Shown here: positions 1-64,000 of the stretch, in pieces
How positions within the stretch are numbered: the stretch's first letter is position 1
How the letters are laid out: each line of letters opens with the position of its first letter
From: a virus
Lineage: Duplodnaviria > Caudoviricetes
Reading direction: 5' to 3' (one strand)
IMG/VR virus record: IMGVR_UViG_3300021431_000093
Coordinates: 36,005 to 100,004 of that record
DNA: 64,000 nucleotides
The notes under the pieces: model-generated
Told to the model about the DNA's origin: nothing
The model's input: only the letters and a program-made list of their open reading frames with translations
Database searches by the model: none
Position numbers and translations under genes: made by a program

Positions 1-1055
1 GTTGAATCAGCTTGAGTCATTTCATAATGACCATTTGATAACTGAGGTGAATACACTTTTTCTATTTTACCTTCAGTATCAATTCTTGTTAAATAATCAC
101 TGTTTCCTAAATCTCTATTATATTTATAAAATAAAGATCAGTTCTGATTGTTTGCTATTGAAAAATCAGTTACAACATTTGCTGATGGATAACCTATATC
201 TATATTGTATGTACATAATTGATTCAATGAACTTGATGCTCTTTGAACTTTTTGAACTTTAAAATAAGGTCCTCCATATTGATTTTGTACATCTTCATAT
301 GTCATTAAAGAATATACATTCTGTTTAATTGCTGAACTATTAGTACTTCCTGTAGGATTCATATATGAAACAAGGAAAGCAATATATTCAAGTACTGACA
401 TATTAGTACAAGTTGGAATCTTAACTATTTTATCATCACTTGCTATAAAGTTACTCATTTCAATCAGTGATCTATCTCTCATTCCTTTGAATACATCAGT
501 AAGATGATATTTTGAATTCCAAAGTACTTGTTTTATCTTATCACTTGGTTTAGCAGTTACTGATGGAAATGTATAAGTTCCACTTAATGACAAGGATGAA
601 GTAGATACAGCTTCAATAGTATATGTAATTGATGAACCTGTTATATCAAAACTATTTGATATTTTTGTTATAATTGCCTCTTCATCCCTATATACATAAT
701 TAGGTAACATTGCATCACCATAAGTGAATGTAATTCTAAAAGTATCAGATACTGAACTGAAAATTTTCTCAAAGAAATTTGGATCATTATCCTCGTTTAT
801 TTGATATTTAATAGTTAATCAATATTGATTAACTGTACCATTTATCTTTTTTACTTTTAAACTTTGAACGTAATTAGGATACTTCGCTGCCAATTCAGTT
901 ACAACACCATTTCTTTGATCAGCTTTAATTCCTTTACGCTCAAATACACCAAAAGAATAGTTCCCTATTTGTACACGAACAAAAGGAGCTTCTACCCTAT
1001 TAGTTGAAGCCAATAATGATCCTACTCTATTTGATTCTCGTGTAATTTCTGCCAT
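1..1055 (-). CDS. Putative baseplate hub/tail protein, partial (runs off window edge; code 4)
   Basis: ORFs 819..1055 and 138..710 are in one frame, separated only by TGA; the frame stays open to position 1; follows the LysM/gp53-like gene in the tail operon. Confidence 0.55.
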
Positions 1056-1056
1056 A

Positions 1057-1374
1057 TTATAAATACCTTATTCCTGATAATGATGGAATATTTAAAAAAT
1101 TATAATTTTCATATAAATTAATATATGGATCTTGAATTCTATTAAAATCTGCTATGACTCAAAATAAATCTGGTCTACCATAATACTTTAATGCTAAAGA
1201 ATCCAATGTATCTGTATCTTTAATCATATGTATAACATACTCTGTATTTGTATTTAAATTACCTGTTATACCATAAATATACTTTTTATCAACGGTGTGA
1301 TAATAAAAAGGAAACGTAGCATAACGTGATGTATAATCATAAAATTTCTTTGATTTATTTACAAGTACGTCCAT
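1057..1374 (-). CDS. LysM/T4 gp53-like baseplate wedge protein (105 aa, code 4)
   Basis: DTLDSLALKYYGRPDLF-W(TGA)-VIADFNRIQDP matches the LysM/gp53 YG...W.IA..N pattern; ends at TAA 1057. Confidence 0.8.
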
Positions 1375-2123
1375 TACTCAACTCCTGTGTGAGGTGGTAC
1401 TCACTTCTTGGTGGTTGTAGATGTTCTAGCATTCTTCTTAGGACCAAATGATACAGTCTTCTTAACAGTTTCAGTCTTACTTGTTCCAGCAGTAGATTTT
1501 GTATCCTTAACAATACTTACTGTTGGTGAATTATCAGTATCTTTATAAATACCATTTTTAAATGTTCTTGTTAATCCTCTAAATGATCCTGCCTCTACAA
1601 CATAATCAGCATCATAAGGTTCAACTTCAGATACATTAAATGTAACATCTATTACAGCATATTTACCACCAACTAATATTGGCTTCTTATATGTTACAAC
1701 AACAGCTGAATTTACAACACCTTTAATAAATATATCATTTTCAAATCTTATTGCAATCATAGGAGGTATTACAGTTTTTGCTCCAGATGAATATTCATTA
1801 TATTTAGGTAATGCCATTGCTTGTAAGTACTTAATTAAAGTATCAATGTAATCATCACCTGTAAAATCCACTACGTTATCTTTAAGGTTACTTACGTTCC
1901 TGTTTATATCATTTAATAAATCTCTATGAAATTCAAAATTTACAGAAACTTGTCTTGGTCCTGAATTTTGATATGAAAATACAGGAGCAGTTCTTGCTAA
2001 AGCATTAGTTGATGAGAAATTAGCTGCCATTGAATCAGATATAGATTCAGGACAATCAGGTAAAACACAGAATTTCTGCAAATGATAAAAGTAAATATAA
2101 TTATTTATTTGATTTCAAATCAT
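1374..2123 (-). CDS. Tail tube initiator-like baseplate protein (249 aa, code 4)
   Basis: ATG at 2123 and TAA at 1374, both in TAATG overlaps; PESISDS...R.AP...Y.NSGPR.V pattern typical of tube-like baseplate proteins. Confidence 0.6.
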
Positions 2124-3316
2124 TATAATAACCTCATCAATGTTTCAACATCCCTATCAACATAATCAAGTACATCTTGATATATATCAATAAATCTTTT
2201 AACAGGTTTATCTTCTTCAACAGTTGACTCAGATAAATCAGTTTTTATAATAGTGTTACCATATTTTAAATTATTACCTTTTGTGATATCAGGTATTAAT
2301 AATAAACTATGAATTTTATTCTGTAATTGATTATCTCAAATACCATAGTAACCTTTTATATCACCACCATAAACTGCATCTTGGATTCTTCCTACATTCT
2401 TCTGGAATTTATCCATAGGTGTAATAGCATTTTCAAGTAAATATTCTACCAGCCTATCAGCAAAAGGATAACTATTTTCAAGATTAGCATTTAATAATGA
2501 ACATTTACTGTCATATATAACTAAATCATTTTTAGCAGAATCATCATATATGAAGTTACTTATTTGAGTGCCATCTATAACATTTGTTCAAGATGTATAA
2601 TTACCTTCAAGAATAACTATTGAAGATTTAACTTCTGAAGGAATTTTCAATAACATTACAAGATTCTTTTCTTTTTGCCAGCAATCTTTAGCACAACTAA
2701 AATTGGTTGAATATAAGAATGGTTTACTGAATTTAGAACCACTAATAACTCTATATGATTCTTTAACTAAACTTGAAGGAATTCCTTCAACAAATATATT
2801 ACTATATAATAATGTAACTAATTCTCATTTGATATCTGAATCAATTGCGATAGTATAATTTTGATTAAATCTAATTGGTACTACATAATAATTAAAGTTA
2901 GTATTGTCAGTATCAATTTCAAATGTAAAACTATCACTTAACTTTTGAGTATAATAAATTCTTGATGGTCTTTTCTTACCAAAGCAATTATACATACTCA
3001 TTAAATCAACATGATGATAATCTCTTATAAACCTAAGGTAATCACCTAAATATTCATGAGTGTAGTTATCATAAATAGCTGAATTCATATTTAATCTTTT
3101 TGTTACATTTACTAATTGAGTATTATAAATATAATCAGCAAGAAATTTAAACTCAGATCCTGTTCATTTAACTATCTCATTGTCTTTTATATAAGCTCTA
3201 TTTTCATATAGTACTGTATTATCAGTATATACAGGAATCATTGGTAAATTAAAACTATGTAATAATTCCTTTATATGACCAATTACAATATTATTATCTT
3301 CAAAATTATATTTCAT
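2123..3316 (-). CDS. Hypothetical tail/baseplate protein (397 aa, code 4)
   Basis: Continuous frame once four TGA are read through; TAATG overlaps at both ends; lies just downstream of the tape measure. Confidence 0.6.
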
Positions 3317-5160
3317 TAGAATGATGCTCCTCTAATTACTCCTGATCAACTTGATGAAGTTGAATTTCCTGATAAATTGCTTACAGAAGTGTCTATCGAT
3401 TCAAGTCTTTCAGTCAATAAATCTAAAATGGCAACAACAGTATCAGTAATTGTAACAACATTTTCCTCTAGTGTAGGACCTTCATCAGCTTCAATTGTAG
3501 TTACACTGCTTGTTAATTCATTTAATGAACTTTGTGAACCTGAAAGGATATCCTTTAAACCGCCAGTTGATATGTACATACTACCAGACACACCAGCATC
3601 AGAAATTCTAATATCTCCACCCCTCATTGATCCTGAACTTAAAGCATTAAACATTGCTTCAGCACCTGACACCTTTGATGAATTTATTATATCACTTATA
3701 GTTCCACCTTCACCAAATAAACTAGTTATAATAGGTATTAATGAAGCATTTGTTGCAGCTATACCAAGTAATTGCATTGCAGTTCCAGCAGCTTTACCTA
3801 ATAAACCACCGTTTGATAGTGTATCACCAATATCATGTAATATATTACCTATGCCAGACTTTGAAATTAAATTAGTTATTTCATAAGTCATTAATTGAGT
3901 TTGATTATTTGCTATATTTGTACCAAATGATCACATTAAATTAGCCATACGATTCTGTAATCCTGTACCGAATGACATAAATCCATCGTAATCTCTTAAT
4001 AAAGTACCTATATCAGATGAAACACCACCTTGAGTTGATCTCATATTATTTGCAGCAATTATATCAGTAATATTTACTCCAAATAAATTACCTAACTGGG
4101 ACCTTACAACATTACTTTGATTAGCACCCATTTCTTGCATATAGGATGTAATACTTGCTAATAATTTATCAGTTGTATTTGCATCAAGACCATTATTTAA
4201 TAACGCTCCATAATCTAATCCTGCTCTTGCAGCTCCCATAAGAACCAAGTTAGATATTCCACTTCCTAAATTTGAAATATCTCCTGACCCTAAAGCATTT
4301 AATGCAGATGCTAAACTATTAACTGTACTAGCATTCATACCTGCACTATACATAGAACCTAATCATGTTTGTACAGTACCTTCAAAATCAACTGCTTGTC
4401 TAGCATTCATTGTTGATTGAGCTGTAAGTAAAGAATCAGATACAGAATCAAATGCTGCCTTAATATATTCAGATGTTTGATAGTTTTGATTTAAAAATCT
4501 CTGTAAACTATATTCTATCGCCATTCTATTTGACGATAAATCTCTATTTTGTAACCTAATTAATTGTGTTAATGATCCATCTTGAGCATTAAACACCATA
4601 TCAATATCTTGTGCTAATGTTTGTAAAAATGCTCTTTGTTCAACATTATAAGTAATACCTGATTTTACTAAATTACCTAAATTATCAAATACACGTTCTT
4701 GTCTTACAATATTACTTGTACTTAATGTATTTTGGAATCTATCTAAAACAGAAGTCAAAGATGTTTGTGAACCTGATAAATGAGCATTAAGTGAAGTTTG
4801 AGCTTCAAGATATTTATTAAGTGATTTATCTATCTCAGCTGTTAATCCACCAGTAATATTTCCTAATGTTTTTGTAGTTTTGTCAAGTGTACCAAATGCA
4901 TCTTCATAGGCAGCCTTAACTACTTTACCTTCATTTTTATAATCTTCTACACGCTTCTTATGAGCATCTTCTTCAAGCTCTTTCATGAGCTGATATTTAG
5001 ATTTAACAGACTCACGATCTAGTTCACGTGTATATTCATTTATTTTTTGAATCTCTTTTTTAGTAAGGTCTGTTTTTGTATGCAACTCTTGAATAGTTTC
5101 ACGTGCAGCTGCGTTCCTATTACTTTGAGCATCTAAACTTGAACTTCTATTTTCAGCCAT
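3316..5160 (-). CDS. Tape measure protein (614 aa, code 4)
   Basis: Three in-frame ORF fragments joined by TGA; helical Ala/Gly/Ser/Leu-rich composition; follows tube and chaperone genes. Confidence 0.75.
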
Positions 5161-5378
5161 TAGCTTATCCTCTTCTTATTCTCTTCCAATAATTCCTTGG
5201 CACGATTAGCATCATCAACAATAAATTCTATTAGATAATCCCTTTCCCTAGGAGTTATCTTCAGTATATCAGTATAAGGTGTATTACAATTTTTAGATAT
5301 TGAATAACATTCCCTTACAATTTCTTTGAATCTATGTGGACCATATGGTTCACCATCATCATTAAATTGTGGGTCCAA
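5160..5378 (-). CDS. gp51-like hub assembly/tail chaperone segment, possibly made by frameshift
   Basis: YTDILKITPRERDYLI resembles T4-like gp51; TTG start lies inside a T6 run at the end of the upstream gene, with no clear RBS. Confidence 0.55.
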   Translation of the reverse strand: MDPQFNDDGEPYGPHRFKEIVRECYSISKNCNTPYTDILKITPRERDYLIEFIVDDANRAKELLEENKKRIS

Positions 5379-6105
5379 AAAATTCGCTAGTGTAACGAAA
5401 GGGAGTATCTACTTCACCTCCACACTTAGTGCATTTTAAATGTAAATTAGTATCAATTCCAATTGAAGAATTTAATTTAGTAGCAACCTGTGAAATAATA
5501 TTTGTATCTTTCATAGGTAATTTTTTAAGTGTTTCTTTAATCATAATAGGATCAATAGGTTCACCATCAACTGAATCAATTAAAGATTGTAATGTAAGTA
5601 AAATTGTAGGATCACCAGTCATATCAGGAAAATCCTCTCTCATTTTTTTAGCTTCTCTATTTATCCTGTCTAAATCTCTAGTAGTTTGAAATCTTAACTT
5701 TACTTCATTACCTGTAACAGGTAATTTAACTGTCATTAATTCCTTAATACTGTCATCATATTTATTTATTTTCATATCATCAAGATCAACAGTTATAATT
5801 TCAGAGTTACCACAATAAGGACATGTAAATCTTAAATTATAATCTGCGCCATATGTTACAACTCTTAATTTATGAAGTAAATAAGTATAATCACCTAAAC
5901 ATAAATCATATACAGGAATAGGAAATTTTTCATCTAAACATGATTCAATAATTTCTGACATTGCCTTGTAAGGATTATTTGAAGGTGCCAATCTTTTCAT
6001 TTCATCTTCAACAGTCATTGACCTTAAAGTAAATGATGGATCAAATTTCTTTCCGTAAATTCTACCTTTGCTAGGTAATTCAAAATCCTCTTTAATTGCT
6101 ACCAT
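5362..6105 (-). CDS. T4 gp26-like baseplate hub assembly/tail chaperone
   Basis: LPSKG..Y, LRSMTVEDE, two CxxC pairs, C-terminal FF. Confidence 0.75.
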   Translation of the reverse strand: MVAIKEDFELPSKGRIYGKKFDPSFTLRSMTVEDEMKRLAPSNNPYKAMSEIIESCLDEKFPIPVYDLCLGDYTYLLHKLRVVTYGADYNLRFTCPYCGNSEIITVDLDDMKINKYDDSIKELMTVKLPVTGNEVKLRFQTTRDLDRINREAKKMREDFPDMTGDPTILLTLQSLIDSVDGEPIDPIMIKETLKKLPMKDTNIISQVATKLNSSIGIDTNLHLKCTKCGGEVDTPFRYTSEFFGPTI

Positions 6106-6106
6106 A

Positions 6107-6340
6107 TTATCTTCCTCTCTGTCTTAATGCACGTAAAGTTTTACCTTCATCGTTTAAAATATAAATATTGATACCATTAGCCTCTATGGTTTCAAAATCA
6201 TCTTCTTTCTTACGATTTTTACGGTAAATATTACAAAAGCTGATACCATTATCATAAACACCTGTATCGACTTTATCAATTCCATCAATATAGGTTGTTT
6301 TAATAATATTATCAGCTAAAAAATCTTTCTGTATTATCAT
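6107..6340 (-). CDS. Hypothetical protein (77 aa)
   Basis: ATG at 6340 preceded by GAAAGGAAG. Confidence 0.55.
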   Translation of the reverse strand: MIIQKDFLADNIIKTTYIDGIDKVDTGVYDNGISFCNIYRKNRKKEDDFETIEANGINIYILNDEGKTLRALRQRGR

Positions 6341-6403
6341 ATCTTTGTCTTCCTTTCTGTCTATTTCTATATTATAACAACACAAAGTTATTATAATATA
6401 GAA

Positions 6404-6424
6404 ATAATCAACCGAAGTTGATTA
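6404..6424 (-). terminator. Hairpin terminator after tail tube gene
   Basis: TAATCAAC-loop-GTTGATTA inverted repeat followed by T-rich bases on the minus strand. Confidence 0.45.
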
Positions 6425-6434
6425 TTGTCTTTCT

Positions 6435-7013
6435 TTAAAGTTGATCTGGTTTATGTGGAATGGCGCGATCGAACACAATTGTTCCGGTAAGTGTTTTCTT
6501 ATCAGCATTGTTGTTATCCCATCCAGATTCCTGAATTTGACTTACCCAACAACCTTTAAGTTCCCAATAATTAACTAAAGTATTATCAGGTAAATATTCA
6601 AGTACAACTGCATCTTTCTTATAAACATCAGATGATGGAATAGTATCATCAACAACATTGTAAGATAATGCTTGTCAAGCTCTTAATACTGATTTACCAT
6701 CAGCACCTGCAAAGTCATTAATAACTAATGAACCAGTGCCAAAACTTGCCTTACCAGCAAAATGAACTGTACTATTACCACGGTTAACATCTATAACATT
6801 CTGTTGGAAATCTGGTACTGAGAAACTTACAACGGAGAAATCAATTACTTCCTGACCATTTGTAATATAGTCATCTCTATCATTTGCATCACCAGCAACT
6901 CTTAATAAACTATCCAAGCCTGAAACCAAGAACCTAAAGTTATTTGTTCTTATTGGTTGATAAGACTTAGGATTATCTGCAAGGTGGTATGTTCCAAAAT
7001 TTGTAGTAGCCAT
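6435..7013 (-). CDS. Tail tube protein, gp19-like (192 aa, code 4)
   Basis: VLRA-W(TGA)-QALSYN...YKKDAVVLEYLPD...YWELKGCW matches gp19 motifs; directly after the sheath. Confidence 0.9.
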
Positions 7014-7029
7014 CTATATCATTCCTCCA

Positions 7030-8346
7030 TTAAACTGTAACATCTTTAATCGTTACTTCTTCATCAGTCAATATAATATTAATATCGAATGATTCAACTG
7101 CTTCGATTGGTTGAATTGTTAAGGTAGCCTTGATAGTTGCTTTTTTATCAGCTACTTCTTTTGTCCATTTATACCAAGAGATACCTCTACCACTCTTCAT
7201 TCTATCTAATAAAGAGTTTGCTAAAGTCTTGAAATTAATCCAGACTATATCATCATTAGGTTCAAATGTACATCTCATTGCTGTATGATAAATCTGTTTC
7301 TTAATATCACAAAGTAACATTCTGACATTTAAGAAATTCATATATCTATCAGCTAAAACTGAATTTGTCTTATTAACAACTCTATTACCCCAAATTCTAT
7401 AACCGTATGTACCAGCATTATAAATTGGGTTAATCATGATATTTAATTGCTGACCTGCTTCTTCATCACCTTGTAAAGTATGCATTAATGCTTCACCAAC
7501 ATCAAATGAAGGTTTAACTAAACCAGGGATATAACCTCTAACTGTACCAGCTGCAGCAAACCAGTTTGCATTACTCTTAACACTTTCTGCATATGCCATT
7601 AAGTAACCAAAACTTGCAGGCATTAATACTGTACTTTGAGTATTATTAGCAGTTGTTGTAAAGTTGAACCATGGGAAGAAAGCTGCTGAGTATAAATCTC
7701 CTGCTCCATCAGGTGTGTATTGTTCCTGAATCATATCAAATAATTCAGTCTCATTTTCAACAAAATCTTTAAATTCAATTAAAGCAATTGCATCACCTCT
7801 AGCTTCAGCTAACTCTCTGATTGCAGTGTAGGATGTTGTTGTTTTTGATATAACTTCATCATCTACAGTAACTTCATAAGTCTTACCGCAGTTAGCATAT
7901 CCACCAGTTGTGATAAATTTAATATTAAATAAGTTCCTATTTTTGAACTCGTCTAAATCTCCATTATTAATGCATCCTTCAACCAAATTATATGCTTCAT
8001 CTTCAGATAAGTCATTACCTACTGTAGCATTTTCATATAATAAAGGTTTGACGACCACATTTAATCCTTGTAATAAGAGTTCATACGCCATAATGTACGA
8101 TTTATCTAAACCACTATCAACCGTGACTGTATGTCCGGATGCTCAACCCCTAAAGGCATTTGCACTGGTGAATAATCTCGAGACGGCTTCAGTATCAGTA
8201 TAGATAACTTCCGTAGCATTGGTATTCTCATCAGTACTGGTTTCATAACTTCTAGCGTACAACATAGGGACTAGGACTGTATTTTCTGTAATATCAAATG
8301 CGGCTAATGAAACAGCTTCCTGTTCGCGAATTTTAATATTAGGCAT
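7030..8346 (-). CDS. Tail sheath protein, gp18-like (438 aa, code 4)
   Basis: WFAAAG..RG, INPI, IWGNR, LNVRML, FEPND..W motifs; one TGA at 8143 joins the N-terminal fragment. Confidence 0.93.
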
Positions 8347-8364
8347 GTTTATCCATTCTCTCCT

Positions 8365-8961
8365 TTAATCTTGTACTTTTATATCCCCACTATATTCAAT
8401 ATTCCAGTTATCCATAAATGGAACACTAAATAAGTAAGCATCATCTATTGTCAATCTAATTGACATTCTTGTAAATTGTCCACTAATTAATCTCTCAGGA
8501 ATATCTGAATTATCAGACACTGTACTTTCAATCATTAAAGTAGAATCATGGACAATATTCGCATTGTTATAAGGTATTTCAATATGTAAATTAGGATAAT
8601 TTATAATATTGAAAATAAAATTTCTTACATATTCATCTGCTTCAGCAAAATATTTACAATATATATCCAACTGATATGATAACCTAATAGGTATACCATT
8701 CAACAATTCTGATTTTTCACAATTAGCAGCTATATGACCACCATCATATGATAGAGGTTTTTTAGTTGTACTTATTATTTCAAAATCATTATCTCTTGAA
8801 ATAGCAATAAGTGGTAATGTTAAAGGTTCATCATTTGATTGATCAGCTCTTAATTGAAATAACCTTGTTGATTCAGATGGCTTTAATATTTTCATATTAG
8901 GATCCTTAACTCATTTTTTAATTTTATCAGTTAAGGCATCATCATAAAATCTAATAGCCAA
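8365..8961 (-). CDS. Tail terminator/sheath stabiliser, gp15-like (198 aa, code 4)
   Basis: TTG start with AAGGAG RBS; LPLIAISR and PIRLSYQLDIY motifs; position upstream of the sheath. Confidence 0.65.
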
Positions 8962-9319
8962 TTAATCACTCCTTATATAATATATCTATATTATTATGGA
9001 CCAAATTAAATATCTTTTCAATTAAAGGATAACCTTTACAAGTTCTATTACCATAGGTTATCATATTTACTAATGAATTTAAATTGTTACCTTTATATCT
9101 TATATTTTTATTTATTGTGATTGTATAATTTGTAGATGATTCTTTTATAATCAAATTCCTAACAGCTAATTTAAATACTTGATATGTATTCACATTAAAT
9201 TCTTTATCTATTTTTTGTACTTCAATGTAATTAAACGTATCAGTAACTTTTTTACCAATATAGTCAACTATATAATCTATAAAATCTTTACTATAAACTT
9301 TGTCTATTGTTAATTTCAT
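8951..9319 (-). CDS. Hypothetical neck-region protein
   Basis: TAATG-coupled start; ends at TAG 8951 in code 4. Confidence 0.55.
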
Positions 9320-10005
9320 TAGATAAGATTATTCTGCTTAATGTAGTCAACTATACCTTGTCGCTGTAATAAACTATCAATCATTTCTCTAGCTTGCTGA
9401 TCATTAAGATTTTGAGCTTGTGATCTATTATTTCTTGTAGAAACACCACTATTCTTTAATGCTTGTTCTATACCAGCAATTGATTTTAATGATTTACCAT
9501 CACCTTCATAGAATATACTTGTTAATTTAGATTCATCAAAACCTTTTTCTATACAATCATTTAATAATCTTAAGACATCCCTAAATTCATCATCACTTCT
9601 AGTGTAAAGGTTTAATCTAGGATTATTCTTAATAACGATATTTTTTCAAAAGTTATTTTTTAAATCATCATTACTTATACTTCCATCAGAATAAGCATTA
9701 TATACTTTTGTAAATGAATCAACTGATTGAAGTGGAGCATCATGATCATTTATCATTCTTAATAAATTCATGAACTCATTATTTACACGACCAAGTTCCA
9801 CTCACTTCATAGCATTAACTCATCTATTTACATAATCAATACCATAATTTAAAATTATTTTTATTGTTTCCCTTGGAATACGAGCACTATCTTCAAGAAA
9901 TTCAGCAAGAACCATTAATCTATCATTTCCATAAGCAGCATTGTAAGCTTCTTCAGCCATTTGTACAGTATTATACTTGGCCTCATTTAATCTTCTTACT
10001 TTCAT
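9319..10005 (-). CDS. Hypothetical putative head-associated protein (228 aa, code 4), MKVRRLNE leader
   Basis: Open through three TGA to a TAATG overlap; GAGGAG RBS. Confidence 0.65.
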
Positions 10006-10508
10006 TTAAAATGCTCCTCATCTTCTTGATTTAATAAATTAAAATCACTATCGACAAATAATTCTGTATCAGCTCTTTCAACATTTGTTTCGTATTCTTG
10101 AACAAGTCTACAAGTAATACTTGCTGGATAAATTGCTATAGCTGACATTTCAACTACTCTGAATTTTCTACCTTGAGTATTATCAAATGCTGATGGTATT
10201 TTAAATAAACAACCAACTTGTAAATTTTCTAAATCATATGGTACACTAATAAGTGATGCTTGATCTTGTAATTCAGAATTTCAACCTAATTTTTTTGCTG
10301 TTTTCTGATCAATATTTTCATTAAATATACAACCAACTCGAAGGGGTTCACTATATGAAGTATCTAGTTCCCCTTGAGTAGTGTACTGTTTATTCTGGAG
10401 TGGATATTGGTATTCACAAAATACACCCCTTAATGTTACCATTTCATTGAAGTATCTTCTTTGAAGTTGAACATTAGGTTGTACTAATCTTCCGTAGTCC
10501 TTCTCCAT
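9996..10508 (-). CDS. Neck/head-closure protein, gp14-like (code 4)
   Basis: KKLG-W(TGA)-NSE...ISVPYDL..LQVGCLF.IP pattern; position between neck adaptor and tail genes. Confidence 0.6.
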
Positions 10509-10516
10509 AATAACTC

Positions 10517-12316
10517 CTATTTTCTTACGGCTCTTCCGTAAACTCTAGTTGCTTCAGACTCATTAGATTCATTAATTGTCTTTGCTGTATAGTTATAAAT
10601 TAAACTTTCAGAAATGAACTTTTTATCAGATAAAGTACCTTTTAATACGAATGCTTTATTTGATTTTGAGAATGTTTCATTCTTTCCTTCAGTTACAACT
10701 TTACCTCTCTTCGTATTCTTAAAACCTTCAAATACGAATGAGGTCTTCTTTTCTTTACCAGAATTGAATTTAATTAATCCTTCAACAACTAACTGACCTT
10801 TATTTAAAGTTACACCTGTTGTCTTAAAAGAATTTACATTTTCATAAACTCTATGAAGATATGATTCACCGATTTCATCAAATGATTCTTCATCGAATTC
10901 ATCAATGTCTAACTCATCTTCAGCTGGTTCTTCTTCAGCAGCTACTTCTTCAGCTGATTGTTCTTCATTATTTTCAATGTCTGTAATTTCTTCAGCATCC
11001 AATGGAGCAATCATTTCATCTTCAGATGCAGCTTCTGGTTCTTCAGGATTACCAACTTCAACAACTACTTTACCATCTTCAGTTTTAACTTCAATATCCT
11101 GTTCATCTGTATGAACTTCAACTTCGTTGAGGTCTTCTTTCAAGTCTTTAACTGGTTCTTCCTTAGGATCAATTAATTTTTCAGCATCTTCAGATTGAAC
11201 TTCTTTCAAATCTTCACCTAAAGATTCTTGAGTAGGAGCATTAGCAAATAATAAATTTAATAATGCTTCAGTATATTCATCCTGTGCTAAATCAGCAGCA
11301 TCAGCTAAATCACCAAATCCTTCTTCATTACACCACTCTGGATCATAATCAGGAATATCTTTAGCGATAGTAAATGCTAAATTATCATTTAAATCGACTA
11401 ACTTATCATTTAAATATTCACTGACTAATTCTCTTACAGCCTGTGCATCTTCAGTAAGTTTAGATTCATTAACAACTAACTTATCAGGAATTTCAGTTGT
11501 AGGATTCTCCATTGGAGTTTCTAAATCATGATCATCTTCAACTGCTCTGTCAGGATCAACTCCAACTTTATCTGGATCTTCAAACTCCTCATGAAGTTCA
11601 TCATCAGCATCAACATTAATAGCTACATCATCACTATCTTCAGGTTGATCAACATGAACATCAATGTCTTCATCAAAATCTCTATCATCTAAACTAAAGA
11701 ATTTATCATTGAAATTCTTTTCAGCTTTTTCAAATCCAGCCTTAGTGTTTGTACCACCGTTGACTTCATTCTCATAAGCAACATCTGATAAAGCATTATA
11801 AACATCACCGTTTAACATTTCCTGATCAACAGATCCATCTTCGAACCTATCTTCATTTAATGCTTCTTTAAGTGCTTCACCAATCTCTTCATCGGAAATA
11901 TCTGGTTCTTCTTCTACTTCAACTTCCTCTTCATCTTTTGGTTCTTCTTTAAAAGCATCAGCATCAAACTTTTCAATCCTACCGATAACATTCCATCCAA
12001 AAGCATTACTACATACTGGACATTCTTCCTCGACATTTGCGAGACCCGAATCCTCATCAATAATTACATCTGCGATGTCCTTGTAAATTCTTGTATGACA
12101 GCTGTCACATTCAAGAATAACTTTACCAATATAATTATCTTGGAGGTCTTCAACTTCGTCAGCCTCAACATCAATAATTTCTTCTTCAGCAGGCGCTTCG
12201 ATGTCATCAGCTACAAAGCTCTGTAATTCATCTATAACACCCTGATCAGCAGTCAAGTTAAAATCGTCTTCGAGTAATTTTAAACTTTGGAAAGCTTCTT
12301 TAAGGTAAAATTCCAT
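10517..12316 (-). CDS. Acidic prohead core/internal head protein with zinc ribbon (599 aa)
   Basis: Very Asp/Glu-rich; CDSC...CPVC; many L-x-E motifs; late promoter motif upstream. Confidence 0.6.
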   Translation of the reverse strand: MEFYLKEAFQSLKLLEDDFNLTADQGVIDELQSFVADDIEAPAEEEIIDVEADEVEDLQDNYIGKVILECDSCHTRIYKDIADVIIDEDSGLANVEEECPVCSNAFGWNVIGRIEKFDADAFKEEPKDEEEVEVEEEPDISDEEIGEALKEALNEDRFEDGSVDQEMLNGDVYNALSDVAYENEVNGGTNTKAGFEKAEKNFNDKFFSLDDRDFDEDIDVHVDQPEDSDDVAINVDADDELHEEFEDPDKVGVDPDRAVEDDHDLETPMENPTTEIPDKLVVNESKLTEDAQAVRELVSEYLNDKLVDLNDNLAFTIAKDIPDYDPEWCNEEGFGDLADAADLAQDEYTEALLNLLFANAPTQESLGEDLKEVQSEDAEKLIDPKEEPVKDLKEDLNEVEVHTDEQDIEVKTEDGKVVVEVGNPEEPEAASEDEMIAPLDAEEITDIENNEEQSAEEVAAEEEPAEDELDIDEFDEESFDEIGESYLHRVYENVNSFKTTGVTLNKGQLVVEGLIKFNSGKEKKTSFVFEGFKNTKRGKVVTEGKNETFSKSNKAFVLKGTLSDKKFISESLIYNYTAKTINESNESEATRVYGRAVRK

Positions 12317-12353
12317 TACTTTTATTCCTCCGTAAAAATTATTTTATTTATAA

Positions 12354-12364
12354 TAAATTTAGCA
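12354..12364 (-). promoter_or_regulatory. Putative late promoter TGCTAAATTTA
   Basis: Repeated intergenic motif upstream of structural genes. Confidence 0.7.
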
Positions 12365-12402
12365 ACTTCTAAATGCTAAATTATGAAACATTTTTCAGAA
12401 AA

Positions 12403-13101
12403 CTAATCAAGAGGTAAAACTAAATCAGTTGCAACTCTTAACTGTTCCCTTAATGTAGTTAATTCACTATTACCCTCTTCAAGTAGTGTTGCTCCATCAT
12501 CTGACCATAACGCATTTGATTGAGTATACCTTGTTCTAATTCTTCCTAAAATTATTTTAGCATAAGCAATAGATAATTTTAATAAAATATCTTGTCAGTA
12601 ATTTGTAACTACTTCAGATGCATCATGTAATTTAGGTACAAACTCTATAACTACTTCAGATGGTTGACCATTGGTGTAATTAACATACAACTTTTTATTT
12701 ATTTCATCATATCTAAAATCCATATCAGTTGATGCTGTATTGGATATTTGTTGAGCAGTGGCATAATTTAAATATCTATATACTCAATCAGTTGTATAAT
12801 AATTAGATGATATATTATACATCTGTAATTGAGAAACATATGCAGGGTCTGATGTAACATTTCCTGTCCCTAATCCTGATATTCTATGCACAGCAATAAC
12901 TGATTCTATTTGTGGATATTCTACTATATCAATACAACTGGATGCTGGTACCTGAATAATGTTGGTAACATTATAATACCTATTCATTTCTTCCATTGCC
13001 ATATTAATGACTTTTTCTATACCTTTATCATCCAATTCACAATCTATAATTCCACCAGTTAATTGGAATTTAATCTTATCTATATAATCCTTAACTTCCA
13101 T
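12403..13101 (-). CDS. Neck/head-tail adaptor, gp13-like (232 aa, code 4)
   Basis: Y-W(TGA)-QDILLKLSIAYAKIILGRIRTRY...DGATLLEEG..EL matches the gp13 C-terminal pattern. Confidence 0.85.
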
Positions 13102-13859
13102 TATTCAATTTCCTCCTCAGGTTCTTCCTCAGGTATCTCTTCAATTTCCTCTTCCTCTTCAGGTTCTTCAAGAGGTACTTCATCCACATCAACAAGCTCA
13201 TCTTCAGGTGGTTCAATTATACCTTGATCAAGTGCTCTTTGATATGATACTCCGTAAATAGCAGGAAATATAACGTTAAAATATTTATCTGGATAATGCT
13301 CTTCCATATATGTAACATAATTAGTAATACAAGATGCCAATTTCAATGCTCAATCAAGATCAGCTAATACTTTCATTACATGTTTACAACCAGCACCTTT
13401 AGAATCATTAGGATTTGTAATTCTAGCAGGAACTATTTGAGGTTGCCCTGAATTATATCTACCTTTACTTGCTCAATATGACATCCTATAAGTAAAATCA
13501 GGACAATTACAACTTACATAAATATCTTGTTTATTAATTGCATCAATTATTGCCCTATAAACTACTTTATATTCAAATGATCATGAATTATTTTGAAGTT
13601 CTCTATTTATAGCATCCAATATACCATCAAAAAGAACCTCTACTTCATAATTTCCGTGTTCACCTTGAATAGGAATTATAAAGGAGAGTAAATTTGCCTT
13701 ATATAGGGCATTCATATCAATTTTATTAAAAGCACTTACAGAATTATAAACATGTTGCAAATCTTTACGTTCATATCTTGTAGTTCCGTAAGACTTTGTA
13801 ATATCTGCACTTCTACTTTTTGATAGTAATTGTGATCTTGTTTTCTCTTCTAACTTCAT
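13101..13859 (-). CDS. SWIM zinc-finger protein with acidic tail (252 aa, code 4)
   Basis: VSCNCPDF...GCKH appears only on TGA read-through. Confidence 0.75.
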
Positions 13860-13863
13860 ATAT

Positions 13864-13874
13864 TAAATTTAGCA
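13864..13874 (-). promoter_or_regulatory. Putative late promoter, probably giving a leaderless mRNA
   Basis: TGCTAAATTTA lies 4 nt before ATG 13859. Confidence 0.65.
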
Positions 13875-13899
13875 GTTCCTTCTAAAAGATTATACAATT

Positions 13900-13929
13900 A
13901 AAAGGACAGGGAACTATATCTCCCTGTCC
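13900..13929 (-). terminator. Rho-independent terminator
   Basis: GGACAGGGA-loop-TCCCTGTCC followed by TTTT on the minus strand. Confidence 0.75.
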
Positions 13930-14078
13930 ATGTGTAACTTAATATACTCTTGATCCTTTGGATTATCAGTGACTTCTAATAATCTCTTAAGTTGTCCCCT
14001 AAAGAATCTCTCACTTATTAATCCAGCATTCAACCTTGACTCTAAATCTTGAACAGATTTAATAATTGCTTTATTCAT
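13914..14078 (-). CDS. Small hypothetical late protein (54 aa), absent from the ORF track
   Basis: MNKAIIKSVQDLESRL...DREI; GGAGG RBS and its own late promoter motif. Confidence 0.65.
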   Translation of the reverse strand: MNKAIIKSVQDLESRLNAGLISERFFRGQLKRLLEVTDNPKDQEYIKLHMDREI

Positions 14079-14097
14079 TATTGAAACCCTCCAATAT

Positions 14098-14108
14098 TAA
14101 ATTTAGCA
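14098..14108 (-). promoter_or_regulatory. Putative late promoter
   Basis: TGCTAAATTTA. Confidence 0.65.
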
Positions 14109-14110
14109 GA

Positions 14111-14503
14111 CTATGACATCATAGATTTGTCTACAGAATCATCTTCCTTTAATACTGTACCTACGTGAAATACGTACTCTTCAGGACAATCAATACAATT
14201 AAAATTTTCATCCAATATAATTAATTCCTGAAATATATCTATCTCAATAATATCATTTATTTTCTTAATATCATCATACTCCAATTTGATTGGTGAATTT
14301 TCATTATAGAATTTGATACAATTGTTAGGATCTTTAACAATTAACATTGCCATTGTTGCAGCTTCTTCATATGTTTCAAATGATCTGTTAAATAATCCTT
14401 TAAGGTTAAAATCAAATTCATTTTCTCCTTCATATAAAGGATATAAATAATAACTAACCATCATAGGACAGATTTGACTTTCATCTACTCTTACATATCT
14501 CAT
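14111..14503 (-). CDS. Hypothetical protein (130 aa)
   Basis: Intact ORF after the capsid terminator; no RBS. Confidence 0.55.
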   Translation of the reverse strand: MRYVRVDESQICPMMVSYYLYPLYEGENEFDFNLKGLFNRSFETYEEAATMAMLIVKDPNNCIKFYNENSPIKLEYDDIKKINDIIEIDIFQELIILDENFNCIDCPEEYVFHVGTVLKEDDSVDKSMMS

Positions 14504-14518
14504 ATAATAGAATACAAT

Positions 14519-14547
14519 AAAAAAGAGGATCTTTCGATCCTCTTTTT
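14519..14547. terminator. Terminator after major capsid gene (bidirectional form)
   Basis: AAAAAGAGGATC-TTTC-GATCCTCTTTTT. Confidence 0.85.
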
Positions 14548-14569
14548 ATAGTTAATTTAAATGCTTAAA

Positions 14570-15964
14570 TTACTCAGCGTGAACAATTAATGCACCACCA
14601 TCACCAGTTGTGATAGAAATCTTACTGAGTAATAATGGGTTGATAATCTTCATATCGTAGAGAGTAGAGAAGCCCTGGCTCATTCTACCATCAGCGAAAC
14701 CAAGTAACTGAGTAGGAACAATTGGCATATAAGGAGCATAGATACCAACAGCAGTCTTACCATCAGCACCTAAAACACCAAGGTAGCAAACCTTTTCACC
14801 AATAGCAGGTGAAACGATTACCTTCATACCAGCGACTGTACCAGCAACATATGGACCATTAGCAACAGTGTTATTAGAAGCATTGAAGCCCTTAACGAAT
14901 GTTAAGATTGGCATAACATCTGGAGAAACTAACATCCAGTTAGGCATAAATCTACCGGTTCTCTTATAAACACGAGCCTTAGCTTCTTCTAACTTACGAG
15001 CAAAGCCTTCAGCCTTCATGGAATAAGAAATAGTATCAAGTTCTTCATCGACCCAAGTAATTCTATCAGCTGCAGGAAGTTCAGCATCTTTAGCATCAGC
15101 AGCAGCCTTAACTAAAAGAACAGCTTCACTATCAACTTCATACTCTAATTCAGCTTGAGCCTGCTGAGCAATAGTGGATTCGAAATCCATACCATAGTCT
15201 TGTTTAGCCTGGAAAGCAGCAAACTGAGAATATTCAACAGCTAATCTACGAGCTTTTGCAGTTAAAGCAATACCATTCATTCTAGCAACAACGGATGGTA
15301 ATTTGTCCTGAGGAATATACTGATTATCATAGATATATCTAACTTTATCACCAGCCTGAGCACCAGTAACAGTACCATCAGCAGCAACAGTTAATTTAGT
15401 ATCACCTTCAGAACCTTCACCAATTAAATAAGCTTCAACAACAGGAGTCCAAGAAAGTTTAAGATTAGTACCTAATGTTTCAACAACAGCCTGTCCAGAG
15501 TAACGGACTCTGTTTTCAGTCATAGGACCAAAACCTTCAAATGGGCTATTGATCTTGTTATTAACATTCCAAGCAGTCTGATTATACTTGCTCATTGCAG
15601 AAGTGAATGGATCTTCTTCTAATTCACCACCAGCACCACCTTTAGGCTCACCAAGAGCATATTCCATATAAGTAACATAGCCAGAGAAACTTGCCATTGG
15701 AGCAACCATGAAAATTTCATTGACGATGAAATTAGGAACAGCTAAAGCAGTAATATCCAAGCAGAATTGCTTGTAAGTACCAAGGTCAGCTCTCTGAGTA
15801 CCAGCAGCAACCTTAAATGCTTCATTTAAATAAGTAGCAGTATTGTGTAAGCACTGAGCAGTTAACATCTTCTTGCTGTTGCTCATCTTCTCACCAGAGT
15901 TCTTCTGAGCGTAGTACTTTTCACTAATAGCAAGTCTACCCTTATAAGATTCTAATAAATTCAT
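14570..15964 (-). CDS. Major capsid protein, T4 gp23-like (464 aa)
   Basis: PM....G.V.Y, TAKARRL, QDY..G.D.E, IYAPYMP motifs; YLNE candidate maturation site; GAAAGGA RBS. Confidence 0.95.
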   Translation of the reverse strand: MNLLESYKGRLAISEKYYAQKNSGEKMSNSKKMLTAQCLHNTATYLNEAFKVAAGTQRADLGTYKQFCLDITALAVPNFIVNEIFMVAPMASFSGYVTYMEYALGEPKGGAGGELEEDPFTSAMSKYNQTAWNVNNKINSPFEGFGPMTENRVRYSGQAVVETLGTNLKLSWTPVVEAYLIGEGSEGDTKLTVAADGTVTGAQAGDKVRYIYDNQYIPQDKLPSVVARMNGIALTAKARRLAVEYSQFAAFQAKQDYGMDFESTIAQQAQAELEYEVDSEAVLLVKAAADAKDAELPAADRITWVDEELDTISYSMKAEGFARKLEEAKARVYKRTGRFMPNWMLVSPDVMPILTFVKGFNASNNTVANGPYVAGTVAGMKVIVSPAIGEKVCYLGVLGADGKTAVGIYAPYMPIVPTQLLGFADGRMSQGFSTLYDMKIINPLLLSKISITTGDGGALIVHAE

Positions 15965-15980
15965 TCTATTTCCTTTCAAA

Positions 15981-18125
15981 TTATTTAATCATCTGTAATA
16001 AGTAATCGGACACTTCATCATCAGCTAATCTATTACCTTTGATATATTCATTCTGAGATGATTTAACATTAAACTGAACATTTTCATTTAATCTAAATGG
16101 AAGTTTGCTCATATTTAATTTTTGTTCAACTAATTCATTGCAGATCGAATCAATATCCTTATAAGAATATGATTCATTTAATTGAGCCTTGATATTATCT
16201 ACTGAAAGACCACAAGCATCTGCCTTAACAGCGATGTATCTTTCTTTTGATTCTTTCAACGCTCTTTGGTACTTCTTCGTTAATGTAGTCATATCTGATA
16301 ATTTCTTATTAGATTTTTCTACACTTTCCTTCAATACCTTGATTTGATTCTCTAAATCAGAAATTTTATTATCTGATTCAGTAAGTTTTGAAATGTTTTC
16401 TTTCTTGAATGTGATTAAACTATTTAATCTTTCATTCTTTGATTCGATTAATCTGTCCTTGTAATCAAGATCACTATTAAGTTTTTCTACACTTTCTTCA
16501 AGTGATTTAACCTTTTTAGCTGTATCGCTTAAATTAGCAGATACTTTCTTGTACTTTGTTAATTCTTCATTCAATTTTGTTTCTTTTGCACTGCAAACTG
16601 ATAATTTTTCCTGAAGTGACAAATTATCCTTTTCTAATTCACCATTTTTCAATAGTGCTTCTTGAAGTTCTTTCATCAAATCTTCCCTGGTATTACCAGC
16701 ATCTTCTTCAACTACTTGATCTTCTTTATCTGAACAGCCATCTTCGCTGACTGATTCTTTATTAAATTTAGCAAGAGATTGACAAGCTTTTTGAATTTGA
16801 TTTAAATCATTATTTAAGAAAGCCTTAGTAATCTTATCTTTTTCTGAATTATAATCATATTGTTTATCATATTCCAAGATACGACCGGTCATAGCATTAA
16901 TTCTGGATAAGATTCCCATTAATTCTCTTTGTTTATCTGGATCAGTAGGAATATCTTCATTAAGGCTATCCTGCTCAAACTCTAAATCATCAGCATTCAT
17001 TGATAATTGATCTGCCAAATCTCTTAATTCACCTACTAAATCTTGAACTGTATCTCCATTAACTGCGTAAGAACCTCTTACTGCATTTCTGACTTCATAC
17101 ATTAAATCTTCAAGATTTCCAAATGTTTGCTCTAATTGACCTTGAATATGATCTCCCCAACCATCTTCATGTTCAAGTTCTTCATTTACTTGTTTTTCTA
17201 AAACATCTAATGAAGCAGAGATAATATTATCACCATCTCTATGAATACCTACATTACAAACAGTTGGTAAATTAGGAGTATCTAAATCACATAATTCATC
17301 AAAAATAGTACCTAAATCATCTTTTGTAACGTTATGATCAAGTTCCTTTCTTAACTGATAATGAACGTTACCAAATAACGTCTTACCTTTTCTTTCAACT
17401 TCTAAACCTAATTCAGCAAATTTATCTTCAATAGGTTTTAAATCTTCTTCTGTAGGTTCAACTAATTTTTCATCCAACTTAATATCTAAATTATCAAGTG
17501 TTTCTTTCATTATCTTTTTATCTTCCTCTGATGCTTTATCAAGTTCTTCAGTTAATCTTTGTTTTAAAGTCTTACCATACTTTTTATTTGCATCTAAAGA
17601 CTCAACGAATGATAATCTTGCACTTTCTACTGCAGGAATTTCTACAAGGTCAAATGCATTTAATTGGTATGTATCTGGATCAACTTCTTCATTACCATTG
17701 TAATCTTCTATAATATCTCCAGTACCTCTACTTGAAATACCAAATTTGTAACCATACTTTGCTAATTGATATGCAATTCTTCCGCAAGGTGTATCTACTA
17801 TATCAACATAAGCAATTAAATCACCCTTATTATCTTTCACAGGAGGTTCTGGCATAACAATTGCAATTTTCTCCATGTTGACATCTTCATAATCAGGGTG
17901 GCATAATTCACCAAATATTCCACCATTTTGGAAACGCTCTTTAATTAAATCTGAATTAAATAATTTTTCCCATAAATCCTGACTGTAATGACGTCCATTT
18001 CTTGTTGGAGCTGCAAAACTGGCAACTGGTCCATAGAGTCTACCTAAAATTCCTTTTTTAGATTTTTCTTCAGGTGATATATTTTTAAATTTCAATGAAG
18101 TATCTTCATTTAATTTTTTAATCAT
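15981..18125 (-). CDS. Prohead protease (gp21-like) fused to coiled-coil scaffold (714 aa)
   Basis: TRNGRHY, GELCHP, GISSRGTG, FDLVEIPA; long C-terminal coiled coil. Confidence 0.92.
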   Translation of the reverse strand: MIKKLNEDTSLKFKNISPEEKSKKGILGRLYGPVASFAAPTRNGRHYSQDLWEKLFNSDLIKERFQNGGIFGELCHPDYEDVNMEKIAIVMPEPPVKDNKGDLIAYVDIVDTPCGRIAYQLAKYGYKFGISSRGTGDIIEDYNGNEEVDPDTYQLNAFDLVEIPAVESARLSFVESLDANKKYGKTLKQRLTEELDKASEEDKKIMKETLDNLDIKLDEKLVEPTEEDLKPIEDKFAELGLEVERKGKTLFGNVHYQLRKELDHNVTKDDLGTIFDELCDLDTPNLPTVCNVGIHRDGDNIISASLDVLEKQVNEELEHEDGWGDHIQGQLEQTFGNLEDLMYEVRNAVRGSYAVNGDTVQDLVGELRDLADQLSMNADDLEFEQDSLNEDIPTDPDKQRELMGILSRINAMTGRILEYDKQYDYNSEKDKITKAFLNNDLNQIQKACQSLAKFNKESVSEDGCSDKEDQVVEEDAGNTREDLMKELQEALLKNGELEKDNLSLQEKLSVCSAKETKLNEELTKYKKVSANLSDTAKKVKSLEESVEKLNSDLDYKDRLIESKNERLNSLITFKKENISKLTESDNKISDLENQIKVLKESVEKSNKKLSDMTTLTKKYQRALKESKERYIAVKADACGLSVDNIKAQLNESYSYKDIDSICNELVEQKLNMSKLPFRLNENVQFNVKSSQNEYIKGNRLADDEVSDYLLQMIK

Positions 18126-18149
18126 TTATAACAACCTCCCGGCATATAT

Positions 18150-18160
18150 TAAATTTAGCA
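18150..18160 (-). promoter_or_regulatory. Putative late promoter for the protease-capsid operon
   Basis: TGCTAAATTTA followed by GGAGG RBS. Confidence 0.7.
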
Positions 18161-18181
18161 CTTTACCTTGAAACTTTTTCA

Positions 18182-18637
18182 TTACTTAATCATTTGCAGA
18201 CATTTAACATCTGCCTTTGTTATCTCAAGTAATTTTCTACATGGTTCTAAATTATATGTACTAAAATATATACCTAAACACTTTACAATTTCATCAGCTC
18301 TTGCATGCTTATAAAACAATGCTTTATCTTCTGGTTTATATTGTAATATTTGATTTAATAAAGCAGATAAGGTTGTAACTATCGTTTTAGGATCAGTTAA
18401 TGTATTCTCATCCGACTTCATTATATTAATGTATAATTTACTCTTTTTATTATTATATGATACTCTTAATTTCTCATAGAATTTTAAAATATCTAATGAA
18501 CGGTTATCATTAATTTTCTTAAGTGCTTCAAGAGGTATTGTTGATGATCTTAAAACTAAATTTAATTCATTATTAACATCAATACCTTTATTTTGTAATT
18601 CTGTTAAGAGTAATATTATATCACTTCTTGCTATCAT
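18182..18637 (-). CDS. Hypothetical protein between portal and protease
   Basis: Intact ORF with GAAAGGA RBS. Confidence 0.65.
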   Translation of the reverse strand: MIARSDIILLLTELQNKGIDVNNELNLVLRSSTIPLEALKKINDNRSLDILKFYEKLRVSYNNKKSKLYINIMKSDENTLTDPKTIVTTLSALLNQILQYKPEDKALFYKHARADEIVKCLGIYFSTYNLEPCRKLLEITKADVKCLQMIK

Positions 18638-18669
18638 GTCATTCCTTTCTTGATAAAATCAACTAAAGA

Positions 18670-20568
18670 CTATTTAACATTATTAAATGAAACTCCTAAT
18701 TGATCAAAACTTGGCAAATCATTAGCTTCATTTAATAAATCTCCTGTTCCTGAATAGAAACTTTCCTCTGGAGCCTCTGGAGCTTCCATTGGTTCAGATT
18801 CAATTTCACCACCTAAATCTTCTGGCTCTGGTAAATCTAAATCACCACTACCTCCAAAGTCACCTCCAAAATCATCACCACCTAAATCAAGTTCATCAGA
18901 ACCTGTTGATTTCTCTTCCTCTTCAGTAGTACTTAACTTATCTATCTCATCTTGGATAAATCCAATTACTTCTGTATTTGTAATTGCATTGGATAATAAT
19001 GATTTGAGAATTTCAAGTTTTGTTTGTCTATCTTCAATCTCATCTAATAAACTCATAATTTCACGAATATTATTGATAGATTGTGACATATTTTCCTTAC
19101 GGTCTTTTTCTTCTTGAGTTGTAGGAGACTGCATATGTAAATCAAACTTATTAATATAATCAGCTAAACCTCTGTCTAAAAGTATAAGGTTAACTGCATC
19201 AGTTATCATCTGAATATATGCATTTTGACCCCTCTTGACTCTTTTTGCATAGTTACTTGAAATTAATGATAATGAAGTACCACCATTAAAACCAGCAGCA
19301 TCATCAGTATCACCAAGGTATTGTTTAGGAATACCTAATGATCCAAATAATTTATTCTTCCAATAATCAAGGTCAATTAAATCGCCTACATTAACATCGC
19401 CACCTATTTGAGATGTCTCTACTCTTCCCTTACCTTCATGAACAGGGAAATAAAGTACATTTTCAACAGGTCCCGTATTAGTATAATCTTGCATCGATGT
19501 TCCAAGATTATATGCTGACTTCTGTTCAACCATTGCTTTAATTCTTCTCAATAATGTTTGAACTTCAGTCTTACCCATATCACCTACTTCAACATTGATA
19601 GTTCTTATAATAGATGATTTTGTAAGTCTATTTAATAATACTGAATTTTCAAGGAGTGATAATTCTCTCCACACTTTAAAAGAATTATAAAGAATTGACT
19701 GACCTCTCTTAACATTGAATGTGAGTAAATCTGAACTAAGGTCTGATTTATTTTCAATATCTGTAGATAAAGTTACTTCCTCTGTAGTTCTATCTGAATT
19801 ATCTTCCAAAGAAGCGTGAACGAATTCAGTAGCACCATAAATATCAATATCATTATTATTAAATCTATATAAATATTGATTATTAATTACTGGTGTTTTC
19901 TGATCCTTCATATAATTCTGGAGTACACCAACATGCGTTCTAATATATGCACATGTCTTACCAAACTTAACTAAATCAAATACATCAGCAGGATTTTTGA
20001 CTATTTCAGCATATTCTGCATATCTGTCATTCTTTGAATAAATCTTTAAAATTAAATCTTCATTCATCTCTGTTGACTCATTTAATTTAGATTTATCATT
20101 CTTTTCTTTTAACTTGTCAAAATCAAATTCAGATTTTCTATATAACTTTAAATAAATATCTCCATATTTATATAATGCATACATATGACCATAAGCATTT
20201 TTATCTATGTTCATAGCATCCAAAATCTGATTAACAGCATTAGTTATCTTTTCATTATTAGATGTACACCACATAACTTTACCTTGTTCATTAGGTTCTG
20301 TTGAATCTGATGTATAAATTTCCAATGCAGTAGAGATGATTGGGTCTTCTGCCATAAGGTCTAATAAAGCATAAACTTCATCTCTTGACCTTGATATACT
20401 AGTAAAAGAATTAATAGCTGATATATCTATCGTACCATTTTCCTGTGAATCAATGATATTATCGTAAATATGATTATTTGTATCAATATCATTAATCTTA
20501 TCAGGAAGTGGTATGGATACTGTCTTATTTACATAATCAATATTTTTAAATACTTCTTGATCAGCCAT
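18670..20568 (-). CDS. Portal protein, gp20-like (632 aa)
   Basis: M..DP.IS.AL, L.LLE....L.R, VEVGDM, DLDYWKNKLFGSLGIPKQYL. Confidence 0.93.
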   Translation of the reverse strand: MADQEVFKNIDYVNKTVSIPLPDKINDIDTNNHIYDNIIDSQENGTIDISAINSFTSISRSRDEVYALLDLMAEDPIISTALEIYTSDSTEPNEQGKVMWCTSNNEKITNAVNQILDAMNIDKNAYGHMYALYKYGDIYLKLYRKSEFDFDKLKEKNDKSKLNESTEMNEDLILKIYSKNDRYAEYAEIVKNPADVFDLVKFGKTCAYIRTHVGVLQNYMKDQKTPVINNQYLYRFNNNDIDIYGATEFVHASLEDNSDRTTEEVTLSTDIENKSDLSSDLLTFNVKRGQSILYNSFKVWRELSLLENSVLLNRLTKSSIIRTINVEVGDMGKTEVQTLLRRIKAMVEQKSAYNLGTSMQDYTNTGPVENVLYFPVHEGKGRVETSQIGGDVNVGDLIDLDYWKNKLFGSLGIPKQYLGDTDDAAGFNGGTSLSLISSNYAKRVKRGQNAYIQMITDAVNLILLDRGLADYINKFDLHMQSPTTQEEKDRKENMSQSINNIREIMSLLDEIEDRQTKLEILKSLLSNAITNTEVIGFIQDEIDKLSTTEEEEKSTGSDELDLGGDDFGGDFGGSGDLDLPEPEDLGGEIESEPMEAPEAPEESFYSGTGDLLNEANDLPSFDQLGVSFNNVK

Positions 20569-20577
20569 GTCCTCTCC

Positions 20578-22590
20578 TTATCAATTCAATATTCCATCGT
20601 ATATATCCAATGACAAATCATCTGAATTAAATGTATTGAATATATTTTGATCCTGTTTACTTATATAAGATGGTTTTTGTTTTAATGATTCTTCAAATTG
20701 TTGTATATAACTTTGCATATCATCATTATTACTACCATTAAAATCAATCATTGCTTCAAGTGTTTCACCATAATCATATGAAAACTCTTCAGCATGAAGT
20801 GAAGCATTATACAATGCTCCACAGACTCCATCAGCAGAGTCTTTACTGTTTATACCTGAAGGATCATGGTCAACTTTACCATTGTTATTATTCCTCTTTA
20901 ATCCTACAAGCTCTTCTGTTAATAGATTAATACCCTTACGAGGCAACTTTAACCTTTTCTCATATATGCAATTCTTTAAAAATGCATATGGTTCACAGAT
21001 ACCATTATTAGTTCTATCTACAGATAATATACTATAATTATATCCTTTTGCTAAAAGGTCTTGTTCAACACCTGATCGTGCAAATGTATCTGATGTTATA
21101 CCTTTAATTTTTAATCCTTGTTCCTTAAGTCAATAAATAAAATTCCTTGTTTTCTCAAAACTAACCTGTTGACCCCTAGGAGCTTTTATAGAAACAACAA
21201 ATCCAAGTTGAAAATACATCTCTGGTTGAACTTTTGTTTTTTCTTCACTACTTTCACTGCCGTGTAATTTCATCCCATCTATGAATATACCACCTATACC
21301 GGTTTTATCTCCCGTTAATGACATATCTAAATGGATGAATAATGGTTTATTTTTAACTGATTCAGGTATCTTATCTATATCAAAGAAATCATATAATTCC
21401 TCTTGATCATTAGTACCTAATTCAACTATTTCCTTAGTGAATGGATTGACAAATGATTCTGTTTTGCACTGAGTTATCTTTTCACCTGAAATATAATTAC
21501 TAGTACTTGATGTTGATATACCTGCGATGTCAGTAAGTGCAATATCTATATCATCAAGGAAATTTTCATAATATCCTATAGGTACATCAAGTAACCTAAA
21601 TCCTCTTTCAATATAGTGTTGACATTCATCTTCAGTTATATCTGGAGGTAACACCTCTGAAGGCAAAAATTTATTACCAATTGCTATTTTAAATGTTCTA
21701 TCAGAAGCTTTATCAGTTCTAATAATCCATTGAGGTTCATCTATAATAATTGTAGTCTTACTTTCATTCCTCTTCTTATTTTCTATCCATGTTTCCAAGA
21801 ATGATTGTTCAGTTCTTTTTGATGATGCTAAAACAAGAATTGTAGGATTTGAAGTACCTCTCATAAAACGAGATTGCATACGAGCAGTAGCTGATGAAAC
21901 TAATTCAGTTGCTTTCTGTTTCTGCTTTTCAACATCTTGATTAGGTATAAATGAAATTTCATCAAAGAATGCCCAGAAAAGAGCTCTACCTATAAAGTGT
22001 CTAGGTTGTGAACCACATATTAATTCTATATTGCTATCAGGATTTGGATATCATTCAGGATTATTTGATTTTGTAATAGTGCCGTGGTGCATAAATCACT
22101 CTGATTCCTGAATCATATTCTGTAATTTACTTCATGCTACACCTTGAGCAGCATCTATAGTTATATTAATAACAGCAAATGAAATAACATCAGTCGACAT
22201 TATTCCATAATAAACTGCAGGATTTTTTAAACATAGCATTCTATATAGTTCATAAAGACCTATAATAACTGCTTCTGTAGATTTACCTATACCAATTGCA
22301 CCTGTTAGTGCTAATGTATTACACACTGCTGGTTGTAAAGGATCAGGATAAATCTTTTTAAGTAACTCTTCCCAATACGGAAATAATGTAAATTTACCTT
22401 CAGCATTCATCAATCCACGACCTAAATAATATTGATCGTGGATAAATGTTTCTATATCTACAGGAATTTCTTTTCAGTCCTCATTTAAAATACTATCCAT
22501 TGTACTTGAAGTACCTTCACTGGACATCTCATTTAATATTTTAAGGACTGCTTCCCGTTCTTGTTGTGTTAAATTTTCTAAATTAGACAT
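20578..22590 (-). CDS. terL: Terminase large subunit (670 aa, code 4, six TGA)
   Basis: Walker A GAIGIGKS, Walker B AFFDE, nuclease HLDMSLTGD and KDSADGVCG, all in one frame interrupted only by TGA. Confidence 0.93.
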
Positions 22591-22612
22591 AATCTACTTT
22601 TAATTTTAATAT

Positions 22613-23617
22613 TTATCTTTTTTCAATAGTTAATGGTATTCTGGTAAATGAACTATATGTTGAACTTGTACTATTATTATATCCTACAATTAATACTATA
22701 TAATCAGCAATTAATGAATCAGAATCACTATTAAATTCTAAATTACTGAATGTAAATTCAAGTTTCACTTCATCATTTTCAGTAAATGATCTACTCTTAC
22801 TTAAATACATATACTCACCTGTAGAATCTACTTTAATAATGACTATTTTACCATCAGTAATAGCTTTTGAAATTTCAGAGAAATCAACATCTAATATAGG
22901 TTCTCCACCAGTAATGGTCATTGTAACCAATAATACTTCTGAAGGTAAATCAATCATCTTTCATACTTGATTTTCTACACCAAGTACTTTACCATCAAAT
23001 CCTACTTCCATATCAGGTAAACTATTAACTTTAATATTAATATCCTTATTTTCAGATTGATTAGCACTAAATGTACCTATAGGTTTATCATTTTGTTTAA
23101 TAGTTAATATTCCATCATTTGGAGTTGTACCATGTTTAACAGATATTATATTATCTTCAAGATTAATACCTTCACCTGCTGTAAGATTGTCTTGTTTTGA
23201 ATCTAATAAACTTTCAATATCAGCTATATTAGTTTCAACTGTATCAATTCTATCATTAACTGGTACTAATGCATCACCAACTTCTGGTAATGTTACATAA
23301 GGAATAAATAATCCTTCACTTGAAGTATCACCATTACCATCATTAACTAATTGAGATGTATGTGTAGGACCATCTATAACTAAATCACCCTCACTATCCT
23401 CTTCGATTGTTATATTTTTACCGGGAGTTAATTTATCCTGCTTTCTAAGGTATTTGGTACTTAATTCACTTACTGATCTTTTAATTAATCCAAATAAATT
23501 CATTAAATCAGTTTGCTTTTCAATATCACCCTTTAATTTACCTCAGAATGTTACATACTCAACTGAATCATTTTCTGTAATATTCGCTGTCAACTTCGTG
23601 TCTTTAATTTCAGTCAT
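22613..23617 (-). CDS. Short fibre/collar-type protein (334 aa, code 4)
   Basis: WG.L.GDI..QTDL, KQD.LT.G and FSANQS motifs shared with the other fibre genes. Confidence 0.6.
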
Positions 23618-23629
23618 CTATATCTCTCC

Positions 23630-24004
23630 CTAGTCTATTATATTAAATCTTGTCTTTTGTAAAGCAGTGTCTATATGAGAAACTCCTGCTTCATCTTTAT
23701 ATAACACTTTAATCTGATAATAATATGTACCCGGTACTAATTCAATTGTGTCTTCAGGATTAAGAACAACCTTAAGTGTACCACCCTCTATATCATAGTC
23801 ATCATAACCTAACTCTTTTTTAAGAATTGCCTTTTCAAAAGGTTGATTAGGTTCCATTAAACCAAAAAATACAATATCTCCCTTTTGAATTTCATAATAA
23901 GTTTCATTTGGAAATTTTCCAGATTTTAACTCTATCTTTAAACTGAGGTAATCACCTCTGTTCATTGTTATGACTTTATCTTTTCTAATTAAATACAAAC
24001 TCAT
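23630..24004 (-). CDS. Fibre attachment/BppU-like beta-sandwich protein
   Basis: RGD, GDIVFFG, PGTYYYQIK pattern; late promoter upstream. Confidence 0.45.
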   Translation of the reverse strand: MSLYLIRKDKVITMNRGDYLSLKIELKSGKFPNETYYEIQKGDIVFFGLMEPNQPFEKAILKKELGYDDYDIEGGTLKVVLNPEDTIELVPGTYYYQIKVLYKDEAGVSHIDTALQKTRFNIID

Positions 24005-24020
24005 ATATTTACCTCATATA

Positions 24021-24031
24021 TAAATTTAGCA
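24021..24031 (-). promoter_or_regulatory. Putative late promoter for the fibre-terminase-portal operon
   Basis: TGCTAAATTTA. Confidence 0.7.
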
Positions 24032-24034
24032 GTT

Positions 24035-24715
24035 TTAAAAAAATCTACTGTCAGTTGGATCAAACTTATCACCACCACCTCTTATTCTTCTTATTATACT
24101 GATAGATGATATTTCATTTGATTTTGTTAAACTACTATTACCTTTATTTCATGTTGAATACTGATCATCCAAGAAGTGAGATCGATCATATGCAGGTAAA
24201 TTTGTTTTCATATCCATACTGTCAAGTAATTTCTTACATTTTTCATTGAATACTCAATCTTCATATCCAGTACCTTGCTCAGGATCTACTGATAAATCAT
24301 AATTAACTCTATCAAATCCCCTACGAGAAATACAACTAAAATTATTTAAATAATTTTTAACATAATAATACTCTTTTTTGGTACTTTCAATAATTGATAT
24401 ATAATTATCATATTCACTTTGATCTTCTGATAATTCCATATCATCATCAAGCATTATCATATAATCATACACAGAATTTAAAAAATGTTTTCTTAAAATT
24501 ATTCTTGCTCCTGTTATTCCTAATTTATTATAATTAAATACAGCAATATTACCTTGTTCAACTTTAAATTCTTTTCAATTTTGAGCTACCATGATTATTG
24601 GTAATTTGAAATGATTATTTAGTTGTCTTAATAATTTTTTTAATCTATCTATTCTTACTGACCTGCTACTAGAATCATCAGGTAAATAACTTACTATTCC
24701 TATACATATTTTCAT
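24035..24715 (-). CDS. GT-A fold glycosyltransferase (226 aa, code 4), paralog of 26016..26651
   Basis: MKICIGIVSY, GITGAR, YMIMLDDD, YED motifs. Confidence 0.75.
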
Positions 24716-24717
24716 AA

Positions 24718-25350
24718 TTATACCTTTTTAAGATGTTCTCAATTTCAAGATATACTTCCTTCACGAGGGTAATTATAATGATAAGCATGAATACATAATC
24801 TTGTAAATTTAGGTTTTAATTTCTCTACATCCCTCATCATAAATCAATCTTCAGCCCGCCTATATGTTGGATTAATCTCTATATTATTATTTCTTAAATA
24901 CTTTAATTGTATAAAATATCTTCAGGTAGCATTACATGACATTGACATACATATAGAACCTGAATTATCATCATGATCAAGTATGAGTATCTCGTCATCG
25001 TCATGTCTTTCATACAACTTATCTATAATAATAGAATAATTATCAGTATATACATAATCATCACTATCTATTGTTGAAATATATTTACCTGATGCTTTTT
25101 TATACATTAAATTTTTAGTATATCCAACTCCCATGTTAGACTCATTTCTCATCAGTATAAAATTTCCAAATTTATTAGCATTAATATGATATCATTTATT
25201 TAAAATAATCCAACTATTATCATTACTAAAATCATCACAGCATATAAGTTCAATATCACTTCTTTTAGGTATAGAATCCAAACACCTTACGAGTGTATCT
25301 TGTACATTATATACAGGAACTACTATAGTTAAAATTATTACGTTTTCCAT
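24718..25350 (-). CDS. Glycosyltransferase family 2 (210 aa, code 4)
   Basis: TIVVPVYN..L.RCLDSI, DDFSNDNS, IDSDD, AED. Confidence 0.9.
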
Positions 25351-25352
25351 AC

Positions 25353-26015
25353 CTATGAAATCACTCCTCTCCTATTCACATCAATATGAATTCCTTCAGA
25401 TTCAAAAAACTCAATTGCTTCTTTTGTTCATTTACCTCTGAATATTGCCCATATATCACCTGTATATTTATGACCTCAATCTATTATTCAGTCATTTAAT
25501 GAATAATATTCATATTTTTTGCAATTATTCATTAATTCAAATGTTCATGGATCAGTAGCTACATTGATAACATCAAGTAAACTTGGTTTAAATCAAAGCT
25601 GACACATCATACTTGTTTTATATAGACCATTTACTGATCTTTTACTTAATGTATTATTTATAAATTCATCATTATGATCAAATGACTTTTCAAAATTTAC
25701 TGCTGCAATATTATCAATTGATTTCATAAACAACTCTAATTCATTAATATAATTAGAATTAACTTTTTTTCTTATAAATATATCATCGCACATAAGAAGT
25801 ATATAATCATCATCAATTAATTTGACAGTGTTTCATATTCTCCTTGTTCATAAATTTAAATCTAAATTGAATTTTATTGTTCTATAATAAGGATTAGATA
25901 ATGTCTCTGTTGAATAAATTATTTCAGGATGATCTGGTCAGTACTTCTCAATACAATGATAAAATAACTCTCATAAATCATTATTCTTGTCACAACTACA
26001 TACAAGTATTTTCAT
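25353..26015 (-). CDS. Putative glycosyltransferase, GT-A like (220 aa, code 4, about 9 TGA)
   Basis: SCDKNNDLW, ILLMCDDIF, PWTFE, IFRGKW. Confidence 0.7.
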
Positions 26016-26651
26016 TTATAACTCCTTTATCATTGCTCTTGTTCTGTCACCTATATCATGTTTATTAAATTGTTTATGATATCATGTTGAATTAGGATCA
26101 TTAGCTGAATCAGATACATCATTTAATGTATTTCTTATAAATAAAAATTTATTTTCAGGATACAGTTTATTCAATAACATTATTAAATACATGTCTTCAA
26201 AGAAATCACCATTTTCTGCTTCACCTTCAGGATAATCAACTTCTCTAAACATATCCTTTGATATAGCAAATAATTTCAATAATTGTGATTTATAAATTCC
26301 ATATCATTTACCAGGATGATTTTCTATTTGATCAAGGTACAAAGAAGCATCTGAACGAATTCCAACAAGTTTAGCATCATCATCTAACATAATAATGTAA
26401 TCAAAATCTGAATTAAGAAATTTATTCCTTAATTCTTTTCTAGCACCTGTTATACCTAATTTATCATAATAAAATGGAATTACATTATCATAATTTACAG
26501 TAAAATCATTTCAATTCTGAGCAATTATCAGTATTGGTAAATTAAATAACCTATTACAATCAAGTATAGTTTTATTTAATCTATCAATTCTAATATTTCT
26601 TAATTCTTTATCATCAGGAAAATAACTAATGATACCTATACATATCTTCAT
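26016..26651 (-). CDS. GT-A fold glycosyltransferase (211 aa, code 4)
   Basis: MKICIGIISY, GITGAR, YIIMLDDD, FED. Confidence 0.75.
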
Positions 26652-26663
26652 ATAATAATATAT

Positions 26664-26692
26664 AAAAAAAAAGGATTAATTAATAATCCTTT
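26664..26692 (-). terminator. Terminator after the fibre operon
   Basis: AAAGGATTA...TAATCCTTT plus long T run on the minus strand. Confidence 0.6.
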
Positions 26693-27633
26693 ACCATAAC
26701 TGTTAATGCTGTAGAAGTAGCAGCATCACTATAAAATGTAATAGTATTTGCTGAAGTATCAGCTCTATAGATATGCGATCATGCTTCTGTATATGTTGCC
26801 ACATTTGCTGCTGTATCAATGTAAACATCTACAACAGGATTACTATTTGCTGTAACACCTGATACTGTAACAGCTTTTGATCCAGCTGCCGTAAATACAG
26901 GTAAAGTACATGTAGTGTATTTTGTAGCAGCTGAAGCTGTAATAGTTGTATTTGTAACTCCAGTTACATGACCTGTAGCATCTACAGTAATTTTAGGTAC
27001 TGCCGTAGCACTTCCATATGTACCAGCAGTAACTCCTGAATTAGCATGTGATATTGTTCATGTACCTGAACCTGTTACAGCTGTACTACTTCCACCTGAA
27101 ATTGGTGATGTTGTCTTAACTGTTATAGATGTTACTGTACCTGTATTTGATGTTTTACTATTTCAAGTGTACTTCTCACCAGTTGTTACTAATGAAACAT
27201 CTGTACCACCACTAGCTGCTGTTTTACTTGAATATGTAGTATTAGGTGGAGTCGTAAATATATAAGTTGATCCACCAGCTGTAAGTTGATATTTTGTACT
27301 TGCTGCTAATGTTATAGCATTAGTACCAGTACTTGTTGCTATTGATAATGAATGGGTATGATTACCTGCAGCTGCTGTTGATGCAGTAGTACCAATTGCC
27401 AAATTCGACTTATTATTTCAAGTGTATTTTTCACCTGTAGTAACAAGTGATACTTCAGTACCTCCCGAAGCAGCAGTTTTAGAAGTATAAGTAGTATCAG
27501 TAAATTTCGCATTTGCTGGAACAGCAGTTAAAACAGTAAGATTATTAACCTTATCTGAATTAGTAGCAGTTCCATATATTTTACCTGTAACTCGTAAATC
27601 TCCAGTTACGAGACTGTCTTTTAATTGAGCCAT
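26680..27633 (-). CDS. Thr/Ser-rich tail fibre protein (317 aa, code 4)
   Basis: Duplicated KTAASGGT.VSLVTTGEKYTWN; HANSGVTAGTYG...ITVD..GH.T fibre motif. Confidence 0.75.
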
Positions 27634-27650
27634 AATATATTATACACTCC

Positions 27651-30059
27651 TTACTTCTCTATAAAATTATCTGCTGAAATAAAATCTTTTCCAATTTTTG
27701 CGTTATAATATTGTGATGGCGTAATTTTAAAATTTGTTACATCAATTCTTCCAGTTCCATCAGAATAATCACATCTAAATCCAACATGTGATTTTGAATA
27801 AGTATTAAACCATGATGCTGGTATTATTGTTGTTACATCATAATGATGCGTACCTGCGGTAAGTGCTCTTGTTGCATTTATAGCAAAACTTGATTGCAAT
27901 GCGCTGCATACATAATTTGTTCCAGCTCATTTTCATGTTGAATCCGTTTTATCATATTGACTTCCTTGTCATCATATTCCTTTAAATGTTCCGCCGGTTC
28001 CAGCAGTAAAAGCTGTTCATTCAATATCACATTCAATATGAATTGATAAATCTTTATTTAAATCAGCATAATTGGTAAAATCTGAGGTACCCATATCAAC
28101 ACATGAATTAACTTTATCTTTTGCTGGAGCATATCCTCCACTTGAAAAACTATTTAATAATTCAGAGTTAGATTCATGAAACTCTTCTGTTGCCATAATA
28201 CCATTTTTCAATGTTTGACTTATATCTTCATTATCTTTTAATTCAAAAGCATGAATATTTTGTAAATTATCTATATTTGCTGGCGTATGATATAAATCTA
28301 AAATATCTTCCGCTGAAAGCGCTGTACAATACATCCTCGAATCTGCAACATTTCCGATAGCTAGTTCACCTCCAGCACTATATGAGCCAATATATAAATT
28401 ATCTATTGTGCTTTTTAATGCTGGATATGTTGCTGAATTATCAACAGTACCAACTAATTCACCGTCACAATAACATTTACAAACTCCATTTTTAAAAGTT
28501 ACTGCAATAAAATATCATTGTCCATTTACTAAACTTGTAGCAGATCCATATTGTCCCAATCCTGCTGCGGATGTTGTTTCACCATTCAATGATGAACGCA
28601 ACCCATATGCCCAAAGTTTATTAGATTTACCCAATGAAAATCTAAAAAAGTTGTTCGAACCAGCTATACTATGAATACCAGCAGAAGTTGAACAATTACT
28701 ATCTCATTTTATTCATGCAGTATGAGTAAATTCTGTAACAATACTTCCATTTTTTCATGGATTTGATACTGTAATATAAGAAGAACCATTAAAATGTGTT
28801 GAAACATCATATCTATAACTATTTTGTTGAGTTGTTAATGTTCCTGTAATAGTTCCATTATAACCATATCCAGATGAATCAGTTATTTTAGTTGTATCAA
28901 CCCCTATTTCTGCTGGTGTTGGTGACCATGAAGTTGCAACTGAGCCTTTTTCAAGTTTTAAATCTCGTAAATATGTAATTGTATCATTTGAAGTATTATA
29001 AATTGGAAAAATTCTAAAACTTGAACCACTTAAATTATTAGTTGTAAATGTAATGGTGATTTTTGTCCATTCATTTGCGTTTATTGTTTGAGGAGTATAA
29101 ATTCTATTGGCAACAACATCTTCATGCGCTTTATCTGATGCAGTAGAAGCAGAATTATAAACCTGAAAATGCCCTAATCTTGTAAATCCAAAATTTCCTC
29201 CAATTGTTGATTTAATAATTGCACTATAAATGTATGTTGTATTTGCTTCAAGAATGATATTAGGATTAAAATTAATTCCAGATGTATTACCACCTGTAAA
29301 CTTATAACAAGGAAAATTATCTTCTGTTACAAAACTTAAATAAGATCCACCATTTAATTTAGATACATTTTCTGCTCTTGGAGTTGTACTGTGTAATAAA
29401 TTCTCTCCAGTGCCACCGCTCCATCCATCCAATTTATAATGAAGTACCAAACCTTGTGAAATTTCTTTTACTTCTTTTGTAGATAAACAGTGATTATAAA
29501 TGCGAACATCATTCATATATGCGCCAGAAGCTTTTTCTCCATTTGCATTACCACCAATGAAAAAATTTGTTACAATATTTCATGCTGGAGCATTAGAAGT
29601 TGAAATAGTATTTTTTAAAATACTATCTATATATATTTTTATTTCTCCTGTTTTATATGTTGCAATCAAATGATGCCAAACATTATCTTTAATACTTGTA
29701 TTTGAGTTACATTGAGTAGAAGCACTACCTGTCGATATGGCAGCAATTGGTATTCCAGAACTATTTATATCAATTCCGAATATAATATTATTTCAAGAAG
29801 TACCTTGTGTTCCTATTGTCATTATTTGAGCATATGCAGAATGAGTTGTTGGTAATTTTACTCAACAAGATAAGCTTGCTTCATTAGAAAAAGATGATAA
29901 AGGTAAATTAGTTACTGCTATATAATTAGAATTAAACGCATAACATTTTCCAATTTTCCCATTATTATCAACAGTTGCTCCATGATTAGTAACAGTTATA
30001 TCACTAATTCCTTTATTTTCTAAAGTTCCATTAAGAGGTAATCAAACTCTCAATGCCAT
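27651..30059 (-). CDS. LamG/concanavalin A-like and CBM-like putative receptor-binding protein (802 aa, code 4)
   Basis: WLPLNG, WHHL.ATY....IYID, MNDVRIYNHCLS..E, second unit ending R.YCTALS.EDI; intervening GENLL...KLEKG..ATSWSP. Confidence 0.8.
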
Positions 30060-30078
30060 ATCTAACTACCTCCTAAAT

Positions 30079-31032
30079 TTATACAATAAGTACACCAGGT
30101 GTAACGAATATAAAATCTAAACTTTCTGTTGTTGAATTATATTCTAATCTTACCTTTTCATTAACAAGATAAGTTTTAGCATTTAATTGACCTGCTGTTG
30201 TTGTTGAATAGATTCCAGAATCAAATGATTGTGTTCCCGTATTAGTACTAGCTGAAGTTGTACCTGTAACATAATATTTTGTTGTAGTTGCTAATGTATT
30301 TGTTACCTTCGTATCTGTATTTGAATCAGCTGGCATTGTAAATATAACACTAGTACCACCAGCAGTTAATTGATACTTACTACCGTGTGCTAATGTTATA
30401 GTACTAGTACCAGAAGATGTTGCTAATGAAGTTGTATGAGTATGATCACTTGTAGCAGCACCAATATTAGCAGGAGTTAAGTTAACATTTCCTGTTCTAT
30501 AAGATGATTCAGCATTACCTTTAACTGCCACGGCAGCAGGAATTGTAACTGCTGATCCTGCAGTCAATATATGTCCATACTTATCTATTGTAATAGGATA
30601 TACTGCAGATGTTGTTTTTGCAGGGGATGTTGAAGGAGCAGCATGTGAAATAGTGACTGATCCAGAAGTTCCTGAACCTGTAAGACCATTACTTCCTGTT
30701 ACACCTGTTATTGTACCTGTATTTTTAGTAAATCCTCAACCACTTACAGTTGATTCAGTAACTGCTGATGGAATTGTAACAGCAGCACCATAAGCACTAA
30801 TATGTCCTTGAGCATCAATCTTTATTGGGTATACTGCTTGAGTTGTTTGAGCAGTAACACTGTTACTATGATTTAAAGTGACAGCACCAGAGGTACCACC
30901 ACCAGAAAGTCCTGTTCCTGCAGTAACTCCGGTGATAGTACCTGTATTTTTGGTGTAACCACTTGTATTATCTATAAATTTTACTACATCTCCTGAAGGG
31001 AGAGTCATTTGACTTTGATTATATGTTGCCAT
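30079..31032 (-). CDS. Thr/Ser-rich tail fibre protein (317 aa, code 4)
   Basis: GTITGVTAG, YPIKIDAQGH, KGNAESSYRTGNVNLT. Confidence 0.75.
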
Positions 31033-31042
31033 TTAAATCTCC

Positions 31043-34000
31043 TTAATGACTAGCTGTAACTGTTACAGATCCTTCTGGTTTGTAAGTTCCTGTTGAAGTA
31101 AATGAAGTTCCAGAGAATGTACCCTTTAATTCAGCTCCATCTCCAGTGAAAGTCTGTGCAGCTGCATATGTATTATCTGCCCCTGTATTGTAACCATTCC
31201 ATAATCCAGTAACTTGCGATCTTTCAGGTAATGTAACAGAAGTAGGAGTATTCGCAGTAAACTCATCTTCACCTTGTGAGAAACTAGCAGCAGTACCAGC
31301 TGTATAGAAACCAGAATTTAATTTAGCAGCAGTAAAGCTGTCATTACCATGAGTTGCAGCAGTAAATGAATCTGAACCTTGAGTGAATTTAGCTGCCGAA
31401 CCAACAGTATAGAATCCTGTACCCAGTGACGCTGCTGTAAATGAATCAGCATCATGTGTTGCAGCTGTATAAGAATCTGATCCTTGTACAAATGAACCAG
31501 CTGATCAAGATATAGTCAAATTACCGGTTGAACTATTAGGTGTAAATGTTAACACTGGAGCAACAAAACTATCTGTACCTTGTGTAAATGAACCACCACT
31601 AAATGAACCTCTAGTAAATGAGCCTCCACTAAATTTTGTAGTGTCTATCTTCGTAGGAACATTAGCAGTAAAATTATCTGTTCCTTGAGTAAATGAGCCA
31701 CCTGAAAATGACCCTCTTGTGAATGATCCACCACTAAATTTAGAAGTATCTATAACTGTAGGAGTATTAGCAGTAAATGTATCAGTTCCTTGATTAAATG
31801 AAGCAGCTGTACCATTAGTTTTAGAACCTACACTAGTAATAGAATATACACTAGTTGTTTTAGGACTAATTGTAACTGCTGATTTTGCATTACTACCAGA
31901 TGGAGTATAATTTGCAGTACCTGTACCTTTACTTATTGTAATATTACCTGTAGGAGTACCTGATACTGAAATTGATTTAGAAGTTCCACTAAATGAACCA
32001 GATAATGTTACATTTGCACTTAAATCTACTGCTCCAACTTTTCTGGATGTTGGTACATAATCACCCAATAAAGCATCTGTTTCTGCTACAGTGTAATAAG
32101 GTCCTTCTGAACCAATATATTCCCAGTGATTAGTTCCACCTGAAACAATAACTCATCTGTAATATCCAGTTGCTCCTGAATGCTGACTATCAACTAATAC
32201 TTTAACAATATCATTATTATTAAGTGACGTTGTATCATACTGTTGTAATTCAGCATAAGTACCAACAATATCAACAACGTCTGATGAAGCACTTATAGCA
32301 TCAATTTGATCCTGTAAATTACTATCAGCATTTTGTCTAGCTGTTGCTTCAGTTGAAACTTTTGAATTTACTTGTGTTTCAGTTTGATATCCATTAGGAT
32401 TAGTACTATCATATGGAGTAAATCCTAATGCGCTTGTTATAGTAGAAGAAGTTATGTTATGAACATGATCTTCTCTAGCAAAACTTGCACTAGTACCAAC
32501 CACTGCTGTTGTGCCAACTGCTGTAACTGTACTACCAGCTGAAGCACCTTCAGGAATAGATGGTTTATTTTTAATATATGCATCCGATGTTGAATCTGTT
32601 TCATTTCAATCAGCTTGAACATTAACTTCTGCACCAGATGCTATTCCATCTAATTTATTCTTTAATGTGGTTGTAAAATTGTTATCTGTATGCACGTATG
32701 AAGAATCTGAAACAAAATCAGAATCATTTGTTAAATCAGATGTCTTACTAGGAATACTAGGAAAATCACTAATCTTTGAGACAGTTATATTAGGAATATC
32801 CGCAGTTGTTAATGCTCTAAATGAAGGAGTACCATTAGCATTACTTGGAGCTGCTAATACAAAATTCTTTGTCTTCGATCCATAAGGATTCTTTGTATCA
32901 CCATAGGCATCTGCTAATGATATTGTTGTACTTAGTGTTTCAGTTTGAGATGTATTTTGACTTGATTGAATAGGTCCTGTTGCAGCTACTTGTACGCTCT
33001 TTACAGTACCCATAGATGATACATCTGACATTGTTGCTATCTTATTATCTGTGGAATCGTATGCTGTGTTAGTAATTAAATCAGCAATTCCAGATGATAA
33101 TATAGATGTACCATTGACCTTTACATCATTTACTGAATCTGTTCATGGAACATTAACTGCTAAATAACCAGACTTGTCAAGTGCAACTGGGTAAACTCTA
33201 CCTGAAACTTCTGTTGCAGCAGCTGAATCATTTGACAGTTTTGTTTCAGATTGTAAATTTGCTTTTAATTTAACTACTGAAGTACTTCCACCAGAGAATG
33301 TGTGTGCTAATCCCTTTTCAGTATCAACTTTCGAATAAGCTTTTCTTACAGTTACACTTCAGTTATTATTACTTTCAAGTTTATAGATATAAACTTCGTC
33401 ACCTTGTAAATCAAATGTATGACTACTTACTGATCTATAATATTGGAACTCAACATTAGTTGGATTATCAGCATTATTTACGTATGCCATAAACGCCATA
33501 CGAGTCTGAGATCCTGAGGCTGGATTTGAATTAGAGCTGGCACGACAGTACACAATAGCATTATGCTTATAAGCATCAATAAAATCACTTCATGTACTAA
33601 CGCCATAGCTTAATATTACCATTTCATGGAGATCAAGGGCTTCACCATACTCTGTAATATGACCTTGGGCATCTATCTTTATAGGATATAATCCTGAAGT
33701 TGTTTGAGCTGTTATTGAATTACTATGACCTAAACTGATCGATCCAGTGGTACCACCACCAGTGAGACCAGAACCTGCTGTAACTTCAGTAATTGTACCG
33801 AAACCAGTATCGTTTGTAAGATCACTAACTTTTGTAGGAACTGTTACATTAACAGTCTTATTAGTTATAGGTAACTCAACACCATTCTTCTGAATATGAT
33901 TAATTGTATTTGGTTCACCACCAGTTGATATAATATCATCAACTCTTGTTTCAAGATTTGATACTTTTGTATCTACAGCATTAACATCTGATTCAGTAGC

Positions 34001-36493
34001 AAATGGATCAGAAGGAGTTGCTCCATTACCGTCATTTGTTAAATCAGATGTTTTTGTAGGAACTGTTATATCTACATTTTTATTAGATATTGTGAGAGCT
34101 GTACCATTCTTTGAAATTGATTCAATTACATTTACTTGAGCACCACTAGCAATTCCTGCTAATTTATCCTTTTCAGTTGTTGTATAACTGTTTTGAGATA
34201 ATCCCATACCAGTTACTTTATCAACTTTATCATCCAAAGCATCCTGTAAATCAGTTTGACTAGAGATATTTCCTTGGATATTACCTCATTCTGCAGATGT
34301 TTGAGTATTGGCAATTGTTATACTACCTGTACTTGTATCTTTTGTAATAGATATACCTGAACCTTGTATTAAATCTTCAGGTTGTACAGCTGATGCACCT
34401 AATTCAGCATTTGATCTAATTGTTGATAAATCTGATATCGTATCTTGTTTATCATTAAGTGCGTTATTCAAATCAACTTGATCACTTAATGTACCATTTA
34501 TTGATCCCCAAGATGTACCAGTAGCACTTATAACATTAGATGCTGATATACTGATATTTGTACCCGCTGTTAATTTATCTTGTTTTGATGCTAAATCAGT
34601 TTTTGTAGCAGTTATTGTACTATCAATAGCAAACTCATTATTTGTTAATGATAAACCATTACCAGCTGTATATTTAGTATCAATAGCTGAAATAGTATTA
34701 CCATTTATAGTAATATTAGAGCCTTGAATTAATTCATCCTGCTTACTATTTACATCTGTTCTTAATCCTGTTAATACACTATTTAAATCAGTCTGATTAG
34801 CTAATGTACCTTCAATTGATCCCCATGTAGTAGGTGATGTTACTGTTTCAATTACAGTATCATCTCCATCCTTAGAAATCCTAATGCCAGAACCAGGAGT
34901 AAGTGTATCTTGTTTTGTTGCTAATCCAGTTGCTAACTCATCATCAACATAAGTCTTTGTTGCTAATGTTTCAGTATCAGCTGATATAACATCATTAGTT
35001 ATATTGACACCAGTTCCTGCTGTATAATCCTGAAATGAAATAGTATTATTAATTATATTTATTCTATTACCAGCAGTTAAGTTGTCCTGCTTTCCTGATA
35101 AGGCTAAATCAGTTTCAGCTTTTGTATAATAATTATCTTTAAGAGCTAATGTATCATAACCTATTAATTCATTAACATTTTCAGGAATATTATAATTAAT
35201 TGTTCCTTCACCTGACTGATTCAATGTAATAATACCAACAGTTTCACCTGTATCTCTATCAACTGTTTTTATAGGGTTTCCTTCAGAATCAAATTCACCA
35301 GTTTCATGAACAGTAGCATTCTTTTTAAAGATAACCTTAGAGTCAGATATCTGCGCATCATCAGGAATTTGACCTAAGTCACTATAATGTAAAGTTATAT
35401 CCTGATTTAGTGGTTTATTATTAATCTTTCTTAATTGAGGAACAAACTTATCATCTACTTGAGCTGAAGTATAATAAGGACCTTGTTCACCAATAAATTC
35501 TCAGTGACCGATTCTATTTCCTTCGGAATCATATATTGGATTACCTTCAGAATCTAAATCTAATACTCATCTATAATAAACTACAGCATTATTTCTAGTT
35601 TCATCTTGAATGACTTTAATTATGTCATTCTCTTTTACATGAGATGTATCATATCTTTGAAGTTCAGCATATGAACCTAAAATATCAATAACGTCTGATG
35701 AACTTGATAATGCATCAATCTGCTCTTGTAAATTTACATCTGCTGACTCTCTATTACCAACTTCTGTATTTATTGCTTGACGAATATCAGCATGAGCACC
35801 TAAATCTTTATTATGATCATTTATAGCCTCTTGTGTAATATAACCAGAATCATTAAAAAATGATGATACACCAATACTACCAAAATTGATAATATCACTA
35901 GCTCTCATATCACCTTGAATAATGTGTCCATCAATAGTTGGTTTATTATCTAAACTATTGTAATCCCCTCCAGGAGTTGATATGATTGTCTGTCCTTGAG
36001 AGTTCTTTTCAATTGTAATATAAGAACCAGCAGTTAATTTGTCTTGTTTATTATTTAAAGCATCATAAAGATCAACTTGATCAGAAATATCACCTTGAAT
36101 ATTCCCTCACTCAGCTGATGTTTGTGTATTAGTTATAGTTGAATTACCTTCAGCATCCGTTGTTATACTAATACCATTACCTGCTGTAAGTGTACCAGTT
36201 AAACCAAAATCAGAGGGAGATTTATCTCCCTCGATTGTTATATTGTTTATTGAAGGTAAATCACTTAAATTATTATAACTAGATGCAGCTACAGCTGATA
36301 TAACATTATTTTCATCTATTGTTATATTTTCTCCAGCTGTCAACTTATCTTGTTTTGTTTCTATATCGACAGATATATTTTCAACTTGCTCATTTAAATT
36401 AGTAATGTTTTCACGAGCAAAGGAATCTTCATAATACCTTATCTCTCCATTACTTAATTGTGTTTTATTTACTGTCTTTATTTTATCTGTCAT
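31043..36493 (-). CDS. Giant tail fibre protein (1816 aa, code 4)
   Basis: Eight in-frame ORF fragments linked by TGA; KQD.LTAG.NI.I, WG.I.G....Q.DL, PTKTSDLTND, VNVPW and FTQG repeats. Confidence 0.85.
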
Positions 36494-36507
36494 ATTTTAT
36501 TTACCCA

Positions 36508-39336
36508 TTAACCTTTCACGTTAATACTTAAAGCTGTACCTGCCAAACTTTCTGTAGCAAAGAACTGTATTGACTTTGTGCCAGTAACAGCTCTATAAAT
36601 TTTACTCCATGCAATATTTAATGCATCTACATCATCTACACTTGAAACAGTTGACATATTAATATCTAATATTGGGTTACTAGCACTTGTAATATTAGCA
36701 AGATTAGTATTATCTGTTATAGTTGTTGTAAATCCAATTTGTCCTGCTGAACCAGTGGCTGCTGACCAAGTAGCATCAGAAGGAATAGTAATAGTTGTCA
36801 TAGGTACAACAGGTAATGTAACAGTACTATTAGATGCAGATGTTATATGACCCATTGCATTTACTGTTATCTTAGGAACTACAAATGTACCACCATATGT
36901 AGGAGATACTGTATTAGGACCATAAGTACTTGCAGTTACACCTGAATTTGCATGGGTAATTGTTGTACTAACTGTTGCACCTGTTTGTGCAGAACTTGTA
37001 CTTGAAACAATTGGAGATGTAGCTGAAATCTGAACACTTCTTACTGTACCAACATCTAAATTACCATTACCTAAGATATTTGAACTATTTATGGTTTTGA
37101 TATTTGTACCACTAACTAATGTAGCTTGTTTACCAGCAATAGCGGTTGTATTAGAGCTGATATTATTTTTATTAGTTGTAATTTGACTAACTAATGTACT
37201 TGTAATACCTGAATTAATTGATCCTCATTGAGTTGAAGTGAATGAACTATTATTTAATGTATATTCAAATTCCCAAGCTGATCCATTATATTTATATCTC
37301 TTGTACTTCGTATTACCTGCAGAATCTACGCAACTTACAAATGCATAGTCATTATTATCCATTCCAGTAATTGATCTTAATGCTGATTGAGCAGCTGACT
37401 CTGTATCAGCTGAAGCAGTTACTGTACCTTGGAATGTTGCCGTTGAAGTTGAAATAGAATCATTAACAAATTGTTTATCAGCCAACTGATTAGATGAAGT
37501 AGCTGCATTAGGAATCTTCGCTTCAATAGCAGAAATCTTGGAATTTACACCATTTGTACCAGTAATTAAATCTCTAATATCACTATGAGCTGATGTACTA
37601 CTATTATGTGTACTTATTGCTGAACTTACTGTACTTGATACATTTGTTGAAGTCTGATAGCCACTATCATTCGTTAAATGACTTGTCTTACTAGGAACTT
37701 TTATAGTAATACTGGTAGCTGAACTTTGATTAGCTGTAAATGTATTTCCTGTTGAAACAGCTTCAGGTGTAGCTAATGAAACACCAATTGTTAATGTACC
37801 ATTATTTATAGCAGGTTTATTACTTAAATCTGCATAACTTCCAGAAGTTGCAACTGTTGCAAGATTAGGAGTATTTGATAAACTTGTATAACTGCCAGAT
37901 GTAGCAACTGCAGCTAAACCACTAACATTTGCAGCTGGCAATTTATTAGATGATGTAATTGCATCTTGTTTACTATTCCATGTCTGTTTTTCTGAAGCAG
38001 TTACAAACTTATTACTATGACCAGTATCGTCCACTAAATCTGAACTTAACTTACTAGTTGTAGTGATAGCAGCTTGTTTAGCATTCCATGCAACTTTATC
38101 CTCTGCAGTAACAAACTTATGAGTTGAAGTCGTATCTACAACATCATCTGCATCAATAGTTGTTGAACCATCACCTATTTTATCCTGTTTAGCATTAAAT
38201 AAAGCTGCTAAATCAGCATTATCCATTGGAGTATCATCCGGATAAGATACAATTTTCTTCCAGGTAGGCTCAGCCTGTAAGCTGTTTATAATAAAACTAT
38301 CTGGTACATCAGGATCGTATGCACCTGATTCAGGGTCATAAGCACCTGGTACTATATTAATACCACCACCTGCAACATAAGTAGTATCTTTTGCACTAAT
38401 AACTTTCTTACCACTTGCTGTAGTAATTTTTACATTTGTTCCTGCTTGATACAAGTCAGCAGCAGCTGCGGATGTAATATAACCACTTAAAGCTGTATTT
38501 AAATCTGATTGTTGAATAGCTGTATCTGCTTTACCTAAAGATGTTTGAACTGCTGCTACTAAATCAGACTTAGGAATACCAGCACTTGGTTTACTATATT
38601 TTGCATTCCAAGCTGTTTTTTCTGATGCATTTGTATGAATTGTAGTATTTCCTGTATGTGCAGTAAATGTTGATGTATTGACCAAACCTTCAATAAGTCC
38701 ACTAATAGGAACTCTTGTAGGATGTAAATGATCAGGATCATTCTCAAGATAAATTAAAATATCTTTAGTATTATTATCATATTCAACATCCATTACCATT
38801 GACTCAATTGGTAAATTAATTGTAAATGTTCCGCCTATATCCTCATTAGCATCATTCATTAAATGGAATTTATACTCATGTTTAATTTGATCCTGATCAC
38901 AAGATATTTTACAACCAGTATTAGCTCTTAAAGCATACGGCAATAATTTTGTTACCAACTCATTATTATCAATAAAATCAGTTGAAATCTGATTATGTAA
39001 TGTATCAATCTTATTATCTACACTTGCAATTGTATCAAATGGATCAGCTAAACCCTCTGAATTCAAATCGCCATTACCATCATTAACCAATTGACTTGTA
39101 TGTTCTGGAACTGCTTTTTCAAAAGTAGCACCTACATCAACACCCTCTTCATAATTTTTCTTATATAGATATAATAATCCATCCTCTTCACAAATTGTGA
39201 AGTATCTATCAGGCATTGTATTGTATTCATCACTACCTTTAGTGCAGCACTTTTCCATTTCAGACCTGGATAATAATATCCTGCCATCAATTGGAAGTGG
39301 AGATCCTATATCAAATCCTTGAATTAACTTAATCAT
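36508..39336 (-). CDS. Long tail fibre protein (942 aa, code 4)
   Basis: One TGA at 37225; LA.VATSGSY..L.N.P and FVTA..K..WN.KQ repeats; C-terminus shared with 26680..27633. Confidence 0.8.
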
Positions 39337-39338
39337 AA

Positions 39339-40148
39339 TTAATTGGACTCCTTAACATTTTTAAATTTATATGTTACTGTATACGTACCAGTTGTTCTAG
39401 CATACTCAACATTTTCCTCTTCATCAGGATATGTCTTCTTTGTTGGTAAACAAACATCCCAAACATCAACTTGCTCACCAGTTACTTCATTAGTTATTTG
39501 TACAGCACCTTTAATATACCTAAAGTCAAGTTTTAATCCTTCCTGAATAACTTCACTAACTTTTATTCCTAATCTAGTTGGAATAGCAAGAACATAAAAC
39601 TGATTATCAGCGTCTTCAATATTACAAGCTAAACCATTAGTCATAATATCAGCTAAATCTACATTTTCCAATTGAGTTAAATTAGTTGTAATAAAATCAA
39701 CTGTCCAAGCTAATGGTAATTCACTTAATAAACCAAAATGAATAGGTAAATCATCATGTCTTGCAGATAATATTGCTATAATAATATCATATAAAGAAGT
39801 ATCCTTAGGGAATACATCTCCTGCTTTAACTCCACCAACATTAAATAATGAAACTAATTCTTCTTTTAATTTAATATCAGGTTTATTCTTAATATAAGAA
39901 TAACTTGATTCATCTTTTTCATTCCAGTCAGCTTGTGAAGCAGATGTATCTACAATATTTCCTAATTTAATTTTCTTACCTTTTCCAGCAGAATCAACAT
40001 AAACAAACATATCAGTGTTAATTTCAGCTGGTTCAATTTCCTCAAAATCTCCAAGTTTACGAGGTACAGTTGCATTCCTAAGAATGCTCATTCTATCCTC
40101 ACAACCTGTAAATCCTGAATTGAATCTTATATCTTTATTAACAGGCAT
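39339..40148 (-). CDS. Fibre-associated structural protein
   Basis: QADWNE.D.....YIKNKP fibre motif. Confidence 0.55.
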   Translation of the reverse strand: MPVNKDIRFNSGFTGCEDRMSILRNATVPRKLGDFEEIEPAEINTDMFVYVDSAGKGKKIKLGNIVDTSASQADWNEKDESSYSYIKNKPDIKLKEELVSLFNVGGVKAGDVFPKDTSLYDIIIAILSARHDDLPIHFGLLSELPLAWTVDFITTNLTQLENVDLADIMTNGLACNIEDADNQFYVLAIPTRLGIKVSEVIQEGLKLDFRYIKGAVQITNEVTGEQVDVWDVCLPTKKTYPDEEENVEYARTTGTYTVTYKFKNVKESN

Positions 40149-40161
40149 CGTTTATCTCTCC

Positions 40162-41103
40162 CTATTCACTCCATATTGAATTTAAAACTAAACACTTATC
40201 ATCATCTTCAGATACACTAAATTTAATTGCCCTTAATCCACCAGTAACAACTTTCTGGCTAACTGCACCGTCAGTGTTATCACCAAATTCCTGATATAAT
40301 TTCATAATACCAGGAGTTGTTTCAGTAGCTTGTGGTAAACTAATAATTGTATTAGATGAATTAATAAGGTTAGTACTATTTACTATTCTAATTGAATTTG
40401 ACCACTCCGTAGGTTTACTTATTGTTCCATTATATTCACCAAGTACACCAACATATAATCTACCAGGGCCACCTAGTACATCTATAGGAATTATACAAGT
40501 TTTATCTTCAATCAAACTTCCTATAATGTGATTATATTCATCCTTGAAGAATGCTATCTTTGAGAATTTATCCCAAGATGAATCAAATTCAAACTTACAC
40601 CTATATAACTCTTCACTACCAGCAACAACTATAGAATTTTCTTTTGCTTCTACACTCTGTCTTGAAACATCAACCTGAACAGGATACAATTCTAATTCAT
40701 CATCAGTAAAATATGCTCCATCAAGTGTTTCTACAGCAAATAAATGGAAAATTTCAGAAACAATTATACTTCCATCCATTAACTCAACTTTCATTTGAGC
40801 CTGAATTTTACCTTTACTGAATAAATATGTTTCTTTTTCACTTAATGTAAAATATAATAGTGAATTGTCAAAAGATGATACAAAGGTATCATCCAATGTT
40901 TTCTTTAATACGATTTTATCATTCTGTACATAAACAATAACAAGTTTCTTTATTAAATCGTAATCAAATGGTAAATTAAATGTTTGTGATCTAGTACCTC
41001 CAATAATTAATAAATTATCATCATTACCATCACAAAATAAGCATTCATCAGGAGTTGCACCACCAGATAATAATTGTTTTAATCTTTCAAAATTATCTGC
41101 CAT
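40162..41103 (-). CDS. Fibre attachment/baseplate upper-like protein
   Basis: Two beta-rich domains; QATETTPGIMKL and NTDGAVSQKVVT fibre motifs. Confidence 0.5.
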   Translation of the reverse strand: MADNFERLKQLLSGGATPDECLFCDGNDDNLLIIGGTRSQTFNLPFDYDLIKKLVIVYVQNDKIVLKKTLDDTFVSSFDNSLLYFTLSEKETYLFSKGKIQAQMKVELMDGSIIVSEIFHLFAVETLDGAYFTDDELELYPVQVDVSRQSVEAKENSIVVAGSEELYRCKFEFDSSWDKFSKIAFFKDEYNHIIGSLIEDKTCIIPIDVLGGPGRLYVGVLGEYNGTISKPTEWSNSIRIVNSTNLINSSNTIISLPQATETTPGIMKLYQEFGDNTDGAVSQKVVTGGLRAIKFSVSEDDDKCLVLNSIWSE

Positions 41104-41118
41104 TTAAATCTCCTTTTA

Positions 41119-41616
41119 CTACTTGTCAGTTTCCTTTTGTTTTTTAAGAGGTAAATCTATTACAGTTTTGACCAAATCAGTAATAAAGGAATCTCCTCCT
41201 AATTCGTGATATGAATCGTACTGACTACTTATCGTTTCTTTTTCGTTTATCGTAGCAAAGCCTCTTCCTATAAAATCATCACAGGACCTGAGCAAAGAAT
41301 TTCTTTGCATTGTTAATAATGCACCTCGAACTTGTTGATCACTTCTCTCGGCAGCATCTATTTTCATTTGTAACTTATCTACTTTCTTATTCATATCATC
41401 AGAGAGGTTATCAATCCTATTATTAATCTCACCTGACATGTCATCTATTTTATCATTTAAACTGTTGGTTAAATCATCTATTTTTGTATCCATTTTTGTA
41501 AATGGAGCAGTAATATCATCTTTAATATCTTTCAATAACTTTTTAAAATTTCAAAGTAAGGTAATTATACCAATAGCTGCTGCTATATAACCCCAGGATT
41601 GTGTTAAGAATTCCAT
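41119..41616 (-). CDS. Putative holin-like membrane protein (165 aa, code 4)
   Basis: N-terminal TM helix YIAAAIGIITLL-W(TGA), coiled coil, C-terminal Y..YHELGG motif. Confidence 0.55.
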
Positions 41617-41620
41617 ATGC

Positions 41621-41977
41621 TTATCCTTTCATGTTTACTTCAATATCTTCCTCCGGTACAATTATCTCACCTAATTCTGATATTTCATTTGTAACTGTAT
41701 CTTTGCCATTGTCTATAATTTCAGCTTGAGAATTTACTTTTTGTAAAGCTGCTTCAAGCTGACCTATGTTAATGTATAAACCATTAACTATATCCTTAAT
41801 TATATCTACTACTTCAGAATTATTGATATCCTGACTTAATGTTAAATTTACAGAATTAAATAAGTCTACGGAATCCCATGAATTCTTAATTAAGGTAGTT
41901 ATTAAGGTTGTAGAAGATAAATCTTGAATTACTGGTTCTTCAATTATATCATCTTCCTCAAGAAGTATTTTTCTCAT
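41621..41977 (-). CDS. Hypothetical acidic protein, MRKILLEE leader
   Basis: TAATG coupling to upstream gene; GAGG RBS. Confidence 0.6.
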   Translation of the reverse strand: MRKILLEEDDIIEEPVIQDLSSTTLITTLIKNSWDSVDLFNSVNLTLSQDINNSEVVDIIKDIVNGLYINIGQLEAALQKVNSQAEIIDNGKDTVTNEISELGEIIVPEEDIEVNMKG

Positions 41978-44361
41978 TAACCCCTCCTTAATAAAGCATT
42001 AATTTCAGCTTGAGCATCTCCTAACTGACCCATAGCAGCTTGGTATTTAGCTTCGGCAGCAGCAACAGCCCTAGCATCTTCTTCATCAGTACCTTCAAGG
42101 TCTAATTCTACCATAGCAATTTGCTTACGAAGTTCCTTCAATCTTTGCTGTAATTCAGTTAATCTTTGTTTATTACGTCTTGATTCATCTGAACCATTTG
42201 TTCTTACTTGTTCAAGTTCACGTTGAGAACGATCAACTCTATCCTGTAAATTATTAATATTATTCTTTAGAGAAATATATCTTTCAAGTGGCTTCTGTAA
42301 TGATCTTTCTGAATTAGCATATCTCTTTCTAGCTTCAGCATCATTAATATCACCTTGTAATTCTTTGATACTATCATTTAATTTGTCAATCCTCTGTTGA
42401 TAATATCTCTTATCTGAATCACTTGTTGCATTTTTAATATACTCCTGATACTGTTTCAACTCTTTCTTATAACGATCAACTCTTTGACGTCTATAACTAC
42501 TACTATTCATCAAATCAACATTACCACGAATTTCTGGATCACCCCAATATTTAGAAGCAACACCTCTACTCTTTAAGTCAGAAACACTACCATATCTTGA
42601 TTCAGGATTTTCTCTCCTCTGACTTAATAAATCTGGATCTTTCTGACCTTCAGGTTTATGTTCATTAGTTACATAAATCTTCGATGCAATATTAAATAAA
42701 TGTTTAGCAGGTACATGTAAAGTATCCTTAATCTTCTGACCATTCTTTTTTACATATGCCAAATTGTCTGGTAACCATTCATCCCTGTGATTTAAACTTG
42801 GATATCCATTATCACGGAAATCTATTAATTTTCCATTGACTAATAATCTTACTTGTTTAGGATCTTCCTTATAAAGTTTATACCCTGTATTAGCATCTAC
42901 TTCCTGATAATCAGCATTCTGTAAATCTGTATTTGCTCCACTTCTTCCAGTATAGTTTGCTTGTTTATATGCTTTTGCTAAATCAGCTGGAATTTTTTCA
43001 TCTAATACTTCTTCATTTACCTTAAGAATATTATTCATTGCAATGTTGAAAGCATCTTCAAATATACCATCTCTATCAGGAACTTCTGGATGAGTACGCA
43101 TAAATGACTTTAATAAATTTGTAATATTATCAGCTAAAATAAAGATGTCATCATTCAACTCGTCTTCAAAATCCTCAGTTAAAACATCAGATGGCTCTTC
43201 AAGAGTTAATTTTTCTGATAAACCTTTAATTGGTTTTACTTCAAATTCATTAATCTCTTCAACATCCTTAACTTTATCTGCTAATTCCTTATTGACTTCT
43301 TTTTCATGTTCTTCAGCTGACTTTTCAATTTCCTTAGCTTGTTCTTCATCATTTTTGCCTAAAGAAATATTATCATTTATAATCAACTCTTCCGAAAGAT
43401 TTTTATTCATACCTAAACCCTCATTTAATTCATCTTTAATATGCTTAATTAAATTTAATTCATCATCTATACCATTTTTCGCTTTACCAAGTGCAGCTAT
43501 AACTTTAATTGTACCCTTATTAGCATTCCTTAAGATATAATCACCTGGTAATACATCTTTATGAGTATTTATAGTAATAGCATAAGTTGAATCACCAATA
43601 TCAACTAACTTATTTTGTTTAGCATTCTTTAAACCTAAATCTTCAGATGAATTAAATGTTACAACATTACCTTTACCATATTTTGTTCTTGCTAAATCAG
43701 TAAATCCATTCTCTTTAGCAAACTCACTGAATGTAGCGTAAGTTTCATTAGATGTAAATTTACTATTATTAGCTTTGTTTCTAACTGTAACAGCACTGAC
43801 ATTCATCAGATGATCAAGTTCATTAACTAATACAAATGAATACTTATCACCTTGAGATGGAGCACAGAACCAAGTAGCATTCATGTGAGCATAATGTACT
43901 TTAATTCTTTCCTTCATCAAATCAATGATTTCAGAATCTTTTAATCGAAGATTTACTGTGCCAGTCTTCTGATAATCACCAATTATTTCATCAGCAAAGT
44001 TTTTATTAAGATAATCAACAATGTCTTGTTTGCACTTAACATCAGCTTGAGTATCTCTTCCGCCTTCCTCTTCTGATGGATTTACATCAGGAATAAATGT
44101 TAACTTATCTCCATCAACTCTTAAAGCAAACTCACCTGCCTGAGCTGGTAAGTCTTTACATTCAATATAGAATAATGTTTTACCATCATTTTGTACAGCT
44201 ATATCTGGTTTAGAATTATCATTACCACCCATATGAGCAAATACAATACCTGGTAATTCAGCACCATACTTTTTATTGAGATAATCTACAGCTTCTTTTT
44301 CATAAGCTTCACCTGCATTATCTTCTGTAAGAATTAATTTATTTTCACCTAATATTTTCAT
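41977..44361 (-). CDS. Multi-module putative virion cargo protein with N-terminal PD-(D/E)xK nuclease (794 aa)
   Basis: GEAYE...KPDI...YIECK; L-x-E punctuation; start reassigned to ATG 44361 behind the late promoter and AAGGA RBS. Confidence 0.65.
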   Translation of the reverse strand: MKILGENKLILTEDNAGEAYEKEAVDYLNKKYGAELPGIVFAHMGGNDNSKPDIAVQNDGKTLFYIECKDLPAQAGEFALRVDGDKLTFIPDVNPSEEEGGRDTQADVKCKQDIVDYLNKNFADEIIGDYQKTGTVNLRLKDSEIIDLMKERIKVHYAHMNATWFCAPSQGDKYSFVLVNELDHLMNVSAVTVRNKANNSKFTSNETYATFSEFAKENGFTDLARTKYGKGNVVTFNSSEDLGLKNAKQNKLVDIGDSTYAITINTHKDVLPGDYILRNANKGTIKVIAALGKAKNGIDDELNLIKHIKDELNEGLGMNKNLSEELIINDNISLGKNDEEQAKEIEKSAEEHEKEVNKELADKVKDVEEINEFEVKPIKGLSEKLTLEEPSDVLTEDFEDELNDDIFILADNITNLLKSFMRTHPEVPDRDGIFEDAFNIAMNNILKVNEEVLDEKIPADLAKAYKQANYTGRSGANTDLQNADYQEVDANTGYKLYKEDPKQVRLLVNGKLIDFRDNGYPSLNHRDEWLPDNLAYVKKNGQKIKDTLHVPAKHLFNIASKIYVTNEHKPEGQKDPDLLSQRRENPESRYGSVSDLKSRGVASKYWGDPEIRGNVDLMNSSSYRRQRVDRYKKELKQYQEYIKNATSDSDKRYYQQRIDKLNDSIKELQGDINDAEARKRYANSERSLQKPLERYISLKNNINNLQDRVDRSQRELEQVRTNGSDESRRNKQRLTELQQRLKELRKQIAMVELDLEGTDEEDARAVAAAEAKYQAAMGQLGDAQAEINALLRRG

Positions 44362-44381
44362 ATTTACATCCTTAATTATAT

Positions 44382-44392
44382 TAAATTTAGCA
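44382..44392 (-). promoter_or_regulatory. Putative late promoter
   Basis: TGCTAAATTTA. Confidence 0.7.
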
Positions 44393-44441
44393 TTTGCAGT
44401 TTTAACACTATTAAACTTATCCAAAAATATTATACAAAAAC

Positions 44442-44470
44442 AAAGGTACTACCATTAAAAAGTAGTACCT
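44442..44470 (-). terminator. Rho-independent terminator
   Basis: AGGTACTAC...GTAGTACCT then TTGTTTTT on the minus strand. Confidence 0.7.
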
Positions 44471-44498
44471 AATTAATTATATTTGATTTTATTACTTA

Positions 44499-46037
44499 TT
44501 ACAAGTACTTATCAATGTCTGATGAATCTTTTGTATCAACTTTTTTAGTTGGTAATTCTGCATCAGGATCACCTCATGGTCAAGTTGCTGTATCTTCATT
44601 AAGATTTTCTTCATTAACATCATCAATTAAATCTCTACGAATATCATTTGCTACATCAATAATAGCTTTAGCAGCTTCTTTCTCACCTGGATGCAAAGAT
44701 TTTCTCTTATTTAGTTGATCAACAGCATCTGATAATCTATATAATTCATTATGAATCCATCCTGCACCCTGACGAGCAATGTGTCTACCTTTATCAGTAG
44801 CAGCACTTTCATCTAAATCATCTTCCCAATCTTCATCATCAGCATCAGCTGGAAGAATCCTTGGTTCATCTAAATCATCATATACACCTTCATCAGTTAC
44901 AATAAATTCAATTCCTTTATCATCTTTATAAAGGTGTTTATTTTTACCTAAATCTTTAATGAATTCAAGATTATCATGAAATTCACCTGTTTCTTTATCA
45001 TATTCATCTAATAAATCTGCCATATCATATGTACCTTCCATATGAATTTCAACAGCTTCATTCAATGATTCTTCTTGCTCTCTACTTGCAAGAATCTCAT
45101 CATCATCTAATACTGAATTATATCCTGTCTTGTATTCTTTCTCAAACTGAACACCCTTACCTTGAACTAATTTATCACATGCTCTCATAAGAACATCCCA
45201 GTCATGTTGAGAAATATCTTGATCCCATGACATATCTAATGTGTCTGAATCTTCTAAATCAGAGCCTTCAAGGATACCCATTTCCTTAAAGAATGATTTT
45301 ACAACTCTAAAGAACTCAGGATACTGTACTTCAATTGAAATAGGATCATTATCATAAGAAGTAAATGGCATCTGAGTAAAATATTCTCTACCATACTCTT
45401 CTGATAAATCTTTAATTTCCTTTAATTCATCAGCTAACTTATTAGGATTCTTTGCTTTTGCTTCTGTTAACTCTTCAACAACATCTAAATCATTTTTTGC
45501 ATGATCCAAAACACCTTCAAGTAATGTCCAATCAAAAGGAATTAAATCAGCAATATCGTATACTTCAATATCTTCATCATCTTGGCCAGGATAAAGATTG
45601 TGCATTGTACTTAAAATATCTAATTTATCAAGTTGATCAATAAATTTATCTTGATCTTCAGCAAATCCTAAAATAGGGAATGCTTTTCTACCTTCCTCTT
45701 TCCAGTAAAGGTCTCCATTATTGTCTTCATAAATTTCACAATCTTCTCTAGCATCATTTAAAAGAACGCCAGGATCAACCAAATTAAAATTCTCATCTAA
45801 AACAAAACCACCAAGGAATTGATTTGAAATCATAGGAACAACTCTATATTCAAAGTCTTCCATTGCTTCATCATAGAATGCATCAGCATTATCACTTATA
45901 ATCTGATCCAATTCATCATCAGCTAATTGATCAACCATTTCCTGGTCGTACCAATTGGTCAACTCTAATCTCTTCTGATCAACTGGTAAATCAAGAATTT
46001 TATCTATATTACCTCTTGTACTCCAAATAGTTTTCAT
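44499..46037 (-). CDS. Acidic multi-module putative cargo protein (512 aa, code 4)
   Basis: Modules separated by ELTEA, ESLNEA, DLDES, NLNED. Confidence 0.6.
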
Positions 46038-46049
46038 TAAAAACTCTCC

Positions 46050-47090
46050 TTAATTATGATCAGTTAATACCACTCCGGTATCTATATCAATACCATCAAT
46101 ATGGTGATTACGTAACCAATCGATTAATTTCTTATTTCCTGCTTTATGGAAATAAACTTTCGTATCAGTTCCATCTAACCAAGAATCATCTATATCTTTA
46201 ATAACACCAAAAATATATACACCTAAATTGATATTATCACAGAATGCTAACATATTCTTTGTTAATGAACTGACACCTCTTCCTAACTCTACTTCATTCA
46301 AATTTTCACACATTAAGAATAATGCTGTTCCAACTTCAGTTACAGAATCAGGAATTTCCATATCTTTAAAATAGGATTTAGCAAATGCTCCTGAACCAAT
46401 TGCTTCAAGACCATCAGGTAAATAAACTTGATGTGAATATAATTCAGACATTGCTTTTCTACCGATTCGTTTAATATTTTCAGGTACAGCAAATACATCA
46501 TCAGCTTTTTTAACTTTAACTAATGTATCACCTTCAATGATCATATTAGATACGTCAGGTAAACCTTTAACTGTAGGAGCATCCATAATACAGTCAACTG
46601 TATGATCTGGAGCATCCCAAATATCACATCTGAGAGGATTATCCTGATAAGGACAAACACATCATTTATCATATCCTTCTTTACCTTTACGATCAATAAA
46701 TACATAGTAACCTAAATATCTTGATTGAGTGTAACTATTGAAATATTCTTGACCTCTGGTTTCATGACCTGGATAATTACCTGCTATACATCACTTTGTA
46801 CCTTTACCATAGTACTTCATAGCATCATAGGTTTTACAATGTACTACTAATCATCTACCATCATCATAAACCTTTTCAGCTCCGGCCATTTCTTCTTTTC
46901 TCTTCTGATTTTTAGAAACATAATTTTTCATGTATGTTTCTAATTCTTGAGGAGTTGATTTACTGATCCAGTAATCCAAATTATTATAAGGTGCTGGATA
47001 TTTGGACCTATTATCGAAGAATTGAGCAGCTAATTCTTCACCTGCTCAATTACGGAGGTCCTTCCTATTATATTCAAGAAGTCGTTCCAT
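46050..47090 (-). CDS. YG.GTKWC-motif domain plus BspA-type leucine-rich repeats (346 aa, code 4)
   Basis: MERLLEY start with GGAG RBS; LPDGLEAIGSGAF and IPDSVTEVG repeats. Confidence 0.75.
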
Positions 47091-47100
47091 TTAAATCTCC

Positions 47101-50100
47101 TTAATTTAATCTATAAGCAAATAAGTTATTACCTAACTCAATTTCTTCACCATCATAGTAAGAAATGAAATGAGCAACACCGTCTTCACTAATTGCTTCT
47201 TCAGCAACTTTATCAGTGTCAATATAATCTTTAGCCCAAATATCAAATGAATCACCGTACATATCTTTTACGAATGAAATCTTGCTATCTAAATCATCTA
47301 AACCTCTAAGGTATTCTAACATATCAGGATCATCTTCTGAATCTTCAAAATACTCAATTTCCTGCTCAATAATATCATCTATAGCATCTTCATCGATTGC
47401 ATTATCTAAAATCCAATCTTTAAAATGAGAAGTAAATGCATCAAGACCCATATCATCAAATAACATCTTAATTTCATCTACAGCTTTTTCATATGCTTCA
47501 TCTTCAGTACCAACAAAGTATTCTTCATTTCCTACTTCATAAAGTCCATCAGAATAACCATCTTCAATCTCATCAATATCAACACCTAAATGATCAGCTA
47601 ATGCACTAGCCTTAACATCACCAACTTCAGCTTCAGTTAATTTTTTAACTTTCATATTATCTTTATTTAAATCCTCTCTGACCCATCCGTCTCTCCATCA
47701 ATCAGTTGGAGCGAGAACTTTATCTCCATAAGTAGTAACTATATAAATAGGATCACCATCAGCTACCCATTTCCTAATTAAATCATTTTGACGTTTTAAA
47801 GCTCTTTCAGCTTCTACATCACCTGACTCCCATGAACCAGGTACATCATCTCCTGCTTTCTCACCTGTTCTACCGTTTTCAATATGATCATGACTTTCTC
47901 ATGCTGTACAGTAATCACATAGTGGAGGATACATCATATCATCAGTGAATTCACTTAATACTTCATCAAATGTCTCATTATTTAATGAAGCGAATTTTTC
48001 AATTGTTGCTGGAGTTACCTTATCCTCTCTACCGCAATAATAGCACTTAAATGTAGCACCATCAGGAGCAGCACTCTTATAAACTCTTGCTTTCTTAAAT
48101 CTTTCAACCTGCTCAGGAGTAAATTCTTTTACATCTTCATTAAGATTATTGATATCATCAGCATCTACAAAATCAACCTTTTCAATGCTATCTAAAATAT
48201 CTCTTCTTCTTCTGAAGTTAAATTTTCCATCACCAACTTCTTGAATATCTTTAGGATAATTCTCAGGATCATAGTATTTAGAATCATCAGATGGTTCACC
48301 ATATTCATCAATATCACCAGCCATGGCAGCATCTAACTGCCTAGCTCATCTAACAGCATCATCATAATTATCTGTTGTGAACTGAATCCAATTAATTCCA
48401 TACTCAACTTGACGATCACCAGTATCTCTATCGAAAATTAAATCATATCCTTTATGAGATTCATTTAAACTTTCGAACATCTTTTTATGTAACTTAAGAA
48501 TCTCTTCATCACTCATACTAGCACGGAGTACTGCTAATAACTCATCTTTTGTTAAATCATTATTATCTTCAGGAAGACCTGCCATATCAGCTAATGAATC
48601 ATAGCTTAAGCTATTAACCTTCGCTCTTTGATCAATTCTTTTCTGTCTTGCTCTTTCAGCCTTTGCTTTTTCTTTTCTTTCAGCAGCCTTCTGAGCTTTA
48701 ACTTGCTCTTTTTCAGCATCTAACTTCTCCTTATCAGCAAGTTTCTTTGCTCTAATTTCTTCAGGAGTCATATAACCAGGCATTCCATCAAATGCTGTAC
48801 CTTCATCTAATGATTCGTGGTACCCATTAGCAAACATCGCTTTACGTTGATCATCTGCAGCCTTTTTGGTCTTAAACTTTCCGTGTGTTCCTTCTTTACC
48901 TTTATTAACTCATTTATCACCTTGTTTAACAGTGTCTTCAGTTAATTTTTCATCGAACAATGAAAGTTGATCAGTTACTACTGCTTTATCTAAAGGTATC
49001 TCCACCCAAAGGTCTCTTCCACCATACTCATCAGCAACTAACCTTAATGCTTTAGGAAAATTATTTTCATCTTTTACGAATAAACCAGCAAACATCTCAT
49101 GGTCAGCTTTAAAATCATCTAATTCTTTTTTATCATGAATTACATAATCTTTTGCTATCTTTTTAGGAACATTATCATCTTCATTTAATTTTTCATAACC
49201 ATTAGCATCAACCATTCTTGCAAATGATTTTAAATCAGACATTTTACGATGATCAATTATTTTACCATTATCTATAATAGCAAACTGAATTTCACCATCT
49301 TCAGTAGGTTCTTCCATCTTAAGGATGATACCATTTTTATTTCTATATTTTGTACCTGGTTTTTCATCTATTACAAAATCTTCATCTAAATCATCAGTAG
49401 ACATTGCTTCTTTACGTTTATTAATATAATCAATAGCAACATCTTTTTTAGCTGTTAAATTATCCTTAACAAATGGATATTCTGATCTACTAGCATGTTT
49501 TAAAGCTCTATCATAAATTTCTTCAGCTGAAGCACCTTTTAATTTATCACAATATTTATTTAATACACTCTTTGCTGCAGATACCAATCCAACTTTTGTA
49601 GCTTCAACTAACTTAACTTCATAATGATCTTCAGGATATTCTTTCTTAACATCATCTATTGAATCCCATCGTCCACATTGAGCTGTAAATGATTTATTAG
49701 TGAGCTTATCCTTTATCCTATATTTAGGAACTGTTCTGAAATATCTATCCCTATCATTTTTATTATTCCACTTTGAACCAAGATAGAAATCACCCGACTC
49801 GCACAACTTTTCATCTATATCATCATCAATAGCCATTGTGTAATCAATATATAATGCTCTACAAACACCAAGGAAATCTTCCATTTCCATTTGACTGCAC
49901 CAAGCAGATCCTGTATTTACGATTTCATAAATCTTACTGGTATATCCAATGATACCTTCATACTCAAGATATTCATCTAATGCATCATATCCTTCTAAAG
50001 CATGTTCATAGATTTCATCGGTATATCCCATTATACCTTCCCACTCAAGGAATACTGCTAATGTATCACGAGGATCAGGGAAGCTAATTTCCATACCATT

Positions 50101-51783
50101 TTCATTTTCAAAAATATCTTCCTTAAGTTTCTTATCACAATTCTCATCTAAAATATAATCAAATTCATTAAGAGTTGCAACAAAATAACTGATAGGATCA
50201 GTGATAGTGATAGGTTCATCTTCACCGATTGTTTCATCATAAGTAACTAAATCATCATCAATATTTGTTATAACAACTTTAGTACCTGTGTCAGGTTCAA
50301 TAAATTCAGCTCCAACAAATAAATCATCTGAAGTTAAACCTTCATTAATATGATCATCACAATCTTCATTTAAATTATTTAAATAGAGAAATTGCTCATT
50401 CATATCATTCAAACTCATCTCTTTATTCTCCAACTCGACTTTTAAATCTCTTAAATTCTGTAAATAACCTCTGTTTCTGAACTCTTTAAAACATATATTT
50501 CCATCACCGAACTCCCCGTCCTTCATGATAGACTTTTGTCTTTGAAGATATATATCATCTATCAAATCATCTACTTCACTGACAGATGGGTCAGAATTAA
50601 TCAGGTCATTATATCTATCTTCAAATGGTTGAATTAATTCTTGTACATGTTCAGGATCAATATCAGGAACATCCACTTGCTCAGGTTCTTTTAACCAACC
50701 ATCTTTAAGTGAATATACTCCATTAGAATTAGCATGAACTTCATCTGGTTCTACATAAACTTCAGCTTCAATACCATTTAAAGTAGGATCATATTTATTA
50801 TTAAATAAAGATTTATATGCTAAATAAACCTTCATTGCTAAATCTTCTTGATCAGGATAAACTGAGGTATCAGCTATAATATGAATATCAACATCTGAAT
50901 CAGGAGAGTAATTATAATTTGCATTACTTCCGATAATTGCGATATCCTTAACATCCAATTCTACATCATTTTCTTTAAGATTATCATCAAACTTCTGTAC
51001 AATCTCTTCAATCTTATCTCTAACTTCAGGTTTTAATTCATTGTTTTCATCCCAAAGTTTAGGATTAAGTGTATCGTGTTTTTCAATTGCTTCATCTACC
51101 ATAGAAACCTGCTTTGCTTGTCTGCTCTTCCCAAATAATCAAGGATAGTTAGGATTTGATTTATCACTGCATTTTGGATCAGTTGAATTCCATATATTAT
51201 CACCAACTTCAAAATCATATTTATTACCTATTTCAATTCCAGTAATTGGTCTATCACTAGCTATTAATGATTCAGCATAACTATATGCATCATTAATTCT
51301 ATTAAAATATTTAATAAATCTTGGATTTTTAAAATCTGACCAACTTAATTTATCTCCTTTAGTGTAATAAATCTTAACTCAATAATTACCTTTACTATTA
51401 TCTTCATTACACTTAACTGATTCATTTGTACTACTTTGCTGATCCTTATACTTCTTAATAACTTCTTGAGCCTTTTTAATATGTCTAGGATCAGTATCAT
51501 GTTTAAGTATCAATTTTGCAGCTTCTAAATCTCTTTTAGTGATTAAATCTTCATTCATCCTGTCATCCCCAATTGGTTTACTAAATCTTATTAAATAATC
51601 AACTCCATTGTCAGAATTATTATTATAATCAAGGTTCTTACCATTAACATCAGAGTAATAATGCTCAAGTATACTAACAGCTATCTGTACATCTGACTTA
51701 TCTTGAACCTTGTAAACTCCTCTGTCAAGAGTAAAGTTACCAGTCAAATCTTTTAAATCATTTAAGATTTCATTAAAAGTCAT
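47101..51783 (-). CDS. 1560-aa polyprotein: Pol-beta-type nucleotidyltransferase, many small modules, ArdA-like acidic C-terminus (code 4)
   Basis: Five ORF-track fragments share one frame with only TGA between them (51379, 51139, 48910, 48346, 47899, 47698); GGAGG RBS; IIGSNANYNY...SDVDIH. Confidence 0.8.
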
Positions 51784-51813
51784 ACTGATCTTTCCTCCCA
51801 ACTATATTATATA

Positions 51814-51824
51814 TAATTTTAGCA
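51814..51824 (-). promoter_or_regulatory. Putative late promoter (variant TGCTAAAATTA)
   Basis: Motif upstream of the polyprotein RBS. Confidence 0.65.
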
Positions 51825-51983
51825 TTAAAATAAACTATTGAATTTGATTAAAATGTTTTTATGTAAACTCATAATCAAACCTCACATATTATATTATTAT
51901 ATTTTATATTAATAATAATATTATATATTCTATATTATTATGTAAACAAAGTTTACCTAGGATGTAACTTTTGTTAACATAAG

Positions 51984-52006
51984 AAAACCGGATACTGTCC
52001 GGTTTT
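51984..52006. terminator. Terminator ending the early recA-KTSC operon
   Basis: AAAACCGGA-TACTG-TCCGGTTTT. Confidence 0.75.
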
Positions 52007-52211
52007 AGTTTAATCTTTCATATTCAAATTTAGTTTTAATTGATGAATTCATATATCTACCTTTAGAATCAGAATCCATAAGTGATTCATAAATTACTTT
52101 AGGTACATTTTTATACTTATAAATTGCACCTGATTGATATTGGATATAAAGATTTTCATTTTCATATCCTACACTATCGATGTTAGATGATTTTACTTTC
52201 TTTAATTCCAT
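52005..52211 (-). CDS. KTSC-domain protein
   Basis: VKSSNI.SVGY...Y.Y.NVP..Y..L..S.SKG.Y.N..IK. Confidence 0.88.
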   Translation of the reverse strand: MELKKVKSSNIDSVGYENENLYIQYQSGAIYKYKNVPKVIYESLMDSDSKGRYMNSSIKTKFEYERLN

Positions 52212-53251
52212 TATTCAATAATTTCTCCTGTCTCTGGGTTTACATCATAAACGGGATTCAATTCAACACCCATCAATTTATTTTTAACCATTTCAGTAAG
52301 TTCAGCTAATTTATCAGGATTTTCATTATAATACTCTGTAACTTTTTTAAGACCTTGGAATCTCTGACCGTCATGAGTAGTCATCCACGCACCAGCTTTT
52401 TCGATAAATCCATAATCAACTGCCAAATCAATTGCTTCACCTTTAGCAGAGAATCCATCTCCAAAAATCATTGTAGCTTCACATACTTTCATTGGTACTG
52501 CTAACTTATTTTTAACACATTTTACTTTAACATGTGTACCAATAACTTCATCTCCTGATTTAATAGATGTAGTCTTTCTTAACTCAATTCTTTGTGAAGC
52601 GAAGAATTTTAAAGCATTTCCGCCTGTAGTTGTTTCAGGATTTCCCATTGAGAATCCTGTGGAAATCTTCATTCTGATCTGATTAATAAAAATAACTGCA
52701 CAATTGTGTTCATTTAATGAACCAGTTAATTTTCTCATTGCCTTACTCATCATTCTAGCAAGTAAACCAATTGTGACGTCTGACATTTCTCCATCTAATT
52801 CAGCTTGAGGTGTAAGTGCTGCAACTGAGTCAACTATAATAAGATTTACTTCACCTGACTTTACTAATGCATCAACAATCTCAAGTGCCTGTTCACCAGA
52901 TGATGGTTGTGTGAAAATTAAATCATTTGTATTAACACCTAAATGAGCAGCATATGTAGTATCAAGAGCATTTTCTACATCAACATAAGCAACTCTACCG
53001 CCATTTTTCTGACATTCAGCTGCAAACTGTAAACATAAAGTTGTTTTACCTGAAGACTCTGCACCATAAATTTCAGTGATACGACCATATCCAATACCAC
53101 CACCAAGTACTTTATCAATTAATAATGAACCTGATGATAGCATATTATGAGTAATAGGTTCAGTATCACCTAATGTCATAATAGTACCTTTACCATAAGT
53201 TTTATTTAACTTATCTAGTGTGTCCTTAAGACTTTTTGGAAGTTCTGCCAT
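52211..53251 (-). CDS. recA: RecA recombinase
   Basis: GAESSGKTT, IVDSVAAL, FINQIR, GGNALKFFAS, KNK. Confidence 0.97.
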   Translation of the reverse strand: MAELPKSLKDTLDKLNKTYGKGTIMTLGDTEPITHNMLSSGSLLIDKVLGGGIGYGRITEIYGAESSGKTTLCLQFAAECQKNGGRVAYVDVENALDTTYAAHLGVNTNDLIFTQPSSGEQALEIVDALVKSGEVNLIIVDSVAALTPQAELDGEMSDVTIGLLARMMSKAMRKLTGSLNEHNCAVIFINQIRMKISTGFSMGNPETTTGGNALKFFASQRIELRKTTSIKSGDEVIGTHVKVKCVKNKLAVPMKVCEATMIFGDGFSAKGEAIDLAVDYGFIEKAGAWMTTHDGQRFQGLKKVTEYYNENPDKLAELTEMVKNKLMGVELNPVYDVNPETGEIIE

Positions 53252-53585
53252 TATTCTCCTTTACTAATTTATTATATAGATCATAAGATAATTTTATAAT
53301 CTGTTCAGCAAAGCTTTCTGTAAAGTTTGCTACTATTTCTTCAATTTCTGCATTAGTTATTTTAGTTGGTTCAGCATCTGATGTAAAACCATATGACCAC
53401 CTGAATGCATGAGCAACTTCATGAATAATAGTACTTATTGTCTGACTTTTATTCATTCCACTGTTGATAATAATTTGATTCTGTAAATAAGATGTTAAAC
53501 CGCATGTAACTTCATTCAAATCTTCATCTTCAGGATCAATAAAACCTATTACCCAATCATGATTATTTACTTTAAAATGTACCAT
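53226..53585 (-). CDS. HExxH zinc metallopeptidase-like (ImmA/IrrE-type) protein
   Basis: TIIHEVAHA...EEIVAN. Confidence 0.7.
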   Translation of the reverse strand: MVHFKVNNHDWVIGFIDPEDEDLNEVTCGLTSYLQNQIIINSGMNKSQTISTIIHEVAHAFRWSYGFTSDAEPTKITNAEIEEIVANFTESFAEQIIKLSYDLYNKLVKENNGRTSKKS

Positions 53586-53681
53586 TTCCCTCCTGATTTA
53601 CTCCAATTAAGCAGGAGTCATTTTAATTAAATATATAATTACTATATTAAATTTTATAATAATGTCTCAGAATAAGCGGGA

Positions 53682-54032
53682 TTAATCCAGGTAATTTTTA
53701 CCAAATCTTTTAATAAACAAATTAACTCTATCTTCCCATGGTAATTCATGATCAGTATAAGTATTTATCCACACTTTTTCTGCATTCTGTTTTATTTTTA
53801 AATCTAACTCATGATCAAAATGTACACTGAAATTTGACATATTGTGATGACTTCCACATAAAGGAAGTACCATACCGTCCTCTTTTGATTTTGATCTATT
53901 ACCATTTGATCCAAAAAATACTTCATGCAGTGCAACTGCTGAAGTACTTCCGCATAATGCACATCTATCAAGAGATGGAACAAGGATAGAAAATCTATCC
54001 TTGTCCTTTATCTTATCTTTTTTACTAGCCAT
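53682..54032 (-). CDS. HNH-like zinc-finger nuclease (Ref/DUF968-like)
   Basis: CALCG..LHEVFFG...LPLCGSHH...VH. Confidence 0.7.
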   Translation of the reverse strand: MASKKDKIKDKDRFSILVPSLDRCALCGSTSAVALHEVFFGSNGNRSKSKEDGMVLPLCGSHHNMSNFSVHFDHELDLKIKQNAEKVWINTYTDHELPWEDRVNLFIKRFGKNYLD

Positions 54033-54040
54033 GAATACCT

Positions 54041-54412
54041 TTAAAAGGTTGCTTCAATTTCACCGAAGATTGCATCGAAGTCAATTGGATTATCTTCTTC
54101 AGCTCTAGGACAATTTTCACAATCTTCATCTTCACATTCATCACAGTCGAAGTATTCTTCACCGTCTTCGGACTGATATTCAGCTTCCATAGCTTCTTCA
54201 GCTGCCTTCTGTGCAGCTTTAACTTCAGTTACCATTGCTTTGGTATAAGCACAGAGACCATCAATTCCTTCGATGTCAGAATCACCAAGATTGATTGAAA
54301 CGAAGTCTTCATCTTTAATCTTCTTATCAGCAACGAAGTACAGAAGGTCAAGATAATTATCGAAATCAGCAGTTACAGTAGCATTTGAATCTTTAAACTT
54401 AATATTGAACAT
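54041..54412 (-). CDS. Acidic hypothetical protein with Cys cluster
   Basis: GAGGT RBS and own promoter; CDEC...CENC. Confidence 0.7.
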   Translation of the reverse strand: MFNIKFKDSNATVTADFDNYLDLLYFVADKKIKDEDFVSINLGDSDIEGIDGLCAYTKAMVTEVKAAQKAAEEAMEAEYQSEDGEEYFDCDECEDEDCENCPRAEEDNPIDFDAIFGEIEATF

Positions 54413-54438
54413 TTAACTTACCTCTTTTCTATAGTTAT

Positions 54439-54467
54439 ATAATAACAAATTGTAGATTGTATGTAAA
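54439..54467 (-). promoter_or_regulatory. Early sigma70-type promoter
   Basis: TTTACA-17 bp-TATTAT with TGn extension. Confidence 0.75.
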
Positions 54468-54725
54468 CTAAATTTTTTCATTAAGGATAACCTTTTCTTT
54501 TTTATTTAACTTATCTATATCCTTATTGACTCTAATCAGCTTTTTTACAAATAAAACTTTCAATTTCCTTGTAAATTCTTTCAACCATTTAAAAATATCA
54601 AGTCCAAAGAACCATGAAAATTCAACTTTAACTACCCATACAAAGAATATCGCCATTACAATGCATGATTCTAAAAGGACAAGAAGTCCCATTGTTTTCA
54701 TAATAGCTTGTGCTGCTTCTACCAT
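54468..54725 (-). CDS. Small membrane protein
   Basis: Hydrophobic N-terminal helix, basic tail, AGGAGG RBS. Confidence 0.65.
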   Translation of the reverse strand: MVEAAQAIMKTMGLLVLLESCIVMAIFFVWVVKVEFSWFFGLDIFKWLKEFTRKLKVLFVKKLIRVNKDIDKLNKKEKVILNEKI

Positions 54726-54976
54726 GGAAATTTCCTCCTATGCTTCATTCCTATAAAATAATCCGTATCAATATACATTGGGAAAGATGGTTTTTCAAGT
54801 AACCATCTAGTTTTATCTCTGAGAAGTCCTGCTTCAGTATTTTCAAATCTTCTTAATAATATATTATTTTTATTGTGCTTTGGTTTATAATATATTTCAC
54901 ATACATATAAACCAAAACCTGCATTATAAGTTTCATACTTAAGATTTTTGAATCCGTAATATTCAATATTTGTCAT
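54719..54976 (-). CDS. Hypothetical protein
   Basis: GGAGGT RBS before ATG 54976. Confidence 0.6.
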   Translation of the reverse strand: MTNIEYYGFKNLKYETYNAGFGLYVCEIYYKPKHNKNNILLRRFENTEAGLLRDKTRWLLEKPSFPMYIDTDYFIGMKHRRKFPW

Positions 54977-54988
54977 ACGTACCTCCAA

Positions 54989-55471
54989 TTAGAACGACCA
55001 ATCGTAATGGTAGCTTTTTACTCCGAAACTAATTTTTCCACTTAAATCAAAGTATCTCTTGTAATAACCTTTCTCTTTAAGTGATTTCAACTCTTTAGCT
55101 GTGCAGTAGTTTTCCTTTGTATATGTAACTTCCTGCTTCCATTTATTGTATCTATATACCCAAGTTTCAGGCTCAGGTTCTTCCTCATGTTCCCTGTAAG
55201 TATCAGGGAAATATTTTCTTAAGTAGTCATTCATTTCATCAGCTGTTTTAAAATACATCCAATTTTGATGACCCATTCCACCTGGTTTATCGTGATCCGC
55301 ACATACATGATACTGTCTAACTTTGATCCTCTTCTGATTTTCTACATCTACTACATAGTAGCAAGTTCTGTCTGACCAGTAGTACATCGTAATGTCCATG
55401 CCAGGTTTAATTTCAGGAACTGATCTTCCTTCTTCCAATCTATTTATTAAATTTCCATACCACTTACCCAT
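54989..55471 (-). CDS. Hypothetical protein (160 aa; six Trp, all TGG)
   Basis: GGAGGT RBS before ATG 55471. Confidence 0.7.
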   Translation of the reverse strand: MGKWYGNLINRLEEGRSVPEIKPGMDITMYYWSDRTCYYVVDVENQKRIKVRQYHVCADHDKPGGMGHQNWMYFKTADEMNDYLRKYFPDTYREHEEEPEPETWVYRYNKWKQEVTYTKENYCTAKELKSLKEKGYYKRYFDLSGKISFGVKSYHYDWSF

Positions 55472-55472
55472 T

Positions 55473-55841
55473 TTAATACCTCCAATCAACTGATGAAACT
55501 TTATAACAAGGACCATACTTTGTATCTACTTTTTTGACATTGATGTTTGTAATTTCTTTTGAATTTACTGGTTTATACTCCACGAATTCCCAATCACGCC
55601 ATGAATTATCGTCCCTGTTCATAAAGAACTTAATACTGAAATCAAACATATCTTTCTTATTTGTGAATAAGACTGAATTAAATGCTTGATACTGTAAGTC
55701 AGTTACGATGATAGGATTCTTTTCAACTGACCTTGTATTGAATTGAATATAGGAGTAGCATTTCTTTCCATACACCTGTCTAGGTTTTCTGAAAGTGTAT
55801 AAAGTGTTTTTTGTCTCTGCTGTCTTGACTGTGTATTTCAT
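55473..55841 (-). CDS. Hypothetical protein
   Basis: AGGAGGTG RBS. Confidence 0.7.
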   Translation of the reverse strand: MKYTVKTAETKNTLYTFRKPRQVYGKKCYSYIQFNTRSVEKNPIIVTDLQYQAFNSVLFTNKKDMFDFSIKFFMNRDDNSWRDWEFVEYKPVNSKEITNINVKKVDTKYGPCYKVSSVDWRY

Positions 55842-55852
55842 TTTATCACCTC

Positions 55853-56026
55853 CTAATATTCAATGTAAAGTCCACCAGAAACTGTATGATCAGCTGTTCT
55901 TACTTCAGTGTATCTTGAAGTATTTCTGAGAAGTTTATTTACAAACTTATCGAACTGATCTTTATATCCAAATCCCTTATTTTTAAGAATACCGTTATCT
56001 CTATAGCTGACTTCATATCTATACAT
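55853..56026 (-). CDS. Small hypothetical protein (57 aa), absent from the ORF track
   Basis: MYRYEVSYRDNG...LYIEY; GAGGT RBS directly behind an early promoter. Confidence 0.65.
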   Translation of the reverse strand: MYRYEVSYRDNGILKNKGFGYKDQFDKFVNKLLRNTSRYTEVRTADHTVSGGLYIEY

Positions 56027-56050
56027 TTTTCTTACCTCTTTTCTGATTTA

Positions 56051-56079
56051 ATAATAACAAAAATAAAATGGTATGTAAA
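56051..56079 (-). promoter_or_regulatory. Early sigma70-type promoter
   Basis: TTTACA-17 bp-TATTAT with TGn extension. Confidence 0.75.
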
Positions 56080-56085
56080 CTAAAT

Positions 56086-56286
56086 TTACCTACCATTTAA
56101 TCTTTTTATTTCATCTACACAATCATTCCATCCATGTACATAATCATTAAACCAATCTGAACCACATGGTACTTTCTTTTTAGGTATTTTAATATTACTG
56201 CGTATAAAACTATCTACAATGAAATTTAAATCAGATAATACTTTATCTAAATCAGGTATATTACTAGGTAACAAGTTTAATTTCAT
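56086..56286 (-). CDS. Hypothetical protein
   Basis: AGGAG RBS before ATG 56286; ends GWNDCVDEI. Confidence 0.6.
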   Translation of the reverse strand: MKLNLLPSNIPDLDKVLSDLNFIVDSFIRSNIKIPKKKVPCGSDWFNDYVHGWNDCVDEIKRLNGR

Positions 56287-56304
56287 ATTTATTCTCCTAA
56301 TTAT

Positions 56305-56333
56305 ATTATATAACACATTTCAATGATTGTAAA
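56305..56333 (-). promoter_or_regulatory. Early sigma70-type promoter
   Basis: TTTACA-17 bp-TATAAT. Confidence 0.75.
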
Positions 56334-56335
56334 CT

Positions 56336-56364
56336 AAAAAAAGGATAGACATATGTCTATCCTT
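56336..56364 (-). terminator. Rho-independent terminator
   Basis: AAGGATAGAC-ATAT-GTCTATCCTT plus T run. Confidence 0.8.
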
Positions 56365-56377
56365 ATGGAAAGGAAGA

Positions 56378-58888
56378 TTATTTTAAAGCATATTTAAGTT
56401 CTTTGAATAACTTATATGCATCATCTTCACTAAATGGAACAATCTCTTTAAACATTTCGAAATTGTCATCTTTTACCAATTGACGAGCAATTGTAGCTGA
56501 AGCTCTTTCAACAGGATCAGCAGATGTTTTTGATCTTTCACCAGCATTAACAAACTTTATACCTTTACCACCAAAATCACTAAAATAATAAACTAATTCA
56601 CCTTTTTTATTTAATTTACCATTATAATTTTTAATGACTGATGTGATATCATCTGCTCCACCAATTCTATCTCCACCGCCTACATAAATTATGCCAGTAT
56701 AACCATCATTATAAAGGTCTTTTAATACTTCAATAATTGTTTTTGAACTTGTTTCAATTACATCCACTTTATTACCGAAGGCTTTTTTACACCAATTTAT
56801 TTTACTTTCATATGAAAGTGGATCATCAGGTCCAACTGTATGAGATAAATATAGTTTTGCTTTTTCACCTACACCTTTAGCTGCATCAACCATTGAATTA
56901 ATTAATCTTTCATGTCCAATAGTAGGAGGATTTAATCTTCCCCAACCTACTACAGCTATCTTGCTCTTATCTTCATTTAATAATTTAATAAACTTATTAA
57001 ATGTTCCCATATCAGAAACTTGAGTTGCTGGACCAAATTCTTCATTAAATGCCATTATATCAGCATCTTTACTATTTGTAACTCTATACATTTCCCTGAA
57101 ATAACCTGATCCACCTTTAACTTCTTCAATGGTTTTTATAAGAAGTTGTTTTTCGTGATCATCTTCATAATCACCACCTTCAAGTTTATCTTGTAAGAAT
57201 TCCCTAAATGACATGCTCTTTCTAGGATCATCATCACTATAATCTCCAAAAGGATCTTTTCTTATAGCATCCCATTCATAGAATAGGTTCATCTTAAATT
57301 GTTCATCTTTTGGAAGTCTCTTTGTATCATCCCAGTCAAGTGAATCTTTATATTCATCAGTATCTTCAATACTTGATTCAATACTTAATATTGCTGAATT
57401 GATTTTTGATCCAACTCCTCTTAAGGAAGTATCTAATCCAAAATTATTTAACCAAAAATCATGAACAGCTTTATGCTTTTTATTACCATCATCATGATAT
57501 AAACCATATGTAAAATAATCAAGATATGATTTATCTAAAATCATTTCAATTACTTTATCAATAAATTTCTGTTTATTATTACCTAATAATTTTTCAAGTT
57601 TACTGTCAAGTTGAATATCATCAACATCTTCAGTTAATGATTCATTGGCATTATGTTCAAATCCTGATTCAATATCTGGATCCCTATTTAAAGATGAGAA
57701 CGTTGACCTATCCACCAACTTAACAATATTCCCATCTTGATCACTCATAGCAATACCTTCAGCTTCAGCAGGGAAATAACCTTTGGTTTTAGATTTATAG
57801 AACGTTGAATAATCATACTGTGACCTCTTAAAACCTGCCCACAGTAACATTTTAATATTAGCTGCTGTATTAAGAATATCAACTAAATTAACTAATGTAC
57901 TCTTATTGTCATCGACAATATTTGCAAGTTTTTCTACATCTGAATTGTATTTAGAGGTTGCCTTATCAATGCCTTGTTGCGTCTTTAATGAAGGTAATTT
58001 CTTATTAAATTCATTTGTTTGTTTATCTTTAATATAATCCTTTAATTCATTTATAAAAGTATTAATATTTATATTGACTTGCTTTTTATCTGCAAGGTTG
58101 GCATTTTCAAAAGTATTTCAATAATTCATAAAAGTTGAATTGTTGACTAACTCTTCATATTTATGATCATTAATCAACTTCTGTTCTTTCTGTTTTAATT
58201 CATTGAACATCGATTCAACTTTATCCAAGCTATAATCTTCTTTACCTTTAGGAGCATTTACAGCTGGAGACATAATATAAAAGTTATCAGGAACATTGAT
58301 TCTCGTAGGATCAACTTTAAATCCTTGAGTCATCTCTCCATTCTTTGGTTTATAGATAGTATGGAAAGCAATACCAAAGTCAGCATTCTTTACTTGATTA
58401 TATCCTGGATTTTCTTCACTAAAAGCATAGATAATTTTATTAGGTTGGAAAGTAAGATAATTTTTACCACCAATTTCTCTTTCTTCTACTTCATCATGCG
58501 TAAATAAGCAATCACCTTGCCATGCTTCACCTGATGGAATATAAGGAGCTAATTTTAATCCTCATTTAAGTGTTTCAGCCATGTCTGGTCTATCACCATA
58601 TTTTGCATCAATTTCTGCATCCGATGATAATGCATGTTTAGGACCATTTACAAATCCTTTTAAAGCAATAGAATCATCAGGATATCCATCTACATGATGT
58701 CATACAAATAATGCAGGTGCACCATCTATCTTGGTAGTTATATTAAGATTATCATTATTGTCTTCAAATCTATTGATGAAGTTTTCTATCTTGTAATTAA
58801 GTTCATCAAGGCCTTCTTTACCAAAAAGAACCAAATCTTCAAAATGCTGTTGATGGACATTTTTTCTGACTTCTTTTAATACTTTCAT
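56378..58888 (-). CDS. Ligase-like (KxDG) domain fused to HIGH-type cytidylyltransferase-like domain (836 aa, code 4)
   Basis: TTKIDGAP, QGD, FQPN, GIAFHT, EGIA, VKLVDR; then GRLNPPTIGHE, DPL, GGDR, AGER, SAT.AR. Confidence 0.75.
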
Positions 58889-58914
58889 ATTTATTAACCT
58901 CTAAATAACATATA

Positions 58915-58925
58915 TAATTTTAGCA
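58915..58925 (-). promoter_or_regulatory. Putative late promoter (variant TGCTAAAATTA)
   Basis: Motif upstream of GAGGT RBS. Confidence 0.65.
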
Positions 58926-58954
58926 GCAAAAATAAAAGGGTAACTTTCATCACC

Positions 58955-59845
58955 CTATTTTTTATTTATTTCATAAGAACATTTATCTATTAAAAAATTT
59001 AAATGTCTGTATTTTTTATATTGAAATGATGTGTTAGTTGTGCATAACTTAACAAGTATATATCTATTTGGTATTATTACATTATATACCTCTTTAATAT
59101 ATCTAGCTATTTCATGCCAGTTTGTTGATTCAATATTATCAATTTTAAATATATACTTACTAAATCCTTTTGACATATTAACTTCTTCACTGTACTTTAA
59201 TCCTGTTTTCACCTCTCTTAATTTATTTATTATTTCATCACTAAATTTTAATCCAGTTTTATGAAGTATTCAATTTTCATCCAGATTTAAAGCATCTTTC
59301 ATATCCATAAATTTTGATTCATTAGTTATAGTATTATAACATGCAACTTTACCAGATTTTGAATTATGTAATTTATCACGTGTTTCTTGTGATACATTAT
59401 GTCCAGTTAATGATTTACTTATATTATTACATCATTCATCAGTTCTTTCAATTTCCTTACAGGATTCTGATATTTTTTGATTTCTTTTATCTTTTTCATC
59501 TTCTGTTAAATTTTTATTCAATTCATTTACATATTCTCAACCGCCATTTCCGCCAGCTAAAATATTATAACCGACGTCAGGGTTCATGCTATCAAGTTTC
59601 TTTATTCAGTAAATTTCTTTTTCATTTAATTCATCAATTGTAGATGCGGTATCCAATTCCTCAGCAATAAAATTTTCTATACCATACTTATAAAATGCAC
59701 TATATAGATGTGAACAACCTCTATTACCTTTCAATCATAATTTATATGATTTTTTATGACTTTGAAATCTTTTTTCTATTGTTGATGTTGTTTTGCCTAC
59801 ATATATTTTGTTATTTACTAAATTAATTATCTTATAAATAAACAT
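58955..59845 (-). mobile_element. Free-standing GIY-YIG homing endonuclease with NUMOD3-like repeats (296 aa, code 4)
   Basis: FIYKIINLVNNKIYVGKT..IEKRF..H, E..WI, GYNI..GG; five TGA. Confidence 0.88.
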
Positions 59846-59853
59846 AAAAAAAA

Positions 59854-59915
59854 AGAACTCCTTTCTAGCCTGACAACTAGCAGGGCGCCCGATGCCAGAC
59901 TAGAAGCCAAGTTCT
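59854..59915 (-). promoter_or_regulatory. Structured 5' leader sequestering the endonuclease RBS
   Basis: AGAACT/AGTTCT and TTCTAGTCTGGCA/TGTCAGGCTAGAA pairings flank and partly cover AAGGAG; TATAAT at 59921-59926. Confidence 0.65.
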
Positions 59916-60018
59916 AATATATTATACACTAAAATGCGGAGCTCTTTTTATCACCTCAATAAAATTTTTTAAGTTAAATTTCTAAAACCAAAATTAAATT
60001 TGGGATTTAGAAATATTT

Positions 60019-60306
60019 TTAAAACCAAAATTTATCAAATAAATCCCAGAGATTGAGTTTATTCAGTGCTGGAAGATCATCTGATGTAAGGGTTATATGA
60101 TAACTCTTATAATCTTCAATGAATTTTTCTCTTAATTCAATATACTTCTTATACGCTTCATTGACTTCTTTAGCACGTTTTGCTCTTTCTTCCTTTTCAG
60201 CTAACTCTTTAGCATGTTCCTCTTCATACTTCTTTTCAGCTGTAAGGCATTCATCCTCTGTTTCAAATTCTTTGTTTAATACTTCTGACTTGTAAATTGT
60301 TTTCAT
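60019..60306 (-). CDS. Hypothetical coiled-coil protein
   Basis: AAGGAGG RBS. Confidence 0.7.
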   Translation of the reverse strand: MKTIYKSEVLNKEFETEDECLTAEKKYEEEHAKELAEKEERAKRAKEVNEAYKKYIELREKFIEDYKSYHITLTSDDLPALNKLNLWDLFDKFWF

Positions 60307-60398
60307 TTAAATTTCCTCCTTATGAAATTAAATTCTTTTTCGTAATCCTATTTACGAATTTATATAACAATTACTTGAGGTGTAGAGTAACTTATATA

Positions 60399-62249
60399 TT
60401 ATACAATCTTTTCAGTGTAACGACATTTAGGGAAACCAGGACAAGCAAGAAAATCTCCAAATCTTCCATGTCTTTTCACTAATGTCCTACCACACTGCGG
60501 ACAAACTTTACCTTCAACTTCTTCAGCTTTTTCTTTCTCACCTTCAACTCCTCTTGATCCTTTAATTTGATTTTCAAGGTCGAAGTAAAAGTCTTTCAAA
60601 TAATCAACTCTACCTAAATCACCTTTAGATATTTTATCAAGTGATTCTTCCATTTTAGCTGAATAATCATAATTAACTATATCAGGAAATGCTTGATCAA
60701 GGAAATGTGATAATTTAATTCCTTTTTCAGTAGGTGCTAATGCTTTACCTTGTTCTTCACAATATCCTCTTGTAGGATCAAGTAATGTACCTATAATAGT
60801 TGCAAAAGTTGATGGTCGACCTATACCTAAATCTTCAAGTTTCTTAACTAATGTTGCTTCTGAATATCTTTTAGGTGGAGATGTTTTCTTTTCTTTTAAT
60901 TCAAGGTCTTTAGCATCAAGTTTTTCTGATACACAAATATCTAGACCTTGTACAATATCTTCTTCTAAATCATACACTTTGTAGAATCCAGGAAACTTAA
61001 TGGAATGTTCAGAATATACAAACTTATATACTCCATTTTTAATGATAAAATCTACATCAGTTATGATTGCTTCTGACATCATCGAGGCAACAGTTCTGTT
61101 ATAGATTAATGTATATACCTTAATCATCTGTTGATCAGCTATGTAACTTGATAATCTTTCAGGAGTCATTGTTAAATCAATAACCCTAAAACATTCATGA
61201 CCATCTTGAGCATTCTTTGATTTCTTTACCTTTTTAGTGTCTCCTGAGAGATATTCCTGACCGTAATTTTCTTTAATAAAGGTCTTCAATGTTTCCTTAA
61301 ATTCAGGATCCATTTCAGTTGAATCAGTCCTTAAATAAGTAACTAATGCTACGTGCTGTCCACCTATATTGATACCTTCAAATAAATGTTGAGCATAAGT
61401 CATAGCTGTTTTAACTGAATATCCTAATTTACTTGACACTTCCTGTTGGAATGTAGAAGTTGTAAAAGGTGGTTTAGGTGATACCTTTCTGTCATTGCTT
61501 TGAATATCATGAACTATATAAGGATATCCTTTGCAGTCTGATACAACCTTTTCAGCAAATTCTTTATCTTCAATAGTAGGTTTATTTTTCTTATCTTTAA
61601 TTAATCCTTTATATTGAGCTTTGTACTCTTTCTTGTCTTTTATAAAAGGTAACCAGATTTCATAATATGTTTTAGGAATAAAGTTATTAATTTCCTCTTC
61701 TCTTTCAACAATAAGTTTTAATGCTGGAGATTGACATCTACCAACTGATCTACATCCTACTTTATTTCTTGCTATAGGACTCAATCTGTAACCAACTATC
61801 TTATCTAATGAAGCTCTCGCTAATGCCGCATCAGCTAGATTCTCATCCAATTTACCGGGATGATCAATAGCTTCAAGAACAGCTTTTTTAGTGACTTCAT
61901 GATAGGTAACTCTTTTAAACTTCTTGACAGGGATATTAAGGAAATTCTTAAGATGATATGCTATTGCTTCACCTTCCCTATCAGGGTCAGTTGCTACATA
62001 AACTGTATCAGCTCTTGATACAAGTTCTTTAAGTTCCTTGACTGTTTCCTTTTTCTTGTCATCTATTACAAAATCAATATCAAAGTTTCCTTTGACATCA
62101 ATTCCAAGATTATATAATCCACTATCTTTTATTTTTGCTATATGACCTACTGAAGCCTTAACCTTAATATTAGGCGGCAGAAACTGTGAAATAGTTCGAA
62201 CCTTATTAGGACTTTCAACGATCATTAAACAAAATTTATCTTTACTCAT
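60399..62249 (-). CDS. topA: DNA topoisomerase IA
   Basis: IVESPNK, ATDPDREGE, GRCQS, TYLRTDS, GIGRPST, C-terminal zinc ribbon. Confidence 0.96.
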   Translation of the reverse strand: MSKDKFCLMIVESPNKVRTISQFLPPNIKVKASVGHIAKIKDSGLYNLGIDVKGNFDIDFVIDDKKKETVKELKELVSRADTVYVATDPDREGEAIAYHLKNFLNIPVKKFKRVTYHEVTKKAVLEAIDHPGKLDENLADAALARASLDKIVGYRLSPIARNKVGCRSVGRCQSPALKLIVEREEEINNFIPKTYYEIWLPFIKDKKEYKAQYKGLIKDKKNKPTIEDKEFAEKVVSDCKGYPYIVHDIQSNDRKVSPKPPFTTSTFQQEVSSKLGYSVKTAMTYAQHLFEGINIGGQHVALVTYLRTDSTEMDPEFKETLKTFIKENYGQEYLSGDTKKVKKSKNAQDGHECFRVIDLTMTPERLSSYIADQQMIKVYTLIYNRTVASMMSEAIITDVDFIIKNGVYKFVYSEHSIKFPGFYKVYDLEEDIVQGLDICVSEKLDAKDLELKEKKTSPPKRYSEATLVKKLEDLGIGRPSTFATIIGTLLDPTRGYCEEQGKALAPTEKGIKLSHFLDQAFPDIVNYDYSAKMEESLDKISKGDLGRVDYLKDFYFDLENQIKGSRGVEGEKEKAEEVEGKVCPQCGRTLVKRHGRFGDFLACPGFPKCRYTEKIV

Positions 62250-62535
62250 CTATATAAACTCCATCAGTACATGTTCTTTTTAGGAATTGTTTTCTAATAT
62301 CTGTACCTGTAAGAATATTATACACATCATAAGAACCTTCATAATAGTCATCATTTCTCAATGGTCCTATTTCAAGTGAAGCATCATATATCTTACTTAC
62401 ACCATTACGAATAACTCTTATCTGCTCATCTCCTGCAAATAAAGTAATTCCTATAAAGGAAATACCTTTATCATAAATATCTATATCAAGGTCCTTAGAA
62501 TCATTCATGAAATTCATAATATTTAATTTAGGCAT
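62242..62535 (-). CDS. Hypothetical protein
   Basis: AGGTG RBS; overlaps the topA start. Confidence 0.6.
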   Translation of the reverse strand: MPKLNIMNFMNDSKDLDIDIYDKGISFIGITLFAGDEQIRVIRNGVSKIYDASLEIGPLRNDDYYEGSYDVYNILTGTDIRKQFLKRTCTDGVYIDE

Positions 62536-62561
62536 TTGTATCACCTACCACAAAATAAAAT

Positions 62562-62870
62562 TTAAAGATTTGTATATTGAATTGTACAATACTTACTCAT
62601 TTTATTATCAATAACATCTTTTACATCTAATATTTTATCAATATTAAATTTACTACGACCAGTCCTATCATTATACACAAAATATCCTTCACAAAAAGCT
62701 ATTGGTTTACCACCTTTAAATGCTACTAATTTCTTTACATATGGAATTCTATTTTTAGATATTCTCCATTCATTTGCTACAGCATAATAAATACCTTTTT
62801 CTTCTACATTATCATCATTAGTTATTTTTACGTTAATAGCATTTTTTGTAGTGTCTTTCAAATTTTTCAT
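62562..62870 (-). CDS. Hypothetical protein
   Basis: Intact ORF. Confidence 0.6.
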   Translation of the reverse strand: MKNLKDTTKNAINVKITNDDNVEEKGIYYAVANEWRISKNRIPYVKKLVAFKGGKPIAFCEGYFVYNDRTGRSKFNIDKILDVKDVIDNKMSKYCTIQYTNL

Positions 62871-62897
62871 ATTATTTCATCTTACCTTTCTTTATTA

Positions 62898-63170
62898 TTA
62901 AATTTTATATCTTTCGATAATTAAATCTCTCCAGGCTTCAAAAGCAAAATTAACTTCATTTTCATCCAAACTACTGGACAGTTCATATAAAATATCAATG
63001 TCTTTATCTAATTCAGGATCATCAATACAATCAGTTGATCTTTGAATTACACAAATACCATCATTATTAAAAGGACATAACCAATTATTACAAGTATTAA
63101 TAAAGTATCCTTGTTCATAATCTTTATATAATGCTTCTCTTTCTGCTGGATATAAGTTAATAGTCTTCAT
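62898..63170 (-). CDS. Hypothetical protein with Cys cluster
   Basis: GAGGT RBS behind an early promoter. Confidence 0.65.
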   Translation of the reverse strand: MKTINLYPAEREALYKDYEQGYFINTCNNWLCPFNNDGICVIQRSTDCIDDPELDKDIDILYELSSSLDENEVNFAFEAWRDLIIERYKI

Positions 63171-63188
63171 ATCTTTACCTCTATTATT

Positions 63189-63217
63189 ATAGTAACAAAT
63201 AAAAAGAGGATTGTAAA
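63189..63217 (-). promoter_or_regulatory. Early sigma70-type promoter overlapping the tRNA terminator
   Basis: TTTACA-17 bp-TACTAT with TGn extension. Confidence 0.7.
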
Positions 63218-63231
63218 CTAGTTACAATCCT
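63201..63231 (-). terminator. Terminator after the tRNA
   Basis: AGGATTGTAA...TTACAATCCT plus CTTTTT. Confidence 0.7.
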
Positions 63232-63257
63232 GAGGTAAGAAAACTAACAATGACAAA

Positions 63258-63332
63258 TGGTTGCAGGTAGAGGAGTTGAACCTCTCTAATCGGATTATGA
63301 GCCCGAGCTGGAACCGATCCAGTTAACCTGCG
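63258..63332 (-). tRNA. tRNA-Met(CAT), initiator type
   Basis: C1:A72 mismatch; TCGGG-CTCATAA-TCCGA anticodon arm; GGTTCAACTCC T-arm; encoded CCA. Confidence 0.9.
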
Positions 63333-63334
63333 AT

Positions 63335-64000
63335 GTGAAAGTGGGTAACCTTTACGTTACAAGGTAGCATCAAACCGCCTTACAACAACCACTTGAGGAT
63401 TGGAAAGTTCCTGTTTTATGTCCGCACGAACTTACAAGGTGGACCCGCTACTATTTTTACAACGATGTACCTTCCTTCAATATCATCAAGGACCATGAAG
63501 GATAGGTTGTAGTGTAAGGTTTATCGTGAACCTAACCCCGTAGTTATAGTCCACGGTGCCTATGACTTGCCTTAGTGCGTTGATACATTAGGTGACCAGT
63601 ATCAATATGGTGCCATTGGCGAATCCACCTAATCGCACATTTCAGGATTTCGTACAGCCAAGTTCTGTACACGGCATATTTTATGAGGTTTTACTTCGTA
63701 TCTTTCTGGAGTGTCTCCTCCACAGGCTTACTAATCACCTCCAACCTGTAACCTTGTTACATCCAATTTATAGTCATAGTGGACTTGAAGTTTTTTCTGG
63801 CACGGGTTCTTACTTCCAAACCTAATATAACGTCAGCCAACTAACGAATACTTTTCTCACCAGGATTCTTATAACCACTTTCGTGGGAGACATTATGGCC
63901 TAACGAGAGGTATAGTATCAACCTGAAATTTGATTTAGGTAAGGATTTGCACCTTACAACCTTTCTGTGTTTGAAAGCATGGTTAAATGACAAACCATGC
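63335..64000 (-). ncRNA. Candidate structured non-coding RNA region including tRNA-like elements
   Basis: No credible ORF, higher GC than the rest, dense hairpins, next to a tRNA. Confidence 0.5.

Follow-up and report, generated by a model that had tools for sequence, protein, structure and literature searches.

The window analysed here, a 64,000-nucleotide stretch of an uncultivated virus record, belongs to a large myovirus-type phage that reads UGA as tryptophan in about half of its genes, and this phage probably infects a standard-code host in which a phage tRNA with anticodon UCA would switch the code. The source record (100,004 bp) is a piece of a large tailed phage with a CheckV completeness of 60% and relatives of about 165–180 kb. 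The AT-rich record (30.7% G+C) carries 106 ORFs on one strand only, which make it 96.8% coding and hold 195 in-frame TGA and 207 TGG codons. Features of the window are listed in Table 1.

The earlier note had claimed that TGA is recoded as Trp and had called for a comparison of coding density under different codes. On the minus strand of the window, code 11 gave 95 ORFs with a coverage of 79.4% and a median length of 116 aa, whereas TGA as a sense codon gave 61 ORFs, a coverage of 94.9% and a median of 220 aa; with TAG as sense, coverage was only 80.9%. ORF structure was the same under tables 4 and 25. The 62 genes of the window contained 109 in-frame TGA and 122 TGG codons, with TGA present in 32 of them. 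Read-through made whole the genes for terminase, portal, capsid, sheath, tube, head-tail adaptor and baseplate hub, and PHROG matches bore out the earlier assertion that terminase, tube, sheath and neck genes are restored in this way. The clean TAATG junctions that had been described were also found, as 12 one-base TAATG/TAGTG overlaps and not a single ATGA. The base following in-frame TGA was sense-like (T in 25%), in contrast to that following true TAA/TAG stops (T in 51–55%), and a check for a weak-termination context found no difference in the +4 base between TGA and TGG or all codons (p = 0.16 and 0.64). These results indicate that TGA does not serve as a terminator, an indirect test because ORF calling took TAA/TAG ends by construction. 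Tryptophan frequency was 1.25% with TGA counted as Trp and 0.64% otherwise. Annotation with table 11 splits the terminase, sheath, tube, fibres, lysin and some 30 other genes of the window, and the code must therefore be known before the sequence can be put to any use.

As far as alignments can decide, the decisive evidence for Trp at TGA comes from orthologues, not paralogues. In 11 related phage loci, the columns holding TGA in the query contained TGA 74 times, TGG 33 times, TAT 8 times and GGN never (0 of 133 aligned codons), and the query's TGG columns contained TGG 98 times, TGA 20 times and TTT 9 times. Two relatives in which TGA is not a sense codon, the standard-code L012 and the TAG-recoded L125, had TGG at 9, TAT at 2 and TTT at 1 of 12 TGA columns, and this comparison is the non-circular check of the assignment. 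Two of the TGA codons in the SNF2 helicase (100 and 150) aligned with invariant Trp residues of 1z63 and INO80, and two others (280 and 500) with Tyr/His. TGA positions were also kept as TGA or TGG across relatives, and conserved domains continued in frame through them. In these alignments, in-frame TGA sits at Trp positions.

In the terminase large subunit, TGA occupies codons 39, 153, 165, 180, 487 and 670, the last being the final sense codon, directly followed by TAA. Trp, Tyr or Phe filled these columns in 84–92% of 150 representative homologues, Gly filled 1 of 437 cells among distant ones, and the TGA columns in L012 held TGG at four sites and TAT at one. In the lectin-like virion protein, TGA columns were 48% Trp against a background of 2.4% (120 homologues), with Trp almost throughout at columns 6, 66, 449, 515 and 711, and L125 had TGG at 5 of 7 aligned TGA columns. 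The large column counts from these 270 homologues of two proteins are partly circular, because many Trp residues in database homologues stem from genes that had been called under code 4 to begin with. The homologue alignment suggested at the outset thus found mostly Trp or another aromatic residue, and not Gly, at TGA columns, and the Trp assignment is supported by the codons of relatives, by both homologue sets and by the solved SNF2 structures.

Repeated motifs within the phage had been put forward as internal proof of the recoding. All five motif pairs exist where they were reported, and the six TGA codons named are in frame on the minus strand (Table 1); the W-G-x-I-x-G repeat of the tail fibre, for example, has TGG in two copies and TGA in two. 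The claim of proof was too strong, however, in that an all-against-all comparison of the phage's own proteins was noisy, with TGG or TGA opposite only 7 of the 28 TGA sites that had any paralogous partner; the remaining sites lay in loosely aligned Thr/Ser-rich fibre repeats. Taken alone, the paralogue argument is only suggestive of Trp.

Table 1. Features of the window, with positions counted from its first nucleotide; x marks a TGA-encoded residue in the five listed motif names.
Feature	Position	Strand	Details
Run of closely packed genes	1..59845	-	94.9% coding with TGA as sense, 79.4% with table 11
Tail and neck module	5362..13859	-	PHROG matches; 1-3 TGA in most of its genes
Baseplate hub	5362-6105	-	PHROG match
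Tube	6435-7013	-	PHROG match
Sheath	7030-8346	-	PHROG match
Head-tail adaptor	12403-13101	-	PHROG match
Head module: major head protein, protease/scaffold, portal	14570..20568	-	1 TGA, 9 TGG
Terminase large subunit, 670 aa	20578..22590	-	PHROG 2 match spanning the TGA sites
xGKLKG	TGA 23543-23545	-	TGG partners WGSIEG (34825), WGSING (34510)
Five small genes, one Glycos_transf_2	24035..27633	-	24 TGA, 2 TGG
AxSHIYRA	TGA 26779-26781	-	TGG partner AWSKIYRA (36612)
Laminin_G_3 (ConA-like lectin) virion protein, 802 aa	27651..30059	-	Pfam PF13385; 13 TGA, 6 TGG
Tail fibre, 1816 aa, W-G-x-I-x-G repeats	31043..36493	-	10 TGA
QADxNE	TGA 32606-32608	-	TGG partner QADWNE (39935)
xGNIQG (two copies)	TGA 34286-34288 and 36107-36109	-	TGG partners WGSIEG (34825), WGSING (34510)
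HxEFIG	TGA 35501-35503	-	TGG partner HWEYIG (32128)
Early/replication-type block	52005..56026	-	0 TGA, 19 TGG
UvsX/RecA-like recombinase	52211-53251	-	Within the TGA-free block
GIY-YIG homing endonuclease	58955..59845	-	5 TGA, 1 TGG, amid TGA-free early genes
Early genes	60019..63993	-	0 TGA, 6 TGG
tRNA-Met(CAU)	63258..63332	-	Sole tRNA of the 100-kb record

The distribution of TGA between genes showed that recoding is partial and affects roughly half of them. In the whole record, 51 genes had 86 TGG and no TGA, and all 195 TGA codons fell in the other 55 (52% of genes), a partition with G = 278 compared to a permutation mean of 112 and a value that none of 5000 permutations reached. The genes free of TGA were those for replication and early functions and most of the head genes, and the TGA-rich ones were tail, fibre, glycosyltransferase and terminase genes and those of the lysis region. 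The TGA share of Trp codons was 0.485, and A-ending codons made up 0.68–0.86 of the codon pairs for K, E, Q, L and R. No block of the window was more heavily recoded than the cluster of five small genes, whose TGA codons were kept as TGA in three relatives (L003, L004 and L013), and in the tail and neck module TGA and TGG were exchanged at the same columns between query and relatives. Trp columns 100 and 300 of the portal are TGA in relatives L003–L007, compared to the nearly TGA-free head module of the query, indicating that the extent of recoding varies among close relatives. The recoded GIY-YIG gene is an insertion missing from the nearest relative, G001, and a search of the window against Rfam with gathering thresholds detected tRNA-Met alone, with no group I intron around this gene. 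The partition fits the model of Borges et al., in which a standard-code host undergoes a code switch during infection. Late expression and recoding do not form a clean rule, because the head genes are late and yet nearly free of TGA. The sharpness of the partition nevertheless makes this phage a good test case for recoding as a timer of late gene expression.

A UGA-reading tRNA was sought in the phage and its relatives. The 100-kb record contained no tRNA(UCA), RF1 or TrpRS, and family searches for RF1 (PF00472) and TrpRS/TyrRS (PF00579) found no match in G000–G003, all four of which are fragments. The contig ends 668 bp past tRNA-Met(CAU). In the syntenic relatives G001/L170 (about 92% nucleotide identity here) and L169 (77–87%), tRNA-Met closes a tRNA array that opens about 8 kb upstream of it with a tRNA(UCA); because the contig stops short of the array, a tRNA(UCA) in our phage is inferred from these two relatives. 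The acceptor stem of the relatives' tRNA(UCA) has A1-U72, the G2-G5 pairs and G73, all of them bacterial Trp determinants (PMC9976931). Its extra arm copies the Trp CCA anticodon hairpin, with a stem of 5 bp and a loop of 7 nt. Covariation backs the five-helix fold, and all of 29 sequences share UCCA in the extra loop.

We read this extra arm as a putative handle for TrpRS. It is possible, at somewhat less than an even chance, that the tRNA driving the code switch is a 'two-headed' suppressor combining a Trp acceptor stem, a UCA decoding arm and a decoy CCA hairpin in the position of the variable arm. The decoy hairpin would let host TrpRS charge the tRNA although the decoding anticodon has lost C34. 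In that case a decoy anticodon, and not the one that decodes, would determine the amino-acid identity of a natural suppressor. The linker lengths are also compatible with the CCA hairpin being the true anticodon arm. Among the analysed loci, tRNA(CUA) genes checked for a decoy arm encoded an ordinary 77-nt tRNA alone. No description of a suppressor tRNA with two anticodon arms or a decoy arm was found in the searchable literature outside subscription journals. The tRNA of the relatives suggests a concrete, testable route by which a standard-code cell can be made to read UGA as Trp.

We propose a standard-code host, probably a wall-bearing member of the Bacillota, which in its unmodified state would translate the early genes. 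A phage-encoded tRNA(UCA), probably part of an array just past the contig break, would be charged with Trp by host TrpRS and would compete with RF2, and full-length products of late genes bearing TGA would appear only after it had accumulated. Hints at such a host are the CHAP and SH3 domains of the endolysin and the closest cultured portals, which are from phages of Streptococcus, Listeria and Bacillus. When the endolysin was used as a host probe, no relative was found among 185,579 bacterial and archaeal genomes, and the head/terminase region had no nucleotide match among INPHARED phages. Host and habitat are deduced from relatives, and the sequence itself does not mark the virus as a gut phage.

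The phage could instead share its code with a host that natively uses table 4, such as a Mycoplasma- or Spiroplasma-like or other UGA = Trp bacterium, with no switch at all. This is improbable, although the lack of a suppressor tRNA, RF1 and TrpRS from the 100-kb record and a G+C content as low as that of code-4 bacteria would agree with it. A native code-4 genome of this composition would favour TGA everywhere, but the 86 Trp codons of 51 genes are all TGG while other A/G pairs are 68–86% A-ending. The 52% of genes with TGA also differs from the roughly 90% published for phages of alternative-code hosts; in addition, the phage carries a CHAP and SH3 wall hydrolase and Mollicutes have no wall, syntenic relatives bring their own tRNA(UCA), and the same protein families include standard-code and TAG-recoded members. 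There is next to no likelihood that the TGA codons are real stops, with the genes being fragments, pseudogenes or subject to occasional programmed read-through. Table 11 still yields 95 ORFs covering 79% of the window, but essential single-copy terminase, sheath and tube genes would all be broken, and the 195 in-frame TGA codons are located within conserved domains, recur as TGA or TGG in relatives, and have a sense-like context.

The remaining alternatives concern the amino acid. Tables 4 and 25 give identical ORFs and code-25 phages are known, so that TGA could have meant glycine, as it does in phages of Absconditabacteria/Gracilibacteria; the codon and column counts exclude this reading and leave it a negligible probability, since GGN is absent from the aligned codons of relatives, Gly makes up less than 3% at the TGA columns of the lectin-like protein and 1 of 437 cells in distant terminases, W/Y/F dominate, and two TGA codons coincide with invariant Trp in SNF2 motifs. 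It is very improbable that the tRNA which reads UGA carries serine, or selenocysteine made from it, and that Ser or Sec is inserted at TGA. ARAGORN labels the tRNA as tRNA-SeC, its D stem has 6 bp, it has a long extra arm and G73, both identity features for serine (PMC9976931), and it matches the Rfam tRNA-Sec model RF01852 with 40.1 bits (E = 2.6e-5). This score lies below the gathering threshold of 47 bits, however, and with the Trp acceptor determinants and the invariant copy of the Trp anticodon loop it led us to reject a bacterial tRNA-Sec; true tRNA-Sec genes from the same search had no Trp-type loop and were not linked to TGA-recoded loci. At TGA columns Ser accounts for no more than about 4%, the codon is exchanged with TGG and aromatic codons, including at invariant Trp sites, and a SECIS element at each of 195 sites is impossible.

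The phage is a clean further example of a change from TGA to Trp that has precedents in gut and rumen phages, and the earlier note was right to call it a strong example and no new phenomenon. Borges et al. (bioRxiv 10.1101/2021.08.26.457843; later Nature Microbiology) described this pattern in TGA-recoded phages from the guts of animals, among them cattle, with about 90% of genes recoded in phages of alternative-code hosts and 26–71% in those of standard-code hosts. In their 'Agate' phages, an intron endonuclease within an early gene was preferentially recoded, and their Jade phages have a 'code change module' with RF1 or TrpRS. Most published recoded phages are without these genes. Their paper gives no account of suppressor tRNA architecture, and a suppressor tRNA is seen in only part of the published genomes.

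Other known systems resemble this phage in part. UGA also means Trp in the table-4 Mycoplasmatales/Entomoplasmatales and some endosymbionts, where it is read by tRNA-Trp(UCA); their reassignment is permanent and genome-wide and RF2 is lost, whereas in our phage half of the genes are free of TGA and the decoder would be phage-borne. Phages of the table-25 Absconditabacteria/Gracilibacteria likewise have in-frame TGA and the same ORF structure, but in them TGA stands for Gly and recoding reaches about 90% of genes, compared to Trp/aromatic columns and 52% here. The relatives' tRNA(UCA) shares its G73, long extra arm and 6-bp D stem (the last in this subgroup) with tRNA-Sec and other class II tRNAs, and UCA with tRNA-Sec, and departs from them in its Trp-like acceptor, its extra arm with the geometry of an anticodon arm (5 bp and 7 nt) and its invariant UCCA. 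The crAss-like and Lak phages that recode TAG as Gln follow a shared logic, in which late genes are unreadable to the uninfected host and phage suppressor tRNAs are used, but with another codon and amino acid; in the literature searched, proteomic proof was reported for TAG = Gln only (PMC9523058) and none for TGA = Trp in phages.

The closest likeness is to Agate, Jade and other clades with TGA read as Trp, and for Agate it is drawn from the published description. Like them, our phage is large, AT-rich and of virulent type, has TGA at Trp columns of the terminase, and uses TGA densely in structural and lysis genes, not in the replication machinery, and never as a terminator. A recoded homing endonuclease amid early genes and standard-code and TAG-recoded relatives in the same families are further shared traits, while the almost TGA-free head module sets our phage apart. 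Close relatives that differ in their number of recoded sites, together with these standard-code and TAG-recoded family members, provide material on the pace at which a code change spreads through a genome.

The 100,004-bp IMG/VR record, of which the window comprises bases 36005-100004, is linear, lacks a terminal repeat and is 60% complete according to CheckV. It is 30.7% G+C, with C far exceeding G on the plus strand, and the minus strand holds all plausible genes, whose PHROG and Pfam matches show a myovirus-type phage (see table). With a minimum ORF length of 50 aa, the minus strand of the window yielded 95 ORFs under the standard code (table 11), with 79.4% coverage and a median of 116 aa, whereas TGA as sense yielded 61 ORFs, 94.9% coverage and a median of 220 aa; TAG as sense gave 80.9%. 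The coding-density comparison proposed in the earlier note thus favored its claim that TGA is recoded, and the repeated motifs on which it had relied were all found in frame, with TGA where it had placed them. In-frame Trp-type codons numbered 109 TGA and 122 TGG in the window, and 195 TGA and 207 TGG over the 106 ORFs of the whole record, which is 96.8% coding. The TAATG overlaps to which the same note had drawn attention were recovered at 12 gene junctions, each a one-base TAATG/TAGTG overlap; an ATGA overlap occurred at none. T followed real TAA and TAG stops in 51–55% of cases, compared with 25% for in-frame TGA, whose following-base distribution equaled that of TGG or any sense codon. Because of these junction overlaps and following-base distributions, TGA appears sense-like rather than a terminator. 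TGA is also the final sense codon of the terminase and lies in the last few codons of several other genes, positions where either Trp or early termination could be tolerated.

Features of the record and of the loci examined (prefixed coordinates refer to the locus named, others to the window)
Feature	Coordinates	Strand	Remark
Terminase large subunit, portal, head protease, major head protein, head-tail adaptor		-	PHROG/Pfam
Sheath, tube, baseplate hub, long fibres, Laminin_G_3 virion protein		-	PHROG/Pfam
UvsX-like recombinase, family A DNA polymerase, DnaB-type helicase, SNF2 helicase		-	PHROG/Pfam
Glycosyltransferases, CHAP + SH3 lysin, GIY-YIG homing endonuclease		-	PHROG/Pfam
Gene with TGA in last few codons	9996-10508		
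Genes with TGA in last few codons	L002:15634-16587, L002:16591-17100		
Head module	14570-20568	-	1 TGA, 9 TGG
Terminase final sense codon	20581-20583	-	TGA, then TAA at once
Block with high TGA:TGG	24035-27633		24:2
1566-aa protein, weak nucleotidyltransferase match	47101-51801	-	ORF exists only with TGA as sense
Small TGA-free genes	52005-56026, 60019-63993		
GIY-YIG homing endonuclease	58955-59845	-	5 TGA, 1 TGG
1002-aa CHAP + SH3 lysin	L001:1929-4937	-	8 TGA, 15 TGG; ORF exists only with TGA as sense
96-nt tRNA(UCA), Trp-type acceptor stem	L024:4611-4706	+	
96-nt tRNA(UCA), Trp-type acceptor stem	L169:12774-12869	-	
Two xanthine/uracil-family permeases, nucleoside 2-deoxyribosyltransferase, DUF1599 nucleotide-modification domain protein	L024:6056-9603	+	Early region outside the phage's contig

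Tables 4 (TGA = Trp) and 25 (TGA = Gly) yield identical ORFs, and therefore only aligned columns can decide between the two amino acids. We aligned 11 related IMG/VR loci, found via the portal protein (45–89% identity), at the codon level, masking the phage's own TGA codons as X to guard against bias. At these sites the relatives carried TGA (74), TGG (33), TAT (8) and a few other codons, with no GGN in any of the 11 loci; at the phage's TGG sites they carried TGG (98), TGA (20) and TTT (9). In the reverse direction, in-frame TGA codons of the relatives mostly lay opposite TGA, W, F or Y. Across 120 Laminin_G_3 protein homologues, W filled 48% of cells in the 13 TGA columns (background 2.4%), five columns being nearly invariant W and G remaining below 3%. 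For the terminase (150 representatives in all), W made up 72% of TGA-column cells in closer homologues, while distant ones had Y 42%, W 30%, F 12% and G in 1 of 437. These database columns are partly circular, in that the genes of one checked homologue's phage had been called with TGA = W (a second came from a phage with TAG = Q). For this reason we brought in a standard-code relative (L012) and a TAG-recoded one (L125), neither of which gains from TGA as sense; together they showed TGG at 9 of 12 TGA columns, TAT at 2 and TTT at 1. In the SNF2 helicase, TGA codons 100 and 150 lie opposite W residues that the two solved chains shown (Sulfolobus Rad54-like 1z63 and INO80) have in common, and codons 280 and 500 opposite Y/H in solved SNF2-family chains. 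Trp frequency is 1.25% if TGA is Trp, and an abnormally low 0.64% otherwise. The homologous columns thus point to Trp or another aromatic residue, not Gly, in support of the earlier assignment. The "internal proof" from paralogous repeats is real, but weaker than had been presented: when the phage's proteins were compared all against all, only 7 of the 28 TGA sites with a paralogous partner lay opposite TGG or TGA, the others being in loosely aligned Thr/Ser-rich fibre repeats. We consider it nearly certain that TGA encodes Trp in this phage. Many of the terminase homologues were much longer, reaching 1,458 aa, and matched in two to four separate stretches, often resuming near residue 207 of the phage protein, which suggests a recurrent site where inteins or endonucleases may have inserted.

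Recoding is unevenly distributed across the genes. TGA accounts for 0.485 of Trp codons, compared with A-ending shares of 0.68–0.86 in the Lys, Glu, Gln, Leu(TTR) and Arg(AGR) pairs, and its spread over genes is strongly non-uniform (G = 278, a value that 0 of 5000 permutations reached; permutation mean 112, maximum 159), with an overdispersion of 3.2 versus 1.2–1.9 in control codon pairs. The 55 TGA-bearing genes (52%) contain 195 TGA and 121 TGG, with extremes of 16:1, 16:1 and 9:1, whereas 51 genes (11,100 aa) contain 86 TGG and no TGA. The latter include the DNA polymerase, DnaB-type helicase, UvsX-like recombinase, portal and protease. The head module is an exception to the rule that late genes are recoded, unlike the close relatives L003–L007, whose portal genes use TGA at Trp columns 100 and 300; phages with portals 56–89% identical therefore differ in how far they are recoded. 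Virion protein families are common to the phage, L125 (TAG = Gln) and L012 (standard code), and thus three codes coexist among relatives. The recoded GIY-YIG gene lies amid TGA-free early genes as an intergenic insertion, absent from the nearest relative, G001 (locus L024), where the matching junction spans ~280 bp; Rfam detected no group I intron around it.

The sole tRNA of the record is a tRNA-Met 668 bp from its end, and neither RF1 nor TrpRS was found in the 100,004 bp. G001 (70,349 bp) is collinear with the window, with proteins 45–100% identical and ~92% nucleotide identity across the last 4 kb. Its first 12.6 kb extend beyond the phage's contig end and carry a tRNA array that opens with a 96-nt tRNA(UCA) and closes with the shared tRNA-Met; L169 (77–87% nucleotide identity to the window end) has the same layout. 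Because both relatives carry the array past the contig end, the missing suppressor tRNA is most simply explained by a probable assembly break. In G001 a NUMOD3 endonuclease gene with 3 TGA adjoins the tRNA(UCA).

ARAGORN labels this tRNA as tRNA-SeC, and the Rfam tRNA-Sec model scores it at 40.1 bits, short of its 47-bit gathering score. Its A1-U72, G2-C71 to G5-C68 and G73 match the acceptor-stem determinants of bacterial tRNA-Trp (PMC9976931), its CCA end is encoded, and at the variable-arm position it has a 5-bp/7-nt hairpin copying the Trp CCA anticodon loop. A pattern search with its anticodon arm plus a T arm returned 96 viral contigs, in which ARAGORN identified 43 distinct long (91–100 nt) and 15 distinct short (72–80 nt) tRNA(UCA) genes (IMG/VR). 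The extra hairpin, with a loop N-U-C-C-A-A-N of mostly 7 nt, was present in 32 of the 43, the other 11 having an ordinary tRNA-Sec appearance without it. Its sequence equals the anticodon arm of ordinary phage tRNA-Trp(CCA) genes in the same arrays. In 29 aligned tRNAs the loop's UCCA, which lay outside the search pattern, was invariant, all four pairs of the hairpin's stem showed compensatory changes, and the five-helix structure was 94.9% paired versus 73.4% in shuffles. A coverage gain of at least 0.1 from TGA as sense was observed at 16 of 27 loci with the extra-hairpin tRNA versus 0 of 9 with the Sec-type. Across 185,579 bacterial and archaeal genomes, the extra-hairpin tRNA occurred on only five low-G+C gut-MAG contigs (bins named Oscillospiraceae, Bacilli, Coriobacteriia, Phoenicibacter and Treponema), one of them clearly TGA-recoded; the other matches with an ARAGORN tRNA(UCA) were mostly G+C-rich and tRNA-Sec-like, and at six matching loci ARAGORN called none. 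The linker lengths are compatible with the CCA hairpin being the true anticodon arm and the UCA hairpin the insertion, and this arrangement is allowed. We tentatively propose the converse, a possible mechanism suggested by sequence and predicted folding, in which host TrpRS would recognize the acceptor stem and the CCA loop as a decoy, so charging the tRNA, and the UCA arm would decode UGA. We found no description of such a decoy-anticodon-hairpin architecture in the literature searched.

From gene content, we infer that the host is probably a wall-bearing, standard-code member of the Bacillota. Hints include the CHAP + SH3 lysin, Listeria-Bacteroides repeat and BspA-type LRR domains, nearest cultured portals in Streptococcus, Listeria and Bacillus myoviruses (26–31% identity) and the TGA-free early genes; the lysin as a probe of bacterial genomes gave no match. 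We are confident in the core of the overall explanation, in which the host uses the standard code and a phage tRNA drives the switch.

TGA-to-Trp recoding is already described for several clades of large, AT-rich phages from the gut, cattle samples included (Borges et al., bioRxiv 10.1101/2021.08.26.457843). Within the literature searched, proteomic validation was reported only for TAG = Gln (PMC9523058). According to Borges et al., in recoded phages 26–71% of genes are recoded where hosts use the standard code and ~90% where hosts share the alternative code; the 52% found here is inside the former range and far from the latter. The recoded GIY-YIG gene recalls the recoded intron endonuclease within an early gene of "Agate" phages (Borges et al.), although ours is intergenic and without a detected group I intron. 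Likened by description, the phage agrees with those of Borges et al. feature by feature, bearing out the earlier view of it as a strong example of a known phenomenon, and it is a further, well-resolved case of TGA-to-Trp phage recoding.

Follow-up and report, generated by a model that had tools for sequence, protein, structure and literature searches.

A single TGA-containing phage gene encodes a 1560-residue modular chain with prohead-protease-type motifs at its joints: a candidate capsid-loaded precursor

The window analysed here, a stretch of 64,000 nucleotides from a Caudoviricetes virus, an uncultured jumbo phage (IMG/VR record IMGVR_UViG_3300021431_000093, positions 36,005 to 100,004), carries on its minus strand five open reading frames under table 11 (47101-47655, 47899-48324, 48346-48837, 48910-51102 and 51379-51801), and the question raised by this locus is whether they are one gene and, if so, what a phage would do with so long a product. 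When TGA is read as tryptophan, the five frames merge into a single frame of 1566 codons starting at TTG, as a preliminary description of this DNA had claimed, and six TGA codons are the sole interruptions of the gene at 47101-51783. The likely start codon is the ATG at 51783, which gives a product of 1560 amino acids; residues are numbered here from 7 to 1566, with module M1 opening at this ATG. The features are collected in Table 1.

We read TGA as Trp because one of the six codons (W1152) is TGG in the orthologue of a close relative, L001. A further one, W964, is a tryptophan conserved family-wide, and all six lie inside modules, with none at a joint. The late genes of the phage use TGA throughout, and reading it as Trp gives the capsid, tail and terminase genes back their full length; the codon is absent from the early genes. 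In relatives the counterparts of the gene are uninterrupted ORFs, two of which, in L003 and L004, are the same kind of gene with zero TGA codons. These comparisons indicate that TGA is Trp in this phage, in a code 4-like reading. The earlier remark that standard-code annotation would miss the gene holds for this phage, but not for L003 and L004. A reading as five separate genes ending at TGA, or as a gene broken by mutation, can appeal to the five ORFs of table 11 and to the 100-kb contig, in which no suppressor tRNA was found (an RNA search near 63100-64000 gave only a tRNA-Met and no suppressor tRNA). It is nevertheless very improbable, given the TGA/TGG exchange at a conserved Trp, the position of the codons within modules, their frequency across late genes and the intact ORFs of relatives.

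Table 1. Coordinates of the polyprotein gene, its modules and TGA codons, and associated features in the window (the arrow marks the position after the Glu of a motif).
Feature	Position	Strand	Remarks
Gp23-type major capsid protein	14570..15964	-	Y-L-N-E↓A aligns with T4 gp23 and gp24 maturation sites
Prohead protease, T4 gp21 / Peptidase_S77 type, with coiled-coil scaffold-like tail	15981..18125	-	tail has 9 motif copies
Polyprotein gene	47101..51783	-	1560 codons and TAA stop
Late-promoter-like motif GCTAAAWTTAW	51813..51823	-	common to polyprotein gene and head genes
Ribosome-binding site GGGAGG	51794..51799	-	10 nt before ATG at 51783
M1, aa 7-84	51550..51783	-	N-terminal, start of most relatives; ends M-N-E↓D
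M2, aa 85-133	51403..51549	-	short, helical-looking; ends C-N-E↓D
M3, aa 134-237	51091..51402	-	missing in all close relatives; 2 TGA; ends V-D-E↓A
M4, aa 238-479	50365..51090	-	Pol-beta-type nucleotidyltransferase
Octapeptide aa 480-487 between two sites, then M5, aa 488-561	50119..50364	-	M5 small, beta-rich
M6, aa 562-668	49798..50118	-	helical, segment duplicated internally
M7, aa 669-733	49603..49797	-	
M8, aa 734-807	49381..49602	-	
M9, aa 808-874	49180..49380	-	
M10, aa 875-955	48937..49179	-	missing from every close relative
M11, aa 956-1000	48802..48936	-	45 aa
M12, aa 1001-1114	48460..48801	-	long charged helix and helical part
M13, aa 1115-1222	48136..48459	-	alpha/beta
M14, aa 1223-1390	47632..48135	-	Cys-rich; 2 TGA; missing in 1202-aa relatives
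M15, aa 1391-1566	47104..47631	-	conserved C-terminal, net charge -45
In-frame TGA W141	51379-51381	-	
In-frame TGA W221	51139-51141	-	
In-frame TGA W964	48910-48912	-	
In-frame TGA W1152	48346-48348	-	
In-frame TGA W1301	47899-47901	-	
In-frame TGA W1368	47698-47700	-	

The product is a very acidic chain (D+E about 23% versus K+R about 13%) of about 15 modules, among which M4 is the sole one in a recognisable family. Its match to the NTP_transf_2 profile with the G-S ... D-x-D motif (PF01909, aa 274-322, 21.6 bits, cut-off 21) places it in the Pol-beta superfamily, phrog_36119 matches it at 3.8e-31, and a Foldseek search with a 1171-residue model returned only weak nucleotidyltransferase-type matches (ANT-type adenylyltransferases and CD-NTases). 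The M4 family also exists as a stand-alone protein of about 240 aa in Lak phages and cyanophages, and this module alone found cultured-phage or plasmid relatives in tblastn, M15 giving no match. Searches with the whole polyprotein gave no sequence match in the PDB and nothing meaningful in NCBIfam; the hallmark conflict domains (MPTase, ART, ArdA/ArdC, PBECR) were not detected in it with Pfam, PHROGs or NCBIfam, no peptidase domain was found within the chain, and neither internal repeats of the polyprotein nor paralogues elsewhere in the genome were seen. The C-terminal module M15, also a stand-alone family of about 170-aa proteins with hundreds of members, has a confidently predicted fold with no solved relative. 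Its identification as ArdA found no support: neither M15 nor nine stand-alone relatives match PF07275 (E<=0.1), the pLDDT 96 model found no solved counterpart (Foldseek best E 1.2; VIA best Z 5.5), BFVD yielded only uncharacterised viral proteins, and acidity is the only feature that M15 and ArdA have in common.

The modules are exchanged as cassettes. Among relatives 80-99% identical, all large indels are motif-bounded and comprise whole modules, so that the gain and loss of modules at these motifs, for which the preliminary description had looked to homologues, is indeed seen. The absence of M8 from P0004 and P0165 reflects a deletion that runs exactly from L-V-E↓ to L-D-E↓. M10 lies between 18-nt direct repeats (17/18 identical) encoding E-K-L-x-E-D, and recurs, with the same kind of joints on either side, in an unrelated 366-aa protein, P0053. 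M6 has further copies in two short proteins, P0087 and P0136, M11 recurs at 70-90% identity in many proteins of phages, each time behind L-x-E↓D-T, and the C-N-E↓D end of M2 is homologous to V/M-N-E joints of relatives. In distant relatives the modules are shuffled and homology breaks at (D/E)-S-L-x-E; 43% of alignment end points fall within 10 aa of a site, compared with 15% under the null (p=0.0015). Cassette content turns over fast even between 90%-identical phages. Relatives with modules in common have ART-PolyVal, ArdA, DUF5661 and DUF6782, and ArdA, ART-PolyVal, amidoligase and other conflict domains occur in related motif-rich proteins. With about 15 unrelated domains in one phage chain, mosaic among relatives, the product resembles polyvalent proteins in its architecture.

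All the motif strings listed in the preliminary description as module boundaries are present in the polyprotein, and the enrichment over shuffled sequence that it had put forward as a check was obtained. T4 gp21 cleaves after Glu in L/I-x-E, and exchanging the Glu for Asp stops processing in T4 though not loading; the cleavage rule, fixed a priori as [LI]-x-E, finds 34 copies where 20 are expected (p=0.003). The form L-x-E-[DAGS] finds 12 against 3.1 expected, a count reached in 0 of 3000 shuffles, although its P1' class was refined after inspecting the data and the a priori enrichment is the weaker of the two. Conservation is seen at P3 and P1 and not at P2 and P1', which vary freely, and reverse, Asp, spacing and other-P3 variants of the motif showed no enrichment in the polyprotein. 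Nearly every joint of the chain of about 15 modules carries the motif, M/V/I/C-x-E joints occurring as well. The proposal that the motifs would fall in linkers also held: of the 8 sites that the AlphaFold model allowed to be tested, 7 fall in segments of pLDDT <50, a class that accounts for 17% of the length covered, although low pLDDT at joints could in part stem from alignment gaps at indel sites. The sole copy outside such segments is the internal G-L-P-E↓D of M12 (1076-1079). The first 80 residues contain no L-x-E (residues 7-9 are L-N-D), and the earliest candidate site comes at residue 84. The polyprotein has no short N-terminal leader of the T4 targeting kind with L-x-E at its end; three other late proteins, the protease and the products of 10517-12316 and 41977-44361, carry L-x-E leaders.

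A proteome-wide control showed that the enrichment is confined to a head-associated set and the polyprotein. The major capsid protein has 4 copies versus 0.7 expected, the protease-scaffold fusion 9 versus 2.2, and the product of 10517-12316, one of three enriched small neighbours together with those of 14111-14503 and 44499-46037, 7 versus 2.1; the remaining proteome has about 36 against about 33 expected. The motif had been claimed for the capsid protein and the scaffold, and it is there in both, the capsid-protein site staying L/I/M-x-E across related phages. The head genes are T4-type, with gp20, gp21 and gp23 homologues. The protease reported earlier at 15981-18125, with its protease domain at aa 1-250, was corroborated and is of the gp21 type: the product matches PF03420 and phrog_207, and BLASTP against T4 gp21 aligns its H-P and S-S-R-G catalytic motifs (His, Ser). 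Its N-terminal site, L-N-E-7, is comparable to the site of T4 gp21 itself, L-I-E-9 (PMC9026906). This protease is the presumed processing enzyme of the polyprotein.

The best reading of the upstream region is that the polyprotein is expressed late, to judge from the late-promoter-like motif that its gene and the head genes have in common. GCTAAAWTTAW has 9 matches against 0.69 expected, 9/9 on the minus strand, and 8/9 stand just upstream of genes, including those of the protease, 10517-12316 and 41977-44361, in agreement with the late promoter claimed before. A stricter 15-nt promoter pattern has only 3 sites, and the exact 12-nt string adjoining the start codon, tried as a promoter, was discarded as it lacked enrichment.

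Taken together, we lean towards viewing the polyprotein as a capsid-loaded precursor that the prohead protease would cut into deliverable pieces. The gene would yield a late precursor of about 15 independently folding modules, whose joints, hydrophobic-x-Glu and in most cases L-x-E with D, A, G or S next, would obey the rule of the gp21-type protease. Synthesised alongside the head proteins, the precursor would enter the prohead core, probably via the conserved N-terminal module M1, a candidate capsid-loading domain. The protease, once activated, would then cleave the precursor behind every joint Glu, at the same time as it trims the capsid protein and takes the scaffold apart, and the resulting 5-28 kDa pieces would remain in the head, enter the next host with the DNA and act ahead of any phage gene expression. 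Since each cassette has its own joint, insertion, deletion and reordering could proceed without loss of processing. We infer packaging, cleavage, retention, ejection and effector roles of the modules, and the last of these is a guess, because only one module has a recognisable function. Points against this reading are the missing short T4-type leader and the little motif enrichment in some of the M11-sharing proteins of other phages.

The proposed arrangement can be compared with four known systems. RNA-virus polyproteins are single translation products cut at conserved joints into functional units; a single product and conserved joints recur here, where the cutting is proposed, but the protease lies outside the chain, the domains are without homology to theirs, and processing would take place in the prohead. 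T4 internal proteins are packaged, trimmed and ejected, and the likeness extends to T4-type head genes, the hydrophobic-x-Glu protease rule and late expression, with products that, as proposed here, would be made late, packed and act early in the next cell. Unlike T4, whose internal proteins are separate, small and basic, each cut once behind a 10-residue leader, this phage has a single very acidic 1560-aa chain that lacks a short leader and has about 15 sites within it; where T4 loads by that leader, the 78-aa M1 is the loading candidate. The T4 proteins IPI-III and Alt have a capsid-targeting sequence, and gp21 is their processing enzyme (PMC9026906). Polyvalent proteins, described by Iyer, Burroughs, Anand, de Souza and Aravind in 2017, combine 2 to 15 unrelated domains and are predicted to be packaged and delivered (PMC5512222); they too have many unrelated domains in one phage polypeptide and strong mosaicism. 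Their release was proposed to occur via embedded peptidases, a zincin MPTase or a C-terminal assemblin-like domain (PMC5512222), whereas the joints here carry the site of a prohead protease that would act in trans. In the ejection and inner-body proteins of the giant phages phiKZ, 201phi2-1 and SPN3US, a gp21-like protease cuts after Glu (PMC10052503, PMC5694885), again in head-internal proteins with a three-residue Glu motif and sometimes several sites per protein. There, however, the cuts, at A/S/G-x-E, remove and fragment an N-terminal propeptide to leave one mature C-terminal product, whereas the sites here, at L-x-E, separate a series of folded cassettes.

The composition of the chain raises the possibility of an accessory prohead-core or scaffold protein, loaded and cut, whose acidic fragments would be thrown away or used in head assembly and would not be delivered as effectors. 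By analogy, strong acidity would better fit a scaffold destined for degradation and expulsion, and it counts against delivery: T4 gp22 and the phage's own scaffold tail are very acidic too, and in giant phages the head is cleared of propeptides that have been cleaved at several positions (PMC10052503, PMC9026906). We nevertheless consider this alternative unlikely, as the modules are folded domains, 45-242 aa in size and one of them with an enzyme fold, which is large for leaving by capsid pores, the rapid cassette turnover is usual for conflict genes but not for assembly parts, and related chains carry ArdA and ART domains.

Quite unlikely, in our assessment, is an uncleaved multidomain polyvalent protein, one long chain, packaged or not, in which acidic S-L-x-E would be a flexible linker and recombination joint. 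N4 vRNAP and ArdC transfer uncleaved (PMC5512222), and the direct repeat around M10 is what joints consisting of recombination microhomology would leave. Such a chain would leave unexplained why enrichment of the pattern, and not of its reverse or Asp forms, is restricted to the capsid protein, the scaffold-protease and neighbours, and why it stands at a capsid-protein maturation site homologous to that of T4. Both functions might reside in one element, and a more far-reaching version of the precursor reading, which we regard as doubtful though possible, is that each joint is protease site and recombination joint at once and, with the constant M1 and M15, forms a plug-in system re-assorting capsid-delivered first-strike proteins across a large clade of phages, uncultured and 200-290 kb in size.

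If the precursor reading is true, at least a dozen proteins would be delivered before transcription from a single gene and would be exchangeable as cassettes. About 15 module families, most without known fold or function and including the acidic M15 family, would become candidate injected proteins, and both the T4 targeting-and-processing paradigm and the polyvalent concept would be extended to processing in trans by a prohead protease. The motif common to the capsid-protein propeptide junction and the scaffold offers a search rule for cargo in metagenomic phages. If the plug-in version is true as well, it would bring to light many new anti-defence proteins that are injected, and would supply a scaffold of natural origin with which foreign proteins could be loaded into capsids.

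When TGA is read as Trp, the five minus-strand ORFs called with table 11 between 47101 and 51801 join up as one reading frame 1566 codons long (used here for residue numbering), and the six in-frame TGA codons that break it are those of the preliminary description. The start is likely the ATG at 51783, which is preceded by GGGAGG ten bases before it and would give a product of 1560 residues; on the opposite, plus strand there is no competing ORF of at least 100 aa. Reading TGA as Trp is supported by residue 1152, encoded by TGA here and by TGG in the orthologue on IMG/VR contig L001, and by residue 964, a TGA-encoded Trp that is kept family-wide. All six codons lie within modules and none at the joints between them. 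TGA is present in nearly all structural genes and frequent in late genes, and early-looking genes whose promoters are sigma70-like have none. No suppressor tRNA was found on the 100-kb contig, where tRNA-Met is the sole tRNA, and one may lie in the missing genome half: the contig (100,004 bp, with the window as its right-hand 64 kb and nearly every gene on the minus strand) is probably about half a genome, since complete relatives with terminal repeats measure 200–290 kb. The polyprotein genes of the related loci L003 and L004 have zero TGA and 20 and 9 TGG codons, respectively, which shows that this gene family does not depend on recoding.

The head genes are of a T4-like type (Table). The alignment of the protease with T4 gp21 spans the catalytic His and Ser motifs, and the closest cultured counterparts of the capsid protein, from Bacillus, Listeria and Streptococcus myophages, are only 23–31% identical; judging by the labels of their assemblies, related contigs may be of rumen origin. 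The late-promoter-like motif GCTAAAWTTAW has nine copies in the window, all on the minus strand, versus 0.69 expected, and stands just upstream of the genes for the polyprotein and the protease, of three more head-region genes and of two further genes (Table); early genes have TTTACA/TATAAT-type promoters instead. The order RecA–KTSC–polyprotein, kept in relatives and usually followed by an LRR_5 protein, indicates that the polyprotein gene opens the late block. A BspA-type leucine-rich-repeat (LRR_5) protein comes right after the polyprotein here, as in the related loci L007 and L008, and LRR_5 is also fused within the M11-bearing polyproteins P0175 and P0178. One late-promoter-like copy lies inside the protease-scaffold ORF, near the start of the coiled coil, so the scaffold-like tail might also be made separately, which would parallel T4, where gp21 and gp22 are separate proteins.

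In the polyprotein, L-x-E-[DAGS] was seen 12 times versus 3.1 expected, a count reached by 0 of 3000 shuffles, and [LI]-x-E, the T4 rule set a priori, gave 34 versus 20 (p=0.003). Control patterns (reversed, Asp version, shifted spacings, aromatic or small P3) were not enriched in it. When observed and expected counts were taken for each protein over the whole proteome, enrichment was limited to six proteins, among them the capsid protein and the scaffold, in which the same motif type had been noticed earlier.

Table. Features by window position, with observed and expected motif counts from the proteome-wide analysis
Feature	Position	Strand	Observed	Expected
Acidic protein, 599 aa	10517-12316	-	7	2.1
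Motif-enriched protein	14111-14503		2	0.2
gp23-type capsid protein (PF07068)	14570-15964		4	0.7
Peptidase_S77/gp21-type protease fused to long coiled-coil tail	15981-18125		9	2.2
Internal late-promoter-like motif	16762-16772	-		
gp20-type portal	18670-20568			
Second downstream late protein, late motif upstream	41977-44361	-		
First downstream late protein	44499-46037	-	5	1.6
LRR_5 protein	46050-47090	-		
Polyprotein	47101-51783	-	12	3.2
M10-flanking repeats	48934-48954; 49177-49197	-		
Early-looking genes without TGA	52005-56352; 60019-63170			
Gene with late motif upstream	56378-58888			
Remaining proteins, pooled			about 36	about 33

An exhaustive profile search with residues 465-1566 returned 896 relatives, and a word-based search 52 long relatives. 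Among relatives 80–99% identical, the differences are whole-module indels with the motif at both edges of each, which bears out the expected gain and loss of modules at these sites: residues 734-807 are missing from the related proteins P0004 and P0165, residues 1223-1390 are missing from 1202-aa forms, and residues 875-955 (module M10) are present, among close relatives, in this polyprotein only. The joint that follows residue 1110 is, in other relatives, the site of insertions of 41–193 aa. In distant relatives, homology repeatedly ends at (D/E)-S-L-x-E and module order is not fixed (e.g. P0015). Of the internal alignment end points, 43% lie no more than 10 residues away from a site, versus 15% under the null (p=0.0015), and at the joints P3 (L/I/V) and P1 (E) are the retained positions, P2 and P1' being variable. 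M10 is flanked by joint-encoding 18-nt direct repeats, 17/18 identical, which look as if left by a cassette that was inserted or deleted via short-homology recombination; an unrelated protein of 366 aa also contains M10, between joints of the same kind. In the AlphaFold model, which spans residues 230-1400, mean pLDDT is only 59.6 because the alignment is shallow, with blocks of 70–90 separated by short segments below 50. As predicted, the motifs fall largely in such linkers: seven of the eight L-x-E-[DAGS] sites in the alignment-covered part, the exception being G-L-P-E/D at 1076-1079 (slash, predicted cut), lie in these segments, which make up ~17% of the length (binomial estimate ~2.5e-5, though indel gaps at joints may lower pLDDT there).

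The capsid protein site Y-L-N-E/A occupies the same MAFFT columns as the known T4 cleavage sites, L-T-E/A of gp23 and I-N-E/L of gp24, and L/I/M-x-E is kept at this junction in related phages. The motif is also enriched in the protease-scaffold fusions of related phages in 7/8 loci. The protease itself begins with a seven-residue leader ending L-N-E, resembling the L-I-E-9 site close to the N-terminus of T4 gp21 (PMC9026906). The 599-aa acidic protein, downstream of a late motif, has a leader ending L-K-E/A and a second site ten residues further; a family search found none, and it is likely another protease substrate or head-internal protein. Two late proteins are encoded immediately downstream of the polyprotein: homologues of the first adjoin the polyprotein in L003 and L004 and are motif-enriched there too, and the second is preceded by a late motif of its own and starts with a 13-residue leader that ends in L-T-E/D.

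M4 (aa 238-479), a Pol-beta-type nucleotidyltransferase that in Lak phages and cyanophages forms a separate, stand-alone protein, is the sole recognisable module. The C-terminal M15 (aa 1391-1566; net charge -45) belongs to a large family that counts hundreds of metagenomic proteins, fused or stand-alone (~170 aa), none of its members having been found in cultured phages or plasmids. Its model is an alpha/beta fold (pLDDT 96) for which structure comparison returned no solved relative and matched uncharacterised viral proteins only; no ArdA signal was found either, and an ArdA-like label is not supported. The 45-aa M11 (aa 956-1000) is 70–90% identical in dozens of phage proteins, always preceded by L-x-E/D-T, and several of these carry ArdA, ART-PolyVal, amidoligase, DUF5661 or LRR_5 domains, which ties the family to polyvalent proteins (Iyer et al. 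2017, PMC5512222).

Most economically, the polyprotein can be read as a precursor loaded into the capsid and cut by the prohead protease at every joint, with the pieces delivered along with the DNA. That the chain is strongly acidic calls for caution and leaves room for a possible scaffold-like role, with the fragments discarded. The component ideas are already known (T4 CTS and gp21 processing, giant-phage ejection proteins, polyvalent proteins); in the literature we found no paper on polyproteins in which every joint is a target of a prohead protease working in trans. As a capsid-loaded precursor, the polyprotein would enter the capsid with the constant N-terminal module M1 as candidate loading signal, since it has no short T4-type leader; the prohead protease would then cut it at each joint, and the pieces would stay in the DNA-filled head, to be ejected with the DNA into the cell, where they may act as effectors.
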